IMG/VR virus record: IMGVR_UViG_3300031774_000017
Coordinates: 1 to 56,867 of that record
Strand: one strand, 5' to 3'
Length of the DNA: 56,867 nucleotides
DNA from: a virus
Taxonomy: Duplodnaviria; Caudoviricetes
Shown here: piece after piece, positions 1 through 56,867 of the stretch
Position numbering within the stretch: the first letter of the stretch is position 1
How the letters are laid out: the number at the start of each line of letters is the position of its first letter
The notes under the pieces: generated by a model
What the model was told of the DNA's origin: nothing
The model's database searches: none
The model's input: only the letters and a program-made list of their open reading frames with translations
Translations under genes and position numbers: made by a program

Positions 1-23
1 TATTTATTTTCCATACTTTTTTT

Positions 24-64
24 ATTTATTATATTATCTTTTATTTATATAATTAGTAACGTAT
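24..64 (-). promoter_or_regulatory. Putative phage early promoter, copy 1 (minus strand ATACGTTAC-N16-AGATAATATAATAAAT)
   Basis: Boxes atttattatattatct (24-39) and gtaacgtat (56-64) recur with identical spacing at 366-406; lies just upstream of a minus-strand ATG at 14-12. Confidence 0.55.
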
Positions 65-79
65 TTTTATATTTTATTT

Positions 80-286
80 TTAATATAATATATTTGAATT
101 TATATTATTTTTATTTATAAAACTTAAACCTTTATAATTAAATTCTACTATATTATTATCTTTTATATAATTTTTAATATTTAGTAAATCATTTATTTTA
201 AAACCTATAAATGTTTTATTTTTTATTTTTAATTTTTTAGTATTTAATATTTTAGTTGTATAATGTTTAGTATATAATTTTTGCAT
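80..286 (-). CDS. Small hypothetical protein (68 aa, K/N/I-rich)
   Basis: ORF track; sits downstream of promoter-like copy 2; low complexity. Confidence 0.4.
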   Translation of the reverse strand: MQKLYTKHYTTKILNTKKLKIKNKTFIGFKINDLLNIKNYIKDNNIVEFNYKGLSFINKNNINSNILY

Positions 287-365
287 ATTATTATTTTTTA
301 TTTAATTTTTATATTTTATTTTTTTTATTTTATTTTAAATATTTTATTTTATATTTATTTTTTTA

Positions 366-406
366 ATTTATTATATTATCTATTTTATATATAGTTTGTA
401 ACGTAT
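366..406 (-). promoter_or_regulatory. Putative phage early promoter, copy 2
   Basis: atttattatattatct (366-381) and gtaacgtat (398-406), same spacing as copy 1. Confidence 0.55.
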
Positions 407-848
407 ATTTATAAATTATATTAAAATTATTATATATTCAACAAATATGTCACATATTGAATATTTTGCACTATAATATAATATATACTAAATATAATTT
501 AAAATATATTTAAATATTATATATTTACTAAATATAATATAATTTATATAAAGTAAATAATATTAAATATTAATTATTAATGAAAATAAGTACATATATA
601 GTTGGAAATTACATTATTTGTAATAAAAATGTATATTTACCAATATATTAACAATATATAAGTATATTTATTAAATATAATACAAAGTATTGATTATTAA
701 GTTATTATATTAATAATACATTGTAATATATTCAACAATATATAGAAAACATTGTATATAATTCAAAAAAATGTACGTTTTATTGTCAAATATGGGGTGT
801 TTTATAAAATGACTTTCATAATTGACTGGCAATCAAGTACATATGTGT

Positions 849-867
849 GAACCCAAAGGTTCTTTTT
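849..867 (+). terminator. Small hairpin plus T-tract, terminator-like
   Basis: GAACC-CAAA-GGTTC followed by TTTTT. Confidence 0.3.
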
Positions 868-954
868 ACGCAATACTTTAATTTAATTGAATCAACTATT
901 TATTAAATAACATTAAAGACAGTGTTTATGTTAGAATTTGGTTACGATGATACC

Positions 955-1287
955 ATGAATCAACGACGTCCGAACTCACTCACAGGTACACCCCTTATGA
1001 AGCGATCTAAGCCGCCTGCCCCTTCCAAGAAGAAATCGCTAGGCTACTATAATAAAGCCAATAAGACCGGCACGGGTGCTAAAGCAGGTGGAGGTATGAG
1101 TCAAAAGGGCGTCAACAAATACAAGAAAGATAATCCTGGTAGTAAGCTTAAGACTGCGGTTACCACGCCGCCAAGTAAATTAAAGAAAGGCAGCAAAGCC
1201 GCTAAACGCAGAAAATCGTTTTGTGCTAGATCTAAGAGTTGGACCTCAGAAAGAGGTAGAGCAGCTAGAAGACGTTGGAACTGTTAA
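955..1287 (+). CDS. Small highly basic protein (DUF6321-like phage family)
   Basis: C-terminal AAKRRKSFCARSK...RAARRRWNC motif recalled from a common uncultured-phage family; ATG 955 preferred over GTG 922. Confidence 0.7.
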   Translation: MNQRRPNSLTGTPLMKRSKPPAPSKKKSLGYYNKANKTGTGAKAGGGMSQKGVNKYKKDNPGSKLKTAVTTPPSKLKKGSKAAKRRKSFCARSKSWTSERGRAARRRWNC

Positions 1288-1294
1288 AAAAAAA

Positions 1295-1525
1295 ATGAAA
1301 AAAATAATTGTTATCTTACTGTTAATTATAAGTTACTCCTGTGCTTCCATCAAAGGCCAGGCATATATAGATGTTAATGAAAATATGGATTTTGAACCAA
1401 ATGAAGATGTTAGATTCAGAACTAGGTTTAAAGTCGGTTATAAAATATATATAGGAGAAAAGAAAACATTGTTTGAAAAAAAGAAAAAGCAAAATGAATA
1501 TAGGATACCCGGATACAAAAAATAA
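1295..1525 (+). CDS. Small lipoprotein (76 aa)
   Basis: MKKIIVILLLIISYSC type II signal peptide with lipobox Cys; ATG at 1295 within ORF 1223..1525. Confidence 0.65.
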   Translation: MKKIIVILLLIISYSCASIKGQAYIDVNENMDFEPNEDVRFRTRFKVGYKIYIGEKKTLFEKKKKQNEYRIPGYKK

Positions 1526-1751
1526 AAAAGGAAGCGGTGGGCCTTTACTTAATACTAACCCTCCTGGAGAAGCTGTAGCACAGGGAATGATTTCAGGTAT
1601 GGCACCTATGATTCCAATAAAACCTAACTTGTTCAAAAAAGAGGGATTAAAAACCACTATTAAGGATAAGACACGTAAAAAACCAAATGTGCCTCCTAGA
1701 ATGAATTATAATTTGGACGTAAGAAAAACGCCAACAATAAGACAAACATAG
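1494..1751 (+). CDS. Hypothetical basic protein
   Basis: ORF in tightly packed operon; ATG at 1494. Confidence 0.65.
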   Translation: MNIGYPDTKNKKGSGGPLLNTNPPGEAVAQGMISGMAPMIPIKPNLFKKEGLKTTIKDKTRKKPNVPPRMNYNLDVRKTPTIRQT

Positions 1752-1753
1752 TT

Positions 1754-2449
1754 ATGCCTAAATTTCAAGAAAATACAGGATTTAAATTACCAGGAGTAGG
1801 ATCCAAAGAGATAGACACCCCGGGGGTATTTAGAAAAGAGCAGGGTGTAGAAGATGTTGGTTACTGTAAATGTACAGAGCCACATATGATGCCCAAGGGA
1901 TCTAGCCCACTTCTAAAGTCTACCTTTGACTCAGTTGTCCCTGATTACTACAGAACATCGTACACTCGTACTAGCTGGCCAGTTAAGAAAGGAGCTAAGT
2001 CAGAAACTAAGACTGCTAACCCAGGAGAGATAGAAACCACAGGTGGTGATCCAGGTAAAGATAAAGGTGATGGTAGAAGTAATGTGGAACAAACTGTAAA
2101 TATCTACGGTTATGGTGGCGGTAAAGAACCAAAAGATTATTTTAGCAAATTTCTTAATAACAATACAACAAATACTACTCCAAAAGATACAAGTACATCT
2201 AGCAATATAAATAGAGAAAAAGTAACTACAGCTACACCTGGTAAAAGTATGAAACAAGCATACGCTGATGCGTTAAGACTTGGTTATAGAGATGCAGATG
2301 AAAGCTTTGAGGATTATTCAGCAAGAGCTAAAAAAGATAAAAATTACGGAAAAGGTGGTGGTTCATCTACTAAATATTATGTAAATGGTAAGGAAGTAAG
2401 TAAAAAAGCTTACGATGATGCCGCACCTGGAACTAAATATAAATTATAA
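1754..2449 (+). CDS. Hypothetical protein (231 aa, G/K/T-rich, putative virion cargo)
   Basis: ORF; TAATG coupling to next gene; SSPLLK motif. Confidence 0.75.
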   Translation: MPKFQENTGFKLPGVGSKEIDTPGVFRKEQGVEDVGYCKCTEPHMMPKGSSPLLKSTFDSVVPDYYRTSYTRTSWPVKKGAKSETKTANPGEIETTGGDPGKDKGDGRSNVEQTVNIYGYGGGKEPKDYFSKFLNNNTTNTTPKDTSTSSNINREKVTTATPGKSMKQAYADALRLGYRDADESFEDYSARAKKDKNYGKGGGSSTKYYVNGKEVSKKAYDDAAPGTKYKL

Positions 2450-3045
2450 TGGCTAAAAAAGAAACAATAACAGAAATAAGAGAAAAGCCAGGAATGTCCA
2501 ACGCTGGTAAATATAAAAATGTAAAAGCAAAAGACTTTTGTGGACCAAACGGAACCTACCCTGTCAATACACTCAAAAGAGCAAAAGCTGCACTAAGCTA
2601 TTCAAAATTTGCTTCTGACCCCGGTGATATAGTAAGTTGTGTAAATAAAAAATATCCAGAGCTTGCTAAGAAAGAATCTGATGACAAAAAGAAAAAAGCT
2701 CCTCTTGCTTATGGATCAGGCCCTTTATTTAATAAACCTCCAAAGTATAAAAAAGGTGATCTTATAGATGAAACAGATCACGAAGAAGGTAAGTATACTA
2801 CTACAAATAAAAAAAGACCTGGTAATCAGTATAATGTTGAAAACATAAGTGCAATTAAAGAAGATGATAAAGGTCAATATATGGTTAGTTTAGACGAAGA
2901 TGAATTTGGTGATAGCGGTAAAAAGAAACGTGTAACTAACTACGATCAAGGTCCTAATGCAGTAAGAGATACATTAAGACCTGCAAAAGGAAAAGTTTTT
3001 CGAAAAATTACAAAAAATAAATATAACAACAAACCAAAAGCGTAA
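2449..3045 (+). CDS. Hypothetical basic protein (198 aa)
   Basis: ORF; FCGPNGTYPVNTLKRAKAALSY motif typical of small phage proteins. Confidence 0.75.
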   Translation: MAKKETITEIREKPGMSNAGKYKNVKAKDFCGPNGTYPVNTLKRAKAALSYSKFASDPGDIVSCVNKKYPELAKKESDDKKKKAPLAYGSGPLFNKPPKYKKGDLIDETDHEEGKYTTTNKKRPGNQYNVENISAIKEDDKGQYMVSLDEDEFGDSGKKKRVTNYDQGPNAVRDTLRPAKGKVFRKITKNKYNNKPKA

Positions 3046-3048
3046 GTC

Positions 3049-3174
3049 ATGGGAAAAGATAAGAAAGAACACAAAGAAGAAGTAAAAGTTGAAAAAGTAA
3101 AAGTTGATTTAGTAACCCGTCCAGGCGGTGGAGTTACAGTAGACAACAAAAAAACCAGCAGAAGATTTAAGTAA
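3049..3174 (+). CDS. Small hypothetical protein (41 aa, MGKDKKEHKEEV...)
   Basis: Manually translated; starts 3 nt after previous stop; below ORF-track cutoff. Confidence 0.55.
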   Translation: MGKDKKEHKEEVKVEKVKVDLVTRPGGGVTVDNKKTSRRFK

Positions 3175-3180
3175 ATTAAA

Positions 3181-3212
3181 ACCCTCCAGAGTCTAGGGTA
3201 CAGCAAAGACTC
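3181..3212 (+). promoter_or_regulatory. H-type RNA pseudoknot in the leader of the 3241 gene
   Basis: S1 ACCCT(3181-85)/AGGGT(3195-99); S2 GAGTCT(3189-94)/AGACTC(3207-12); loops 3, 0 and 7 nt. Confidence 0.6.
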
Positions 3213-3240
3213 ACATATTAACCAATTAAACCGAAATATT

Positions 3241-3543
3241 ATGACATATTTATATTATAATTACAGAACTTGGAACAACAGTCAAACTGAACCACAAATA
3301 CCAGAAGAGACTATAAAGATGTGGGAACGCGTTGCTAAAAAAAGCAACTGGCGTATAGTTGAACTACCAAATGGTTATTTTCAAACTGAATGTCTTGGTA
3401 CACAAAAAGAAGGACAGTGGGAAGATGTAACCCGTAGAGAAACTATTGAAGGTGCAGAGCGCGCAATTGATTCTTCCATCGAACATTATAAAAAGAAACT
3501 TAAGGCACTCCAAGGCCCTAAGGTTGTTAAAACATTTAAATAA
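3241..3543 (+). CDS. Conserved hypothetical phage protein (100 aa)
   Basis: ORF with globular-looking WRIVELPNGYFQTE...WEDVTRRETIEGAE sequence. Confidence 0.8.
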   Translation: MTYLYYNYRTWNNSQTEPQIPEETIKMWERVAKKSNWRIVELPNGYFQTECLGTQKEGQWEDVTRRETIEGAERAIDSSIEHYKKKLKALQGPKVVKTFK

Positions 3544-3707
3544 TGGCTTTAAGAAGAAAAAAAAGTGCAAAAAAGAAATCAGGCTCTAAAAAAGATGCTT
3601 GTTATTATAGCGTAAAGGCGAGGTACGATGTTTTTCCATCGGCCTACGCCTCTGGCGCAATTGCTAAATGTCGTAAACGTGGCGGTCCTAAAAGAAAGAA
3701 AAAGTAA
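3543..3707 (+). CDS. Small basic protein (54 aa, KDACYYSVKARYDVFPSAYASGAIAKCRK)
   Basis: Manually translated; TAATG overlaps on both sides; PSAYASG motif recalled from phage small basic proteins. Confidence 0.75.
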   Translation: MALRRKKSAKKKSGSKKDACYYSVKARYDVFPSAYASGAIAKCRKRGGPKRKKK

Positions 3708-3874
3708 TGGCAGGAAAAAAAGTTAAAGCTCCTGCAGGTTTTCACTGGATGAAAAAAGGTAATAATTATACTTTAATGAAACATTCAGGTAAATTTGTAC
3801 CACATAAAGGAGCATCTTTACATGCCACATTTAATATACAAAAAGTACATAAAGGTGGCAGTAAGAAAAACTAA
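3707..3874 (+). CDS. Small basic protein (55 aa, VKAPAGFHWMKKG...)
   Basis: Manually translated; coupled to upstream stop. Confidence 0.7.
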   Translation: MAGKKVKAPAGFHWMKKGNNYTLMKHSGKFVPHKGASLHATFNIQKVHKGGSKKN

Positions 3875-4151
3875 AAAGGGATTAGCACTTAAACGTTGGT
3901 TTAAAGAAAAGTGGACCGACGAAAAAGGTAATGTGTGCGGTTCTACCAAAAATAAAAAAACAAAAAAATGCCGACCCTCTAAAAGAGTATCAGGTAAAAC
4001 AGTTAAAACTTGGGGTGAAATGTCTTCTTCAGAAAAGAAGCGGGCTGTTGCTGAAAAAAAGAGAGTTGGTATGGGAAGGAAGACTTCTCAAATAAGAAAA
4101 AAAACTACAAAAGCAAAAAAGAATGGCCCTACCAAAAAACGGCGTAGCTAA
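3855..4151 (+). CDS. Small basic protein (DUF5872-like, LKRWFKEKW...CRPSKRVS)
   Basis: GTG at 3855 in ORF 3795..4151; motif recalled from a widespread phage family. Confidence 0.7.
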   Translation: MAVRKTKKGLALKRWFKEKWTDEKGNVCGSTKNKKTKKCRPSKRVSGKTVKTWGEMSSSEKKRAVAEKKRVGMGRKTSQIRKKTTKAKKNGPTKKRRS

Positions 4152-4536
4152 AGAAATCCGCTCATATGCGGGCAGTTTATTTGTATTCCTATTTGTTATA
4201 GGTATTATTATTACATTATTGCAATTCCCAGTATTAGAATCTAATAAGGAAGTTGTTATGATGCTCATAGGAACAATAGCTGCAAGTATACCTATAATAA
4301 TAAGTAGCATCACTGGTACAAAACCAGATGATATTGAATCACTTAAAGCTACAATAGATAAAAAAGAAAACCATATTGAAACACTTGTTGGTGAAAAAGA
4401 TCGTCTAGAAGGTATGGTGATTAACTTACAGAAAGAAATGTTAAAAAACCAAGACGATATAATGGATAAAATTATTTTAAAAGCAGCTATGGACTTTGAT
4501 GATAGAAACGCAAGCTGTAAATGTAAAAACAACTAA
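4123..4536 (+). CDS. Membrane protein, two TM helices plus C-terminal coiled coil
   Basis: Hydrophobic segments SLFVFLFVIGIIITLL and VVMMLIGTIAASIPIII followed by heptad-like charged helix. Confidence 0.75.
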   Translation: MALPKNGVAKEIRSYAGSLFVFLFVIGIIITLLQFPVLESNKEVVMMLIGTIAASIPIIISSITGTKPDDIESLKATIDKKENHIETLVGEKDRLEGMVINLQKEMLKNQDDIMDKIILKAAMDFDDRNASCKCKNN

Positions 4537-4539
4537 ATT

Positions 4540-5106
4540 ATGAAAGATACAAAAATTACTAAAAAAAATGTAGGTGCGGCTATCAGAGATGATAAAGCTC
4601 ATATGGATTATTTAAAAAGAGATATAAACTATGATGCTAAGCATGGCCACAGTGATATTAATATGACTGCTGATGAAAAACATATTTCAAAATTAGCAGG
4701 AGATGTAAGAGCTGATGGTAGCTTTTTATCTAAGCATTACAGTCATAATAGAGTATTTTCTCACGGTGGACCTGGAATGTTTAAAGATAGCTACGGTGGT
4801 GAATCTGTAGAATTAAAAGATCAAATGAGCCCTGCGGCTATGTATGATAAAAGTCCTGTAAAGGCTACTGAAGAATTTAAAGAAACTATAGCTGAAAGTG
4901 ATGCAAATGATGGATTCAAAGAAGCAATTGCGGCCACTGAAACTACTCCAGCTAAAATGATGGATAGTAACCCTGTTCTATATGTAGATGGCACTCCAGC
5001 TTACTATATGACACCTATAAAAGATGTAGAAGGTGAAGGTGAAAAAATTACTAAAAGACAAGGACCTGAAAGTAAATTTAACCCCAGCGGTACACTTAAA
5101 AAATAA
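4540..5106 (+). CDS. Hypothetical protein with many SP/TP motifs (188 aa)
   Basis: ORF; repeated SPAAM, SPVKA, TPAKM, NPVLY, TPAYY, TPIKD. Confidence 0.75.
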   Translation: MKDTKITKKNVGAAIRDDKAHMDYLKRDINYDAKHGHSDINMTADEKHISKLAGDVRADGSFLSKHYSHNRVFSHGGPGMFKDSYGGESVELKDQMSPAAMYDKSPVKATEEFKETIAESDANDGFKEAIAATETTPAKMMDSNPVLYVDGTPAYYMTPIKDVEGEGEKITKRQGPESKFNPSGTLKK

Positions 5107-5182
5107 GCCACGGATAAAAATCTGAACGGTTACGTAGACTAAACATACAAAAAACCGTGATGACGATTACATCCCCTGTGGC
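5107..5182 (+). ncRNA. Putative multibranch structured RNA (76 nt), intergenic
   Basis: Closing stem GCCACGG/CTGTGGC; inner stems ACGGTT/AACCGT and GATG/CATC. Confidence 0.4.
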
Positions 5183-5198
5183 ATAATATATATAATAT

Positions 5199-5822
5199 AT
5201 GTTTGGATTAGGAAATAGAAAAGAAAGACTCCAAAGAAGGGAAGAAAGACTTACCAGAAGAATTGATAGTGCTGAAGACGAAGAAAAAAAAAGAAGACTT
5301 GAAGAGCGCAGACAAAATGTAAACAGAAAGAAAAAGGAAGCGGCATTTGATGACTATTACAAATCTTTAGAAGAAAATTATAAAGGAAGTAAAAATAATC
5401 CTTTTAATTATACTATGCCTAAAGATGCATTAGAAGTAATAGAAGGAGAGGAAAGTAGTCCTGTTGGTTATATGATGGTTGGTGCTAAAGTAAAAGGATC
5501 TAGTCCTAATCAAGCTTTTTCTATGAAAGATCATAATACTATAACAAATTTGCAAGGTGACAATAAAGTAAATTCTGAAGGCACATTTAGAACTAACTCT
5601 CAAAATATTTATGCAAGTTTTGATAGCCCTATCGCTTTTAGGGGTATGAATGCTGCATTTAAAAAAGATTCAGGTCCTACGCAAGGAATGTGGTCTTTAA
5701 AAATGGGTGATAGAATAACTCAGCAAAATGCACAAGGATTACAAAACGCTTCAACTGCGCTGTCAATGGCAACCGACGTTGCAAAAATGTTTGTGCCAGG
5801 CGGAGCTTTTGGCAAAAAATAA
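5199..5822 (+). CDS. Hypothetical protein (207 aa; charged N-terminal helix, SP motifs)
   Basis: ORF track. Confidence 0.75.
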   Translation: MFGLGNRKERLQRREERLTRRIDSAEDEEKKRRLEERRQNVNRKKKEAAFDDYYKSLEENYKGSKNNPFNYTMPKDALEVIEGEESSPVGYMMVGAKVKGSSPNQAFSMKDHNTITNLQGDNKVNSEGTFRTNSQNIYASFDSPIAFRGMNAAFKKDSGPTQGMWSLKMGDRITQQNAQGLQNASTALSMATDVAKMFVPGGAFGKK

Positions 5823-5853
5823 AATATAATATAATTTAATTTAATTTAATTTA

Positions 5854-7440
5854 ATGGCACAATTTGGGGGGCCTAAGTTAGTGAAAGAACTGCACTTTGA
5901 TGACAAAGCTAAGTTAAAACTAACAAGAGGTATAAATAAAATAGCAAATTCTGTAGGGTCAACACTGGGGCCAAGCGGAAGAACAGTAGTAATAGAAGAT
6001 GACTTTGGTAATCCACATGTAACTAAAGATGGAGTTACTGTTGCAAATTCAATAATGTTAAAAAATCCAGTAGAAAATTTAGGTGTTGCTATGATGAAAC
6101 AAGCAGCACAGCAAACAGCTAATATAGCCGGAGATGGCACCACCACCTCTATAGTGCTAGCTCAGGCTATAATCGGCTGTTATAAAGAACAAAATGGTGC
6201 AGATTTTTCTTTTAGAGATATAAGAAGTGGTATTGATAAATACAAAACTCACATCCTTAAAATTTTAGAAGATAAATCAATTAAGATAACTGAAGACAGA
6301 TTAAACGATGTTTCTACTATATCCGCTAATAATGATAAAGTATTAGGTAAATTAATAGCAGATGCATTTCGAGAAGCTGGGGATAATGGTATAGTAGCTA
6401 TGGAAACATCACCTACGAGTGAAACATATGTTGATACTGTTGAAGGTACTAAACTTAATTCAACTTATAGAACGCATCATTTTTACACTAATAAGGAAAA
6501 AGAAGTTTCTGAGTTAGATAATCCATTGGTGTTTATAAGTGCATCGGATATTCCTAATGTCAGAAAAATTCAAGACATCCTGGAGTACGCTATTAAGTCT
6601 AATCGTAGCATACTCCTTATTGCTCCACTTGAGTCGCAGCCGTTAACAGCTCTAGCGATGAATATGGTGAAAGGCAATATTAAGGTCAATGTAATAGATC
6701 CACCTAGCTTTGGACTTAAGCGAAAGGATATTCTCGAAGATCTAGCATTGCTTGTCGGGGCTCAAGTATTTGACGAAAGCCTTGGGGATTCGATTGACTC
6801 AATCACCCCTGACCTGTTAGGAGAAGCAGATAAAGCTATCTCGGATAAAGACGGAACTGTGCTCGTCATAAAAGAAAAATCAAAAGAAGCACAAGAACGC
6901 ATAGAATATTTAAAAACTGCGCTTGAAAAAGAAGATCATCACGTTTTAACTAAACATTTAAATGATCGTCTTGCTTTACTCTGTGGTGGTGTATCTATAA
7001 TATATGTAGGTGCAGATACAGATGTAGAGTTAAAAGAAAAACAAGACAGAGTAGATGATGCAATTCATGCTGTTAAAGCTGCTAGAAAAGAAGGTATATT
7101 ACCCGGTGGCGGATCAGCACTTGCTTTTGCAAGTAAAATGGATTGGGAGATGAAACTTAATCAAGGCGAATTAAAAGGAGTCGAAATATTAAAAGATTCT
7201 CTTATAACACCATATACAAAAATATTAGCTAACAGTGGATATGACGCAAAAAATTATTCAAGCTTTCCTAACTGGGGTTGGGGTCTTGATGTTACCTGCG
7301 GATGTATTAAAAAAGATTTAATAGATAAAGGTATTATTGATCCACTTCTTGTTACTAAGACTGCGTTAAATAATGCAATATCTGTTGCAACTACTATATT
7401 ATCAACCGATTGTGTAATTTCAAATGTTAGAGAAGAATGA
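5854..7440 (+). CDS. groEL: Phage-encoded chaperonin GroEL (Cpn60)
   Basis: TLGPSGR, VTKDGVTVA, AGDGTTT, ELKEKQDRVDDA, GILPGGG, GIIDPLLVTK motifs; no C-terminal GGM tail. Confidence 0.97.
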   Translation: MAQFGGPKLVKELHFDDKAKLKLTRGINKIANSVGSTLGPSGRTVVIEDDFGNPHVTKDGVTVANSIMLKNPVENLGVAMMKQAAQQTANIAGDGTTTSIVLAQAIIGCYKEQNGADFSFRDIRSGIDKYKTHILKILEDKSIKITEDRLNDVSTISANNDKVLGKLIADAFREAGDNGIVAMETSPTSETYVDTVEGTKLNSTYRTHHFYTNKEKEVSELDNPLVFISASDIPNVRKIQDILEYAIKSNRSILLIAPLESQPLTALAMNMVKGNIKVNVIDPPSFGLKRKDILEDLALLVGAQVFDESLGDSIDSITPDLLGEADKAISDKDGTVLVIKEKSKEAQERIEYLKTALEKEDHHVLTKHLNDRLALLCGGVSIIYVGADTDVELKEKQDRVDDAIHAVKAARKEGILPGGGSALAFASKMDWEMKLNQGELKGVEILKDSLITPYTKILANSGYDAKNYSSFPNWGWGLDVTCGCIKKDLIDKGIIDPLLVTKTALNNAISVATTILSTDCVISNVREE

Positions 7441-7691
7441 AAGCAATAGGTAATTTTATAGTTATTGATGAAATAAATGAGCCACTTACAAAAACTGCAG
7501 GTGGCTTAGAGTTAACAGATAAACTAAAAGAAGATATAAGATACAGAAAAGGTAAAATTATATCTTCAGGGCCTGATTTACTTAAAAAAGACCAAGTAAT
7601 ACTTTTTGATAGAGTTGCAGGTTTTCCTGTAGAATATGAAAGCTATGTTTACAAAGTAATTAGTCTTCGAGATGTTATAGCAATAATATAA
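7437..7691 (+). CDS. groES: Co-chaperonin GroES (Cpn10)
   Basis: 84 aa; KAIGNFIVI...KTAGGLEL mobile-loop-like motif; ATGA overlap with groEL. Confidence 0.88.
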   Translation: MKAIGNFIVIDEINEPLTKTAGGLELTDKLKEDIRYRKGKIISSGPDLLKKDQVILFDRVAGFPVEYESYVYKVISLRDVIAII

Positions 7692-8140
7692 TGGATCGAA
7701 CAGATTTTTTAGAACGGGGTGAACTTAAAATAGATTTTCTTAAATACTACAGATTAGTTTCTAGATGGGCAGCTAAAAATAATGATTTAAAAATTGCTGA
7801 TTTAGAACTTTTATTTTATTTAGATCCTATTACTTATTTTACTATAAACGATTTTAAAGATGGCACAATATATTATTCGTGGGATAAAGCAAGGTTTTAC
7901 AGACTTCAAAGAGACGGTTGGATTACTAAGGTTCATCTTGGGAAAGGGCGTTCTGGAGATCACAATAAATATAAAGTAAGCCAAAAAGGTAAATTACTTA
8001 TTAATAAAATATATCGTATTTTAATTGGCAAAGAAGATATACCATCTTCAGCAAGACGAAATAAGGTAATGCAAAGAAAAACTTATATAGACAAAGTATA
8101 TAGCCAAGCTATAAAAAAATTCAACAAAAAAAATATTTAA
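7691..8140 (+). CDS. Putative winged-helix DNA-binding protein
   Basis: LKIADLELLFYL...RLQRDGWI...YKVSQKGK pattern resembles MarR-type wHTH. Confidence 0.55.
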   Translation: MDRTDFLERGELKIDFLKYYRLVSRWAAKNNDLKIADLELLFYLDPITYFTINDFKDGTIYYSWDKARFYRLQRDGWITKVHLGKGRSGDHNKYKVSQKGKLLINKIYRILIGKEDIPSSARRNKVMQRKTYIDKVYSQAIKKFNKKNI

Positions 8141-8143
8141 AAA

Positions 8144-8719
8144 ATGGCAATAAGAACTATAACAACCACTGTTGATCCACTTAATGGACAGACTATTAAT
8201 ACTATAACTGGGTTAACGGCTAGTGATACAATTATAGGCACAGTACTTAGAAAGAATATGTGTATTGGTGCATTTAAATACACTGATCAAACATTTTCAT
8301 TAAGTGTTCCAGATGGAAACGTAAATACCTTTACTATACCAAATACAGGTGCAGCAGGTTTACCTCCGGCAAATACAACTTTATTACCAGGAACGGTAAG
8401 TATAGTAGCTAATGGTGCAAATTTCGTTGAAGGGGTAGACTTTACAATTGGTGGTACAGGTAATAGAGTAATTAGTTTTACAAGTACTTATACAGGAAGC
8501 GGTAAAGTAACAACAATAACATTTGATTACTATGATTCCAATGCAGCGAACTTATCATACGATACTAAAGTATTTCCAGATAACTGTAGAGCTACTGCTA
8601 ACTTAGACGGTTATGACATTATATTATGGAATAACGGATTACAATCACAAGAAGTAAAAGCTGGAGTTACTTCAGGTACAGTAAATGCAGTAGTAGAAGC
8701 ATTAATAACAGATCAATAA
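8144..8719 (+). CDS. Putative virion structural protein (beta-rich, 191 aa)
   Basis: T/G/N-rich composition at start of tail cluster. Confidence 0.65.
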   Translation: MAIRTITTTVDPLNGQTINTITGLTASDTIIGTVLRKNMCIGAFKYTDQTFSLSVPDGNVNTFTIPNTGAAGLPPANTTLLPGTVSIVANGANFVEGVDFTIGGTGNRVISFTSTYTGSGKVTTITFDYYDSNAANLSYDTKVFPDNCRATANLDGYDIILWNNGLQSQEVKAGVTSGTVNAVVEALITDQ

Positions 8720-8730
8720 AAAAAAATAAA

Positions 8731-8880
8731 ATGGCAAAAAATACTGGAACAAGATTACATATGGTAGAAACTTTACCCGGTGTAACAATACAACAAGCAA
8801 ACGTAAAAAATCCTAATCAATCCTTACCTATTACTTGTAAAGTAAAAATGAGTGCAGGTGGGACTAAATTAAAAAAATAA
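8731..8880 (+). CDS. Small hypothetical protein (49 aa)
   Basis: Manually translated MAKNTGTRLHMVETLPGV...; fills gap, stop 1 nt before next ATG. Confidence 0.6.
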   Translation: MAKNTGTRLHMVETLPGVTIQQANVKNPNQSLPITCKVKMSAGGTKLKK

Positions 8881-8881
8881 G

Positions 8882-11005
8882 ATGGCAAAAATCAGTACAT
8901 ATACTATAGACTCTACAATAGAAGGAGATGATAAACTATTAGGTACTGACTCTGCATCCACCTCAGCATTAGCAACTAGGAATTATACAATAGATAGTTT
9001 AAAAGCATATATTAATGGTAATCAGCCTGGTAATATTACAGATGAAATACCATTAGGATTTTTTCTATCTGTAAATAGAGAAGGTACCGCATATGAAAGA
9101 GCTTTAGTTAGAACTTTAGCTGGATCTACATTAAATAATGTGGTATTAAAAAGTGCTACCGTTAATACAGGGTGTGATGTATTTCTTAATACATTAGGAT
9201 CAGGTCAAGTATTTTTAATAATAAGAGATTATAACAACGGGCAATTTGCTGTTGATTATGATTTAGCAGATTTTGCAACTAATTCAGCAACATGGTCTGG
9301 TACAGTTGGTGGTAATCCACATTCAGGTACAATTACATCATTTAATGCACCGGATTTTTCAAATGCAAGTCCAGAGCCTAACTCATCACAATATGTAACA
9401 GTTGGTGGTAACAAATATACAGATTGGTGTTTTAATGTAACACTGGGTTCAGGACAAACATATACAGGTGGGCAAGTAGCTTTTACAGAATTTACATTTC
9501 TTACAGGTTCTACACAAATTGAAACACAAGCTATTGGTACTTTAAAGATTACTAGAAATTTAGAAGTGCCTGATGGTGATGTAACAATAGGTACACAATC
9601 ACCTTTAACAGACCCTAGAAATTTAACTGTATATGGTGATATACAATTACCAACCTCTGAAAGCAGGATAAAATTTGGAGGTAGTACAAACAATGTTTTA
9701 ATGAGTACCGATGGTAATGATCTTACGGTATCTGGTACTGGTACTGGTAAAAATTTAGTTACAAATTCAACTAGATTTACTCAAGACATTGTAAAAGATA
9801 CAAATGCTACATCTACAGATGGTAGAACTATTATGGGTCAAAATACCTTTACTGCTATCAACACAGATGGAACTAGAGGTGTTCTTTCAAACTCAGGTGT
9901 ACAATTACAAGATTCAAGTGGTAATGCTTTATCACAACAGCAAGTATCTGGTAATGCAACACAAGGAGGATTAACAAATCAAGGATATTTAACTTCACTT
10001 AAAGTAGATAATAATTGGTTTCAACTACCAGCACTTAGCTCAGGTGTAGCGGAAGCTTTGCCTGGACTTAGCGAAACTTTAGCTGGACCAACAGGCACAA
10101 TAACTACAGGCCGTTTCTTTTACGGTATTCAAAATGCTGCAGGAGCTTTATTTCAAACAGCATCTTCACCTGCTAGTTTAACTACAGGGGAATCTATCGG
10201 TGCTAATATAACTTCAATAACCGTCGCGTCTGGTAATAGGACAGATTTTGATTCATTGTTTAGTAATATACCAGCGGGTCAAAAATTATATTTTGTTGAA
10301 AGTACATATACAACTCCTTTTCCTTCTGCAGGTGGTCAAATACTTGATCAATCTGTAAATATATATTTGGTGGTTTCATATGATACAGGTACATATATTG
10401 CAACATTTGGTAGACAAGGATATGGTACTTTAAATGTATCTACAAGTACATTTAATATAGATTCAGAAACTGTAAAATTAAATACTATACCACAAGCTTC
10501 TAAATCTAATTATTTATTTTATGATACCGCAACTAAAGCAGTATCTCATAATTCTTTGAATATATTAGCTTCAGCTAATGGTGCAACATATGATTACGGT
10601 GGTAATGTAGATGTTCCAGTAACTTCTATAACTTTTGAAAATCTTCAAATTACAGCACCTGCCAATGGACAAGTTGTATTAAAACAAGGTTATTATTATG
10701 GAGGTGCATATACAAATAGTTTTGTAGCTGTGGACTGGTATCATTATATTTTAGATAATATATCTGCTGATAAAACAGTAACTTTACCAGTGGGTGCTGC
10801 TTGTAGTAGTATTAGATTTACAAATATGTCTTCACTAAATTCAAGTGGAGTATATACACCTTCATCTTTTACGTGGACAATAAACCCAAATGGGTCAGAA
10901 AAAATAATGAGATCTACATCACTTGTGCTTGATGAATCAACAGCTTCATTTGAGCTGTTTTATTCAGATGCAAGTAATGGTTGGATCGTAAATGGAATAA
11001 GCTAA
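8882..11005 (+). CDS. Tail fibre/spike protein (707 aa)
   Basis: N-terminal MAKISTY...DKLLGTD anchor shared with 13675 gene; beta-rich body; C-terminal TVTLP...FELFYSDASNGW domain. Confidence 0.75.
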   Translation: MAKISTYTIDSTIEGDDKLLGTDSASTSALATRNYTIDSLKAYINGNQPGNITDEIPLGFFLSVNREGTAYERALVRTLAGSTLNNVVLKSATVNTGCDVFLNTLGSGQVFLIIRDYNNGQFAVDYDLADFATNSATWSGTVGGNPHSGTITSFNAPDFSNASPEPNSSQYVTVGGNKYTDWCFNVTLGSGQTYTGGQVAFTEFTFLTGSTQIETQAIGTLKITRNLEVPDGDVTIGTQSPLTDPRNLTVYGDIQLPTSESRIKFGGSTNNVLMSTDGNDLTVSGTGTGKNLVTNSTRFTQDIVKDTNATSTDGRTIMGQNTFTAINTDGTRGVLSNSGVQLQDSSGNALSQQQVSGNATQGGLTNQGYLTSLKVDNNWFQLPALSSGVAEALPGLSETLAGPTGTITTGRFFYGIQNAAGALFQTASSPASLTTGESIGANITSITVASGNRTDFDSLFSNIPAGQKLYFVESTYTTPFPSAGGQILDQSVNIYLVVSYDTGTYIATFGRQGYGTLNVSTSTFNIDSETVKLNTIPQASKSNYLFYDTATKAVSHNSLNILASANGATYDYGGNVDVPVTSITFENLQITAPANGQVVLKQGYYYGGAYTNSFVAVDWYHYILDNISADKTVTLPVGAACSSIRFTNMSSLNSSGVYTPSSFTWTINPNGSEKIMRSTSLVLDESTASFELFYSDASNGWIVNGIS

Positions 11006-11322
11006 TGGGACTAACAATAGATATGCCAACTGCTGGCCTTTTAGGAATAACTAATGCCGCAACAGCTAATATAATAAATACAACCGCTACATTAACAAAA
11101 AGTTCTGTTAATATATTACAAGGTAGTGTAAATTATACTATAACGTTTCCTTCTTCTAATTTATCAGCTGGTGATGAAATAGTACTTAAAAAATTAGGTA
11201 CTGCTACAGTTACTGTTGCAAGTACATTAATAGAAGGAACAAATCAAACAATAACAATAACTAACAATCAACCAATAAGATGTTTGTACGTAAACAATAC
11301 TTTTGGATGGGTAATAACTTAA
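11005..11322 (+). CDS. Small tail-associated protein
   Basis: ATG at 11005 (TAATG); TITFP...GDEIVLKK...FGWVI resembles the C-terminal domain of the upstream fibre. Confidence 0.65.
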   Translation: MGLTIDMPTAGLLGITNAATANIINTTATLTKSSVNILQGSVNYTITFPSSNLSAGDEIVLKKLGTATVTVASTLIEGTNQTITITNNQPIRCLYVNNTFGWVIT

Positions 11323-11326
11323 GGCC

Positions 11327-11539
11327 ATGCCAGATATAAAAACTTTTTATCCGGGTGCTACAGCTAGTAACCCTATAAACAATTCTACAGATGCTGTAAA
11401 TTCAACTACAGCTACAACAGCAACAAATGTTGATGATCAAAATTCTGCTAATAATATTAAAGTATGGGCAGGAACTAAAGTTCAATATGATGCTGTAAAT
11501 CCAAAAGATGCAAATACTCTTTACTTAGCAACAGAATAA
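11327..11539 (+). CDS. Short tail-fibre adaptor protein (WAGTKVQYDA...DANTLY)
   Basis: Motif shared with 12415 gene. Confidence 0.65.
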   Translation: MPDIKTFYPGATASNPINNSTDAVNSTTATTATNVDDQNSANNIKVWAGTKVQYDAVNPKDANTLYLATE

Positions 11540-11541
11540 TT

Positions 11542-12402
11542 ATGGCAATATATTTAGGAACAAACAATTTAGCGGGAATTGGAGGAGGAGGCCAGCAAGA
11601 TAACAATGGTACTATAACACCTTTACCTTATCCAGACATATCACAAATGCCTGTAGTGGCTTTTACATATGGTTCAGTAGCTGCATCTTTAAGTAATCAA
11701 GCGGCACTTACATCTGTATCAGGAAATATAATTGATAATACTTCTTCAAATTATTTTACGCATACAACTCCAGCTACAAATGCTGCGGTAACAAATCAAG
11801 ATGTATTAAACATAAGCAATGCTAATGGCGGAGCATTAACAAGTTTAATTATATCTTCAAATCAAGCTGTAACTGGAAATAGTAATAATTCAGGAACACA
11901 AGCTCTTAGTGTGGATGTTATTATAGATGGTACAACAACTACTTTTGTAGTACCAAGAAAAGGAGCTTATGCTAATAGTTCTTATACTGCATATGGTACT
12001 ATGTGGTGCGGTTTTGGTGGATATAATTTAATAGCACTTGGTGGCAAAAGAGAATATGCAGGAGGTAGCTCAGCTTATGCTTATGCTTATACTACATATA
12101 GTCCTACTTATCAAACCCTGCCTGATTTAGGATGGGTTGGAACTACAGGAGGAAATACAGTAACTTTTAATAATAGTAATAATAATTTAATACATGTTAC
12201 TAAAGCAGATGCTACCGGTGGTTTGAATTCAAGTGCAGATACTAATTTTAGATATGTTCAACTTCCTGTAAAAACACATTTTGGACTTGGATTACCTTGG
12301 TTAAAATTTAATAGTACACTTCAAATAAGATATTCTAGAGCCGTGGATTCTTGGACAAATCCTGGAAGTGCTATATTCTATGGACAGAAATTTACTTTTT
12401 AA
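11542..12402 (+). CDS. Putative tail fibre/receptor-binding protein (286 aa)
   Basis: S/T/N/G-rich; follows adaptor gene. Confidence 0.65.
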   Translation: MAIYLGTNNLAGIGGGGQQDNNGTITPLPYPDISQMPVVAFTYGSVAASLSNQAALTSVSGNIIDNTSSNYFTHTTPATNAAVTNQDVLNISNANGGALTSLIISSNQAVTGNSNNSGTQALSVDVIIDGTTTTFVVPRKGAYANSSYTAYGTMWCGFGGYNLIALGGKREYAGGSSAYAYAYTTYSPTYQTLPDLGWVGTTGGNTVTFNNSNNNLIHVTKADATGGLNSSADTNFRYVQLPVKTHFGLGLPWLKFNSTLQIRYSRAVDSWTNPGSAIFYGQKFTF

Positions 12403-12414
12403 AATAAAAACATA

Positions 12415-12804
12415 ATGGCAAATATAACAAATATAATTGGGGGCCAACCATATCTAGATGCCGCAACAGGCAACATGAAGAACAAACTTCTAAATTTTTG
12501 GAAAGGTACACAAGCACAATATGATGCATTAAAACAAACAGCAGCAACTACTGCTAGTAATCCTGCAGCTGTATCTAGTGTAGATTTTACAGTTACAAGT
12601 TCTTCAGCTTTTACAGTTGGAGATATTGTATATGTTACAGGTACAGCACCGGGAAATACTACAAGAACACAAGGAACAGTTAGTAGTATACCTGATGCAA
12701 CAAGTGTTGTAGTTGGTTTTACACCTGCTTATACTTCTGCATCTAGTACTGGTTATCAAATTGATTTGTATGACCCTAAAACATTTTATATAATAACAGC
12801 TTAA
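12415..12804 (+). CDS. Tail-fibre adaptor protein with internal insertion
   Basis: FWKGTQAQYDAL ... YDPKTFYII motif halves separated by a ~70 aa beta domain. Confidence 0.65.
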   Translation: MANITNIIGGQPYLDAATGNMKNKLLNFWKGTQAQYDALKQTAATTASNPAAVSSVDFTVTSSSAFTVGDIVYVTGTAPGNTTRTQGTVSSIPDATSVVVGFTPAYTSASSTGYQIDLYDPKTFYIITA

Positions 12805-12805
12805 T

Positions 12806-13669
12806 ATGCCAACAAATGTAGGTTCAGAAGCACTTTCCGCTTTAAAAGTAGGCGAGTCAACAGTATCTAAAGCATATGTTGGTCATAATCAAATATTTCC
12901 AAATAGTACAGAAATAACGGCATTACAAATGGTTAGTGCACATTCAGCAAATTTTAATACTAGTTCTACTGGTGCTTTCCCAAATTCTGGGTCATCTGGT
13001 CAAGGAGTTAGTGGGGGATACTTGCCTAGAATTAATGTAACTGGAGAAATAGGATCTCAGTTTTCAATTGTTGGTACTAGTAATGGTAGCTGGGCAAACG
13101 GTTCATTTTCTTCAGGTATATATACATTAGTAACATCACCTCAAGGATTTGGATTTGATAGTGCAGCTAATCCTGGAATTGGTAGTATTCCGAGTAATAA
13201 CAATTGTGATGATCCTCAAAGAAATGTAACATTTACAGTAACCCCGGAAGGAAGCACTGTGTTTGCGGGTGGTGTAAATGGAGCTTTAACTTTACCTCAA
13301 GATCCAGGGCTTGTAACTAGTAATTATACAGCTAGCCCTTTAAGTATAGATTGTTCATTAACAACCCCATTAGCTTCATCTAAAACAACTATAGGAAGTA
13401 CAGTATATTGGGTACAAGGTGCTTCTTGGAATATAACTTGGAGTTTTGGAGGAACGTATGTAACAAATGCTTCTTTAAGTGCTTTTGGTAGTGGTACATT
13501 TGGTGGTACAACACCTTCAGGTACTTCAGGAAGTGGAACAGCTACTTGGACACAAACTTCTTCTCAATTATCACAAGTAACATTTTCTATATATGTTAAT
13601 TCAAGTGGTTGTAATAATGCTACTAACTCTCCAGCACAAGTAACTAGACTTGGAGGACAAACTCCTTAA
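12806..13669 (+). CDS. Putative tail fibre/receptor-binding protein (287 aa)
   Basis: N-terminal LKVGESTVSKAYVGHNQIFP motif typical of distal fibre subunits; S/T/G-rich. Confidence 0.65.
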   Translation: MPTNVGSEALSALKVGESTVSKAYVGHNQIFPNSTEITALQMVSAHSANFNTSSTGAFPNSGSSGQGVSGGYLPRINVTGEIGSQFSIVGTSNGSWANGSFSSGIYTLVTSPQGFGFDSAANPGIGSIPSNNNCDDPQRNVTFTVTPEGSTVFAGGVNGALTLPQDPGLVTSNYTASPLSIDCSLTTPLASSKTTIGSTVYWVQGASWNITWSFGGTYVTNASLSAFGSGTFGGTTPSGTSGSGTATWTQTSSQLSQVTFSIYVNSSGCNNATNSPAQVTRLGGQTP

Positions 13670-13674
13670 AATAA

Positions 13675-14373
13675 ATGGCAAGAATAAAACTATATCCAAA
13701 AGATACATCAATAACAGGTGGAGATAAACTTGTTGGAACAGACGTTGCTGGTGACAATGTAACCAAGAACTTTCAGATAGAAGATCTTGCTCAATACTTT
13801 GAACAAACTGGTAATACTTTATTTCAATATAATTTTGCAGGAAAATATAGTAATGAAACTATATCTTCTGGACAATATAGATACCAAGTTGATCCTTCTG
13901 CACCAACTATTTATGGATGGGCTAATATAACAGGTATAGCGATAAGTAGATACAATAGGAACGGTGAAGATGTTACACCAATGATTCCTCTGTTAGTTAA
14001 TCAAATAATAAAAATTACAGATATAGCAACCTCAGCTAGTTTAGGTTATGGCTTATATCAGGTAACATCATCAACATCTTTAAGCAGCGGAGGTGCATAC
14101 TTATTAACACTTACTTTAAAAGGAGCTTCCAGTGATGTTGACAATGGTATTATATCAATAGCACCGTTTGGAGTTGAAGGATATGAATATACTTTTACTC
14201 AAAGCGCTGCAGCTTCAACATGGACAATAACACATAATTTAGGAAGATTTCCTAGTGTTTCTACTGTTGATTCAGCTGGTAGTATAATAAATGGTGCAGT
14301 AACTTATACAAATGAAAATGTAATAACCGTTGTGTTTACATCGGCAACAAGTGGAAAAGCATACTTAAACTAA
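13675..14373 (+). CDS. Tail fibre-related protein (232 aa)
   Basis: N-terminal DKLVGTD anchor; C-terminal WTITHNLGRFPSV domain. Confidence 0.7.
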   Translation: MARIKLYPKDTSITGGDKLVGTDVAGDNVTKNFQIEDLAQYFEQTGNTLFQYNFAGKYSNETISSGQYRYQVDPSAPTIYGWANITGIAISRYNRNGEDVTPMIPLLVNQIIKITDIATSASLGYGLYQVTSSTSLSSGGAYLLTLTLKGASSDVDNGIISIAPFGVEGYEYTFTQSAAASTWTITHNLGRFPSVSTVDSAGSIINGAVTYTNENVITVVFTSATSGKAYLN

Positions 14374-14379
14374 TAAAAA

Positions 14380-15387
14380 ATGGCAATAAAATATTTAAAC
14401 AATCTTGATTTAAACAAGAATCAGCTACAAAATGCTGTTATACAAGTACTTGGTACTGCGCCTTCAAATCCTGTTTCAGGTCAAATATATTATAATTCAT
14501 CGGACAATTTAGTATATTATTATAATGGTACTTCTTTTAAATCATTTTCAGGTGATATAGAGTCAATAACTACAAGTACAGCAAACCAATTATTAATAAC
14601 TAATGATACAGGGCCAATACCAAGTTTAGCTATTGTTACAGGTTCAGTTGTAAATAGTGGTACTGCTTTAGCTACAGGCGATCAAATATATGATTTTGTA
14701 ATTGGAACTCCTATAAGTTCATTAGCTACAGCTACTGCTGATGTTGATCTTGGTAGTAATAAATTAATTAATGTTACAGACCCAGCAGCAGCACAAGATG
14801 CAGCAACTAAAGCATATGTAGATGCAGCTGTAGTTGGTGGTTTAACATATAAAGGCGGTTATAATGCTTCTACAAATTCACCAGATTTAGATACAGGTAG
14901 TAATATAGCTGTAACACAAGGAGATACATATACTGTTACTGCTGATGGTACATTTTTTACTGAACAAGTTAGAATAGGTGACTTTTTAATTGCTGAAGAA
15001 GACATGGCCGCCTCAGGTGGTAGTGCTTTATCAAAATGGACTGTAGTACAAAGTAATATAGATTTAGCAACAGCTGCAGCAACTGATGGTGCAACAGTAA
15101 AAGGTATTTCAGGTTATGATTCAGCAGATTTTTCAGTAAATGCAAATGGCTGGGTACAATTAGCAACAAAACAATTTGCGGCATCAATTGGTGATGGTAC
15201 AAATACAAGTTATACAGTAACTCATAATTTAGGTTCTTTAGATGTAATAGTACAATTATATGATGTATCTTCAAATGATACTGTAATTGCAGATATTGTA
15301 AGAACATCAACTAATGTTGTAACAGTTAGTTTTTCTGTAGCACCTACAACAAATGATATTAGAGTACTTATACAAAAAATAGGATAA
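14380..15387 (+). CDS. Tail fibre protein (335 aa)
   Basis: APSNPVSGQIYYNS, DPAAAQDAATKAYVD fibre repeats, C-terminal VTHNLG domain. Confidence 0.75.
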   Translation: MAIKYLNNLDLNKNQLQNAVIQVLGTAPSNPVSGQIYYNSSDNLVYYYNGTSFKSFSGDIESITTSTANQLLITNDTGPIPSLAIVTGSVVNSGTALATGDQIYDFVIGTPISSLATATADVDLGSNKLINVTDPAAAQDAATKAYVDAAVVGGLTYKGGYNASTNSPDLDTGSNIAVTQGDTYTVTADGTFFTEQVRIGDFLIAEEDMAASGGSALSKWTVVQSNIDLATAAATDGATVKGISGYDSADFSVNANGWVQLATKQFAASIGDGTNTSYTVTHNLGSLDVIVQLYDVSSNDTVIADIVRTSTNVVTVSFSVAPTTNDIRVLIQKIG

Positions 15388-15397
15388 TAAATAATAT

Positions 15398-17791
15398 ATG
15401 GGTATTAAGTTTCAATCACCGATAGATCTTTCGGCACATAGAGCTATACGATATAATAGCGCTGCCCAGACTTTAGTAGTTACAGTCGCAACTAAAACTG
15501 CAGCTCACCCAGAATATGGAAATGGAAGTACAGATGGTTATGTTGTAGATGGTATTGAAGGTCCTTATTTAGAATTTACACCTGGTAATACATATAAGTT
15601 CGATCAATCGGATAATTCAAATAGCAATCATCCACTTAGATTTTATGAAGATGCTGCAAAAACAACAGCATATACCACAGGTGTAACAACTAATGGTGTA
15701 CCTGGACAATCAGGTGCTTATACCCAAATAGTACCAACAACTTCTGTACCTCCCATATTATATTATCAATGTAGTAGTCATTCCTTAATGGGAAGTTACG
15801 TTAAATTTGGTACAGGATCACAGGGTGATACATATACATTAAGTGCTAGCCAAGATGGCGATAATGTTGATATATTATTAGATGCAGGTACTGGTACTGA
15901 TTCAACTGTACAATTAACAGCTGGTTCAAATGTAACACTTACTAGAAACAATGCTCAAGAAGTAACTATTGCTGCATCAGGAGGTGGTGGTGGCACAGGT
16001 ACAGTAAGTGTACAAAAAAATGTATACACTGGTAATGGTTCAACAACAACATTTAATACAAGTACAGCTATTGTTAATGAAAATAATGTACAGGTATATA
16101 TAGATGGTGTTTATCAATCTAAAGATAATTATACTACAAGTGGAAGTACAGTTACAATGGCAACTGCTCCTGGAAATGGTACATCTGTTGAGCTTATTCA
16201 TTTTATTACTTTAAGTGGTAATGTTGTAGCGGTCGATACTTTTAATGCTAATGGTGTAACAACTACTTTTAATCTTACTTTATCTGTTAGTGATAAAAAC
16301 AATACTCAAGTATATATAGACGGTGTTTATCAAGATAAATCCACATACTCAGTTAATGGTAGTAATATAACTTTTTCCCCAGCCCCTGGTAATGGAGCTA
16401 AAGTAGAAGTAGTACAATTAAAACCTTCAACTTCATCAACTGGTATAAATTCAAATGTTTTTACAGGAACCGGAAGTGCTGTTGATTTTACATTATCACA
16501 ATCACTTACAAATGAAAATAATACATTTGTATTTATACAAGGTGTATATCAAGAAAAATCAACATATTCTATAGCAGGTACAACTTTAACATTTAGTACT
16601 GCACCTCAAAATGGTTATAGTATTGAAGTAATGGCTTTTGATAGTATAACAATTGGTAATCAATCTAGTCCTGGCACTGATTGGCAAACCGCTATAAAAA
16701 CTTCAAATTTTACAGCTGCTGCTGGAGATGGATACTTTGTTAATACAACTTCAAGTTCAGTAACTGTCACTTTACCTACACCTCCTACTGTTGGGAATGA
16801 GGTAGTAATACAAGACTATGCTGGAACATTTGATACTAATGAATTAATATTAGTTAGTAGTGATAAAATACAAGGTAGAGACACTAATGCTAAGTGTATT
16901 ATTGAAAATGCAACTGTAAGATTAATATATCAAGATACAACTCAAGGTTGGACTGCAGATAATATAGTAGATATTCCTCTTACACGAACTGCAAACTTTT
17001 TAGTTGTAGCCGGTGGCGGTGGTGCCGGAAGAAATGACACATACTACGGTGGTGGTGGTGGTGGTGGAGGTTTTAGATCTTCAACAGACGGTAGAGGAGG
17101 AGGACAATCTTCTGATACAGCATTACAATTAACACCATCAACTAATTATACTGTAACTGTAGGTGGTGGTGGTGCAGAAGGTACAAGTGGTACAGATAAA
17201 GGAACTACAGGTTCAGATTCTGTTTTTGGTACTATAACTTCTAAAGGTGGAGGTGGTGCTGGTGCTTATGATGCAACAGGTAACGCTTTAGATGGTGGCT
17301 CCGGTGGTGGAGGTGGTGGTAATGACCAAGCAAATACAGGGGGTAGTGCTTTAACTTCTCCTGCTATATCAGGATATGATGGTGGTGATGTTGCTGCAGG
17401 ATCTGGTGAAGGTGGTGCTGGTGGTGGTGGTGCTGGTAGTGCTGGTGTAAATGCAACTACTACAAGTGGGACAAATGGAGGAGCTGCAAAAGCTGCAACT
17501 ATTACAGGCTCTACTGTATATTATGCTGCCGGTGGTGGTGGTAAAAGAGGTTGGCAAGGAAGTCATGGATCTGCAGGCTCAAACGCAGTTGGAGGTGCTA
17601 ACTCTGGTGATGGAGGTACTCCACCTGGAGCTACTTCTGCTGCAAACGGTCAATCAGGTAAAGTAATATTAAAATATGACAGTTCTTACACACTTACAAT
17701 TGGTGCAGGATTAACCAGTTCAACTGCTACATCTGGTTCTGATAAAATAACAACATTTACAGCAGGAACAGGAAATATATCAATTAATTAA
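15398..17791 (+). CDS. Multidomain tail protein: cupredoxin-like N-domain, 3 tandem ~75-aa repeats, Gly-rich C-domain
   Basis: NHPLRF...YYQCSSHSLMG; three VYIDGVYQ/VFIQGVYQ repeats; LVVAGGGG...SGKVILKY Gly-rich domain. Confidence 0.75.
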   Translation: MGIKFQSPIDLSAHRAIRYNSAAQTLVVTVATKTAAHPEYGNGSTDGYVVDGIEGPYLEFTPGNTYKFDQSDNSNSNHPLRFYEDAAKTTAYTTGVTTNGVPGQSGAYTQIVPTTSVPPILYYQCSSHSLMGSYVKFGTGSQGDTYTLSASQDGDNVDILLDAGTGTDSTVQLTAGSNVTLTRNNAQEVTIAASGGGGGTGTVSVQKNVYTGNGSTTTFNTSTAIVNENNVQVYIDGVYQSKDNYTTSGSTVTMATAPGNGTSVELIHFITLSGNVVAVDTFNANGVTTTFNLTLSVSDKNNTQVYIDGVYQDKSTYSVNGSNITFSPAPGNGAKVEVVQLKPSTSSTGINSNVFTGTGSAVDFTLSQSLTNENNTFVFIQGVYQEKSTYSIAGTTLTFSTAPQNGYSIEVMAFDSITIGNQSSPGTDWQTAIKTSNFTAAAGDGYFVNTTSSSVTVTLPTPPTVGNEVVIQDYAGTFDTNELILVSSDKIQGRDTNAKCIIENATVRLIYQDTTQGWTADNIVDIPLTRTANFLVVAGGGGAGRNDTYYGGGGGGGGFRSSTDGRGGGQSSDTALQLTPSTNYTVTVGGGGAEGTSGTDKGTTGSDSVFGTITSKGGGGAGAYDATGNALDGGSGGGGGGNDQANTGGSALTSPAISGYDGGDVAAGSGEGGAGGGGAGSAGVNATTTSGTNGGAAKAATITGSTVYYAAGGGGKRGWQGSHGSAGSNAVGGANSGDGGTPPGATSAANGQSGKVILKYDSSYTLTIGAGLTSSTATSGSDKITTFTAGTGNISIN

Positions 17792-19135
17792 TAATTATGG
17801 GACATTACGCTTTTTTAAATATGCAAAATATCGTTACTGAAGTAATAACAGGTAAAGACGAAACTGATGGTCCTACAAACTGGGAAATACATTATGGCAA
17901 TCTTCGTGAACAAGTTTGTAAAAGAACATCATATAATACTTTAGGTGGGGTGCACTCACAAGGAGAAACTCCTTTTAGAAAAAATTATGCAGGAATTGGG
18001 TACACTTATGATTTTGGTAGAGATGCTTTTATTCCACCTAAGCCATTCCCTAGTTGGACACTAGATTCAAATACATGCTTATGGGTAGCCCCTGTGGAAA
18101 TGCCATCTGATGGTAAATTATACACATGGGACGAAGAAAATCAAATTTGGGTAGAAGATGGCACAAACTAAAGTAAAATATCCAGGTTTAATAGATTTTG
18201 AAACTGTAGACTGCGAATATTTAGTCGTTGCAGGTGGTGGCGGTGCTAGTGTAAATAGAGGTACAGGTGGTGGCGGAGCAGGAGGTTTAAGAACTGCTTT
18301 TGGATCAACATCTGGTGGTGGTGCTAGTGCTGAAACTAATTTAACTCTTGATTTAAGTACAAATTATACAGTAACCGTTGGAGGTGGAGGTGCTGCTGCA
18401 GCTAGTAATGCTGCTGCTGGCGGTAATGGTTCTAATTCTGTATTTAGTACAATAACCTCTACTGGTGGTGGAGGTGGGCCCTCGGGTAGTTCAACAGGCG
18501 GTAATAATGGTGGTTCTGGTAGTGGAGGTGGTTCCGTGTCAAGCACTAAACATGCACCCGGTTCAGGAACTGCTAATCAAGGATATGCGGGTGGAGTTTA
18601 TACTGCTCCCGGAGGAAATGATGAAGGTGGCGGTGGAGGTGGCGGTGCTGGTGCAGTCGGTAGTGCAGGTACAACAATAGGTGGTAATGCATATGGTGGG
18701 GCCGGTGGTGTAGGCTTAGCTGTAAATATATTAAATACTACAAATGCAGGAACAGCATCTGTTGGTGAAGTAAATGGCGGTTCAGTATTTTTTGCCGGCG
18801 GTGGCGGTGGTGGATTTATGGATTACGGTCAAACCATTCCTTCAAATAGAGGTGGTGATGGTGGTACAGGCGGCGGCGGTAATGGTGGTGGTGGTCCATC
18901 ATCAATAACATTTGCAGCAGCAGCAGGAACCGTAAACACAGGAGGTGCTGCAGGTGGTGCTGGAGCTAATGTTAGTACTGGTTCAAAAGCAGGAGGCTCA
19001 GGTGTTGTAATATTAAGATACCCTTCAAGCTTTACATTAACAGCAGGAGCAGGATTAACACAATCATCAGGATCTCCTTTTACAGAAAGTGGATCTAAAA
19101 TATCTGTATTTACAGCAGGAACAGGAAATATATCA
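17755..19135 (+). repeat. 28-bp identical direct repeat at 17755-17782 and 19108-19135
   Basis: atttacagcaggaacaggaaatatatca at the 3' ends of two Gly-rich genes. Confidence 0.85.
17797..18171 (+). CDS. Small partner of Gly-rich protein (MGHYA...FRKNYAGIG...DAFIPPKP), copy 1
   Basis: Paralog of 20427 gene; follows a Gly-rich gene. Confidence 0.8.
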   Translation: MGHYAFLNMQNIVTEVITGKDETDGPTNWEIHYGNLREQVCKRTSYNTLGGVHSQGETPFRKNYAGIGYTYDFGRDAFIPPKPFPSWTLDSNTCLWVAPVEMPSDGKLYTWDEENQIWVEDGTN

Positions 19136-19144
19136 TTTTCTTAA
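18158..19144 (+). CDS. Glycine-rich domain tail protein (328 aa)
   Basis: YLVVAGGGG...GGSGVVILRYP; short MAQTKV N-anchor. Confidence 0.8.
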   Translation: MAQTKVKYPGLIDFETVDCEYLVVAGGGGASVNRGTGGGGAGGLRTAFGSTSGGGASAETNLTLDLSTNYTVTVGGGGAAAASNAAAGGNGSNSVFSTITSTGGGGGPSGSSTGGNNGGSGSGGGSVSSTKHAPGSGTANQGYAGGVYTAPGGNDEGGGGGGGAGAVGSAGTTIGGNAYGGAGGVGLAVNILNTTNAGTASVGEVNGGSVFFAGGGGGGFMDYGQTIPSNRGGDGGTGGGGNGGGGPSSITFAAAAGTVNTGGAAGGAGANVSTGSKAGGSGVVILRYPSSFTLTAGAGLTQSSGSPFTESGSKISVFTAGTGNISFS

Positions 19145-19154
19145 AAAATAAAAA

Positions 19155-19535
19155 ATGGCATTAACAAAAGTAACACATAACGTTTTATCAAATAGGTATA
19201 CAGCAAGTGTGGCAATATCAACATTAACTGGCACAGTATCTTTTAATTGTGCTAATGGTTCTGTATTTAAATTAAGTGGTGATTTAACTGGAGCATATAC
19301 TATTAGTTTAACTGGATATGTAAAAGGTCAAATAATGACTATATATCCTTTAAAAGCTCAATCAATTACATTAGCTGCACAAGGAAGTAGTACAAATACT
19401 TTTAATAAAATTGGTGGAGTAGATTATGACAATACAGGTTACAATATTTTACAAATAGAATGCGTAGATGATTCTTCTACAGATCCAGTATTTATGTATA
19501 GTATAGCAACATATGTAAGTGATAATACTCCTTAA
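19155..19535 (+). CDS. Small tail-associated protein (126 aa)
   Basis: MALTKV N-anchor like 18158 gene. Confidence 0.7.
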   Translation: MALTKVTHNVLSNRYTASVAISTLTGTVSFNCANGSVFKLSGDLTGAYTISLTGYVKGQIMTIYPLKAQSITLAAQGSSTNTFNKIGGVDYDNTGYNILQIECVDDSSTDPVFMYSIATYVSDNTP

Positions 19536-19537
19536 AC

Positions 19538-20425
19538 ATGTTAAGAAGAAAAATTTTAGCTCCAAGATCTTACGCTCCCTCAGGATATACATTTAATTTT
19601 CTTATGGTAGCAGGTGGTGCTGGAGGTGGTGGTGGTGCTACAAATGCTGGAGGTGGTGGTGGCGGTGGCGCTGGCGCAGCGTATGAAGCAACAAGCGGTA
19701 CAATAGCAGTAGGAACAGTATTAGGAATAACAATAGGTGCTGGTAGTGCTGGAGGTCCAAATAGTTATACAAATGGATTAACATCAAATGGAGGAGATAC
19801 TGTTATTACAAATATTGATGGAAGTGGCGGTAATTATACTGTGGATGGTGGTGGTGGCGCTGCAACAGGAAATCAAGGACCTGCTGGTGGAAACGGAGGC
19901 TGTGGTGGAGGTGGTCATGCAAATTTTGGTGGTGGCTCTGCTACAGGATTATCTGCTGGCGGAAGCGGAGGTACAGGAACAGGTGTAGTAAATTCCGGCG
20001 GTGGTGGTGGTGACGGAGGAAACGGTGGCAATGGTGGTAGTGGCACTTATAGTACAGGTGGTGCTGGGGGTGTTGGTACCCAAAGTAGTATTACAGGAAC
20101 AGCGCTTTATTATGCAGGTGGTGGCGGTGGTGGCGGTTATTATACTGCAGGTGTAGCATCTGGAGGTTCTAGTGTAGGCGGAAATTCAGGTGGACAAATG
20201 AGTCAACCAACTGCTGGTACAGTTAATACCGGTAGTGGGGGTGGTGGTAGAAACAACTGGAATAATCCAGGTGTTGGAGCATCCGGAGCATCAGGTGTTG
20301 TTGTTTTAAAAATACCAGATGCAAACTATTCAGGTACAACCACCGGTAGCCCTACTGTAGATACTTCAAGTGTAAGTGGGTTTACAATTTTAAAATATAC
20401 CGGTAGCGGTAGTTATACAGCTTAA
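19538..20425 (+). CDS. Glycine-rich domain protein (295 aa)
   Basis: FLMVAGGAGGG...SGVVVLKIP...YTGSGSYTA. Confidence 0.8.
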   Translation: MLRRKILAPRSYAPSGYTFNFLMVAGGAGGGGGATNAGGGGGGGAGAAYEATSGTIAVGTVLGITIGAGSAGGPNSYTNGLTSNGGDTVITNIDGSGGNYTVDGGGGAATGNQGPAGGNGGCGGGGHANFGGGSATGLSAGGSGGTGTGVVNSGGGGGDGGNGGNGGSGTYSTGGAGGVGTQSSITGTALYYAGGGGGGGYYTAGVASGGSSVGGNSGGQMSQPTAGTVNTGSGGGGRNNWNNPGVGASGASGVVVLKIPDANYSGTTTGSPTVDTSSVSGFTILKYTGSGSYTA

Positions 20426-20426
20426 T

Positions 20427-20804
20427 ATGGCACATTTTGCAAAAATTAATTCAAATAATATTGTTGAAATAGTACATGTAGTAAACAATGAAGTTATTAA
20501 AAAAGAAGATGGTACAGAAGATGAATCAAAAGGTAAAGAATTTTTAGATTCATTATTTGGTTCTGCTACATGGGTACAAACTTCTTATAATAATAACTTT
20601 AGAAAAAATTATGCTGGAGTTGGTTATACATATGATATTACACGAGATGCTTTTATACCACCCAAACCTCATGATTCGTGGGTTTTAAATGAAAATACAT
20701 GCCAATGGGAAGCTCCTATAGAATTTCCTGATGTAAATAATAGGTATAATTGGAATGAAGAAAATCAAGAATGGGATTATGTAGGCCCTGCTTTATTTGA
20801 ATAA
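20427..20804 (+). CDS. Small partner of Gly-rich protein (MAHFA...FRKNYAGVG...DAFIPPKP), copy 2
   Basis: Paralog of 17797 gene. Confidence 0.8.
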   Translation: MAHFAKINSNNIVEIVHVVNNEVIKKEDGTEDESKGKEFLDSLFGSATWVQTSYNNNFRKNYAGVGYTYDITRDAFIPPKPHDSWVLNENTCQWEAPIEFPDVNNRYNWNEENQEWDYVGPALFE

Positions 20805-21216
20805 TATGAAAAAAAAATTTAAAGATACTGTAGTTGGAAAATTTTTATTAAATAAAATTCCAACTGTAGTTGGATCAATAGCTAGTGGTACACCAGCTGG
20901 CAGTATTATAGAAGCTATAATAGGTAGCAGTGAAATGTCTGATGGCGATAAAGAAATTGCATTAGAAAAACTAAAACTTGAAAGAGCTGAAATAGATGGA
21001 ACAACAGAAAGATGGGTTGCAGATGCCAGCTCAGGAGCGTGGCTTGCGGCTAATGTTCGTCCATTAACATTAATATTTTTAACAGTAAGCTATGTAATTG
21101 GGTGGTACTTAGGTTATCCACTTGATTCAATAACCGGTTTATTAACAATAGTAATCGGAGGCTATTTCGGATCACGAGGTGTTGAGAAAGTCTTTGGAAA
21201 CAAAATGCACAAATAA
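20797..21216 (+). CDS. Holin (3TM/GTA-type holin-like)
   Basis: RWVAD...WLAANVRPLTL, TM helices, GGYFGSRGVEK; upstream of endolysin. Confidence 0.75.
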   Translation: MNNMKKKFKDTVVGKFLLNKIPTVVGSIASGTPAGSIIEAIIGSSEMSDGDKEIALEKLKLERAEIDGTTERWVADASSGAWLAANVRPLTLIFLTVSYVIGWYLGYPLDSITGLLTIVIGGYFGSRGVEKVFGNKMHK

Positions 21217-21217
21217 A

Positions 21218-21367
21218 ATGCAAGACTTAAGAATTTATGGTATAAGTTTAGGAGGCTTCACCTTTTCTATAATGCCAGATATAAATCCGCTGCTACAAAC
21301 AGTAGTATTATTATTAACTATAATATATACCATAATAGGTATAAAAAACAAATTAAATAATAAATAA
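21218..21367 (+). CDS. Small membrane protein (49 aa), lysis-cassette associated
   Basis: ATG at 21218 in ORF 21179..21367; LLQTVVLLLTIIYTIIGI TM. Confidence 0.6.
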   Translation: MQDLRIYGISLGGFTFSIMPDINPLLQTVVLLLTIIYTIIGIKNKLNNK

Positions 21368-21368
21368 A

Positions 21369-21719
21369 ATGCCTTTAAAATACTTTAATGAATCTGAATT
21401 TAATCAGTATAAAATGATGGATAAAAAGCTTCTTAAAATGCTAGATGATTTACGAGAAGCTTATGGATCACCTATAAAAATTACATCTAGTTATAGAAGT
21501 CCGGATCATCCAATAGAAGCAAAGAAAAAAGCACCAGGTGAACATGCTTACGGTGCTGCTGTTGATATTGCAAGTATTGGTGGTGAAACAACATTTAAAT
21601 TAGTTAAAGCTGCTATGGACGTCGGCTTTACAAGAATAGGAGTTAGTAGAAAAAATAATTTTGTTCATGTGGGTATCGGTTACCCGGATGCTCCACCTAT
21701 AACTCTTTGGACATATTAA
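21369..21719 (+). CDS. Endolysin, peptidase M15A family
   Basis: ITSSYRSPDH, EHAYGAAVDI, FVHV zinc-ligand motifs. Confidence 0.9.
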   Translation: MPLKYFNESEFNQYKMMDKKLLKMLDDLREAYGSPIKITSSYRSPDHPIEAKKKAPGEHAYGAAVDIASIGGETTFKLVKAAMDVGFTRIGVSRKNNFVHVGIGYPDAPPITLWTY

Positions 21720-21729
21720 ATAAAATTAA

Positions 21730-21951
21730 ATGGCAAAATTAATTAGAAAAATTAGTATTGGCACTGATTATAAAAATGAAGCAATGCATTACTCTGTAGG
21801 CCAAGAAGTTTATGGAGGACATACAATTTGTGACATTTTAGAAGAAGAAGGTGCCTATAAAATTTATATTACAAAAAATAAAGAAGTATTACCGTGGAAA
21901 CACTTTAATGGTAATATGGCTGTATCTGTTGAATATAACTTAGATTATTAA
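21730..21951 (+). CDS. Conserved hypothetical protein (73 aa)
   Basis: IRKISIGTDYKNEAMHYSVGQ; coupled to next gene. Confidence 0.8.
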   Translation: MAKLIRKISIGTDYKNEAMHYSVGQEVYGGHTICDILEEEGAYKIYITKNKEVLPWKHFNGNMAVSVEYNLDY

Positions 21952-22541
21952 TGCAATCTTTATTTGAATATATTATATCTACTGAAAATCGCTACAACAA
22001 CATTATTGATGTTGAGGGTAAGGAATTAGTCGTTAATACAGAAGTTACTGAAAGAGATTATATGTTTGTTAATCGTATAGGTAAAATAGTAAAGTTACCA
22101 TTATATAATAATTCAGAACTAAAAGAAAACGATGAAGTTATTGTGCATCATAATGTTTTTAGAAGATGGATTGATGTAGAAGGAATTCAAAAAAATTCTT
22201 CAAGCTTTTTAAATGAAAATGAATATTTAGTTTCTGAGGATCAAATATTTGCTTATAAAAGAAATAATAAATGGAAAAGTTTACCTAATTTTTGTTTTGT
22301 AAAACCTTTATATAAAAAAAATAAATGGGCTCTTAAAACAGACGAAAATCTTTTAGGTATACTTACATATAGTAATAGTAAATTAAACCAATTAGGAGTG
22401 TCTATTGGAGACGTGGTGGGCTTTACACCTGATTCAGAATATGAGTTTAATATTGAAGGAGAAAAATTATATCGTATTTTTTCACATCACATAACAATAA
22501 AATATGGAACAAAAGAGAGACAAGGTTATATTAGCTGCTGA
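21951..22541 (+). CDS. Putative tandem GroES-like protein
   Basis: Two GroES-like beta units (LKENDEVIVHHNVF; VSIGDVVGF...YEFNIEGEKLYRI). Confidence 0.5.
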   Translation: MQSLFEYIISTENRYNNIIDVEGKELVVNTEVTERDYMFVNRIGKIVKLPLYNNSELKENDEVIVHHNVFRRWIDVEGIQKNSSSFLNENEYLVSEDQIFAYKRNNKWKSLPNFCFVKPLYKKNKWALKTDENLLGILTYSNSKLNQLGVSIGDVVGFTPDSEYEFNIEGEKLYRIFSHHITIKYGTKERQGYISC

Positions 22542-22752
22542 AAAAGCTTTATTAGAACTTGAAAAAGTAATCAGACAAAATATAGATCTTAATGAACTTG
22601 ATCCTGAAAAAGCTAAAACTGCAGCACAAGCTAAATGGGTTGCAATTGAAGATTCTTTAAAAATTATAGATAAAATTGAAGAAATATCTGATAAGAAAAA
22701 AGATAACAAAAAATCAAAAGCTTTTTTGGGTGTTGAAAATAGAATTAAATAA
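22504..22752 (+). CDS. Putative terminase small subunit
   Basis: Small helical protein directly upstream of and coupled to TerL. Confidence 0.5.
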   Translation: MEQKRDKVILAAEKALLELEKVIRQNIDLNELDPEKAKTAAQAKWVAIEDSLKIIDKIEEISDKKKDNKKSKAFLGVENRIK

Positions 22753-24986
22753 TGTATAAACAAACTTTATATAAAATACATACAGATCATTTAGATAAAA
22801 AATATACCAAAAATTTAAATAAAAATAAAAAATTTAAATATGGATATAATAGTGATTTAGATTGTGTTATTATTAGTAAGGATGGTACATTAGGTGATAT
22901 ATATGAAATACAAGGTCTTAAGGTAGGTATACCTCAAACCCCTAAAAAAATACACGGTAAAGATTTAAAAAAAGAAAAACAAGTATTTATAAGAAGGGAA
23001 AGACCACAATCGTTAACAAGAATAAAAACATTATATGATTTTCAAAGCTATACTGAAGATATTAAAGACCAATATTATAGTTACATCGATAATGAGTTTA
23101 ATTATCGTAATGATGGTTATTGGTTCATGTGCAACGGTACCCCGTGCTACCTTACAGGATCGCACTATATTTATCTCAACTGGACTAAAATCGATGTGGG
23201 CTCCCCAGACTTTCGACATGCAAACAGGATATTTTTCTACTTTTGGGAAGCATGCAAGGCTGATAGCAGATGCTATGGGATGTGCTACCTTAAGAATAGA
23301 CGGTCTGGTTTCTCCTTTATGGCGTCATCAGAATGTGTTCATCAGGCTACAACTTCAAAAGACTCTAGGTTTGGGATCTTATCTAAGAGTGGAGCAGACG
23401 CTAAGAAGATGTTCACGGATAAGGTGGTCCCAATCTCAACTAATTACCCGTTCTTTTTTAAACCAATACAGGATGGTATGGAACGCCCAAAGACGGAACT
23501 CTCGTACAAAGTACCATCAAGAAGGCTCACGAGGAATACGATACGAGCCACCAGCCCCGCCTCCTCTGAGATACAGGACGGATTGGACACCACAATTGAC
23601 TGGAAGAACACGGGGGACAATTCATACGACGGGGAGAAATTACAACTCCTCATCCACGACGAATCGGGTAAATGGGAGAGGCCGGACAACATCCTCAATA
23701 ACTGGAGGGTTACAAAAACGTGCCTCCGCCTCGGGGCGAAAGTAGTTGGCAAATGTATGATGGGATCCACTTCTAATGCGTTAGACAAAGGTGGTGATAA
23801 ATTTAAAAAATTATATTATAATTCAGATGTTACAAATAGAAATCGCAATGGCCAGACTACAAGTGGATTATACTCTTTGTTCATACCTATGGAATGGGGT
23901 TTCGAAGGATTTATTGATAAGTATGGATACCCTGTCTTCGATACTCCATCAGAACCGGTTGAAGGAATTGATGGCGAACTCATATATACGGGAGTCCTTG
24001 AACACTGGGAAAATGAAGTTGAGGGGCTAAAAAAAGACAGCGATGCTTTAAATGAATATTATAGACAATTTCCAAGATCAGAAAAGCATGCATTTAGAGA
24101 TGAAACTTTAAATTCTTTATTTAATTTAACTAAAATTTATGAACAAATAGATTATAATGAAGAAATGGAATTTAAAGGTCATGTAGTAAGAGGTGCTTTT
24201 TCATGGCAAAATGGTATAAAAGATACTAAAGTAATATGGACACCAACACAAAATGGTAGATTTAAAATATCGTGGATACCACCAGACCAATTACAAAATA
24301 ATGTTATTGAAAAAAATGGTATAAAATATCCTGGTAATGATGGATTGGGTGCTTTTGGGTGCGATCCTTATGATATATCAGGAACAGTTGGGGGTGGAGG
24401 ATCAAATGGATCTTTACATGGATTAACCACTTTTACAATGACTAGTGACGTACCTAATACAAAATTCTTTTTAGAGTACGTAGCAAGACCTCAAACAGCT
24501 GAAATATTTTTTGAAGATGTTTTAATGGCATGCATATTTTATAGTATGCCTATATTGATTGAAAACAATAAACCAAGATTATTATATCATTTAAAAAGAA
24601 GAGGGTATAGGGGTTTTTCTATGAATAGACCTGATAAATTAAAAGGTGCTTTATCTAAAACTGAATTAGAATTAGGTGGTATACCTAATAGTTCTGAAGA
24701 TATTAAACAAGCACATGCATCTGCTATTGAATCGTACATTGAAGAATATATTGGACGAAATGACGATTCATATGGTAATATGTATTTTCAAAGAACATTA
24801 GAAGACTGGGCAAGATTTGATATTTCACGCAGAACATCTTTTGATGCATCTATAAGTAGTGGTTTAGCCATAATGGCTTGTAGAAAACATTTATATAAAC
24901 CAAGCTCAGATAGAACAGTTAAAAAATTAGATTTTGAATTTTCACGATACAAAAATGAAGGGTATCAAAGCGAGTTAATAAAATAA
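22752..24986 (+). CDS. terL: Terminase large subunit
   Basis: LKNRRSGFS Walker A-like, LLIHDESGKW Walker B, GST motif III, GCDPYD nuclease, followed by portal. Confidence 0.92.
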   Translation: MYKQTLYKIHTDHLDKKYTKNLNKNKKFKYGYNSDLDCVIISKDGTLGDIYEIQGLKVGIPQTPKKIHGKDLKKEKQVFIRRERPQSLTRIKTLYDFQSYTEDIKDQYYSYIDNEFNYRNDGYWFMCNGTPCYLTGSHYIYLNWTKIDVGSPDFRHANRIFFYFWEACKADSRCYGMCYLKNRRSGFSFMASSECVHQATTSKDSRFGILSKSGADAKKMFTDKVVPISTNYPFFFKPIQDGMERPKTELSYKVPSRRLTRNTIRATSPASSEIQDGLDTTIDWKNTGDNSYDGEKLQLLIHDESGKWERPDNILNNWRVTKTCLRLGAKVVGKCMMGSTSNALDKGGDKFKKLYYNSDVTNRNRNGQTTSGLYSLFIPMEWGFEGFIDKYGYPVFDTPSEPVEGIDGELIYTGVLEHWENEVEGLKKDSDALNEYYRQFPRSEKHAFRDETLNSLFNLTKIYEQIDYNEEMEFKGHVVRGAFSWQNGIKDTKVIWTPTQNGRFKISWIPPDQLQNNVIEKNGIKYPGNDGLGAFGCDPYDISGTVGGGGSNGSLHGLTTFTMTSDVPNTKFFLEYVARPQTAEIFFEDVLMACIFYSMPILIENNKPRLLYHLKRRGYRGFSMNRPDKLKGALSKTELELGGIPNSSEDIKQAHASAIESYIEEYIGRNDDSYGNMYFQRTLEDWARFDISRRTSFDASISSGLAIMACRKHLYKPSSDRTVKKLDFEFSRYKNEGYQSELIK
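23035..23745 (+). CDS. Putative overprinted lipoprotein in +1 frame of terL (236 aa)
   Basis: Long stop-free +1 frame; basic N-region, hydrophobic IIVTSIMSLIIVMMV, lipobox IGSC; coincides with shifted codon usage in terL. Confidence 0.5.
   Translation: MIFKAILKILKTNIIVTSIMSLIIVMMVIGSCATVPRATLQDRTIFISTGLKSMWAPQTFDMQTGYFSTFGKHARLIADAMGCATLRIDGLVSPLWRHQNVFIRLQLQKTLGLGSYLRVEQTLRRCSRIRWSQSQLITRSFLNQYRMVWNAQRRNSRTKYHQEGSRGIRYEPPAPPPLRYRTDWTPQLTGRTRGTIHTTGRNYNSSSTTNRVNGRGRTTSSITGGLQKRASASGRK
23791..24030 (+). CDS. Second candidate overprinted ORF in +1 frame of terL (79 aa)
   Basis: Follows the 236-aa ORF in the same frame within the codon-shifted patch. Confidence 0.3.
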   Translation: MVINLKNYIIIQMLQIEIAMARLQVDYTLCSYLWNGVSKDLLISMDTLSSILHQNRLKELMANSYIRESLNTGKMKLRG

Positions 24987-24988
24987 GT

Positions 24989-27436
24989 ATGGCAAAATTA
25001 AAAGGAAAAGTTTTAACACAATTTCCAAGTCAAGCAGTTTCCGATGCAGAAAAACAAACTAAAAAGTATGGATTATCTGTAGGAAGAGCTATTGAACAAG
25101 AGTGGTTCAATAAGGATAATAATGGCATAGGGAAATTCTATAATTCTAGACAAGAAGCTCATAGGCTAAGATTATATGCTCGTGGAGAACAATCAATTAG
25201 AAAATACAAAGATGAGTTTGCAATTAATGGTGACTTATCTTATCTTAATTTAGATTGGAAACCAGTTCCAATTGTACCTAAATTTGTAGATTTAGTTGTA
25301 AATGGAATGCAAGATAGATTATTTCATATTAAAGCAGTTGGTCAAGATGATATTTCAACAGGTAAAAGAACTAAATTTGTTAATGATGTACAACAAGATT
25401 TAAATACAGCTAATCTATTATTAAATATAGAACAAAAATTAGGTGTATCTGCTAGAAATTTTGCCGTAAATGATTTACCTGCAAATACAGAAGAATTAGA
25501 ATTATATATGCAGCTTAATTATAAGCAAGGTATTGAAATAGCTGAAGAAGAAGCTATTAATAATATTTTTAAAGCAAATAAATATAATGAAACTAAAAAA
25601 CGTATTGATTATGATTTAACTGTATTAGGAATTGGTGCTGCTAAGCACACTTTCAATAATACAGATGGTGTAGTAGTTAAATATGTTGATCCAGCTAATT
25701 TAGTTTATTCATATACTGATGATCCTAATTTTGAAGATTGTTATTATTTTGGAGAAGTTAAATGCATAAAAGTTAATGAACTTAAAAAAGAATTTCCAGG
25801 ATTACCTAATGAAGAAATTGAAACTCTTGTTAGTCAAAGTTCAAGATTTAATGATTACAATGATCCCAATCATAATTTTTATAATCAAAGTGAGTTAGCT
25901 GCTAAAAATACATTAAATGTGCTTTACTTTAATTGGAAAACATGGGAAAATGATGTTTACAAAATAAAGGAAGTACCTACTGGCGGTAGTAAAGCTATTC
26001 CAAAAGATGACACATTTAATCCACCTAAAGATAAACGAACTAGATTTGAAAAAGTAAAGCAAACAAGAGAAGTTGTTTATGAAGGTGTATTAGTATTAGG
26101 ATCTGATCATCTTTTAAAGTGGCAAAAAGCTACAAATATGATAAGACCTACTAGCAATATAAATAAAGTAATGATGAATTATGTTGTTAGTGCTCCTAGA
26201 ATGTATAAAGGTAATATTACTTCTTTAGTTTCAAAAATGACACCATATGCTGATTTAATACAGCTAACACATTTAAAATTACAACAAGCTATACAGAGAA
26301 TGACACCTTCTGGTGTATATGTTGATGCTGATGGTCTTGCTGAAATTGATTTAGGTAATGGTACAAATTATAATCCACAAGAAGCTTTAAATATGTACTT
26401 TCAAACAGGATCTATAATTGGTAGATCTTTAACCATGGAAGGGGAAAGAAATAATGGAGCTATACCTATTCAAGAATTACCAGGTGGTGGTGGTAATCAA
26501 ATACAAGTATTAATTGGTGCTTATAATCAATATATACAAATGATAAGAGATACAACTGGTTTAAATGAAGCAAGAGATGCTGCAGATCCAGATCAATATT
26601 CTCTTGTAGGTGTACAAAAATTAGCAGCAGCAAATAGTAATGTTGCAACAAGACATATACTGCATTCTAGCATGTTTATTACCACTTGCTTAGCTGAGGC
26701 TATTTCATTAAGATTTAAAGATGTATTAGAATATCATCCTACTAAAGATATGTTTATAGATTCTATAGGCCAATTTTCTGTGGGTTCTTTAGAAGAATTA
26801 AATAATCTTAATTTACATAACTTTGGTATATTCTTAGAATTAGAGCCTGATGAAAATGAAAAACAATTATTAGAAAATAATATACAAGTTGCATTATCAA
26901 AAGATAGTATCCATTTAGAAGATGCTATTGATATTAGAGAAGTAAAAAATTTAAAATTAGCTAATCAATTATTAAAATTTAGAAGACTTCAAAAACAAGC
27001 TACAGATCAAGTGCAAGCTCAAGCTGCATCACGAGCACAAGCAGAAGCACAAGGACAAGCACAAATACAAATTGAAGAAGCAAAAGCACAATCTGAACAA
27101 GTAAAAACAGATTCTAAAATTCAATTATCTACAGCTGAAAATGAAATGTCTATTAGAAAAATGGAAATTGAAACAAGAGCTAAAAAAGAACTTATGCAAT
27201 ATGAATTTAATTTAAATGTTCAACTTAAGGAACTTGAACTAAAATCACAAATGGAGTTAGCAAATAGAAGTAATCAGTCAATGTTACAACGTGAGCTTAT
27301 AAGAGAAGATGTAAAACTTAAAACATCTGGTCGATTAAGTGGCGCTCCAAATACAGATAATCCTACAAAGGATTTTGAATCTAAAGGTAATGATACTTTA
27401 GGTGGCTTTGACACAGGACGTTTTGAAGCGTCTTAA
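24989..27436 (+). CDS. Portal protein
   Basis: 815 aa after TerL; LSYLNLDWKPVPIVPKFVD, TGLNEARDA, coiled-coil C-terminus as in crAss-like/Bacteroidota podoviruses. Confidence 0.88.
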   Translation: MAKLKGKVLTQFPSQAVSDAEKQTKKYGLSVGRAIEQEWFNKDNNGIGKFYNSRQEAHRLRLYARGEQSIRKYKDEFAINGDLSYLNLDWKPVPIVPKFVDLVVNGMQDRLFHIKAVGQDDISTGKRTKFVNDVQQDLNTANLLLNIEQKLGVSARNFAVNDLPANTEELELYMQLNYKQGIEIAEEEAINNIFKANKYNETKKRIDYDLTVLGIGAAKHTFNNTDGVVVKYVDPANLVYSYTDDPNFEDCYYFGEVKCIKVNELKKEFPGLPNEEIETLVSQSSRFNDYNDPNHNFYNQSELAAKNTLNVLYFNWKTWENDVYKIKEVPTGGSKAIPKDDTFNPPKDKRTRFEKVKQTREVVYEGVLVLGSDHLLKWQKATNMIRPTSNINKVMMNYVVSAPRMYKGNITSLVSKMTPYADLIQLTHLKLQQAIQRMTPSGVYVDADGLAEIDLGNGTNYNPQEALNMYFQTGSIIGRSLTMEGERNNGAIPIQELPGGGGNQIQVLIGAYNQYIQMIRDTTGLNEARDAADPDQYSLVGVQKLAAANSNVATRHILHSSMFITTCLAEAISLRFKDVLEYHPTKDMFIDSIGQFSVGSLEELNNLNLHNFGIFLELEPDENEKQLLENNIQVALSKDSIHLEDAIDIREVKNLKLANQLLKFRRLQKQATDQVQAQAASRAQAEAQGQAQIQIEEAKAQSEQVKTDSKIQLSTAENEMSIRKMEIETRAKKELMQYEFNLNVQLKELELKSQMELANRSNQSMLQRELIREDVKLKTSGRLSGAPNTDNPTKDFESKGNDTLGGFDTGRFEAS

Positions 27437-27467
27437 TATTTAAACAATTATTTTATTATATACAATT

Positions 27468-28781
27468 ATGGCAAAAGAAAAAACACAAGATTCATCTATA
27501 GAAGTTAAAGATATAGGTGAAATTAATCCTGAAACAGTAACACCTGCTAAAAAAGAAGCTGCAGTTTTACAAAAAGCAGTTGATGAAGGTAAGGTAGCCC
27601 CTGAATATGGATTACAAGAAGATGGAGTTTATAAAGTTAATTTAGATAAACCTCCCGTTCCTAAAGAGGAAATAAAAGAAGAAGTTAAAAAGGAAACAAA
27701 AGAGGAAACAAAAGATGCCGTTCAAGAGCAAGAAACAGGAAACATTCCTGAAGATAAATTATCCGACAATATACAAAAAGTGGAGGAAGAAGTACGGGCT
27801 GTTCAAGAACCGGAAATAAAAGAAGAAACTTCAGAATCTCCTTTAGAATTAGTTAATGATGAGAAAGATAACATTGACGAGAAACGAATGGATGGAAAGC
27901 CTCAAGCTACCAAACCCATATCGGAACAAAAAGAAATATTACAGGAAGAAAAAACACAAGAACTTCCTGAAGGAATAGATAAACTTGTACAGTTTATGCA
28001 AGAAACTGGAGGAACAGTAGAAGATTATGCAAAACTAAATAGAGACTATTCTAAAATAGATAACGTAAGTCTTATAAAAGAATATTACGAATACACTAAA
28101 CCACATCTAAATCAAGAAGATATTCAATTTTTAATGGATAAAAAATTTGCTTATGATGTGGAGGCGGATGACCCGTCTGACGTAAAAGCTAAGCAATTAG
28201 CTTTTAAAGAAGAAGTATTTAATGCACAAGAACTTCTAAGAACAACTAAGGATAAATATTATAATGATCTTAAGTTAAAATCAAAACAAAATAATATTCC
28301 TAAAGAGTACGAAGAAGCTATAAATTTTTATAATACTTCTAAGCAATTTGAAGAACAAAATAACTTAGCCAAAGAAAGTTTTTTAAAAGAAACTAAAAAA
28401 GTTTTTAACGAAGAATTCAAAGGTTTTGATTTTAAGGTAGGAGAAAACAAATATCGATTTAAGATAGATAATCCCGGTAAAGTTAAAGAGTCTCAATCAG
28501 ATATATCTAATTTTTTAAATCTGTTTACAGATGAAAAAGGTGGCATGCAAAACATGCAAGGATATCATAAAGCTTTATTTACTGCACAAAATGCGGATAA
28601 AATAGCAAATCACTTTTATGAGCAAGGCCGTGCTGATGCAATAAAAGAATCTGCTAGAAAAGCTAAAAATATAAATATGGATCCAAGGCAAGAAGGTGCT
28701 ACTATAACATCTAATAGTGGAGATAGGATTAGAGTTGTTTCTGGAGATTCGTCTGATAAGTTGCGAATTAAATGGAAATAG
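27468..28781 (+). CDS. Putative capsid scaffolding protein
   Basis: Acidic N-half, helical C-half with HFYEQGRADAIK; between portal and MCP. Confidence 0.7.
   Translation: MAKEKTQDSSIEVKDIGEINPETVTPAKKEAAVLQKAVDEGKVAPEYGLQEDGVYKVNLDKPPVPKEEIKEEVKKETKEETKDAVQEQETGNIPEDKLSDNIQKVEEEVRAVQEPEIKEETSESPLELVNDEKDNIDEKRMDGKPQATKPISEQKEILQEEKTQELPEGIDKLVQFMQETGGTVEDYAKLNRDYSKIDNVSLIKEYYEYTKPHLNQEDIQFLMDKKFAYDVEADDPSDVKAKQLAFKEEVFNAQELLRTTKDKYYNDLKLKSKQNNIPKEYEEAINFYNTSKQFEEQNNLAKESFLKETKKVFNEEFKGFDFKVGENKYRFKIDNPGKVKESQSDISNFLNLFTDEKGGMQNMQGYHKALFTAQNADKIANHFYEQGRADAIKESARKAKNINMDPRQEGATITSNSGDRIRVVSGDSSDKLRIKWK
27715..27819 (+). CDS. Overprinted small basic protein MPFKSKKQETFLKINYPTIYKKWRKKYGLFKNRK (+1 frame of scaffold)
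   Basis: Manually translated 34 aa; matches recalled MPFKSxxQ...P...W small phage protein pattern. Confidence 0.55.
   Translation: MPFKSKKQETFLKINYPTIYKKWRKKYGLFKNRK
27856..27978 (+). CDS. Overprinted small basic protein MMRKITLTRNEWMESLKLPNPYRNKKKYYRKKKHKNFLKE (+1 frame of scaffold)
   Basis: Manually translated 40 aa; NKKKYxRKxKHK tail. Confidence 0.5.
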   Translation: MMRKITLTRNEWMESLKLPNPYRNKKKYYRKKKHKNFLKE

Positions 28782-28803
28782 TTTAACTTAAAATCAAAAC
28801 ATT

Positions 28804-30399
28804 ATGGCTTTTACAAGCGGAATTCCGGCTGCATTACAACCGACTCAAACAAAGACGTTGTACTCCGGAAACTACATTGATTTCACAAATACAAATTTTG
28901 ATCAATGGACACAACAATTTTTACCAGATGTATACGAAAAAGAAGTTGAAAGATATGGAAACAGATCAATCGGTTCTTTCTTACGTATGGTATCTGCGGA
29001 GATGCCTTCTACTTCAGACCAAATTATTTGGACTGAGCAAGGCAGATTACATACTAGATATGTAAATGTAATTCCAAGAGGAACTGCGGGCGCTATGCCT
29101 GTTGCTGGTGGTGGACAAGCGGTTATCGCTGCTGCTGGAGCATCAGGTGGTGTACTTAACTTTGAAGTACCAACTACGCAACCTGCAAGTTTAGGAGTTA
29201 GCCCAGCTACTCAAACACAACAAGTTAACTTTAAAATAGGACAAACTGTAATGGTTCAAGTTCAAACAAATGCTACTTCAGCAGTTGGTGGAACTGGCGC
29301 TGTTATTAAAGGAGTTTGTACTAATGTTGGAGTTGGTGGTGGTGGTACTACTGGTGGTCAAATGTTCCAAATCCAAGCTTATGAAGCTCACGGTGGAGTA
29401 TTAGCTGCTGAAAGAGTAACTGCAATTTGCTATGGATCTGAATTTGCTAAAGGTACAGGAAACTTTACCGATAGCTTAGACCCAGGGTTTGCTACATTTA
29501 CTAACTCACCAATTATATTAAAAGAAAACTATCAAATCAGTGGATCTGACACAGCTCAGATTGGTTGGATTGAAGTTACTTCTGAAAATGGTGCTAGTGG
29601 ATATTTATGGTATATAAAGTCTGAACATGAAGTACGACTTAGATGGGAAGACTGGTTAGAAATGTCAATGGTTGAAGGTGTTAAATACACTGCTGGAGGT
29701 GCTGCAATTACATTAGGTACTTTCGGTGGACCATTAGCTGCTCAAAATGCAAGAGGTACTGAAGGATTCTTTTCTGCATTAGAATCAAGAGGAAACGTTT
29801 ATACTGGATTTGGTGGCCAAGCTGCTGCTGGTGCAGGTAACGGTGGACTTACAGATTTTGATGCTGTACTTAAGCAATTAGACAAGCAGGGATCAATTGA
29901 AGAAAATATGCTTTTCTTAAACAGAGAGCTATCTTTAGAAATTGATGACATTCTTGCAATGCAAAATGGTAATTATGCTGCTGCTGCTGGGCATTCTAAA
30001 GGTACTTCTTATGGAGTATTTAACAACAGTGCAGACATGGCTCTTAATTTAGGGTTTACTGGATATAGAAGAGGTTCTTATGACTTTTACAAAACTGACT
30101 GGAAATACTTAAATGACTGGTCAACTCGTGGAGGTTTTGGTGATGTTGAAGGCGTATTAGTTCCTGCTGGAACTTCTACTGTTTATGATCAACAATTAGG
30201 TCAAAACATCAAAAGACCATTCTTACACATCAGATATAGAGCATCAGAAACTGAGAACAGAAAAAACAAATCTTGGATTACAGGATCTGTTGGAACTGAT
30301 TCACCAAGTTCTGATATCGATATCATGAAAGTAAATTACTTAAGTGAAAGATGTCTTATCACTCAAGCTGCTAATAATTTCGTATTATTTAAAGCTTAA
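28804..30399 (+). CDS. Major capsid protein
   Basis: QQFLPDVYEKEVERYGNR, IWTEQGRLH, GTEGFF, GYRRGSYDFYKTDWKYLND; highly expressed-type codon bias; followed by hairpin. Confidence 0.9.
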   Translation: MAFTSGIPAALQPTQTKTLYSGNYIDFTNTNFDQWTQQFLPDVYEKEVERYGNRSIGSFLRMVSAEMPSTSDQIIWTEQGRLHTRYVNVIPRGTAGAMPVAGGGQAVIAAAGASGGVLNFEVPTTQPASLGVSPATQTQQVNFKIGQTVMVQVQTNATSAVGGTGAVIKGVCTNVGVGGGGTTGGQMFQIQAYEAHGGVLAAERVTAICYGSEFAKGTGNFTDSLDPGFATFTNSPIILKENYQISGSDTAQIGWIEVTSENGASGYLWYIKSEHEVRLRWEDWLEMSMVEGVKYTAGGAAITLGTFGGPLAAQNARGTEGFFSALESRGNVYTGFGGQAAAGAGNGGLTDFDAVLKQLDKQGSIEENMLFLNRELSLEIDDILAMQNGNYAAAAGHSKGTSYGVFNNSADMALNLGFTGYRRGSYDFYKTDWKYLNDWSTRGGFGDVEGVLVPAGTSTVYDQQLGQNIKRPFLHIRYRASETENRKNKSWITGSVGTDSPSSDIDIMKVNYLSERCLITQAANNFVLFKA

Positions 30400-30409
30400 T
30401 TTTAACTAT

Positions 30410-30446
30410 AGGATACGGGCTCTTCGGAGCCCTATATCCTTATTTT
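30410..30446 (+). terminator. Hairpin after MCP (cUUCGg tetraloop)
   Basis: AGGATA-CGGGCTC-TTCG-GAGCCC-TATATCCT then T-rich tract. Confidence 0.75.
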
Positions 30447-30459
30447 ATATTATTTTATT

Positions 30460-31239
30460 ATGACAACACAAACAAAACCAAGAAGTTCTGTAACCGAAAT
30501 GGAAAAAAATTGGGTATATAAAGACAGAACTTATGTATTAACAGGACAATATGCACCTGTATCTTATACAATACAAACAAAACATACTCCTCGTAAACCA
30601 TTAATGTGGTTTGATGAAGGGTTAAAAATGAATAGAGAAATAAGATTAGCAAATAATCAAAAGTCTTTATTTGTAGATGAACAAGAAGGATTTGTTACAT
30701 TAACTCATGTAATGTTTCAAGATGGAACACTTATGGTTCCTCGTTCAGAAGTATCTATGCAAAAACTTTTATCTATTTATCATCCTTTAAAAGATAAAAA
30801 ATGGACTGAAGTTGATACTGCTAAAAAAGCTGCAGATGAAATTGATACTTTAGAATTTGAATTAGAAGCATTAACATTAGTAAAAGAGTTAGATATAGAA
30901 CATTTAGAAGCTATTATGAGAACTGAATTAGGTAGTGCAGTTGCTTCTATGTCATCTAAAGAATTAAAACGTGACGCTTATAAATTTGCACAACGTGAAC
31001 CTGCTTTATTTATAGAATTATCAGAAGATGAAGATATTAAATTAAGAAATTTAGCTAATAGAGCGGTCGAACAAGGCATAATTAATTTAACTGAAGATAA
31101 TACAGTATTTAAATTTGCAAACGGCAAAAAAATAATTACTGTACCATTTGATCAACATCCTTATGGAGCATTAGCTCAGTATTTTAAAACTGACGATGGC
31201 GTAGATCTAATGAAATCATTAGTTAAAAAGCTCAACTAA
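30460..31239 (+). CDS. Conserved protein downstream of MCP (259 aa)
   Basis: ORF; position in head module. Confidence 0.8.
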   Translation: MTTQTKPRSSVTEMEKNWVYKDRTYVLTGQYAPVSYTIQTKHTPRKPLMWFDEGLKMNREIRLANNQKSLFVDEQEGFVTLTHVMFQDGTLMVPRSEVSMQKLLSIYHPLKDKKWTEVDTAKKAADEIDTLEFELEALTLVKELDIEHLEAIMRTELGSAVASMSSKELKRDAYKFAQREPALFIELSEDEDIKLRNLANRAVEQGIINLTEDNTVFKFANGKKIITVPFDQHPYGALAQYFKTDDGVDLMKSLVKKLN

Positions 31240-31245
31240 GCTTAT

Positions 31246-31277
31246 AGGATATAGGGCGAGAAATCAGCCCTATATTC
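31246..31277 (+). terminator. Hairpin related to the post-MCP hairpin (GAAA loop)
   Basis: GGATATAGGGC-GA-GAAA-TC-A-GCCCTATATTC; weak T-tract. Confidence 0.55.
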
Positions 31278-31298
31278 ACTAATTATAATAACATATAA

Positions 31299-32015
31299 AT
31301 GATTAATATTAACAACGTATATCAAACAGTTCTTATTTTAGCAAATAAAGATAACAGAGGATATATTACACCTGATGAGTTTAATAGAATGGCTGATCAA
31401 GCACAAAACGAAGTATTTGAAGCATATTTCGCAAGAGATGCATCTTATCAAGCGGCTGGTGGAATTCAAAGTGATTTTTCAAATCCTGTATCTAATATTG
31501 CTGAAAGAGTAAATTTGTTTTATAAAAGTGCTACACCAACTATTTCAAATGATATTTTTCCATACCCAGATGATTTAAGACAATTAGGTGTGGTTAGTGT
31601 AGATGAAAGGGTTGCAGATAAAGTTACTCATGAGCATGTTAAATATATTAATCTTTCCCCCTTAACTTATCCCGTTAAAACACAACCAGTATATACTGTA
31701 AATGCAACAGGTATAACAGTATATCCTACAACTGTTACAACGGGGGTTAGAATGGAATACTTAAAAAATCCAACAAGACCAAAATGGGGATATGTATTAC
31801 AAGGTACTATACCTTATTATGATAGCACTCAATTTGATCCTTCAACGGATAGTTATGATACACCGGCAAAATCTTATAATTTTGAATTAGATTCATCTGA
31901 ATTTCCAGAATTAGTTGTAACAATATTAGGTTATGCTGGATTAACAATTAAGCAAGGTGATGTAACAGGATTTGCACAAGGCAGAGAAGTACAATTTCAA
32001 CAAACTGAACAATAA
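31299..32015 (+). CDS. Head-tail ring/adaptor protein
   Basis: ILANKDNRGYITPDEFNRMA...YLKNPTRPKW...FELDSSE pattern of crAss-like ring proteins. Confidence 0.7.
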   Translation: MININNVYQTVLILANKDNRGYITPDEFNRMADQAQNEVFEAYFARDASYQAAGGIQSDFSNPVSNIAERVNLFYKSATPTISNDIFPYPDDLRQLGVVSVDERVADKVTHEHVKYINLSPLTYPVKTQPVYTVNATGITVYPTTVTTGVRMEYLKNPTRPKWGYVLQGTIPYYDSTQFDPSTDSYDTPAKSYNFELDSSEFPELVVTILGYAGLTIKQGDVTGFAQGREVQFQQTEQ

Positions 32016-32938
32016 TGGCAATATCAAGAAAACCTTTAGACGTAGATAATTATTCTGCATTAGACGGCGGTAATGGTACCGCTGTGCCGGGTTACTACAG
32101 AAGAACCAATTTAAATGATATAATTAATAATTTTATGGTAGCTTATGTAGGTGATGATAAAATTCTTAATAAAGTACCTCGATATGAAGTTGCATTTTGG
32201 GGTCAAAAAGCAGTTCAAGAATTTAGTTATGATGTATTTCATTCTGAAAAAGCAATTGAAATACAATTAAGTTCTTTACGCCAAATGTCTTTACCCTCTG
32301 ATTATGTAAACTATGTAAGATTATCTTATACAGATAAGTCTGGTATTGAAAGAACAATTTTACCTAGCGGTACAACTCACGCAAATCAAGGCGTAGCACA
32401 AGATGAAAATTATCATTATCTTTATGATCAAGAAGGTAATGTAATTTACGCACAAGAATCTGAAACTATACAAAGATGGCAAAATGCAGAAAACCATGTA
32501 GACACCGAAGAAGCTTTAAATTATTATAGTGGATATTATGATTTTGATGATTTTGGATATTATGGCCGTAGGTACGGATCAACACCACAATTTCAAAATA
32601 CAAATGGAAGCTTTGTGTTAGATTTAGATGCCGGCCAAATTTATTTTGATTCAGTAATTCCTCAAAATACTTATGTTACATTAAGATATATATCTGATGG
32701 GTTAGGTAATAATGGTGATTTTGATAATGTATTTGTACCTAAAATGGCTGAAGATGCTGTTATGTCAACTATATTATATAATTTATCTAAAATAAGAACA
32801 AGAGCAAGCGGAGCTGCGGGTCTTTATAAACAAGAAGCAGCTGCTAAAATGCGAAATGCTAAGATTAGATTATCTAATATGAAAGTACAAGAAATGACTA
32901 ATATTTTCCGTAATAAAGCTAAGTGGATTAAACATTAA
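32015..32938 (+). CDS. Tail ring/tubular protein
   Basis: LPSDYVNYVRL, LRYISDG, VPKMAEDA, RNAKIRLSN; position before muzzle gene. Confidence 0.7.
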   Translation: MAISRKPLDVDNYSALDGGNGTAVPGYYRRTNLNDIINNFMVAYVGDDKILNKVPRYEVAFWGQKAVQEFSYDVFHSEKAIEIQLSSLRQMSLPSDYVNYVRLSYTDKSGIERTILPSGTTHANQGVAQDENYHYLYDQEGNVIYAQESETIQRWQNAENHVDTEEALNYYSGYYDFDDFGYYGRRYGSTPQFQNTNGSFVLDLDAGQIYFDSVIPQNTYVTLRYISDGLGNNGDFDNVFVPKMAEDAVMSTILYNLSKIRTRASGAAGLYKQEAAAKMRNAKIRLSNMKVQEMTNIFRNKAKWIKH

Positions 32939-32947
32939 TATAATTTT

Positions 32948-35900
32948 ATGCCAGAAATAAAAAGAGCGTTTAATGTCGGCAAAATGAGCCGAGATTTAGA
33001 TGAAAGAATAGTACCGGCAGGAGAATATCGAGAAGGCTTAAATATAAATATAGGTCAATCAGAAAGTTCTGATGTAGGGGCTATAGAAAATTTATTAGGT
33101 AATAAGCTTGTTACTGTTACCGGATTAACAGGTGGAACTTGTATTGGGTATGTAAGTGATTCTAATTCTGAAAAAATATATTTCTTTGTAACCACTAACT
33201 CTATATATAATGAAACTAATACAGGTAATCATGGTATATTTGAATATGATCAAAAAACAAATCAAACTACTGGATTATTAGTTTCTCCACAATTAAACTT
33301 TCACACATCATATCCCATTACTGGAGTTAATATTGTTGATGATCTTTTATTTTTTACTGATAATAGAAATGCTCCAAGAAAAATTAATGTTGTTACAGCA
33401 AGAAATAATACAACTTATTATGGGGCAGCAGTAGATATTGATAATTTAATTTCTGTATGTAAGTTTGCACCTTATGAATCACCAACTCTTGTTACAGCAA
33501 CAAAGGAATCAAGTATTTCTTCTAACTTTATGCAAAATAAGTTAATAAGATTTTCTTATAGATGGCAATTTGAAGATAATGAATATAGTACTTTAGCTCC
33601 ATTTACACCTATTTGTTTTTCAAGATTAAATGAAACAGATACTATAAATACTAGCTTAAGCGATTTTGGTGAAATAGAAACTTTTGTTAATGCAATTAAT
33701 CAAGTACAATTACAAGTTCCTACACCTGTAGGTTATGGTATAAAAAATGTAGAGTTAATATATAAAGAGTCAGGAAGTCCTTCCTTATATGTTGTTCAAG
33801 ATCAAGAGGTTACAACTGAGCCATTTGTAAACTTTACATATTCATCAACTGATCCATTTAGAACATTACCATCTGATCAGTTAACAAGAGTATACGATGC
33901 TGTTCCTATAAAAGCACAATCACAAGAAGTTGCTGGAGGTAGATTAGTTTATGGTAATTTTTTACAAAACTTTGATATACCAAATATAGCTTTTTCTGTA
34001 GAAAGAACAGGCGAAACATCTGCAAGAAATACTGTTTTAACAAATCAATCTGTTAAATCAAGAAGAACTTATCAAGTAGGTATTGTATTAGCCGATAAAT
34101 TTGGTAGACAATCACCGGTTATATTATCAAGTTCTGGAACAGACACAGTTTTTGTAGATCCAAACACTGGTGATTCCAGTAGTACTACAGCATTTAATGC
34201 TTTAAGAATTACTTTTACTGATACAACTCAAATACCTAGCTGGGCATATTCATATAGAGTTGTTGTAAAACAAAGAGAACAAGAATATTATAATTGGATT
34301 TCAGTTGTTTCAGGTGCAAATACAGTAAAAAGATTAGGTGACAGTATAAATAAAATACCAAGAGATCAAGATGCGGTTATACCACCTAGTACATCAGCAA
34401 CTATTTCACCTTGTGATGTTTCTGTATTTCCTAAATTTTTAAATAATGGTAACGTATATACAACACCACAAGCAAATTTAACAAAAGTACAATCAATTGG
34501 CAACCCTTCAGGTGATGCTTTAGTTACTACTTTAGATAATGCAGGTAATGCCGTTACATCTGGATTATGTGTTTTTGAGACTGAACCTGTTACAACTGAA
34601 TTAGATATATTTTATGAAACCGCAACTGGTGGTTTAGTTAATGAAATACCTAATCAAGCAATTGATATAGACTTTTTTAATTGTATATTGTTATCTTTTG
34701 ATGTAGTACCTAATGCACACATTGAAGTGAACCGCATTAGGGCTGGTTTTAATGAACCTTTTTTTGATGTAGGTGTAAAAGCATTTGCAGTAAAAGAAAA
34801 CTTCACACAGGAGAGAAGATTTAATAGCTTAATTCATTCAAGTGGACTACTTAATTCAAGAACTGGTATAAATTATATTAATCAATTTAATGATTCAGCC
34901 GGTGGATTAACAATATCTCTTGACCCATTAAATGGATCTATACAAAAACTTTTTGCAGACGATACAAAAATAAATATATTTCAAGAAGATAAAGTTTCTT
35001 TTTCTCCTATTGATAAAGATTTTATTTATTCAGCAGAAGGTGGGGCTATGCCTGTAACTAGTAATACACAATTTTTAGGTACAGTGGCTGCTTATCCAGG
35101 TTTATATGGTATTTCAAAAGATCCTCAATCTTTTACATCCTATGGATTTTCACAATATTTTACAGATAAAAATAGAGGAGCAGTTTTAAGATTAAGACAA
35201 AATCAAATACAAGAAATTTCACAAGTTGGAATGGCTGACTTTTTTAGAGATGCTTTAAAACAATCTACATCTGTTATTGGTTCTTATGATGAATATAGTA
35301 AAATATATGAATTAACATTAGTTGGTTCTGGGTTTGACAGTAATGAAGATACGAATGTTGCAACTGCTTCCGACGGTTATTTAACTGTAGCTTTTGATGA
35401 TAGATCTTCAGGTTGGACAAGTTTTAGATCGTTTAAACAAGAGGGTGGATTATCTTTAAATAATAATTATTATACTTTTAATGGTGGTCAGATGTGGCAA
35501 CACCATAATGATACAGTAACTAGAAATAATTTTTATAATGCTGGAACTGCTGAATCATATGTAATACCTATATTTAATGATGCACCATCTTTAGTAAAAC
35601 AATTTAATACATTAAGCTATGAAGGTGATAGTGGATGGCAGTTAGATTATATTGAAACAGATATTGATAGCTGTGGGGTATTACCGGTAACAGCTAATAC
35701 ATTTAATACAACTTTACAATTATCCGGAGCAGCACCTAATTCTATTTTTAATGGTGCTAATACAGTAACAGCTAAGCCAACAGTGAATGTTACCTGGGCT
35801 ATATTTGTATCACCACTTAGTTCACAATTTAAATTTAATAATGTTAACGATGTGGTATTAACACCTGCAGCTGGAAGTAATTTAATTGTTAATAATCCAA

Positions 35901-36925
35901 CAGCTATAACAGATCTTGATGCAGGTGGTAAATTAGTATTTTTAATACAGCATACTACAGGTAATTCTGATACTGTTCAAACTTTAAATATAACAGGTAA
36001 TGGTGCAGCTCTTGCATTTACTGTTGCTTTATTAACTGTAAATACAATTGATACAATTGCGTTTTCTGCATTAACGCCAGCATCACAAGTATTTAATAAT
36101 GCTGGTCCAAATAATATAGTATTCTCTACAGCAGCATTTAGTAATTATTATATAGATCAAACTAATATAACTATAAATACAACTAATATGCCTGCTTCAA
36201 CAAATGTGGGTACACCTACAAATGCTAGAAACGGTGATAATTTAACTTATACTATTCCAGTAACAGTACCAACCTTAGCAACCGCTGGTATTATTACAGT
36301 TGGTGGAACAGCTACATTAAAACCACAGCTTACTTGGGCTGTTATAGGTTCTCCTGGTGTCTTAGCAACACCGTCTGGGACTCTTGCTGGTACAGCATAC
36401 TATATTTCACCTTTTGATGCAATTACTAGAAGGTTTGCAACTATTACTTATACAGTAAGTGCAACAACAAAAGTTTTATTATTAGATGCTTATAGCGCTA
36501 CTTATAATGTAGCTAATACTATAATAACAAAAACTCAATCCAACCAAGATGGTGTTTTAGTTTTAAATGTTCAATTACCAGTTATAATGTCTGACACTAC
36601 AGCTACAGCTACAATTACAGGAGCTGGAGAAGTAACAGCAACACTTGGTGCTGTACCCGCAACACAAGCATTAAATGCAGGAGGAACTGTTGTAACTATA
36701 AGTAATACATGGACCGTTGATATTAGTATTACCCCTAGTATTTCTTGGTTAAAAATAAATGGTGTATTTGGAGTTGGTATAGCAGACCCAACACAAACAT
36801 TCACTATAAGTGCTGATCCTAATACAACTGGAAGTTCTAGATCAGGAACTGTTGTTATAGCAACTACTAATACAAGAGTAACAGGAATAAGCTCTCATGC
36901 AATAACCGTAACACAAGCAGGATAA
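32948..36925 (+). CDS. Tail muzzle/stabilisation protein (P22 gp10-like) with C-terminal Ig/BACON-like extension
   Basis: GKMSRDLDERIVPAGEYR, LLFFTDNRNAPRKIN, YGISKDPQSF, YFTDKNRGAVLRL, FNTLSYEG; ends SWLKI...NTTGSSRSGTV...ITVTQAG. Confidence 0.8.
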   Translation: MPEIKRAFNVGKMSRDLDERIVPAGEYREGLNINIGQSESSDVGAIENLLGNKLVTVTGLTGGTCIGYVSDSNSEKIYFFVTTNSIYNETNTGNHGIFEYDQKTNQTTGLLVSPQLNFHTSYPITGVNIVDDLLFFTDNRNAPRKINVVTARNNTTYYGAAVDIDNLISVCKFAPYESPTLVTATKESSISSNFMQNKLIRFSYRWQFEDNEYSTLAPFTPICFSRLNETDTINTSLSDFGEIETFVNAINQVQLQVPTPVGYGIKNVELIYKESGSPSLYVVQDQEVTTEPFVNFTYSSTDPFRTLPSDQLTRVYDAVPIKAQSQEVAGGRLVYGNFLQNFDIPNIAFSVERTGETSARNTVLTNQSVKSRRTYQVGIVLADKFGRQSPVILSSSGTDTVFVDPNTGDSSSTTAFNALRITFTDTTQIPSWAYSYRVVVKQREQEYYNWISVVSGANTVKRLGDSINKIPRDQDAVIPPSTSATISPCDVSVFPKFLNNGNVYTTPQANLTKVQSIGNPSGDALVTTLDNAGNAVTSGLCVFETEPVTTELDIFYETATGGLVNEIPNQAIDIDFFNCILLSFDVVPNAHIEVNRIRAGFNEPFFDVGVKAFAVKENFTQERRFNSLIHSSGLLNSRTGINYINQFNDSAGGLTISLDPLNGSIQKLFADDTKINIFQEDKVSFSPIDKDFIYSAEGGAMPVTSNTQFLGTVAAYPGLYGISKDPQSFTSYGFSQYFTDKNRGAVLRLRQNQIQEISQVGMADFFRDALKQSTSVIGSYDEYSKIYELTLVGSGFDSNEDTNVATASDGYLTVAFDDRSSGWTSFRSFKQEGGLSLNNNYYTFNGGQMWQHHNDTVTRNNFYNAGTAESYVIPIFNDAPSLVKQFNTLSYEGDSGWQLDYIETDIDSCGVLPVTANTFNTTLQLSGAAPNSIFNGANTVTAKPTVNVTWAIFVSPLSSQFKFNNVNDVVLTPAAGSNLIVNNPTAITDLDAGGKLVFLIQHTTGNSDTVQTLNITGNGAALAFTVALLTVNTIDTIAFSALTPASQVFNNAGPNNIVFSTAAFSNYYIDQTNITINTTNMPASTNVGTPTNARNGDNLTYTIPVTVPTLATAGIITVGGTATLKPQLTWAVIGSPGVLATPSGTLAGTAYYISPFDAITRRFATITYTVSATTKVLLLDAYSATYNVANTIITKTQSNQDGVLVLNVQLPVIMSDTTATATITGAGEVTATLGAVPATQALNAGGTVVTISNTWTVDISITPSISWLKINGVFGVGIADPTQTFTISADPNTTGSSRSGTVVIATTNTRVTGISSHAITVTQAG

Positions 36926-37164
36926 TGGCAAACTTAGTAACATTTCCTTTTCAAAATAAAGAAGGAAAATATTTTGCACCTATTAGTTGTTCAGAACCAG
37001 ATTACATTGTTGTAAATGGAACTATACAAGCTAATGGAGACAAAATAACAAGTGGATTAAAAGGAGCATATGCTACTGTTAAATTAACTTTACCAGTAGC
37101 TAATGCTTCTACAAAAAAAGAACTTTTTGCTTTAAATACTTTAGCAGTAAATTCTTCAAGTTAA
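36925..37164 (+). CDS. Small protein resembling the detached C-terminus of the muzzle protein
   Basis: FQNKEGKYF...GLKGAYATVKL...KELFAL...SS; TAATG coupling. Confidence 0.7.
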   Translation: MANLVTFPFQNKEGKYFAPISCSEPDYIVVNGTIQANGDKITSGLKGAYATVKLTLPVANASTKKELFALNTLAVNSSS

Positions 37165-37188
37165 ATACAATCAATTAAATTTTATTTT

Positions 37189-37638
37189 ATGTTAAGAGTA
37201 AGAAAATTATTAGAATCAGATTGGAAATTTTTACCAACCTGGTGGGACAAATATGATCAAGAACCTTGGATTCATACAGAAAATTTTAGAGATATTATGC
37301 CTGGATCTTTTTTAATAGGCCAATACAATACTAAAAGAGCTGGATTAGGTGGCTTTATGGTGTGTAAAGATAATCATCCAATTGCGGCAATGTGGCTTGG
37401 ATTAACAAATTCACATTGTGCATTACCAACTGCCGCAATATCAGATCCTGATTATAGAGATACAGACAGAAAAGAAGCTATACAATTATTAGTAAATTTT
37501 GTTACAGATTTTGCTAAAGATTTAGGATTTAAATATTCATTTGGCTGGGCTCAAGAAGGGTACATGCTTGATTATTATTTAAATGCAGGATATGAAAAAT
37601 GGGATAAACCATCTTATGAACTCATAAAAAAATTATAA
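37189..37638 (+). CDS. GNAT-fold-like protein in virion module
   Basis: VRKLLESDW, LLVNFVTDFAKDLGFK, YYLNAGY pattern. Confidence 0.55.
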   Translation: MLRVRKLLESDWKFLPTWWDKYDQEPWIHTENFRDIMPGSFLIGQYNTKRAGLGGFMVCKDNHPIAAMWLGLTNSHCALPTAAISDPDYRDTDRKEAIQLLVNFVTDFAKDLGFKYSFGWAQEGYMLDYYLNAGYEKWDKPSYELIKKL

Positions 37639-38766
37639 ATGGGAGGAAAAAAGAAACGAAATAGATACGCTGGTAGACAAGCTTTAGCAAACCAAGAAGG
37701 TATATTAGCTGATCAAGCTGCAGCTCAAGAATTATATGATGCAGACCTTTCAGCATTAAGAGATGCTAGTCAGGTAACTGATTTTTATGAAAATTTAAAT
37801 TTTTCATCTATTGATCCTGACTCAATGCGAAAAGCGGAATTGGACGAGATGAAATTAGGTACTTTAGGTGCACAAAGAGTAGCTAATGTTGAAGGATACG
37901 ATGCTGCTCAAACAAATGTAGCTGGCCTTGCTAGAGGCGCTGATACTGGGTTAAGTAATGTATTTAATAATCTGCAAGTTTCAACAGCAGGTGCTGAACT
38001 TGAAGCTCAAGAAGCAGACCAAGCATTAGCTGCTTCTCAAGATATGATGATGCAAATGGGCGGAGGTGGTGGTGCTACAGCCTTAGCACAGCAGGCTGCA
38101 AGATCAAAAGCTGGTATTAGAGCTAGTATTGATCAGCAAGTAAAAGCTAATGAAATGATGAGAGCTCAAGGTGAGCAATCTTTACAAAGAGATTTACTTG
38201 CACAAGGAAATTTAGCTTCTCAATTTGATTTAGGCCAAGCACAATTTAATGTAGGACAAGACAATAGAGCAAGGCAATTTAGTGCACAAGCAAGAAATCA
38301 AGCTGAAATGTTTAATGCAGGACAAGCTAATCAAATGAATTTAACTAAGTTTGGTGCAGAAAATAGAATGAATCAATTCAATGCTGCAGCTGCTAATAAT
38401 GCTTTTGCAAATCAAGCTAATGCAATAAATCAATCTATTGCTAAAAATGCTGAAATGCAAAATCAATTTAATTTAGCTCAAGCAGGTGGAAGACTTACAA
38501 CACAATCAAGCCAATACGATGCTTTAATGGGTATACAAGAAATATCCCAAGCACAATTAAATGATGCAGATAGAAGAGCTGGCGAAAACCAAGCCACTAT
38601 AGATGTTGCTAGAATGTCTGGTATGAATAAAGATGGTAGTTATACTAAAAAATGGTATGAAAAATTAGGTAATACTGTTGGGAAAGCAGCACTTATTGGA
38701 ACTGGAGCCGCTTTTGGTGGAATTGGTGGTGCACTAATTGCTAATGAAGCATTAAAAAAAGGATAA
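37639..38766 (+). CDS. Internal virion/ejection protein (A/Q/N-rich)
   Basis: GGGGATALAQQA, QFN/QAN repeats, Gly-rich hydrophobic C-terminus. Confidence 0.65.
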   Translation: MGGKKKRNRYAGRQALANQEGILADQAAAQELYDADLSALRDASQVTDFYENLNFSSIDPDSMRKAELDEMKLGTLGAQRVANVEGYDAAQTNVAGLARGADTGLSNVFNNLQVSTAGAELEAQEADQALAASQDMMMQMGGGGGATALAQQAARSKAGIRASIDQQVKANEMMRAQGEQSLQRDLLAQGNLASQFDLGQAQFNVGQDNRARQFSAQARNQAEMFNAGQANQMNLTKFGAENRMNQFNAAAANNAFANQANAINQSIAKNAEMQNQFNLAQAGGRLTTQSSQYDALMGIQEISQAQLNDADRRAGENQATIDVARMSGMNKDGSYTKKWYEKLGNTVGKAALIGTGAAFGGIGGALIANEALKKG

Positions 38767-38775
38767 TTAAAAAGT

Positions 38776-39897
38776 ATGAAAAATTATAATCCTCAACAAA
38801 TTACTAAATTAAATCCTGAGCAACAAGCTATTAGGGATTTTAGAAATATGGAATACCAGCGTAAGTATGGTATTAAATCCGAAGATAGAGTTAATCAAAA
38901 TTCTCCAAGTCCACAGGGTGTGTTTAGAACACAACTACAAGGTATAGCTAGACAAATAGTAGAAAAAGCAAGTGATCTTACTAATAAAAAGAAAAAAGGA
39001 GAAATAGATAACTATAAATATGCAGCAGATATGGCTGTTATAGATAATACAGTTAATGAACTGGGTGCTTTCTCTGTGGGTGCTGAAAAAGCTATGGCTG
39101 ATTACAATGAAAACTTAAAAGCTGGATTGTTATCATATGGTATGGATCAATATGATGAAGGTGTATTGCAAGGGTTAAGCAAAGGTACTGTTGGTTTAAA
39201 TATGGATAAAAACAATAGAGTTCATTTAACAGGTAAAGCTATTAATCCTTTAAAGGGTGAATTTGATGTAAGTATATATGATGTAAATAATATACCAGCA
39301 CCTGTTCCTAAAATTAAACCTATTAATCTTTCATTAGATCCATTAGCTGCTGGTTTAGGTTTAGATGATAATGGTGAACCTAAGTTAAAGGTAGACCAAA
39401 ATGGAAATAAAATGTATGATACAGGTGATTATTCTGAACATGCAAAGGAAGTATTAGACTTTTCTATGAATGCTTTAGATACTTTAGGTACTAATGGTGT
39501 AAGATCTTATTTAGCAGATCATATGCAAATGCCTCAAAGTCAAGTTAAAATGTTAATGGAAGACAAAGCTTATACAGATCCAACTGGAATGGAATGGGAT
39601 AATAGAGGTACAGCTGAAGCTTTTGCTAGTATATCTGAATACATAGGTAATAAATATAATAGGGTACAAAGACCTCATCCTGATACAATTTCTAAATTAG
39701 CTAAAGAAAAAGCTAATAAGATTGCAAGTGAAAAAGGTATATCACCTGAAGAGGTTTCTTTTTCTGAAGCATTAGGTATACAAGAACAAATGCCTATGCA
39801 GCCTAGTCAACCTACTGAAGAGGTTGTTATGGCGGAAGAAGAGCAATCTCCTGAAGGAAAATTTACTGTTGATGCTTTAATTAAAAAATATTCTTAA
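38776..39897 (+). CDS. Putative internal virion protein (373 aa)
   Basis: Position between ejection protein and giant cargo gene. Confidence 0.65.
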   Translation: MKNYNPQQITKLNPEQQAIRDFRNMEYQRKYGIKSEDRVNQNSPSPQGVFRTQLQGIARQIVEKASDLTNKKKKGEIDNYKYAADMAVIDNTVNELGAFSVGAEKAMADYNENLKAGLLSYGMDQYDEGVLQGLSKGTVGLNMDKNNRVHLTGKAINPLKGEFDVSIYDVNNIPAPVPKIKPINLSLDPLAAGLGLDDNGEPKLKVDQNGNKMYDTGDYSEHAKEVLDFSMNALDTLGTNGVRSYLADHMQMPQSQVKMLMEDKAYTDPTGMEWDNRGTAEAFASISEYIGNKYNRVQRPHPDTISKLAKEKANKIASEKGISPEEVSFSEALGIQEQMPMQPSQPTEEVVMAEEEQSPEGKFTVDALIKKYS

Positions 39898-42800
39898 TGA
39901 ATAAAACTCCTTTAAAACAAATTGATGAAATAGAAGAGGTTTCTGTTTCTGAAAGCACTCCTCCTGAATGTGGGGAAGGTTTTGTATATGATGAGGCTGA
40001 GGGTAAATGTGTGCCTATTAAAAAAGAAGAAGAAAAAATTGAACCTGCTAAAATTGAAAAAGACACTAAGGAAAAAGAAAAAATTGCATCTACTTTTGTA
40101 ACTGATGAAGACGGTAAACCTAAAATAATACGTAAAACAATTACGCCTAAAAGTTTAAGAGTAGGTTCTAAAAGCCCAACTGTAAAAGAATATGATGAAT
40201 GGTTTGAAGAAAATCCTGATGTTACTCAAATTGAAATAGACCAAAAAAAAGAAGAATTAGGTTTACCTATTGATAATACTTTTGAAGCATTAGCAAGAAG
40301 AAGGAACGAAGCTAAAGAAATAAAACTAAATGAAGTTGTTGTAAGTGCCGGAGAAAAAAGAACTGATAAGGGGTTTTATCCTAATACTCCAGAAGGACGA
40401 GAATTACAAACCCAGCAACAACAAGAAAATGCAATTGATAATGCCTATGATGAAGCTGATAGAAATATTCTTAAAGGTTTCAATGATATGGCTGGTATTA
40501 ATGCTTTTAGAAACCAAGATTTTAATAATTTATCAATAGATGAGTATCAAGCAGGATATGATAATTTAGTAAATAACAAAATTCCAGAAACAAGGAATAA
40601 GTTATTACAACCTATACAAGATAAATTTGTAGAGGCTATTATTGCAAATAATAAACCAGATTTTGATAAATATGAATCTGATACTTTTGATAAGTATAAT
40701 CTCTCAGGAATGCAAAATAATATTGCTGAGGCTTTTTATAAAGAAAATAAAGGTTTAATAAATAATGTAGAATTACAATTATTAAAAGACTCAGGAATAC
40801 CATTAACTATAGGAGATGATGGAAAAACATATTTAGCTGTTGATCCTAATGGAGAAAATACTAAAGCTAGACTAGTTGAAGTAAACAATAAATTAAATAA
40901 AATTATTAATGAGCAACTCCAAAAAACTTATAACTTAAATCCTGAATATGCTGAGGCCTCTATAAAAGCTCAACAAGAAATTGATGATTATAAAAATAAA
41001 ATTATCAATGACCAATTAGAAAAAAATTATTACTTCAAAAGATCTCAAAAAAGAGTTGATGAGCATATAAAAAATCAATTAGAATTTATTGAAAATAAAA
41101 GAGAAGAAGAAGAGTATGGAAGTGGCTTTACAGGAGAAGTAAATAAATGGCGAAAGCTTACTATGCCTTCTATGGTTGAAGATACAAATACTGGATTTTT
41201 AAAAAATGAGCAAGAAAATTTAAAGAAAGAACAAAAAAGACTTCAAACTTTAGATCCAAACTCAACTGTATATAAAACAATAGATTCTCCAGCTGCTCCA
41301 GGAATGAAAACCTCTATACCTATAAAAGTTGAAGAAAGATTAGCTGAAATTAATAGAGAAATAGAAGCTAATGATAAAGAATTAGTTGATGGATTAATTA
41401 ACAGTGTTCAATATCAAAAAGAATTAGCATTGTTTGATAGGCCAGAATTATTTGATAAAGATGGTATTACCCTTAAAGATCTTAAAAGTGTCGTAGGTGA
41501 ACAAGCATTAAATGTATTTGGAAGTATATTTTCATTAGGTATGTATACCGCCTCAATGGAAGGTACTGCTGTTATGAGAAATACATTAGCTACACAGGCT
41601 GCTAAAGATATGGGTATTTCATTGGAAAAATTTAATAGATTACCAGCAAAAGATCAAGCAGAAGCTATGGCTAATGTTGAGGATGCTAAATTAGGTACTG
41701 CTCTTGCAGTAGGTTTAGGGGCAGGCTCATTGGATTTACTTAGTACATTAACTGGGGCTAAAGCTGTTGTGGCTGCAATGCCTCGTGGTTTAATCCGTGC
41801 TTTTATAAGAGATGGTGCTTTATCTCCTTCAACATTAAAAGTTGCTGGTAACACCGTAAGAGAAGGTGTTAAAACTGTAGGTACGGCAGTTGCTTGGGAA
41901 GTTCCAACTGAAGTTGGCCAAGATATAATATCTAACATAGGAACACGTTATGCTACAGGCGAAGGTAATATTATGCCTGATTCAAGAGATTTAGATGAAC
42001 TTATAGGTCAAACAGCCTTATCAACAATTTTATTAGTAGGTGGTGGTTTAAGCGTTAAAAACAATGCACAGCTATTATTTAATTTTAAAAAAGATAGAGA
42101 TGGTTATATTAAATCTATTGATAATTTAAATAAAGAATATACTTTTCAAAAGAATCAAATTAACAAAGGGTTAGATCCATTTAATAATAATAAAGAATTA
42201 AAAACAAATGGAGCTAAAAGTTTAGCATTAAAAAAATTAGAAAATAATTTTAATTTAGGACTTGAACAATTAGAAAATGCTAATACTTTTATTAATGATA
42301 GTAAATTAAAAGATTTAACAGGTAGAAGATCTGAAATAGTATATGAAAAATATATTGCAAATCAAAAATTAATTAAAGAAGGTATTAAAGCTCAAATAAA
42401 TCTTAACACAGTTAAAGAAGATAGCAGCTCTACTCAAGAAGATATAAATACCGCCCAAGCAGATTTAGATTTTGTAAATGAAAACATAGAAAAAAATGAA
42501 AGAAATATTTTAGCACAAAGAGCTATTGACGTAGCTAATAAAAAAAATAAAGATATTGAAAACAGTATAGTGCTTGATGAAGATAGTGACTATGACGGAG
42601 TTATCTTTACAGAAAAAGAAACTAATAAAGATCTTGAAGAATATTTGCTAGAAAATTATGGTAAAGATAGAGTAAAACAAAATGATATACAACAATTACT
42701 TAAAGGAGAGGTAACAGGTCTTAAATTAGTAAAAAAAGATGATAAGGGTAAAACATATTTAGAATCTGTAGGTAGTATAGAAAATATTACAAATAACATA

Positions 42801-45800
42801 GAAAAAACTGGGGATGTAGCAGCTGCAAATTATAAAAAGCATGAAGGCCTCCATATGATTACAGATGCTTTATCTTTTACCGAAGGTAATAAAATTCGTA
42901 ATGAAGTTATGAATGAGCTTAAAGATTCTACAGATCCTAAAATGAAGCAGGCTTATAACAACGTTAAAGAGAGAATGCAAGGCTATAAAGGATTTTATAA
43001 GGGTAAAGATAGAAATACAAAGCTAATGAATGAATTTTTTACAGCTTTAAATGATTCTTTATTTGATGCAGAAATTAGAGATTTAAGTTTAAATGATAAA
43101 ACTATTTTACAAAAAATTGGTGACATATTTACTTTTACTGCTTCAAATAAAACACCAATAGATTTTAATAGAATGACTCCTTCTAATGCTTTAGAATTTA
43201 TTAAAACATATGGAGATTCTCAAGGTACACAGTTTAAAGCTATAAAAGGTAAAAGTAAAGTAGAAACTTTAGCGAGTAAACCTGTTAAACAAAAATTATT
43301 TCAGGCTATACAAAGTCTTGTGCCTGAAGATATTAATACCAAGGAAGATTATCAAAAGTTTTTAAGTAATCCTAGGCAGTTTAATCCTCTCTATAATTCT
43401 ATAACGCAACAAGATGGAGCTATAAATAATTATATAAAAGGAATAGCTACTAGTCCTGAGGAATTTCAATTAATGGTTGAAAATGTTCAAGATAGAGTAT
43501 TAGCTTTTAATCCTGAAGCAGAAAGAAAAGATGGTGGCGTGGTTGGAATAGATGCTTTCGTAGAAAGAATTATGTCTGATACTAGATTTGGTAAATTAGA
43601 TGCTAGAAAAAAATTATTTGAAGAAGGTGAAAAAACAAAAGTTCAAGATAAAATTGATAAACCAGAAGCTAGACAAATAAAAGCTGAAGAAAAAATTGAA
43701 CCTCAAAGACAAGTAAATTTAGTATTACCAAAAGAAATTAAAGATGCTGCAGAGGTAAGCATTGAACCTGCTGTACTTGCTGGTGAAAAAGCTATTAAAG
43801 ATTTACCAGCTAATGCTACAATAAAACAAAGACAAAGAAAAGTAAATCAAGCTGTTAATAAAATTGTAAAAAATAGAATAGATACAGCAATTAAAAAAGG
43901 ATTATTAAATAAGAAAAACTTTCCTAACTTTATAGATAAAAACTGGGAAGCTATAGGCAATGCTTATCTTAATAACACAGATATAACACAATTAAAAAAG
44001 CCTAACCAACTAGAAACCAAAGAGATATTACAAGATTGGATTGATAATGGTTTTACAAAAGAAGATGTTACAGAGTTTTTTAATGACCCATCTCTTTCAC
44101 CTCAAGCTAGAAGTGATAGAAAAAATGTTGGTTTAGTTAGAGCACTTAACACTGAAATAGTTAATGAAGCGAAGGTTGAACTTGCAAAAAAAGATCCTAA
44201 AACAGCTGCTGACTTTAAAGCTAAAACAGGATTTGCTTTAGCTAGTAAGCCTTTAAATCGAAAAACTCGTACTTATTTAAGTAATAATCCGAATGCTCCC
44301 CAATTTTTAGGATATAATAATGTTAAAGAATTATTAAAAGCTAACGGGGAATCATTGCCTGTTTTAAATACTGTTGACGGTATTAAAAAGTTTTATACAG
44401 ATGTAGAGCCTTTAGTATTATTATTGCCTAAAAAAATAGCTTTAAAAAAGGGTTTATATAGAGGAAGTGCTAGAGGTGTATTTGGTAAAGCTATAACTGA
44501 TAAAAGAGAAGGTAAGCCGGGTGCAACAAAAGAAAGTATAAAAAAATATAAAGACTTAGTAAAAACTTGGGATACTGAACAAGCAAAATTATTTGAAAAA
44601 ATTAAAAATAATCCAAATCAGCCTGAGTTTTTTGGTGCGGCAGGTAATGGTGCATCTTCAGTATATATAGATACATGGGGAAGAACCGTTGATGAAATTA
44701 CTAAAAATAAAAAAAAGGGTCAAGCTGCTAATGTTAGAAATATGGCTATTCATAAACAAACATGGGCTCCTATTTATAATGCTGTAAAAAATGATCCTAA
44801 AAAATATTTATCAGTAGCTGCACAAATAGTTTCAGCTTCAGCAGATACTGCTGCAAATTGGCATAGATTAGGTGCAGAGATGGTAGCTTATTCTAAAGAT
44901 TTATCTTCAGGCGTTAGATATGAACATGCAATGCCTGCTAAAGCTGCATATTTAGCTTTATTAGATAGTGCAGCAAAAGGTGTACCTTTTGATATTGCTT
45001 ATCCTGCTGTTACAAAAAATTATAAAGTAATTGCTTTAGCTAAGGTTGATGATGACAAGCTAACCGGCCCTTATAAATCAGGGATGGGAAAAGATTGGAA
45101 TTTTTATGATAATAGTTGGCTTGAAAGATATTTTAATCCTACAGTAGCTGCTATTGATGGAGGTATTGATCCTACAAGTATAGTTTATTTTAACGGTCAA
45201 ACTGTTCAAGATATTTTTAAAGTAAATAACAATGGCCTACAAAATAAAGCATTAGCTAGTAAACCTGTGCAAAAACCAACACTTGATACAGACTTTAATA
45301 AAATGCTTGAAAGAACTAAAGGCATTAAAGCTGAAGCTGTATATTCTGAAGCTAGAGCAATTAAGTTAGGTGCTACAAAAGGTTGGCAAGCATTTGTTCC
45401 ATATTCTAATGAAGATTATATGGGCCTTGTATACCCAACCCTTGGTAAAGGTAAACAAGGTGATGCTGATTTAAAATGGTGGACAGATAATGTTATGAAT
45501 CCTTATAATCAAGGTATTCAAAATTATGAAACTGCTAAAGAGGCAGCAATGCAAGAATGGAAACAATTAAAGAAAAAATTAGTAGAAAATCTTCCTATTG
45601 TAGATAAAATTACGGGTATTTTAAAAAAGAAAGCTGTTAGAGGTTTTACAAATGAAGAAGCTGTAAGAGTTTATATTTGGGATAATCAAAATATGACTCC
45701 TGATAATTTAGCAAAAAAAGATATAAAAGAAATAAAAAAATATATTAATAAAAACCCTAAATTAAAAGCTTTTGCAAATCAATTACAAACTCTAATACCT

Positions 45801-47684
45801 GACGGTTACCCTCAACCAACTCCTGGTTGGTTAGTAGGGAATATATCTACTGATTTAATTAATGAAATAAATACAGTAACACGTAAAGAATATTTAAAGC
45901 CTTGGAGAGAAGCAATTGATTTAATATATACTAAAGATAATGTAAATAAATTAAGAGCAACTTTTGGTGATAAATATGTTGAAGCTTTAGATGATGTTAT
46001 TTATAGAATGGATACAGGAAGAAACAGACCAACAGGTGCAAATAGAGTTACTAACTTATGGCTTAATTGGCTTAATAACTCTGTAGGTACAACAATGTTC
46101 TTTAACCAGCGATCTGCTTTATTACAAACTATTTCTTCAATTAATTTTCTTAATTGGACAGATAATAATCCAATAATGGCTGCTAAAGCTTTTGGCAATC
46201 AAAAACAATATTGGAAAGATTTTGCAACTTTATTTAATTCAGATTTTTTAAAACAAAGAAGATCTGGCTTAAAAACAGATGTTAGTGCAGATGAAATTGC
46301 TGCAACAGCGGCAACATCTAATAATAAAGCTAGAGCTGCTTTAAATGAAATACTTAAAGCTGGATTTATAGGTACACAAATTGCAGATAGTTTTGCTATT
46401 GCTAGTGGTGGTGCTACTTTTTATAGAAATAGAATAGATAAATATAAAAAAGAAGGGTTTAGTCAAAAAGAAGCTGAAGAAAAAGCATTTTTTGATTTTA
46501 GAAATATTGCAATTGAGTCACAACAATCATCTGATCCGTCAAGAATTAGTATGCAACAATCTAGTCAATTAGGACGTATTATATTGTCTTATGCAAACAC
46601 ACCGGTACAATATGCAAGATTAATAAAAAAGGCTGCCAGTGATCTTAAGAATGGACGAGGAGATGCTAAAACAAACGTTTCTAAGATACTTTATTATGGT
46701 GCTCTTCAAAATGTTATATTTACCGCATTACAAAGTGCTTTATTTGGCATTATGTTTGATGATGAAGATGAAGAAGTTGGTGAAAAAGAAGCTCAATTTA
46801 AACAAGAAAGAAAAGAAGGTGCATCTTTAAGAATAGTTAATGGTATAGTTGATACAATGCTTAGGGGTAGTGGCGTTGGTGGTGCTTTTGTAGCAATGTT
46901 AAAAAATGTTCTTTTAGAAATTGATAGACAAAGAAATAAGACTAGACCAGATTTTACATATGCTGCGAATAAAGTATTTTCATTTTCACCTGTAATTGAT
47001 ACTAAATTTAGAAAAGCATTATCAGCTGCTAGAAAGTTTACATATAAACAAGAACTTCAAAAAATGTATGATCGAGGAGTTGCTATAGATAACCCTGCAT
47101 TATTAGCAGCAGGTGAAGTTGCTTCTTCTTTTGCTAATATTCCTGCAGATAGAGTTGTTAAAAAATTAAATAACTTAAAAACTGCAACAGAAGAAGAAAC
47201 TAAAGCATGGCAATCAGCGGCCTTAGTTTGGGGATATGGAGAATGGGAACTTGGTATACAAGCAAGAAAAACAGATGAAGCAAGAGCTAAAGCTAAAAAA
47301 GAAAAAGCTAAAACAAAAGAATTAAAAAAAGATATAAAAAAATTACAAAAAAAAGTTGATAAAGAAACAAAAAGCCCTGTTAAAGATAAAGCTGGGAGAA
47401 TATTAGGAAGAGCAAATAAAGACGGAAGTATTGAAGTTGCTCCTGGATTATCACCTGAAAAGAAAGCTGAAGTTATAAGACATGAAAAGTTGCATCAAAA
47501 AGAAATGCAAAACGGAAGTAATGCTTTTACAAGTGGTGGTAAGTTAGATTATAATAATGATTTTGTTTTTTATGGCAAAAAAAAATATCCCAGAAAAAAC
47601 GGCAAAATTAAAGATAATAATAAATGGAAACCTGAAGGTGATCATTCTTTACCTTGGGAAGTATTTGCACATAAACACGATTAA
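39897..47684 (+). CDS. Giant internal virion/cargo protein (2595 aa) with two HExxH zincin-like motifs
   Basis: HEGLH at 42840-42854, HEKLH at 47481-47495; three LASKP linkers; hydrophobic Gly/Ala helices. Confidence 0.8.
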   Translation: MNKTPLKQIDEIEEVSVSESTPPECGEGFVYDEAEGKCVPIKKEEEKIEPAKIEKDTKEKEKIASTFVTDEDGKPKIIRKTITPKSLRVGSKSPTVKEYDEWFEENPDVTQIEIDQKKEELGLPIDNTFEALARRRNEAKEIKLNEVVVSAGEKRTDKGFYPNTPEGRELQTQQQQENAIDNAYDEADRNILKGFNDMAGINAFRNQDFNNLSIDEYQAGYDNLVNNKIPETRNKLLQPIQDKFVEAIIANNKPDFDKYESDTFDKYNLSGMQNNIAEAFYKENKGLINNVELQLLKDSGIPLTIGDDGKTYLAVDPNGENTKARLVEVNNKLNKIINEQLQKTYNLNPEYAEASIKAQQEIDDYKNKIINDQLEKNYYFKRSQKRVDEHIKNQLEFIENKREEEEYGSGFTGEVNKWRKLTMPSMVEDTNTGFLKNEQENLKKEQKRLQTLDPNSTVYKTIDSPAAPGMKTSIPIKVEERLAEINREIEANDKELVDGLINSVQYQKELALFDRPELFDKDGITLKDLKSVVGEQALNVFGSIFSLGMYTASMEGTAVMRNTLATQAAKDMGISLEKFNRLPAKDQAEAMANVEDAKLGTALAVGLGAGSLDLLSTLTGAKAVVAAMPRGLIRAFIRDGALSPSTLKVAGNTVREGVKTVGTAVAWEVPTEVGQDIISNIGTRYATGEGNIMPDSRDLDELIGQTALSTILLVGGGLSVKNNAQLLFNFKKDRDGYIKSIDNLNKEYTFQKNQINKGLDPFNNNKELKTNGAKSLALKKLENNFNLGLEQLENANTFINDSKLKDLTGRRSEIVYEKYIANQKLIKEGIKAQINLNTVKEDSSSTQEDINTAQADLDFVNENIEKNERNILAQRAIDVANKKNKDIENSIVLDEDSDYDGVIFTEKETNKDLEEYLLENYGKDRVKQNDIQQLLKGEVTGLKLVKKDDKGKTYLESVGSIENITNNIEKTGDVAAANYKKHEGLHMITDALSFTEGNKIRNEVMNELKDSTDPKMKQAYNNVKERMQGYKGFYKGKDRNTKLMNEFFTALNDSLFDAEIRDLSLNDKTILQKIGDIFTFTASNKTPIDFNRMTPSNALEFIKTYGDSQGTQFKAIKGKSKVETLASKPVKQKLFQAIQSLVPEDINTKEDYQKFLSNPRQFNPLYNSITQQDGAINNYIKGIATSPEEFQLMVENVQDRVLAFNPEAERKDGGVVGIDAFVERIMSDTRFGKLDARKKLFEEGEKTKVQDKIDKPEARQIKAEEKIEPQRQVNLVLPKEIKDAAEVSIEPAVLAGEKAIKDLPANATIKQRQRKVNQAVNKIVKNRIDTAIKKGLLNKKNFPNFIDKNWEAIGNAYLNNTDITQLKKPNQLETKEILQDWIDNGFTKEDVTEFFNDPSLSPQARSDRKNVGLVRALNTEIVNEAKVELAKKDPKTAADFKAKTGFALASKPLNRKTRTYLSNNPNAPQFLGYNNVKELLKANGESLPVLNTVDGIKKFYTDVEPLVLLLPKKIALKKGLYRGSARGVFGKAITDKREGKPGATKESIKKYKDLVKTWDTEQAKLFEKIKNNPNQPEFFGAAGNGASSVYIDTWGRTVDEITKNKKKGQAANVRNMAIHKQTWAPIYNAVKNDPKKYLSVAAQIVSASADTAANWHRLGAEMVAYSKDLSSGVRYEHAMPAKAAYLALLDSAAKGVPFDIAYPAVTKNYKVIALAKVDDDKLTGPYKSGMGKDWNFYDNSWLERYFNPTVAAIDGGIDPTSIVYFNGQTVQDIFKVNNNGLQNKALASKPVQKPTLDTDFNKMLERTKGIKAEAVYSEARAIKLGATKGWQAFVPYSNEDYMGLVYPTLGKGKQGDADLKWWTDNVMNPYNQGIQNYETAKEAAMQEWKQLKKKLVENLPIVDKITGILKKKAVRGFTNEEAVRVYIWDNQNMTPDNLAKKDIKEIKKYINKNPKLKAFANQLQTLIPDGYPQPTPGWLVGNISTDLINEINTVTRKEYLKPWREAIDLIYTKDNVNKLRATFGDKYVEALDDVIYRMDTGRNRPTGANRVTNLWLNWLNNSVGTTMFFNQRSALLQTISSINFLNWTDNNPIMAAKAFGNQKQYWKDFATLFNSDFLKQRRSGLKTDVSADEIAATAATSNNKARAALNEILKAGFIGTQIADSFAIASGGATFYRNRIDKYKKEGFSQKEAEEKAFFDFRNIAIESQQSSDPSRISMQQSSQLGRIILSYANTPVQYARLIKKAASDLKNGRGDAKTNVSKILYYGALQNVIFTALQSALFGIMFDDEDEEVGEKEAQFKQERKEGASLRIVNGIVDTMLRGSGVGGAFVAMLKNVLLEIDRQRNKTRPDFTYAANKVFSFSPVIDTKFRKALSAARKFTYKQELQKMYDRGVAIDNPALLAAGEVASSFANIPADRVVKKLNNLKTATEEETKAWQSAALVWGYGEWELGIQARKTDEARAKAKKEKAKTKELKKDIKKLQKKVDKETKSPVKDKAGRILGRANKDGSIEVAPGLSPEKKAEVIRHEKLHQKEMQNGSNAFTSGGKLDYNNDFVFYGKKKYPRKNGKIKDNNKWKPEGDHSLPWEVFAHKHD

Positions 47685-47694
47685 AATAAATAAT

Positions 47695-47922
47695 ATGAGT
47701 AAAGAAAGTTATTTTAAAAATACAGAAAAAACATCAAGAAATAAACCGTTAAATTCTAGTGCTATTAATGATGCTATGGAGGTTATGAAACAATCTAAAG
47801 AAGATGCTTTGGTTGCTAATACTAAAAACATATATCAACAGGTATCACCTCAGAATGATAATAGTCAATTAAATAAATATTTATATCCGCCATATACAAC
47901 AGATAAAAAAGGTATGGCATAA
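47695..47922 (+). CDS. Small hypothetical protein (75 aa)
   Basis: ATG at 47695 within ORF 47557..47922; ends at terminator. Confidence 0.65.
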   Translation: MSKESYFKNTEKTSRNKPLNSSAINDAMEVMKQSKEDALVANTKNIYQQVSPQNDNSQLNKYLYPPYTTDKKGMA

Positions 47923-47962
47923 AAAAAAGGGATGTTACTTAGCTGTAGCATCCCTTTTATTA
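47921..47962. terminator. Bidirectional intrinsic terminator between convergent arms
   Basis: AAAAGGGATGTTAC-TTAGCT-GTAGCATCCCTTTT with A-run before and T-run after. Confidence 0.85.
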
Positions 47963-47963
47963 T

Positions 47964-48173
47964 TTAAAATATTAAACCAATTAGCAAACCAACTACTGGG
48001 CCTAATATAGACCATAGTTCTAAAAATCTAATTTTCTTAAGTTCTTTATTAGTAAAAACATTATCTTTAGTATCTAAAATAACGTCTCCGGCTTTTTGTT
48101 GAACTTTTGCTAATTCATCTTCTAAATCCAAAATTCTTTTTTTTGCATCCGCAAATGTAAATCTTTTTCCCAT
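47964..48173 (-). CDS. Small protein with C-terminal TM helix
   Basis: LWSILGPVVGLLIGLIF. Confidence 0.7.
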   Translation of the reverse strand: MGKRFTFADAKKRILDLEDELAKVQQKAGDVILDTKDNVFTNKELKKIRFLELWSILGPVVGLLIGLIF

Positions 48174-48187
48174 ATTATTAATTTATA

Positions 48188-49930
48188 TTAACCATCGCAG
48201 CTTAAACAATTAGGATCCATAGCTGCTGCGGCTATATCTCCTCTCAGTACAGACTCAGTACGCATATAATACAAGGTTTTTATACCATGCTTCCATGCTT
48301 CCATATGCACTTGATTTATCCACCTAGGAATAGCTTCCGAAGGAAAAGCAAGATTAAGTGATACTGATTGATCAATATAATCTTGTCTTATACCTGCCTG
48401 CCTAACTAACTCTAGTTGATTTATTTCTTTAAACGTTTTGAACACGTTTTTGACTGGCTCTCCATCTTCTTGGTTAAGCCTTCCTCTTTCATCATAATAC
48501 CATCCATTGAAGGCATCAATTGCTTGGACAGATCCACCATCGGCAAGAATCTGATCCCATGTATCTTTGTTATCAATCCCAATTTTTCTTAATACTTTTT
48601 TAAGTTCATTATTCTTTCTAATAAAAGTACCTTTAGCAGATTGCTCTGTAAATACATTTGCTGCCCAAGGTTCAATACCAGGTGACACATTACCTGCTAA
48701 TTTAGAGTTACTTACAGTTGGTGCTATAGCGCGAAGATGTGTATTTCTAAACCCTGTACCTACACACCATAATGGTTCACCATATATTTCAGCAAGTGCT
48801 CTTGAAGCACGTTCAGTTTCAATTTTAATTTTTGAAAATATTTCACGTGTTTTAAATTGTGCTAATAAACTTTCATAAGCAATACCTCTTTTTTGCAATA
48901 AGCTATGCCAACCTAATACACCTAATCCTACAGCTCTTCCCTTTTCAGCAGATCTTACTGCATTTTCAAAACCTTTCATGTTTTTAGCTTTTTGAATAAA
49001 TTCCTCAAGAACGCCATCTAAAAACCACGTAGCATCATATATAAGATTTGTGTTTTTCCATTCATCATATTTATCTAAGTTAACAGAAGATAAGCAGCAT
49101 ACAAAACTATGTGATTCATCAGTATGCAATACTATTTCACTGCATATGTTAGTCATATGAACTTTTAAACTATTTTTCTTATATGCTTCTGGATTAGCTT
49201 TGTTTGTATTTCCTTTAAATAAGATATAAGGTTCTCCAGTTGCTTTACGTTTTTGTATAAGCTTTGACCATTTTTTTCTTGCTTCGGGATTTCCGAGCTC
49301 AAGCTTTCGCATAAACTTATCGCCAACGACAGCACACTGGTGCAAGTTAAGTGATTGTCTATTGACATCTCCTTTAGGCTCTCTAATTTCAAGCCACTCC
49401 TCAAAATCGTCGTGTTCAATATTGATGTTAACGCTTGCAGCTCCTCTTCTAACGGAACCCTGATTGGTTGCGAGTATAGTTGAGTCATATATTTTGCAAA
49501 AAGGGACAACACCGTCTGAAGTTCCATTACCTGTAATTTTAGCTCCGGCAGGACGAATCATATTAACTCCGATACCTACACCCCCGCCGTGTTTTGCAAG
49601 TAACATCATTTCTAAATTTTTATTACCAATGTCCTGTATACTATCAGAAACATCAATACCAAAACAAGATATAGGTAAACCTCTGTCTGCACCTGTATTA
49701 GAAAGTACAGGAGAAGCTAAACATAACCATCCCTTCCATATATAATCAAAAAATTTATCTGCAAGTTCTGGTTTATATAAACGTTTTGCTACAGTTTTAG
49801 CAACACGCATATACGCATCACGAGGTGATTCACCATTTATAAGATAACCACCTGAAATAGTTTTTTTATAAACCTCATTATCACCCCATGAAGGGTAATC
49901 TTTACCTTTAACCCAATCGTTATTCCACAT
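48188..49930 (-). CDS. nrdA: Ribonucleotide reductase class Ia alpha subunit
   Basis: ASPVLSN, ISCF, TNICSEI, CCLSSVN, AIAPTVS, DQSVSLN, KTLYY, C-terminal CLSCDG. Confidence 0.95.
   Translation of the reverse strand: MWNNDWVKGKDYPSWGDNEVYKKTISGGYLINGESPRDAYMRVAKTVAKRLYKPELADKFFDYIWKGWLCLASPVLSNTGADRGLPISCFGIDVSDSIQDIGNKNLEMMLLAKHGGGVGIGVNMIRPAGAKITGNGTSDGVVPFCKIYDSTILATNQGSVRRGAASVNINIEHDDFEEWLEIREPKGDVNRQSLNLHQCAVVGDKFMRKLELGNPEARKKWSKLIQKRKATGEPYILFKGNTNKANPEAYKKNSLKVHMTNICSEIVLHTDESHSFVCCLSSVNLDKYDEWKNTNLIYDATWFLDGVLEEFIQKAKNMKGFENAVRSAEKGRAVGLGVLGWHSLLQKRGIAYESLLAQFKTREIFSKIKIETERASRALAEIYGEPLWCVGTGFRNTHLRAIAPTVSNSKLAGNVSPGIEPWAANVFTEQSAKGTFIRKNNELKKVLRKIGIDNKDTWDQILADGGSVQAIDAFNGWYYDERGRLNQEDGEPVKNVFKTFKEINQLELVRQAGIRQDYIDQSVSLNLAFPSEAIPRWINQVHMEAWKHGIKTLYYMRTESVLRGDIAAAAMDPNCLSCDG
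49165..49527 (-). CDS. Candidate overprinted ORF in +1 frame of nrdA (120 aa)
   Basis: Stop-free +1 frame over codon-shifted patch. Confidence 0.3.
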   Translation of the reverse strand: MELQTVLSLFAKYMTQLYSQPIRVPLEEELQALTSILNTTILRSGLKLESLKEMSIDNHLTCTSVLSLAISLCESLSSEIPKQEKNGQSLYKNVKQLENLISYLKEIQTKLIQKHIRKIV

Positions 49931-50276
49931 TTAAATAATATATTAAGTATCCTATTGATACGTTTAAATTAACTAATACTAAGTTCCATTGTTTTGCAAC
50001 CCATACTTGAGGTATAGATAGTATGCCTCCTATAATATAAGTCATAACACCTATACTTTCATATGTTAATAAATATGGTGACATCATAATAAAGGCTGTA
50101 CCCATATAACCTAACCTGTTTGCAATTCTTTCTTTTGCTGTAAGTCTTCTATCTTGAACTAATAACCTTATAAAAGATCTTTTCCACCTAAACTCACATC
50201 TTATACAGGTTTTTTTACCTAAGTGCTTAAACTTATGATCTTTTTTCTTTTTTTTACAAACATTACAAACTCTCAT
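49920..50276 (-). CDS. Zn-finger (CxxC..CxxC) plus multi-TM membrane protein between nrdB and nrdA
   Basis: CNVC...CIRC then three hydrophobic segments incl. ILSIPQVW. Confidence 0.75.
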   Translation of the reverse strand: MRVCNVCKKKKKDHKFKHLGKKTCIRCEFRWKRSFIRLLVQDRRLTAKERIANRLGYMGTAFIMMSPYLLTYESIGVMTYIIGGILSIPQVWVAKQWNLVLVNLNVSIGYLIYYLNVE

Positions 50277-51245
50277 TTACCAAATATCTTCAAAGTCTTC
50301 ACCTTCATTAGCTTTCGAATAATCAGTCGGCCTAATAGAAAAGAAATCAGTATGAGTGTGCCCCCCGGTAAGATGGTAGAACCAGTCCAAATCACTCGCT
50401 CCAGCTTCGTCATATTCAAAGTATTTCCCGCTGTTTGAGTAACCGAGCTCAACAATTTTTTCGTTAAGACGTTTCCTGATAAATTGTTTAAGGTTATAAG
50501 ATTTGAGGTTTTCAATATCTCCTTGTTCAAACATTTTATCAATATATCTTTCTTCTGCTTTAAGCATTGTTTTTGCTGCTTTAATAACGTGTTCATAACA
50601 ATCATCTTGTAATCCTTTAGTTTCTTTACACATATGTCTAAATAACTGACATCCCATTTTAGAATGTAGTGATTCATCTCTTACACTCCATTTCATCTGT
50701 TGGCCAATGCCTTTGAGCAAATTACGCAACTGAAAGCTATATAGCACAGCAAAAGCGGAATAGAGACTAACACCTTCTGCAAATGCAGAAAATACAGCGA
50801 GAGACCTGCCAATCCCAATAGGGTTGTTACCAGAGTAACTAACAAGATTATCGAAGCGCTGGGCCGTGGCGGGTTCGTGTAAGAATGCTTCGAAATTTTC
50901 GAGTCCGAGTGTTTCATTTAAATAAGAATATGCTACTGCGTGAATTGTTTCTTGTGAGCCAAACATCATGGCCATCTGTTGGATTTCATATTTAGGAAAC
51001 CACGATACAACTTTTTGGGTCCAATAATCAGAAACCGCACATTCCGTTTGTGCAAATCCCAAAAGTATATTTCCAACCAAGTTCTTTTCTCCTTTGGTAA
51101 GTTTTTCATTCCAATCTTTGACATCACCTGACATTGGTATCTCTGTATGAAGCCAAAAAGCTTGTGCTTGTTTAAGCCAACCTTCTGTATAATATTCTGG
51201 ATATTCAAAAGGTTTATAAGGTATTCTTTCATCAAACAGTCCCAT
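50277..51245 (-). CDS. nrdB: Ribonucleotide reductase class Ia beta subunit
   Basis: QETIHAVAY, FAEGVSLYSAF, RDESLH di-metal motifs, TDFF..RPTDY C-terminus. Confidence 0.95.
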   Translation of the reverse strand: MGLFDERIPYKPFEYPEYYTEGWLKQAQAFWLHTEIPMSGDVKDWNEKLTKGEKNLVGNILLGFAQTECAVSDYWTQKVVSWFPKYEIQQMAMMFGSQETIHAVAYSYLNETLGLENFEAFLHEPATAQRFDNLVSYSGNNPIGIGRSLAVFSAFAEGVSLYSAFAVLYSFQLRNLLKGIGQQMKWSVRDESLHSKMGCQLFRHMCKETKGLQDDCYEHVIKAAKTMLKAEERYIDKMFEQGDIENLKSYNLKQFIRKRLNEKIVELGYSNSGKYFEYDEAGASDLDWFYHLTGGHTHTDFFSIRPTDYSKANEGEDFEDIW

Positions 51246-51441
51246 CTTTAGATTCTTCTTTTTTAGTTAATTCTTCTTTTAATTTTTCTATAGCTTTTTC
51301 GTAATCAGGAAATTTTTTTACCAATTGCATTGTACCTATAGATAAGTCGCGTAAATTTGTTAATTCTTGAATTACTTTATTTAAAGCTGCTCCTAATGAT
51401 TCAACTTTATTACGCATTTCTATTAATTTACTTTCCTTCAT
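51232..51441 (-). CDS. Small coiled-coil hypothetical protein
   Basis: ORF in packed operon. Confidence 0.7.
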   Translation of the reverse strand: MKESKLIEMRNKVESLGAALNKVIQELTNLRDLSIGTMQLVKKFPDYEKAIEKLKEELTKKEESKDGTV

Positions 51442-51643
51442 TAAAATATTTATTTAATGTTTTAATTCTATCATCTGCATCAACTAACATTTGTAATGCT
51501 TGCTCTGCATTTTTATAGTAATCATCAGTTGAATGATCGCCTATACCAGCAGCTTTATTACTTAATAGATCTAAACTAAGTAATGCTTTGGTTTTATCTG
51601 CTTCAGCAGATTTTAATAACATTTCATATAAGTGTAAGTACAT
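51428..51643 (-). CDS. Small hypothetical protein (AAGIGDHSTDDYY)
   Basis: ORF; GIGDH motif common in phage small proteins. Confidence 0.75.
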   Translation of the reverse strand: MYLHLYEMLLKSAEADKTKALLSLDLLSNKAAGIGDHSTDDYYKNAEQALQMLVDADDRIKTLNKYFNEGK

Positions 51644-51839
51644 CTTTACTAAGTATTATAGGACTTGCATCCTGGTTATTTTTAACTTCAATATGCGTTT
51701 CTTTAATAGAAACAATAGGTTCAATAGGTTCCATTATTCTTCTAATAACTTTACCATTTTGGTCTCTAATTACTTTCTTTTTAGAAAATAATCGTTTATA
51801 ATTTTTTAAAACGTATTCTTTTATTTTCTCTTCATTCAT
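51624..51839 (-). CDS. Small hypothetical protein
   Basis: ORF track. Confidence 0.65.
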   Translation of the reverse strand: MNEEKIKEYVLKNYKRLFSKKKVIRDQNGKVIRRIMEPIEPIVSIKETHIEVKNNQDASPIILSKDVLTLI

Positions 51840-51975
51840 AATGTAATGTTAAACAAATTTCTACAAAAGGAAAATATAATACATGCTCAGAAAACTTTTC
51901 TTCTGGATAACTTCTTATACCTATTAATACCCCAGGATATAATCCAATACTAATCTCCCAACCTTCTATATTCAT
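51832..51975 (-). CDS. Small hypothetical protein (47 aa, MNIEGWEISIGLYPGVLIGIRSY...)
   Basis: Manually translated; fills gap in operon. Confidence 0.6.
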   Translation of the reverse strand: MNIEGWEISIGLYPGVLIGIRSYPEEKFSEHVLYFPFVEICLTLHYE

Positions 51976-52075
51976 TTAAATAATAATTTAGCATTTTCAT
52001 ATGATGGGTTATTCTTTCTCTGTAATGTTCAGGTAGTGTAAATTCCGTGTTTTCCGTGGATTCTAATAATGTCAT
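51950..52075 (-). CDS. Small hypothetical protein (41 aa, ...HYRERITHHMKMLNYY...)
   Basis: Manually translated; fills gap in operon. Confidence 0.4.
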   Translation of the reverse strand: MTLLESTENTEFTLPEHYRERITHHMKMLNYYLNEYRRLGD

Positions 52076-52142
52076 TATATTTTATAATTTTATTATTTAA
52101 TAATTTTTTAATGTCTTTATCTAATAATCTTTTTGCATACAT
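52029..52142 (-). CDS. Small hypothetical protein (37 aa, MYAKRLLDKD...)
   Basis: ATG overlaps upstream stop (TAATG); 3' part of ORF 52029..52253. Confidence 0.5.
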   Translation of the reverse strand: MYAKRLLDKDIKKLLNNKIIKYNDIIRIHGKHGIYTT

Positions 52143-52600
52143 TACACGCGCTTCTTTCGCCTTCTTTCTTTGATCAACGTTATCGTCCGATCTACTTCCT
52201 TTTGATTTTGCGGCTTGTAAAGCGTCTTTCCAATTTTGTTTTTCGTAAGCCATAATTTAAATAATTTCCACCTTAAAGGAAAAGATTCATTTGGTCTGCC
52301 TTTGCATTCTATAATATAATCTTTACCAATAAAATCTGGTGTATATTTTATACCTAATATTTTTTTATCTCCTCTATTAATATATTCTCCTTTACTATTA
52401 GCTTGTTTTTCATAACTTGTATTACAAAAATGAAATGATTTTATTATTTCAAAAGTTTCATTTTCATAGCCTTCAAACAATTTATCTTTTTTTAAAGCCA
52501 TGTAAGTATATCTTTCAAGTCCTGACGCAAAATTAATACCATCATAAGATATTTTTTTAGCTTGCACAGGACCTCTTTTTTTACTCCTACGTTTTACCAT
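52142..52600 (-). CDS. PD-(D/E)XK endonuclease, T7 endonuclease I/resolvase-like
   Basis: FASGLE, YTPDF, IIECKG motifs. Confidence 0.8.
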   Translation of the reverse strand: MVKRRSKKRGPVQAKKISYDGINFASGLERYTYMALKKDKLFEGYENETFEIIKSFHFCNTSYEKQANSKGEYINRGDKKILGIKYTPDFIGKDYIIECKGRPNESFPLRWKLFKLWLTKNKIGKTLYKPQNQKEVDRTITLIKERRRKKRV

Positions 52601-52601
52601 T

Positions 52602-52877
52602 TTAATATGTTACATCCCAGTTTTTATCTGTAGTGTCTGATGTCCAACTAGATTCAGGGTATTTACTTAGTTTCTTATCTTCTTCGATTAGAACAGCTCT
52701 AATTTTTTCAATATAATTAGCGGCATCCATAAGTTCTTCTTGTAAATGATTAAGCCATGTGTCTAGCGTTTGATCATCTTTATCTAAACCAACACCATAC
52801 TTTTTATAGCCTGCTTCAGCACGTTTTTGAATCTTTTCAATTACGCGATTAATTATTTTGTCGTTTACTTTACTCAT
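52602..52877 (-). CDS. Small all-alpha protein, NTP-pyrophosphohydrolase-like
   Basis: KKYG...WLNHLQEELMDAANY. Confidence 0.6.
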   Translation of the reverse strand: MSKVNDKIINRVIEKIQKRAEAGYKKYGVGLDKDDQTLDTWLNHLQEELMDAANYIEKIRAVLIEEDKKLSKYPESSWTSDTTDKNWDVTY

Positions 52878-53634
52878 CTTTTACAAATGTTCCGTTAACC
52901 ATTTTACCTGTTCTTTTAGATATTACATTAAATGATTCATCAATGCACTCCTCAATTTTAAATCCTTCTAACTCTGAAAGATTAGCAAGTACTATTACCA
53001 TATCACCAATAGCATCTTTTATTTCAGGTTTATTTTGTTTTAATAATGCTTGTGCAAGTTCACCTGCTTCTTCCATTAATTTAATATATTGAGTTTTACT
53101 ATCACCTTTTTGATAAAGATTACGTTGTTTAGCCCACTCTCTTATTTTATTAAATGAAGATATATTATCTTTAACAAATTCTTTTGTAAATGCTTTATTA
53201 TATATATAACAAGTTGAAGGACCAAATTGACTTGATTGTACATTTTGTAATATCCATTCTATATAATCTTCATTTGTTAATTTAAAATTACCTTCTGGTA
53301 ATTCTAATTCAATACCTTTTAAAAATTCAGCATTAATATCTTGCGGTGATATTTTAAATGTTGTGGTTGCTTTTGATGAGCTATGTTTATTCATTTTTTT
53401 ATTAAATAAATCTTTATATAATTTATAATCTTGTTTATAATTTAATTCTTTTTGTAAATTCCATTCAGCTTTTGATGCTTTATCTATATCATCTGTTTCA
53501 TATAATATATCATATTCACCAGGCTTATAGCCTTGTTCTTTTTCAACACGCTTTTTAATATTAGTTGTACAACCAATTTTAATTCCTGGTATATGATATA
53601 TTTTGTATTTACCTGATTTTAATTTTAATGCCAT
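52870..53634 (-). CDS. Fusion: GIY-YIG-like N-domain plus MazG-like NTP pyrophosphohydrolase
   Basis: YKIYHIPGIKIGCT..IKKR; KLMEEAGEL...DAIGDMVIVL...ISKRTGKMVNGTFVK. Confidence 0.75.
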   Translation of the reverse strand: MALKLKSGKYKIYHIPGIKIGCTTNIKKRVEKEQGYKPGEYDILYETDDIDKASKAEWNLQKELNYKQDYKLYKDLFNKKMNKHSSSKATTTFKISPQDINAEFLKGIELELPEGNFKLTNEDYIEWILQNVQSSQFGPSTCYIYNKAFTKEFVKDNISSFNKIREWAKQRNLYQKGDSKTQYIKLMEEAGELAQALLKQNKPEIKDAIGDMVIVLANLSELEGFKIEECIDESFNVISKRTGKMVNGTFVKDE

Positions 53635-53644
53635 ATTTATATAT

Positions 53645-54481
53645 TTAATTACCTACAGACAACGGAGCTTTAATAGCTGGATGTGGATTGTAGTTTATTA
53701 TTCTTACATGTTTATGTTTAGGTATAAATAGTTTTTTATAACTCCATTTTGTTGATTCAACTCTAATACCCTTGTCTAACTCTAATTGTGGTAAAGCTTT
53801 TGAAGTTCTTTCAAGTTGTATGGTAGCTTGTTTTAAATGATTATTATACAAATGACAATCACCTAAATTACCAATTAATTGACCTGCTTTCATATTCGCA
53901 CCTTTAGCTAACATTTCAAGAAGTAAACCGTACATTGCTATGTCATAAGGTAAACCTAAAAATACATCTGCTGATCTTTGTTGCCACATTAAATCTATTT
54001 GGTTATCTCTACAATATACTTGAAAGTTATAATGACAAGGAGGAAGAACCATATCAGAGAGGTCACCTGGATTCCAAGCATTAACCATGAGCCTCCTCGA
54101 GCTTGCATTTTCCCTGATGTTTCTAACCAGTGAAGCCAATTGATCAACACCGTTAGAATTACGCCATTGATAACCATAAACCTTACCCAAAGTCCCGTCT
54201 GTTCTACCAGATCTTCTGTAATCATCATCCCAATATTTAACCTTATGCTTATGTAAATAAGCAATGTCAGTTTTACCTCTAAGTATCCAAATAAGTTCGG
54301 TAAGTGCATGATTAAAAAATACTTTTTTAGTTGTTAACAAAGGAAAACCTAAAGACATATTATGTTTTATAGTTTTACCAAATACAGATAAAGTACCTGT
54401 ACCAGTTCTATCTTGCTTAGGTTTACCACTATATAATATACTACCTAATAAACCTAAATATTGTTCTTCTATATTAATCAT
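53645..54481 (-). CDS. thyA: Thymidylate synthase
   Basis: DRTGTGT, FPLLTTKK, YGYQWR, LPPCH, QRSADVFLGLPYD, DCHLYNNH. Confidence 0.96.
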   Translation of the reverse strand: MINIEEQYLGLLGSILYSGKPKQDRTGTGTLSVFGKTIKHNMSLGFPLLTTKKVFFNHALTELIWILRGKTDIAYLHKHKVKYWDDDYRRSGRTDGTLGKVYGYQWRNSNGVDQLASLVRNIRENASSRRLMVNAWNPGDLSDMVLPPCHYNFQVYCRDNQIDLMWQQRSADVFLGLPYDIAMYGLLLEMLAKGANMKAGQLIGNLGDCHLYNNHLKQATIQLERTSKALPQLELDKGIRVESTKWSYKKLFIPKHKHVRIINYNPHPAIKAPLSVGN

Positions 54482-54759
54482 TGTTTTTCATAATAATATT
54501 TACACATATTGTAATATTCAAGCCATATTGTATTTTTATCATATATATGAGGTGCATAATATATTTTTTCACCTTTTTTATATGAACCCAATGCAATTGC
54601 TATTTTCCATTTACCCGGTTCATTATTAATACCATAAGGCGATATTCTTATATTATTATTTATACAATATTGTTGCCATTTTGTTTGGTCACGAGATGCG
54701 GTATGTGGTGGCATTTTATATGCATCTTTTTTCTTTTTACCTACTAACCCGCTTCCCAT
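54478..54759 (-). CDS. Hypothetical protein (93 aa)
   Basis: ORF overlapping both neighbours. Confidence 0.7.
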   Translation of the reverse strand: MGSGLVGKKKKDAYKMPPHTASRDQTKWQQYCINNNIRISPYGINNEPGKWKIAIALGSYKKGEKIYYAPHIYDKNTIWLEYYNMCKYYYEKQ

Positions 54760-56453
54760 GGCATTATTTCATTTGATACATCAAATACTGGTATATAATT
54801 ACCACTAGTATGATCCCATTTAAAATGAGCTTCAGCTTGATTTTCACCTAAGTTTTGAAACTTTACTTTTAACACTTTAACTTTAACAGTTTTTTTATTA
54901 TAATCACGATGCACAAGTAACCCATGATAGGAAGCGTCGTACCATTCTCCACCTCCTTTAATATTGTACATATTTGGTTCATCAATTGTTCCATCTTCTT
55001 TTTTATACATTTTAGTTGGGTGTGCTACAACTATAACTAATACATCATGCTTTTTAGCAAACGCTTCTATACGTGTTAAATATTCCATAGTTGCATCAGG
55101 TATACTCATATTAGCAGATCCATTCATTTTTATTTTATTATATGGATCAATAACTAGACATTTAATACCTTTACGCTTTACAAGTTCAGCACCTTTTTGT
55201 AATACAGCGTCTAAATCATATCTTTCATTTTCAATAAAATAAAAGTTATCATTTACAACTTCTGTTACTTCATTCCATTTATCAGAGTTTATATCTGCTT
55301 TTGATGGCATCCAGTCACCAATTTTACGCATTAATTTGTGTGCATGTAAAAATGTTGGCTTATTTTCTGGTGAAGCAAATGCTGTTTTCCAACCATATTT
55401 TAAGTTGTATCCAACCACCATTCTATCAACAAAATCAGACTTACCGCTAGAAGGCACGCCTGTGACGGTAATAAATTGTCCGGTATAAGTTGAAAATATG
55501 CTGTCAAAATTATCAAGGCCAATTTGATAGCCAGGTTTAAATCCTTCATGAATAAATTCTTGTAATTCTTCTGTTATATCATTTAATGTAACTACATTCT
55601 CTAAAGGAACAGGATTAGCTTCATCAACAAGACGCTTAAGCATGCTACTGCTGTGCCCCAACATATATTCATTAGCATCTTTGAAGTCGCTAAAACTAAT
55701 TGTATAGCAGACTTCTGCTCCAAAACGTCTAATGAGTTCTTGTTGTAAATTTTGTCCAGCTTCATCTCCATCGACTGCGATAATAATTTTGGATTTGTCT
55801 TCAAAATATTCAATGCAGTTATCGAGGTAATCAAGATTAAGGCGATTAAGAGTAGCTCCGTTCGGAACACTAACCACAGAGTTGACTTTAGATTCCATAA
55901 AAGATAAAGCATCCATTTCTCCTTCCACAATAACCACGTAATCATGCCCAATTGTACTATCAATATTATAAAATATTTTTTCTGCTCCTTTAACAAGCTT
56001 AAAGTTTTTTCTACCATCTCTATATTTTACATTTATTAAATCATTATTTATAAAATAATTAAATTGTATTGTATTTTCTTTTTTACTTGTTTGAGGCATC
56101 CATTCCTCACCTTCAGTTATTTTAGCTTTTATTAATGTTGATTGAGATATACCTCTCGATTCAAACCATTTAACAGCTTTATCACTGAGTAATACATTAT
56201 TTTTCCATTCAGGTTTAATATAGGTTTTGTCTATATTACCTTTTCTTTTATATGTATGTAATTGAAATACAGTATCACAATTCATACAAGTTCCGAGACC
56301 ACGCTCCCAATCGTACATAGCACATTTAGCTTTACGATTCTGTGGTTTACGATTAGCAGAGCAAAGAGGGCATATACCCTCTTGCTTGCCAACCTCTAAT
56401 TTATGTTGATTGAATGTATCAATCTGAAAACCATTAATCTCGGTAGTGTTCAT
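54744..56453 (-). CDS. DNA primase-helicase (T7 gp4/Twinkle-like)
   Basis: CPLC...CMNC Zn finger, VEGEMDAL/DGDEAG/KDANE TOPRIM, GVPSSGKS Walker A, VIDPYN, VAHPTK. Confidence 0.93.
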   Translation of the reverse strand: MNTTEINGFQIDTFNQHKLEVGKQEGICPLCSANRKPQNRKAKCAMYDWERGLGTCMNCDTVFQLHTYKRKGNIDKTYIKPEWKNNVLLSDKAVKWFESRGISQSTLIKAKITEGEEWMPQTSKKENTIQFNYFINNDLINVKYRDGRKNFKLVKGAEKIFYNIDSTIGHDYVVIVEGEMDALSFMESKVNSVVSVPNGATLNRLNLDYLDNCIEYFEDKSKIIIAVDGDEAGQNLQQELIRRFGAEVCYTISFSDFKDANEYMLGHSSSMLKRLVDEANPVPLENVVTLNDITEELQEFIHEGFKPGYQIGLDNFDSIFSTYTGQFITVTGVPSSGKSDFVDRMVVGYNLKYGWKTAFASPENKPTFLHAHKLMRKIGDWMPSKADINSDKWNEVTEVVNDNFYFIENERYDLDAVLQKGAELVKRKGIKCLVIDPYNKIKMNGSANMSIPDATMEYLTRIEAFAKKHDVLVIVVAHPTKMYKKEDGTIDEPNMYNIKGGGEWYDASYHGLLVHRDYNKKTVKVKVLKVKFQNLGENQAEAHFKWDHTSGNYIPVFDVSNEIMPWEAG

Positions 56454-56764
56454 TAAAACGGTAAGTCTGGTTCGTTAGTCTTAGCTTTAGGTTGAAATGC
56501 TGGCGGTGCAGCAGCACTTGTAGCACTGTCTACGTTTTGGCCATCTGTCCAAACAACTTTAACATTTCCTAAATATTGTTTGTCTGCTTTCATTTCCCTT
56601 TCTTCTTTACTTTGTTCAGTCATAATATAACCTGAATCACCGTATTCACCGACTTCGTTATTAATAACAACAGTAACCGGATAGTATTTACCTTTCTTAC
56701 CTTCATAAATTTTATCTTTATTTATTTTAGATAAGTTTATATTGCCAGATATTATACTTGCCAT
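56453..56764 (-). CDS. Putative ssDNA-binding protein
   Basis: INLSKINKDKI..GKKGKY, YLGNVK, flexible tail ending DLPF. Confidence 0.6.
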   Translation of the reverse strand: MASIISGNINLSKINKDKIYEGKKGKYYPVTVVINNEVGEYGDSGYIMTEQSKEEREMKADKQYLGNVKVVWTDGQNVDSATSAAAPPAFQPKAKTNEPDLPF

Positions 56765-56765
56765 T

Positions 56766-56867
56766 CTAGTATGTATTTATGTTAGCAAACATTCTTCTAA
56801 GTTGAGCTTTAGTAGCACCAGTTACTCTTCTTAAATTATCAACTGCTTTTACATGCGATTGATTAGA
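56766..56867 (-). CDS. 3' end of a gene truncated by the window edge
   Basis: Open frame ...VDNLRRVTGATKAQLRRMFANINTY* ending 1 nt before next ATG. Confidence 0.6.
   Translation of the reverse strand, partial: SNQSHVKAVDNLRRVTGATKAQLRRMFANINTY

Follow-up and report, generated by a model that had tools for sequence, protein, structure and literature searches.

Do the long open reading frames (ORFs) present in the +1 frame of several core genes of a phage encode proteins of their own, or do they follow from the composition or the history of the genes that contain them (the host genes)? The question is raised by the window analysed here, a stretch of 56,867 nucleotides from the 57-kb dsDNA genome (~31% GC) of an uncultured marine podophage, which probably infects Flavobacteriia, as judged from its nearest isolates and from the lack of Shine-Dalgarno signals in the genome. 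A preliminary description of the window had proposed a systematic layer of nested genes in six genes. In our analysis, four to five of these six genes bear out the overlapping-gene reading, and the long +1 frames inside the terL, primase, RNR and thyA genes point to true nested genes overlooked by standard annotation. With five genes concerned out of about 47, "systematic layer" is an overstatement.

Long +1 frames in the window

The host genes and their +1 ORFs lie at the following positions:

22752–24986, + strand: terL (large terminase), host gene, a 744-aa ORF whose relatives carry the annotation terminase large subunit
23035–23745, + strand: terL+1 ORF, 236 aa, pI 11.7, the longest +1 ORF, coinciding with a GC3-rich patch
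23035–23130, + strand: predicted lipoprotein-like signal peptide of terL+1, with a Lys-rich start, ~16 hydrophobic residues and [IT]GS-Cys at residue 32
48188–49930, − strand: nrdA (RNR large subunit), host gene, Pfam Ribonuc_red_lgC (5e-90) and Ribonuc_red_lgN
49165–49527, − strand: nrdA+1 ORF, 120 aa, host codons 134–254
50277–51245, − strand: nrdB (RNR small subunit), host gene, Pfam Ribonuc_red_sm (2e-55)
50273–50677, − strand: nrdB+1a ORF, 134 aa in the window
50966–51235, − strand: nrdB+1b ORF, 89 aa, TTG start
53645–54481, − strand: thyA (thymidylate synthase), host gene, Pfam Thymidylat_synt (5e-89)
53995–54309, − strand: thyA+1 ORF, 104 aa, three hydrophobic segments
54744–56453, − strand: primase-helicase (T7 gp4-like), host gene, Pfam Toprim_2 at 174–263 and DnaB_C at 309–518
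55601–56017, − strand: primase+1 ORF, 138 aa, hydrophobic (GRAVY 0.74), over the Toprim domain

TerL itself gave no Pfam match. The closest isolate for the primase-helicase is Cellulophaga phage phi10:1 (42% identity), T7 gp4 being a distant relative (24.6% identity). Contigs from RNA libraries span the region; from such contigs, even transcription is uncertain.

The same-strand +1 ORFs previously noticed in terL, nrdA, nrdB, thyA and primase are present in the window, and the initial observation is to that extent largely real; it does not stand for scaffold, where the supposed single ORF (27715–27978) contains an internal stop and the longest +1 runs, 47 and 41 codons, lie within the shuffling null (P=0.55 to 0.74). 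The longest stop-free +1 runs reach 239 codons in terL, 130 in nrdA, 134, 92 and 74 in nrdB, 112 in thyA and 141 in primase, vs 42 codons in the portal gene and at most 35 codons in the +2 frame of every gene. The outer limits formerly assigned to terL (to 24030), primase (from 55400) and nrdB (the whole gene, with five +1 stops in all in the window) are too wide, as stops split each of them into separate runs, and the small nrdA patch at 48421–48540 amounts to a 39-aa ORF in a region (codons 460–500) open in only 17 of 80 relatives. The two local signatures that had been singled out, an in-frame ATA-CGA at terL codon 263 and an ATG-CGA at nrdA codon 206, were both found.

Run lengths were compared with two nulls: (i) a gene-wide synonymous shuffle (2000 per gene) and (ii) a block shuffle, which preserves codon usage locally (1000 each with 40-codon blocks; blocks of 20 codons were also used). 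Gene-wide, the runs exceed expectation in terL, nrdA, thyA and primase (P=0.0000 for each) and in nrdB (P=0.0020). The P values obtained with 40-codon and 20-codon blocks are, respectively, 0.005 and 0.07 for terL, 0.050 and 0.34 for nrdA, 0.277 and 0.52 for nrdB, 0.009 and 0.21 for thyA, and 0.000 and 0.01 for primase; the nrdB run length is not in excess under this stricter shuffle.

Avoidance of stop-making codon pairs among relatives

According to the preliminary description, NTA codons persist only before pyrimidines in the patches. Any stop-free stretch of a single genome obeys this rule by definition, so that the rule, trivial within the window, is evidence only across relatives, where it proved true: in the IMG/VR relatives, the codon pairs that make a +1 stop are shunned inside the ORFs only (for terL, 599 IMG/VR stretches encode one, and 80 were retained). 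In open alleles, NTA makes up 48–60% where it is harmless, i.e. before pyrimidines, vs 0% before purines. The portal control (56 sequences; longest +1 runs, 29–84 codons) is flat, with NTA at 3753/6206 positions before purines and 1905/3164 before pyrimidines (both 0.60, p=0.81; Fisher p-values here count related sequences as independent).

The primase+1 frame is open in all 29 relatives with at least 75% amino acid identity and closed in all five distant ones (31–40%). Within this ORF, the 29 close relatives use NTA for Leu, Ile or Val at 0 of 772 positions before a purine vs 148 of 246 before a pyrimidine; over all the relatives fetched, the counts are 33/877, all 33 in the five distant sequences, vs 163/293. 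Similarly, NTG before A gives 0 vs 156. By our own arithmetic, with ~26.6 at-risk sites per primase and an NTA use of 0.60 at safe sites, the chance of an unconstrained primase being open is ~1e-10. NrdA+1, open in 70 of 80 relatives, is the best-supported candidate nested gene: inside it, NTA is found at 53/1107 positions before purines vs 302/599 before pyrimidines, Met-Arg pairs use CGN 72 times and AGR 8 times, and, in many metagenome contigs, gene callers predicted the identical 116–124 aa ORF.

In nrdB, wide conservation of nrdB+1a is restricted to its 3′ part (50273–50464), from an ATG at host codon 260: host codons 260–321 are open in 75 of 81 relatives, with NTA, thirds summed, at 10/441 positions before purines vs 75/168 before pyrimidines. 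The whole window ORF (189–321) is open in 6/81 and nrdB+1b in 5/81; thus, most of the openness of nrdB in the window is common to only 5–6 of 81 relatives, and nrdB+1b is a weak candidate, probably lineage-specific or due to chance. As for thyA, host codons 62–148 are open in 37 of 81 relatives, the other 44 having at least three stops, and in 11 of the 81 the window ORF is free of stops throughout; judged by this distribution, thyA+1 is a presence/absence allele, found in some lineages only.

At the level of sequence comparison, the relatives demonstrate that the stop-free +1 frame is maintained by selection. The claim of nested genes under selection stands for four to five genes, with context-dependent stop avoidance, conserved starts (see below) and the flat portal control on its side, and falls for scaffold and the small nrdA patch. 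Could the frames have been open by chance in one ancestor and then simply inherited, the window having been picked for them? Long ORFs were indeed the reason for choosing the window, the relatives do not count as independent cases and four genes have weak P values with 20-codon blocks (0.07 to 0.52). We nevertheless find this barely credible: the relatives differ at ~40% of third positions and flank 4-fold sites are near saturation, yet there is no stop at the ~13–27 at-risk sites per relative; moreover, the at-risk columns vary among non-stop codons, closed alleles use NTA freely at the same columns and the portal control lacks such conservation.

Base composition and recombination of the terL segment

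A second alternative, raised by the preliminary description itself, is that GC-richer patches produced by recombination or biased gene conversion drop TA-ending codons and thereby lengthen +1 frames without selection. The codon-usage shift described in terL is real: GC3 is 0.37–0.73 in codons 120–330 vs mostly 0.00–0.20 outside, and the increase extends to all codon classes (non-NTN GC3, 0.50 vs 0.15). Furthermore, GC3 and openness are associated among terL relatives, the patch is exchanged through recombination and, within the window, higher GC3 goes with fewer +1 stops. Against this, the context test (NTA before pyrimidines vs purines) largely refutes a compositional origin: in the top third of terL sequences by non-NTN GC3, all 23 of which are open, NTA stands before a purine at 0/168 positions vs 71/120 before a pyrimidine. 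The next base covaries with the codon chosen within single columns, as seen at terL columns 141, 195 and 249 (TTG|C vs CTC|A; GTA before C only; TTA|T vs CTT or CTC|G). At GC3 ~0.30, some terL alleles are open over >200 codons and others are closed, and openness covaries with the start codons. The primase ORF is open with no GC3 shift (0.24–0.34 inside vs 0.17–0.29 outside; in three relatives, GC3 inside about equals that outside), and GC3-rich stretches do contain +1 stops, e.g. five in a part of the GroEL-like gene of this phage with a GC3 of 0.48 and 4–6 in the ORF region of the distant primases, at GC3 0.64–0.71. Altogether, a compositional by-product is very improbable.

The distribution of terL+1 is mosaic. 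Of 68 terL sequences, 42 have a +1 run of 130 codons or more across its place, and 8 are open over the entire ORF of the window. The open/closed state requires 10 changes on the tree of the flanks (6 of them forced by starred branches) and 2 on that of the patch. By these tree comparisons, the terL ORF is a presence/absence allele, swapped between lineages by homologous recombination within a conserved gene.

Conservation of starts, stops and synonymous sites

The starts of the +1 ORFs are kept, and so are several of the stops; those of terL+1 vary between host codons 195 and 330. More specifically, (i) 70 of the 71 open nrdA sequences have their first +1 ATG at host codon 134, and the stop is at codon 254 in 60 sequences and at 258 in 10; (ii) primase+1 has its ATG at host codon 145 in 29/29, with stops at 283, 286 or 287; (iii) the nrdB ATG at codon 260 is found in 65/77; (iv) an ATG at thyA host codon 57 is present in 73% of the 37 open alleles vs none of the 44 closed ones. 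Likewise, the nrdA+1 ATG is present in 70/70 open vs 5/10 closed alleles, the remaining five having ACG. In the window, the nearest upstream +1 stop lies 1–10 codons ahead of the ATG of the five ATG-start ORFs. Among 889 out-of-frame ATGs, the start context of primase+1 is at the 98th percentile; those of thyA+1 (63rd percentile), nrdA+1 (56th) and nrdB+1a (18th) are ordinary.

Depressed synonymous variation, which the preliminary description had proposed as a test, is clear in nrdA alone. At 4-fold non-NTN sites, diversity amounts to 0.444 vs 0.586 in nrdA+1 (p=0.0002) and is marginally lower in primase+1 (0.451 vs 0.516, p=0.09); it is not lowered in terL (0.604 vs 0.562) and indicates no synonymous constraint in the nrdB C-terminus (0.554 vs 0.573). 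C or G, rare at third positions, is kept more inside the ORFs, as seen for C in both nrdA (0.47 vs 0.30) and primase (0.46 vs 0.35). In the primase ORF, third-position identity and +1 amino acid identity are the same as in the flanks and the +2 frame, and the nrdA+1 alignment displays radical exchanges at single sites (e.g. L/R/H/P).

This pattern, strict openness with hardly any constraint on the amino acid sequence of the primase, terL and nrdB ORFs, would also be expected if the +1 frame were read but an independent protein were not what is selected: translation to a fixed end could serve coupling, ribosome traffic or mRNA protection, or programmed frameshifting or transcriptional slippage could enter the frame to yield trans-frame variants of the host protein. 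In keeping with this possibility, start contexts are unremarkable in three of five ORFs, and nrdA+1 ends at, or four codons ahead of, a conserved host-frame ATG (codon 258), with an ATGA overlap in 10 sequences. However, the end at codon 258 is forced by a host Met-Thr pair and need not be functional. The ATG that comes right after the nearest upstream stop is conserved, and closed nrdA and thyA alleles have lost both this ATG and the ORF, which fits independent initiation; the primase +1 stop lies three codons ahead of the ATG in 25/29, leaving hardly any room for an upstream shift site; and the signal segment and hydropathy pattern are conserved. We therefore regard this third alternative as unlikely, if less so than the other two.

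Predicted products and proposed explanation

We consider it likely that the primase-helicase, nrdA, terL and thyA genes at least, plus the 3′ end of nrdB, contain a second, same-strand coding ORF in the +1 frame. Each of these ORFs would be translated off the mRNA of the host gene from its own conserved internal ATG, and natural selection on host codon choice would hold the +1 frame stop-free through three rules: NTA codons for Leu, Ile and Val barred only before a purine, NTG barred only before A, and Arg after Met encoded by CGN. The terL segment passes between lineages through homologous recombination. The products would be fast-evolving proteins, without likeness to known families, that may play an accessory role at the cell envelope. 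Genes born by overprinting usually evolve fast and lack family resemblance, and, in Pfam and PHROG, the +1 products had no match at E<0.01; ESM-Atlas recognition scores (1879 and 1798) were within the range typical of shuffled sequences.

From their sequence features, thyA+1 and primase+1 look like small multi-pass membrane proteins, with the reservation, already made in the preliminary description, that hydrophobicity is partly built into the +1 frames of AT-rich genes. The three-peak hydropathy profile of thyA+1 is common to open alleles and absent from closed ones. The AlphaFold models of primase+1 (pLDDT 73, pTM 0.29) and of nrdA+1, predicted to be a small helical protein (pLDDT 66, pTM 0.52), are both only moderately confident.

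TerL+1, with a signal-peptide-like N-terminal segment followed by an Arg/Ser/Thr/Gly/Pro-rich region, has the features of a secreted or lipid-anchored, basic and probably disordered protein. GSC is retained in all 14 sequences of the window's terL clade, where third-position T in host codons 108–124 amounts to 0.67 vs 0.42 in closed alleles. In the other open clade, the T-rich segment lies at 124–134 (0.67 vs 0.53) and is followed by L[IT]T-Cys. Thus, each clade has T-rich third positions exactly at its own hydrophobic signal segment and T-poor ones afterwards. IGSC, like the other lipobox-like motifs found here, departs at one position from the consensus [LVI][ASTVI][GAS]C given in PMC6139136. 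Note that our scan for such motifs was permissive and biased against closed alleles, which are handicapped by their ORFs being cut short.

Comparison with known nested genes

Small out-of-frame hydrophobic membrane proteins are encoded by lysis gene E of phiX174, inside scaffold gene D, and by the lysis genes of ssRNA phages. Like these, primase+1 and thyA+1 sit within an essential gene, evolve fast and resemble no family; unlike those tiny, size-limited genomes, the 57-kb dsDNA genome leaves plenty of space between genes, and here the ORFs are contained in early replication genes. An evolutionary analogy, and only that, can be drawn with influenza A PB1-F2, a +1 ORF of the polymerase gene PB1 read by leaky scanning in an animal RNA virus: like PB1-F2, the present candidates are putative accessory +1 ORFs in a conserved replication gene, intact or truncated depending on lineage and evolving fast, with host-frame synonymous change little depressed.

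TerL+1 recalls the o-spanin Rz1 of lambda, embedded in the +1 frame of Rz (PMC6139136): both are same-strand, fully nested +1 ORFs in dsDNA phages, with a lipoprotein-type signal preceding a Pro-rich, low-structure region. Genes that arose by overprinting are generally enriched in disorder-promoting residues (PMC6139136). TerL+1 differs in that its host gene is a terminase instead of an i-spanin in a lysis cassette, it has ~200 aa after the Cys vs ~40 and its lipobox has one mismatch.

Finally, the T7 genome paper reportedly lists candidate genes 4.1 and 4.2 within gene 4 (primase-helicase) and 19.2 and 19.3 within terminase gene 19, said to be short and of unproven function. Like ours, these out-of-frame ORFs are nested in a primase-helicase and a terminase gene, without homology being implied; unlike them, the ORFs described here span 104–236 codons and have comparative support.

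Nested +1-frame ORFs in five core genes

The record, an IMG/VR virus sequence of 56,867 bases with ~31% GC and an estimated completeness of 88%, carries a structural and packaging block on the plus strand (terL, the portal gene and the gene of a 2595-aa protein) and a replication and nucleotide block on the minus strand (nrdA, nrdB, the MazG-like gene, thyA and the primase-helicase gene). Nested same-strand ORFs of at least 80 aa lying wholly inside a longer gene are confined to five genes, and all of them are in the +1 frame. The features concerned are:

5854-7440, plus strand: GroEL-like chaperonin gene (Pfam Cpn60_TCP1, 1.7e-57)
22752-24986, plus strand: terL (large terminase), containing terL+1 (23035-23745)
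24989-27436, plus strand: P22-like portal gene
39897-47684, plus strand: gene of a 2595-aa protein
49165-49527, minus strand: nrdA+1, inside nrdA
50273-50677 and 50966-51235, minus strand: two +1 ORFs inside nrdB
52142-52600, minus strand: Holliday-junction-resolvase-like gene, between nrdB and thyA
52870-53634, minus strand: MazG-like pyrophosphatase gene, between nrdB and thyA
53995-54309, minus strand: thyA+1, inside thyA
55601-56017, minus strand: primase+1, inside the T7 gp4-like primase-helicase gene

The stop-free +1 runs extend over 239 codons in terL, 130 in nrdA, 134, 92 and 74 in nrdB, 112 in thyA and 141 in primase, and the +2-frame runs in the window are all at most 35 codons long. 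Gene-wide synonymous shuffles gave mean longest runs of 38-71 codons (P<=0.002 for each of the five genes). With shuffling inside 40-codon blocks, which preserves local codon usage, terL (P = 0.005), nrdA (P = 0.05), thyA (P = 0.009) and primase (P = 0.000) still stood out and nrdB no longer did (P = 0.28); with 20-codon blocks, P was below 0.05 for primase only. The preliminary description had placed overprinting in these five genes, with a codon-usage shift, and in a patch of the scaffold gene as well. The five genes and the terL shift hold, and the scaffold patch drops out: its +1 ORF is of ordinary length (shuffle P = 0.55-0.74) and a stop lies inside the stretch proposed.

In terL, GC3 reaches 0.37-0.73 at codons 120-330 and is mostly <=0.20 elsewhere. 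This rise spans all codons, whether or not they can make a stop (GC3 of non-NTN codons, 0.50 versus 0.15), which, taken alone, would favor the preliminary description's own caveat that a GC-rich patch has merely lengthened the +1 frame. Coding in the other registers of the patch was considered and rejected, since stops per codon amount to 0.101 in the +2 frame and 0.038-0.080 in the antisense frames, only the +1 frame being stop-free. Note that a high GC3 does not by itself open the +1 frame: one 40-codon window of the GroEL-like gene, used as an internal control, has a GC3 of 0.48 yet five +1 stops.

Stop-making codon pairs are avoided in relatives

The only host codons that can make a +1 stop are NTA, when the next base is a purine, and NTG, when it is A. 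If composition alone kept the frame open, NTA should be equally rare before purines and before pyrimidines. Relatives of each gene were taken from IMG/VR and codon-aligned, and codon pairs were counted; the full-length loci kept were 67 of 80 for terL (length filter on the CDS, 13 partial loci excluded), 33 of 73 for primase and 55 of 80 for the portal gene, which served as a control. Overall, NTA makes up 0-5% before a purine versus 48-60% before a pyrimidine in the nested ORFs. In the portal control (flanks of the same loci, 56 sequences), the two values are 0.60 and 0.60 (p = 0.81), and the longest +1 runs are 29-84 codons.

In primase, no +1 stop occurs at host codons 143-283 in any of the 29 relatives at 75-88% identity, with NTA before a purine in 0/772 cases versus 148/246 before a pyrimidine, and with no NTG before A versus 156 before other bases. 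In the flanks of the same gene, NTA accounts for 40-45% before a purine versus 53-55% before a pyrimidine. GC3 is barely raised in this ORF and equals that of the rest of the gene in three relatives. Conversely, five distant primase homologues have 4-12 +1 stops in the ORF region, three of the five being GC3-rich. In nrdA, codons 134-254 are open in 70 of 80 sequences (NTA 53/1107 before a purine versus 302/599 before a pyrimidine), and the arginine of a Met-Arg pair is encoded by CGN in 72 of 80; the C-terminal part of nrdB (codons 260-321) is open in 75 of 81. Open alleles are less general in terL (42 of 68) and in thyA, where codons 62-148 are open in 37 of 81 and the remaining 44 have at least three stops. 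When the terL sequences were grouped into thirds by the GC3 of codons incapable of making stops, NTA was found in 0/168 cases before a purine versus 71/120 before a pyrimidine in the top third, and in 80/165 versus 111/139 in the bottom third; in single terL columns, codon choice covaries with the following base.

Thus, the scarcity of NTA before purines only, the open primase ORF with its hardly raised GC3 and the GC3-rich sequences that nevertheless contain +1 stops exclude composition as the sole cause. Chance combined with shared ancestry fares no better, because ~40% of third positions differ between relatives, a divergence at which shared descent could not by itself leave 13-27 at-risk sites per sequence free of stops. 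We consider that composition and chance each have a very small probability of being the cause. Conservation of the +1 frame in related phages, which the preliminary description had proposed as a test, is therefore borne out beyond codon-usage expectation, with a flat control. Selection acts on one reading register specifically; the terL patch has many stops in the +2 and antisense frames. A register-specific signal suggests that the +1 frame is read by ribosomes.

Starts and ends of the nested ORFs

In primase, the first ATG of the ORF lies at host codon 145 in 29/29 relatives, and in nrdA at host codon 134 in 70/71 open sequences. More specifically, the nrdA ATG is present in 70/70 open versus 5/10 closed alleles, the other five closed alleles having ACG, and in thyA 73% of open alleles versus 0/44 closed ones have the ATG at codon 57. 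The ORF ends fall within a narrow range in primase (283-287) and in nrdA (254 or 258, the latter being forced by a host Met-Thr). The expected conservation of starts and stops holds overall, but in terL the start differs between clades and the ends are variable. The start-context score, whose matrix derives from 46 gene starts and is not cross-validated, favors only primase+1 and, weakly, terL+1.

Each ATG in the window follows the last upstream +1 stop by 1-10 codons. This arrangement bears on the possibility that reading of the +1 frame is selected but yields no independent protein, as in a programmed frameshift: a conserved ATG immediately 3' of an upstream +1 stop argues against a trans-frame product, and we regard this possibility as unlikely. 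Genuine overprinted genes in the +1 frames are, judging from the comparative sequence data, the probable explanation.

Mosaic alleles and turnover

The open or closed state of terL requires at least 10 changes on the tree of the flanks versus 2 for the open state on the tree of the patch, and of two sequences that are sisters by their flanks, one may be open and the other closed. At its 5' border the open stretch varies little; the 3' border lies at codon 229, 263, 274, 296, 324 or 330. Recent spread of a single identical patch was rejected, as codon identity at conserved residues between the window and distant open alleles (0.33-0.48) is little higher than with closed alleles (0.31-0.41). Relatives also contain +1 ORFs that the window lacks: in nrdA, one from codon 287 to ~440 (36/80, with an ATG at 287 in 25-26) and another over codons 0-100 (19/80); in thyA, a second ORF at codons 165-240 in a subset. 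Together, the mosaic terL states and the additional ORFs indicate that this lineage gains and loses nested ORFs and exchanges them through host-gene recombination. Of two cultured relatives checked, neither MW202828.1 (freshwater, terL) nor Cellulophaga phage phi10:1 (primase) has a same-strand nested ORF of at least 70 aa.

Constraint on the nested products

The nested products are weakly constrained. At 4-fold sites unable to make stops, diversity is reduced inside the nrdA ORF (0.444 versus 0.586, p = 0.0002) and marginally so in primase (p = 0.09), and terL and nrdB show no reduction; the depressed synonymous variation expected of nested genes is clear in nrdA only. Pairwise 4-fold distances are lower within the nrdA, primase and terL ORFs, these estimates being noisy, and third positions with a rare C or G are better retained inside ORFs than outside. 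Amino-acid identity in the primase +1 frame is the same as in the +2 frame and in the flanks. 

Searches of the nested products against Pfam and PHROGs gave nothing under E=0.02, and no credible relative was found in the ESM Atlas, so that the database comparison proposed in the preliminary description matched no family. A profile search with A1, an alignment of nrdA+1 ORFs (the window plus 53 of 67 distinct relatives' ORFs; A2 comprised all 28), returned 78 proteins: in essence this nested ORF again, as predicted on metagenome contigs, together with frame-fused nrdA fragments. AlphaFold models of the nested products are helical with moderate confidence, too uncertain for a fold search. Weak constraint is the main weakness of the case for nested genes; together with the lack of a family match, it gives a profile compatible with young overprinted genes. 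The preliminary description's observation and its proposal of selected nested genes both hold in part, the proposal being sustained by context-specific openness in relatives and by the starts, and less so by synonymous constraint, which is weak beyond nrdA.

Predicted features of the products

In the window's clade, terL+1 has a Lys-rich start, ~16 hydrophobic residues and an [IT]GS-Cys motif (14/14), while the corresponding elements of the other open clade, Lys-Lys, a stretch of hydrophobic residues and L[IT]T-Cys, lie about ten codons downstream. Closed alleles have stops and polar residues at the position of this putative signal segment. In each clade, the host third positions are T-rich exactly across the clade's own hydrophobic segment and T-poor beyond. 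The remainder of terL+1 is a basic sequence with much Arg, Ser, Thr, Gly and Pro, a composition that calls for G or C in the third positions of the host gene; the GC3-rich patch may thus have resulted from the overlap rather than given rise to it. Open alleles of thyA+1 display three hydrophobic peaks separated by polar loops, absent from closed alleles, and primase+1 has three to four hydrophobic segments. Since +1 hydrophobicity is partly inherent in AT-rich genes, the hydropathy of primase+1 is weaker evidence.

Nested genes of phages include phiX174 E within D, and T7 genes 4 and 19 contain short candidate nested ORFs. Lambda Rz1, a lipoprotein, is encoded by a +1 gene nested within Rz, according to PMC6139136, which also gives the lipobox consensus [LVI][ASTVI][GAS]C. 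With our own scan pattern, IGSC or TGSC in the window's clade (14/14) is one position off this consensus, and the motifs of the other open clade (LITC, ICTC or similar) also mismatch it at one position each. Rz1-type o-spanin genes are embedded in, or lie beside, the i-spanin gene of a lysis cassette, whereas the host gene of terL+1 encodes the large terminase. Likewise, thyA+1 and primase+1 resemble class I holins, which have three transmembrane segments, in hydropathy pattern only: they match no Pfam or PHROG family and lie in early replication genes, not beside an endolysin gene. The likeness to spanins and holins does not go past general resemblance. In the open-access literature, at the level of listings and abstracts, we found no description of ORFs of this kind for this group of phages. 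The novelty lies in how many ORFs there are, how long they are and which genes host them, in their presence/absence alleles and in how strong the comparative signal is.

Host and possible roles

The closest isolates are phages of Cellulophaga and Flavobacterium (protein identity 32-42%), and G-rich Shine-Dalgarno signals are absent at the window's gene starts; for these reasons, the host is probably a member of the Bacteroidota. Near-identical contigs spanning 48188-56453 occur in three marine RNA libraries (X3, X4 and X5) and a doubtful one (X1), and are uninformative on transcription, strand, ends and translation.

Tentatively, an abundant marine phage lineage may hide in its most conserved genes an accessory set of +1 genes, several of them aimed at the cell envelope, mobile by recombination and serving arms-race functions. 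This set would include one lipoprotein-like and two holin-like predicted membrane proteins. Nested in essential conserved sequence, such genes would be undeletable, and homologous recombination of a core gene would ferry them between distantly related phages, which would explain the scattered terL have and have-not alleles and the extra nrdA and thyA ORFs. Candidate roles would be superinfection exclusion, anti-defense or the phage's unrecognized lysis functions; no holin, endolysin or spanin was recognized among ten window proteins scanned with PHROGs.

To our knowledge, gene callers forbid fully nested same-strand genes, which is why ORFs of this kind are missing from phage annotation. If the nested ORFs are genes, they are invisible to every standard caller and catalogues systematically miss a class of genes. 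The evidence is unusually clean, with zero stop-making pairs among hundreds of chances, a flat control and dozens of natural relatives, for nested ORFs of 104-236 codons maintained in genes for terminase, primase, ribonucleotide reductase and thymidylate synthase in a common marine lineage. They would offer natural test cases for gene birth by overprinting, for two proteins sharing one sequence and for the question of whether conserved genes act as safe, recombination-mobile carriers of fast-evolving accessory genes. The comparison of NTA before purines and pyrimidines in relatives is simple and applicable to all phage gene families.

Other features of the window

Positions 1-900 are non-coding and extremely AT-rich (GC 0.14 across the first 1000 bases) and consist of degenerate short tandem repeats, e.g. 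TTTTATT and TATAA-type units; this region may be a genome end or origin-like. A 121-aa ORF (47557-47922, plus strand), with no PHROG match, overlaps the gene of the 2595-aa protein in another frame over its final 128 bases. Six antisense ORFs of 92-167 aa lie within annotated genes; nrdA and primase together contain three, and the terL patch one:

4029-4532, minus strand: antisense ORF
9256-9693, minus strand: antisense ORF
23444-23788, minus strand: antisense ORF
48567-48878, plus strand: antisense ORF
49464-49745, plus strand: antisense ORF
54964-55242, plus strand: antisense ORF

Finally, in one contig of library X5, positions 52464 and 54648 are separated by four other letters, and 2183 bases, comprising the MazG-like gene and thyA, are missing; the shorter side of the junction is only 24 letters long, and the contig may reflect a relative without this block or an assembly artefact.

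What the first reader, a model, noticed from the sequence alone, without database searches (positions are those of the whole stretch)
23035..23745. 236-aa lipoprotein-like gene nested in the terminase ATPase domain; candidate missing spanin
Seen: +1 ORF with basic N-region, hydrophobic stretch and lipobox IGS-C (Cys32, or Cys13 from ATG 23092), and an R/P/T-rich tail (YEPPAPPPLRYR). It spans the Walker A/B region, where terL is most GC-rich. Established: lambda Rz1 is an outer-membrane lipoprotein overprinted in +1 frame. The lysis cassette 1.3 kb upstream has a holin and endolysin but no obvious spanin. Inference: an outer-membrane lysis or superinfection-exclusion lipoprotein hidden in terL.
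Basis: partly seen in the sequence, partly recalled or inferred. Interest (0 to 1): 0.8.

Follow-up and report, generated by a model that had tools for sequence, protein, structure and literature searches.

The report
Hidden second gene inside phage terminase

Summary
The ORF 23035..23745 (+, 236 aa) exists, in the +1 frame of terL (22752..24986). It is very unlikely to be chance.

- **Codon signature:** over the ORF, terL third-position GC is 0.51 against 0.15 elsewhere. First and second positions are unchanged.
- **Stop depletion:** +1 stops are 0, against 13.2 expected from terL's usual codons and 4.6 from permuting the local codons (P=0.0005). No other frame deviates.
- **Conservation:** an open frame of 100 or more codons is kept in 52 of 82 terL relatives (66-86% identity). 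It has been lost or swapped at least 9 times. Cultured relatives lack it.
- **Product:** an orphan protein, with a hydrophobic N-terminal helix followed by about 200 residues predicted disordered (pI 11.7, net charge +29).
- **Conservation type:** composition and openness are conserved; individual residues are not.
- **Lipobox:** a canonical lipobox occurs only in the window's clade (16 of 16, against 1 of 35 in the other clade). Its Cys is forced by a terL Met-Cys pair.
- **Spanin features:** it has no i-spanin partner, no C-terminal membrane segment and no short Pro-rich domain.

Verdict: a probable overprinted accessory gene. Its function is open, its lipoprotein status is unproven, and a spanin role is unsupported. 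There is no direct evidence of expression.

The parts
23035..23745 (+). Nested +1-frame ORF, 236 aa (stop TAG at 23743-23745): the candidate overprinted gene
   Evidence: Stop depletion. Conserved in relatives.
22752..24986 (+). terL (terminase large subunit, 744 aa), the older host gene
   Evidence: phrog_6681, E 8.8e-175. 87 phage records match by tblastn.
23035..23130 (+). N-terminal 32 codons: Lys-rich start, an 18-residue hydrophobic stretch, and IGS-C (lipobox-like). Predicted as a helix
   Evidence: Helix 2-30 / 2-32 at pLDDT 62-87. Pattern found in 16 of 16 clade-A sequences. Not above the synonymous null in this clade.
23092..23094 (+). Alternative in-frame ATG (Met20), which would give a 13-residue signal with no basic residue
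23109..23741 (+). GC3 island: terL third codon positions are 0.4-0.8 GC (terL codons 120-330). They encode the Arg/Thr/Ser/Gly-rich, predicted-disordered part of the +1 protein
   Evidence: pI 11.7 and net charge +29. pLDDT below 50.
20797..21719 (+). Upstream lysis cassette (context only): holin 20797..21216, 62-aa membrane protein 21179..21367, M15 endolysin 21369..21719

Best explanation
This is a genuine overprinted protein-coding gene, read in the +1 frame inside terL. It occurs in one family of uncultured marine podophages whose cultured relatives infect Flavobacteriaceae. Shown: selection keeps the +1 frame free of stops. It also shifts terL's synonymous third positions (which are the second positions of the +1 codons) from A/T to G/C. 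That turns a frame that would be hydrophobic and stop-rich into an Arg/Thr/Ser/Gly-rich hydrophilic protein. Shown: the frame was present at the root of the family, and was later lost or exchanged by recombination in several lineages. It is therefore accessory. Inferred: translation starts at the internal ATG 23035 on the late terL mRNA. Inferred: the product has one N-terminal hydrophobic helix (a signal peptide, a lipoprotein signal in the window's clade, or a signal anchor), followed by about 200 residues of disordered polycation whose last 40-100 residues are dispensable. My best guess for its action is a membrane-targeted late protein whose cationic tail binds anionic envelope components. 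My odds: about 0.8 that it is translated and selected; about 0.5 that it is envelope-targeted; about 0.2 that it aids outer-membrane disruption at lysis (working like a cationic disruptin, not as a spanin family member); about 0.15 superinfection exclusion; about 0.15-0.2 a cytoplasmic nucleic-acid binder. The confidence given for this explanation refers to its core claim: a selection-maintained, translated, overprinted accessory gene with this anatomy.
For: (1) GC3 over the ORF is 0.51 against 0.15 in the rest of terL. GC1 and GC2 are unchanged. The same holds in all 18 ORF-bearing sequences tabulated, while 5 AT-rich ORF-lacking relatives have GC3 of 0.12-0.25 in both parts.
(2) The window has 0 +1 stops. 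Expected: 13.2 (0 of 1000 redraws reach 0), or 4.6 when only the local codons are permuted (P=0.0005 in 20000; 0.0045 and 0.001 in 80- and 40-codon blocks). All 18 bearing sequences have P<=0.008; the 6 lacking ones match their null.
(3) Natural control: MW202828 has GC3 of 0.41 throughout yet 13 stops, against a null of about 14.
(4) Codon choice depends on context. A-ending Leu/Ile/Val codons are followed by A or G in 0 of 7 cases inside the ORF, against 26 of 46 in terL downstream of it and 9 of 16 upstream.
(5) Only the +1 frame deviates. The +2 frame and all three antisense frames equal their nulls.
(6) Open-frame lengths are bimodal across the 82 terL sequences: 27 have 195 or more codons, 20 have 150-194, 5 have 100-149, and 30 have 57 or fewer. 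An independent 60-kb relative also has the ORF and the island.
(7) On the tree, at least 267 (clade A) and 239 (clade B) synonymous changes occurred in the region. About 15 stop-creating events were expected in each and none was retained.
(8) The 3' edge of the GC3 island follows the stop codon in variants ending at terL codons 330, 324, 296 and about 229.
(9) Synonymous identity is higher in the region than in the rest of terL for bearing pairs (0.24 vs 0.15, and 0.41 vs 0.33). It is equal for lacking pairs.
(10) The RNA is not unusually structured (z = +1.57), and there is no Rfam match.
(11) An ATG followed by Lys-rich and hydrophobic segments is present in 48 of 51 bearing sequences. AlphaFold2 gives an N-terminal helix and a low-confidence remainder.
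Against: There is no direct evidence of translation.
Residue-level conservation of the +1 protein (mean 0.57) is no higher than that of the untranslated virtual frame in ORF-lacking relatives (0.62). The constraint is therefore on openness and composition only.
The excess synonymous constraint is modest, and the pairs compared are not independent.
GC3-edge tracking would also arise if the GC3 island were the cause of the open frame rather than its result.
The bearing sets were chosen for being open, which is an ascertainment bias.
The three conserved Cys are forced by terL Met-Cys and Met-Phe pairs, and the window-clade hydrophobic stretch is not above its null.
At least 9 losses or swaps show the gene is dispensable.
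No family, fold or stand-alone homologue was found.
Confidence: 0.75

Rival explanations
1. The open frame is an untranslated by-product. A GC3-rich allele of this terL segment spreads by recombination for reasons unrelated to the +1 frame, and the higher GC simply removes most stops.
For: The segment is mosaic. L065 and L079 are 92% identical in the region against 79% elsewhere; L024 and L068 are 94.6% against 74.7%. The L019 region groups with ORF-lacking alleles, while the rest of its terL groups with L065. The +1 residues are no better conserved than a virtual frame. The model has low confidence.
Against: Keeping the local GC3 and permuting codons still predicts 4-8 stops where 0-3 are seen. 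MW202828, with GC3 of 0.41, has 13 stops. Stop avoidance depends on the next codon's first base. Only the +1 frame is affected. No RNA structure or RNA family explains the island. About 15 stop-creating changes were expected in each clade and none was retained.
Confidence: 0.1
2. One reading: it is the phage's missing spanin, an outer-membrane lipoprotein of the o-spanin or u-spanin type that completes lysis.
For: It has a lipobox-like IGS-C after a Lys-rich and hydrophobic N-terminus in 16 of 16 clade-A sequences. It is on the same strand as the holin and endolysin, 1.3 kb downstream. No recognisable spanin lies in the cassette. Lambda Rz1 is a precedent for a nested +1 lipoprotein (recalled). 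The host is probably Gram-negative, judging by the cultured relatives.
Against: There is no i-spanin partner, no C-terminal membrane segment, and a 204-aa mature part with only 3.8% Pro. The canonical lipobox is found in 1 of 35 clade-B sequences. The Cys is forced by terL. The gene has been lost or swapped at least 9 times, with no compensating gene in the 3 kb upstream of a sister pair. Spanins were annotated in only two of the new flavobacterial phages described in PMC8776804 (passages read), so the lack of one here is not unusual. A separate canonical lipoprotein ORF exists at 1292..1525.
Confidence: 0.1
3. It is a cytoplasmic polycation that binds nucleic acid, for example tethering or condensing DNA during packaging or being packaged with it. 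On this reading the N-terminal helix is a peripheral or membrane tether.
For: Net charge is +29, pI 11.7 and Arg 11.9%, in a genome of about 31% GC. It is predicted disordered. It is co-encoded with the packaging ATPase. A very basic domain is expected to stay on the cytoplasmic side (positive-inside rule, recalled).
Against: The Lys-rich segment before the hydrophobic stretch favours an N-in, C-out orientation (sequence reading). In clade B the hydrophobic stretch is only 11-14 residues, which is signal-peptide length, and it is more hydrophobic than chance (P 0.002-0.1). There is no DNA-binding family or fold.
Confidence: 0.15
4. The +1 frame is reached by programmed ribosomal frameshifting from terL. 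The product would then be a terL N-terminal domain fused to the +1 polypeptide, not a separately initiated protein.
For: Database proteins P0042, P0071 and P0077 join the terL N-terminus to the +1 frame.
Against: Other chimeras run the opposite way (P0068, P0084, P0072) or switch several times (P0088), and the junctions differ. That pattern fits indel errors. In clade A, +1 stops sit at terL codons 87 and 91 just before a conserved ATG. The required shift is +1 or -2, and no conserved slippery site was seen.
Confidence: 0.03

Closest known systems
Lambda Rz1 (o-spanin nested in Rz); description recalled, not taken from a call
   Same: A same-strand gene lying wholly inside another gene in the +1 frame. 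It is expressed late and has a lipoprotein-type N-terminus (here only in the window's clade).
   Different: The host gene here is terL, not an i-spanin. The product is 236 aa against about 60. It is Arg/Thr/Ser-rich and predicted disordered rather than short and Pro-rich. It has no partner protein, and it is patchy across close relatives.
PhiX174 lysis protein E (overprinted in scaffold gene D); description recalled
   Same: Overprinted in the +1 frame inside an essential morphogenesis gene. An N-terminal hydrophobic helix is followed by a basic region whose distal part is dispensable (natural truncations). It evolves fast and has no relatives.
   Different: E has 91 aa and is the sole lysis gene of a phage that has no holin or endolysin. 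This phage has both. No Pro is seen in the window's hydrophobic helix. MraY inhibition could not be tested.
T7-group gp19.2 / gp19.3, small ORFs inside the terminase gene 19
   Same: The only precedent I found for an annotated ORF nested inside a large-terminase gene. In PMC4925675 (table passage read), a 41-aa ORF with pI 12.1 at 37752-37877 lies inside the gp19 gene (37103-38833) and is labelled gp19.2-like. It too is very basic and of unknown function.
   Different: That ORF is 41-85 aa against 236. The phage family and host are unrelated. No evidence of selection or function is reported in the passages I read. Homology was not tested here.
Cationic 'disruptin' of spanin-less phages (phiKT gp28); recalled, and my search listed no phage paper on it among its 15 rows
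   Same: A strongly cationic late protein proposed to breach the outer membrane in place of spanins. This is the working model closest to the lysis reading.
   Different: As recalled, disruptin is about 56 aa, amphipathic-helical, encoded in the lysis cassette and lacks a signal sequence. The protein here is 236 aa, has an N-terminal hydrophobic helix and is nested in terL.

Membership tests
Overprinted (de novo, nested) viral gene | The ORF lies wholly inside an older gene, in another frame | tested here: met
   23035..23745 lies inside terL 22752..24986 in frame +1.
Overprinted (de novo, nested) viral gene | Narrower phylogenetic range than the host gene | tested here: met
   Absent from elemoE, phi13:2 and MW202828 terL (longest +1 open stretch 39-54 aa; no GC3 island). 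Present in 52 of 82 family members.
Overprinted (de novo, nested) viral gene | Statistical signature of selection on the second frame | tested here: met
   Stop depletion against two nulls, specific to the +1 frame, and seen on the tree. The synonymous-rate drop is modest. There is no residue-level excess.
Overprinted (de novo, nested) viral gene | Biased composition and high predicted disorder in the new protein | tested here: met
   pI 11.7; Arg 11.9%, Thr 11.0%. pLDDT 41.7 and 43.7, with residues from about 34 onward mostly below 50. The general expectation comes from the abstract starts of PMC6195259 and 10.1101/229690 in the listing.
Overprinted (de novo, nested) viral gene | The product is expressed | not testable with these tools
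RNA runs hold part of the stretch but cannot resolve frames.
o-spanin (Rz1-like) | Signal peptidase II signal with a lipobox Cys | tested here: inconclusive
   The PROSITE-like pattern (recalled) is met in 16 of 16 clade-A sequences but only 1 of 35 in clade B. The Cys is forced by terL Met-Cys. SignalP/LipoP were not available.
o-spanin (Rz1-like) | A cognate i-spanin gene (N-terminal membrane segment plus coiled coil) that overlaps or adjoins it | tested here: not met
   The enclosing gene is terL. The neighbours are an 82-aa protein and the portal.
o-spanin (Rz1-like) | A short, Pro-rich mature periplasmic domain | tested here: not met
   The mature part is 204 aa, and the protein has 9 Pro in 236 residues.
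u-spanin (T1 gp11-like) | An N-terminal lipoprotein signal plus a C-terminal membrane segment | tested here: not met
   The C-terminal half is hydrophilic (gravy -0.73 for the mature part). No helix or hydrophobic run is predicted after residue 142.
Single-gene lysis protein of the phiX174 E type | An N-terminal membrane helix that alone causes lysis by blocking cell-wall synthesis | not testable with these tools
   The helix is predicted. Its activity is unknown. The phage already has a holin and an endolysin.

The most novel reading that the evidence does not exclude
The nested gene encodes a new kind of envelope-breaching lysis factor for phages of Bacteroidota. It would be a lipid- or helix-anchored, intrinsically disordered polycation, exported late, that destabilises the outer membrane in place of spanins. 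It arose de novo inside terL and is traded between phages as a recombining terL allele.
Probability: 0.12. Interest if true: 0.85.

Novelty: new variant of a known kind. Interest (0 to 1): 0.62.

Why it matters
Long same-strand overlapping genes are well known in small viruses but rarely documented in tailed dsDNA phages, and annotation pipelines discard them.

This case offers a 236-codon gene inside the best-conserved phage gene, with an unusually clean signature: a synonymous-site GC island in an AT-rich genome. It also has natural controls, namely relatives with the same terL protein but without the frame.

If confirmed, it adds a protein to a widespread marine flavophage lineage. At least 14 DNA runs hold 90% or more of the stretch's sampled words; the 20 runs that hold any of it come from 14 studies.

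It also gives a simple recipe for finding other hidden genes: a local jump in GC3 plus frame-specific stop depletion. It shows how a new disordered protein can be born and then shaped mainly by composition. Finally, it makes the question of how spanin-less Bacteroidota phages breach the outer membrane testable with one candidate.

Tried and rejected
- **Family and fold searches on the ORF:** Pfam, PHROGs, NCBIfam and PADLOC gave nothing meaningful (best was PADLOC at E 0.027). A PDB profile search gave E >= 0.084. The ESM Atlas gave a best score of 0.79, below the level that shuffled sequences reach.
- **Search for a stand-alone homologue:** 43 hits and 141 cluster representatives were found, all unnamed and without Pfam domains. 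All seven longer proteins that I read align to the nested ORF. Five of them (P0068, P0084, P0088, P0071, P0072) also contain terL-frame sequence and P0077 has an unmatched 101-residue N-terminal extension; I read these as chimeras with terL. The seventh, P0067, has a 35-residue N-terminal extension. I did not check the genomic context of the rest.
- **RNA-structure explanation:** rejected (z = +1.57; all 20 of 20 shuffles fold at least as well; no Rfam match).
- **Antisense ORFs 23444..23788 and 23031..23219:** these equal their null.
- **Forced stops from terL dipeptides:** almost none (2 of 82 sequences), so terL's protein sequence pays no visible price for the ORF.
- **Compensating gene:** the sister pair L019 (lacking) and L065 (bearing) has the same upstream genes within 3 kb. 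Whole genomes were not compared.
- **Reads:** RNA runs X15-X17 hold 0.41-0.56 of the sampled words.
- **Literature:** searches found no report of a selected gene nested in a terminase gene, apart from the annotated T7-group gp19.2. Supplements were not seen.
- **Not run:** Complex prediction, because no partner was proposed.
Full report
**What is there.** The window is a 56,867-base virus record of about 31% GC. One search lists terL at 22752..24986 (744 aa; phrog_6681, E 8.8e-175). Inside it, one base out of frame, lies an ATG-started ORF at 23035..23745 (236 aa).
- the Lys-rich start and the stretch IIVTSIMSLIIVMMVIG followed by S-C (Cys32);
- the in-frame ATG at 23092;
- the motif YEPPAPPPLRYR at residue 170;
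- a local GC of 0.43-0.51 against 0.17-0.32 around it.

A holin (phrog_3427), a 62-aa membrane protein and an M15 endolysin (PF08291) lie 1.3-2.2 kb upstream on the same strand. By tblastn, terL's cultured relatives are phages of Flavobacterium (68 records), Cellulophaga (15), Tenacibaculum (2) and Maribacter (1), out of 87 records, at 45% identity for the 39 cultured-phage rows listed. The best match overall, at 63%, is the uncultured MW202828. A Gram-negative Flavobacteriaceae host is therefore an inference.

**Is it more than chance?** The GC island is purely synonymous for terL. Third-position GC is 0.51 over the ORF and 0.15 in the rest of the gene, while first and second positions are the same in both (0.40/0.42 against 0.39/0.36).
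- With terL's amino acids fixed and codons drawn from terL's own usage, 13.2 +1 stops are expected. None is seen (0 of 1000 draws).
- Permuting only the synonymous codons actually used in the region, which keeps the high GC3, still predicts 4.6 stops. P(0) is 0.0005 in 20,000 permutations, and 0.0045 and 0.001 when permuting within 80- and 40-codon blocks.
- The avoidance depends on context. Of 7 A-ending Leu/Ile/Val codons in the region, none is followed by a codon starting with A or G, which would make TAA or TAG in the +1 frame. In terL downstream of the ORF 26 of 46 are, and upstream of it 9 of 16 are.
- The +2 frame and the three antisense frames match their nulls.
- The 239-codon open stretch is the longest alternative-frame stretch in the window.
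- The RNA is not unusually structured (z = +1.57), and no Rfam family matches.

**Relatives.** I took 80 IMG/VR loci with terL at 66-86% identity (about 600 exist, and only the best 80 were returned), plus MW202828. I aligned terL, threaded the codons, and read the +1 frame.
- The open stretch through a fixed anchor codon is bimodal. Of 82 sequences, 27 have 195 or more codons, 20 have 150-194, 5 have 100-149, and 30 have 57 or fewer. None falls between 58 and 106.
- All 18 ORF-bearing sequences tabulated carry the GC3 island and have fewer stops than their local-permutation null (P <= 0.008). The six ORF-lacking sequences tested match their null, and five of them have GC3 of 0.12-0.25 in both parts. 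The sixth, MW202828, has GC3 of 0.41 throughout and 13 stops. That shows high GC3 alone does not open the frame.
- Cultured relatives (elemoE, phi13:2) have no island, and their longest +1 open stretch is 39-54 aa.
- A 60-kb relative reached through an unrelated gene also has a 227-codon frame and the island.
- On the tree, at columns where the terL residue is invariant, at least 267 synonymous codon changes occurred among 8 clade-A sequences and at least 239 among 8 clade-B sequences. About 5.8-6.2% of possible synonymous mutations would create a +1 stop, so about 15 such events were expected in each clade. None was retained. Caveats: those sequences were chosen because they are open, and mutation was treated as uniform.

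**What kind of constraint?** In this overlap, the third position of each terL codon is the second position of the +1 codon. Bearing sequences have A/C/G/T of 0.26/0.27/0.25/0.21 there; lacking ones have 0.36/0.13/0.13/0.38. This lowers hydrophobic residues in the +1 product from 44% to 31% and raises small or polar ones from 32% to 45%.
- The 3' edge of the island follows the stop codon in variants ending at terL codons 330, 324, 296 and about 229. This would also happen if the island caused the open frame, so I give it less weight than the permutation tests.
- Synonymous identity beyond chance is higher in the region than elsewhere for bearing pairs (0.24 vs 0.15 at 70-80% terL identity; 0.41 vs 0.33 at 80-90%). 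It is equal for lacking pairs. The effect is modest and the pairs are not independent.
- Individual +1 residues are not better conserved in bearing sequences (0.57) than the same virtual frame in lacking ones (0.62).
- The conserved Cys32, Cys83 and Cys126 are forced by terL Met-Cys or Met-Phe pairs (ATG TGY / ATG TTY read as TGT).

Selection therefore acts on openness and composition, not on specific residues. That is what is expected of a young, disordered overprinted protein. The general expectation comes only from the abstract starts of PMC6195259 and 10.1101/229690 in the listing.

**History.** Fitch parsimony places the ORF at the root of the 81 ingroup tips, with 9 changes. Some of those are allele swaps:
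- L065 and L079 are 92% identical in the region but 79% elsewhere.
- L024 and L068 are 94.6% against 74.7%.
- The L019 region is closest to ORF-lacking alleles, while the rest of its terL is closest to ORF-bearing L065.
- L019 and L065 share 92% of terL residues in the region but only 46% of codons at identical residues.

The gene is therefore accessory and moves with a recombining terL segment.

**The product.** It is 236 aa, with pI 11.7, net charge +29, Arg 11.9% and Thr 11.0%.
- AlphaFold2 with 44- and 66-sequence alignments gives mean pLDDT of 41.7 and 43.7. There is a helix at residues 2-30 / 2-32 (pLDDT 62-87), and almost everything after residue 33 is below 50.
- No family, defence model, solved structure or Atlas cluster matches.
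- The 43 word-index hits and 141 cluster representatives are unnamed. Six of the seven long ones I read look like chimeras with terL (five contain terL-frame sequence, one has an unmatched N-terminal extension), with junctions at different places and in both directions. I read these as indel errors, not programmed frameshifting.

**N-terminus**.
- Clade A: 16 of 16 sequences have ATG, a Lys-rich segment, a hydrophobic stretch and G-S-C, which fits a PROSITE-like lipobox (pattern recalled).
- Clade B: 32 of 35 have an ATG before a Lys-rich segment and an 11-14-residue hydrophobic stretch ending L-I-T-C or I-C-T-C. Only 1 of 35 fits the canonical pattern.
- The hydrophobic stretch lies about 20 residues further downstream in clade B.
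- Against a synonymous-codon null, it is not unusual in clade A (P 0.09-0.55). In all 9 bearing clade-B sequences tested it is more hydrophobic than the null mean (P 0.002-0.10; below 0.05 in 5 of 9), but not in the four lacking ones (P 0.28-0.80).

A signal-like N-terminal helix is therefore probably a real feature. A lipid anchor is plausible only for the window's clade.

**Function.** The spanin reading fails its defining features:
- there is no i-spanin partner;
- there is no C-terminal membrane segment;
- the mature part is 204 aa with 3.8% Pro;
- the gene lies outside the lysis cassette;
- its distribution is patchy, with no compensating gene in the 3 kb upstream of a sister pair.

Lack of a recognisable spanin is not unusual for flavobacterial phages (PMC8776804, passages read). 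The window also has a separate small ORF with a textbook lipoprotein signal at 1292..1525.

What the anatomy suggests is a late, membrane-targeted protein with a long disordered polycationic tail. I rank the possibilities as follows:
- envelope action, either outer-membrane destabilisation at lysis (working like a cationic disruptin) or superinfection exclusion;
- a cytoplasmic nucleic-acid binder;
- an untranslated by-product (about 0.1).

The closest analogues are lambda Rz1 and phiX174 E (both recalled) and the small basic gp19.2-like ORF nested in the T7-group terminase gene (PMC4925675, table passage).

**Limits.** SignalP was not available. Only 80 of about 600 relatives were examined. 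Whole-genome gene co-variation was not done. Paper supplements were not seen.

Noticed in passing
window 1292-1525 (+), within ORF 1223..1525: A small ORF with a textbook lipoprotein signal (MKKIIVILLLIISYS-C) and a mature part of about 60 residues. It has no PHROG or NCBIfam family. Two IMG/VR relatives match at 92% and 61% identity. It overlaps neighbouring ORFs 922..1287 and 1473..1751. It is a better lipoprotein candidate than the terL-nested ORF.
   Followed up: partly
window 1-1000: Extremely AT-rich stretch (14% GC) at the start of the record, with only short ORFs. It may be an end or origin region.
   Followed up: no
window 21179-21367 (+): A 62-aa membrane protein overlaps the end of the holin gene and abuts the endolysin. 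It is conserved in L005 and L007 (57-59% identity) and may be a second holin or an antiholin.
   Followed up: partly
database proteins P0042, P0067, P0068, P0071, P0072, P0077, P0084, P0088: Predicted proteins longer than the nested ORF. Most join terL-frame and +1-frame sequence in either direction, and the junctions differ. This most likely reflects indel errors in metagenome contigs and not a programmed shift.
   Followed up: partly
window 19538-20425 (+) and 17001-19000: A 295-aa Gly-rich protein (runs of GGxGG), preceded by a 2-kb stretch of 43-46% GC. This is the other GC-rich part of the genome.
   Followed up: no
window 49168-49557, 50276-50680, 55604-56026 (all on the minus strand): Same-strand alternative-frame open stretches of 130-141 codons inside minus-strand genes. 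An antisense stretch of 174 codons lies at 9259-9780. None was tested against a null.
   Followed up: no
window 21951-22541 (+): A GroES-like co-chaperonin homologue (phrog_13932, E 3.9e-23) sits between the lysis cassette and terL. It is conserved in the same position in all 15 relatives inspected.
   Followed up: no
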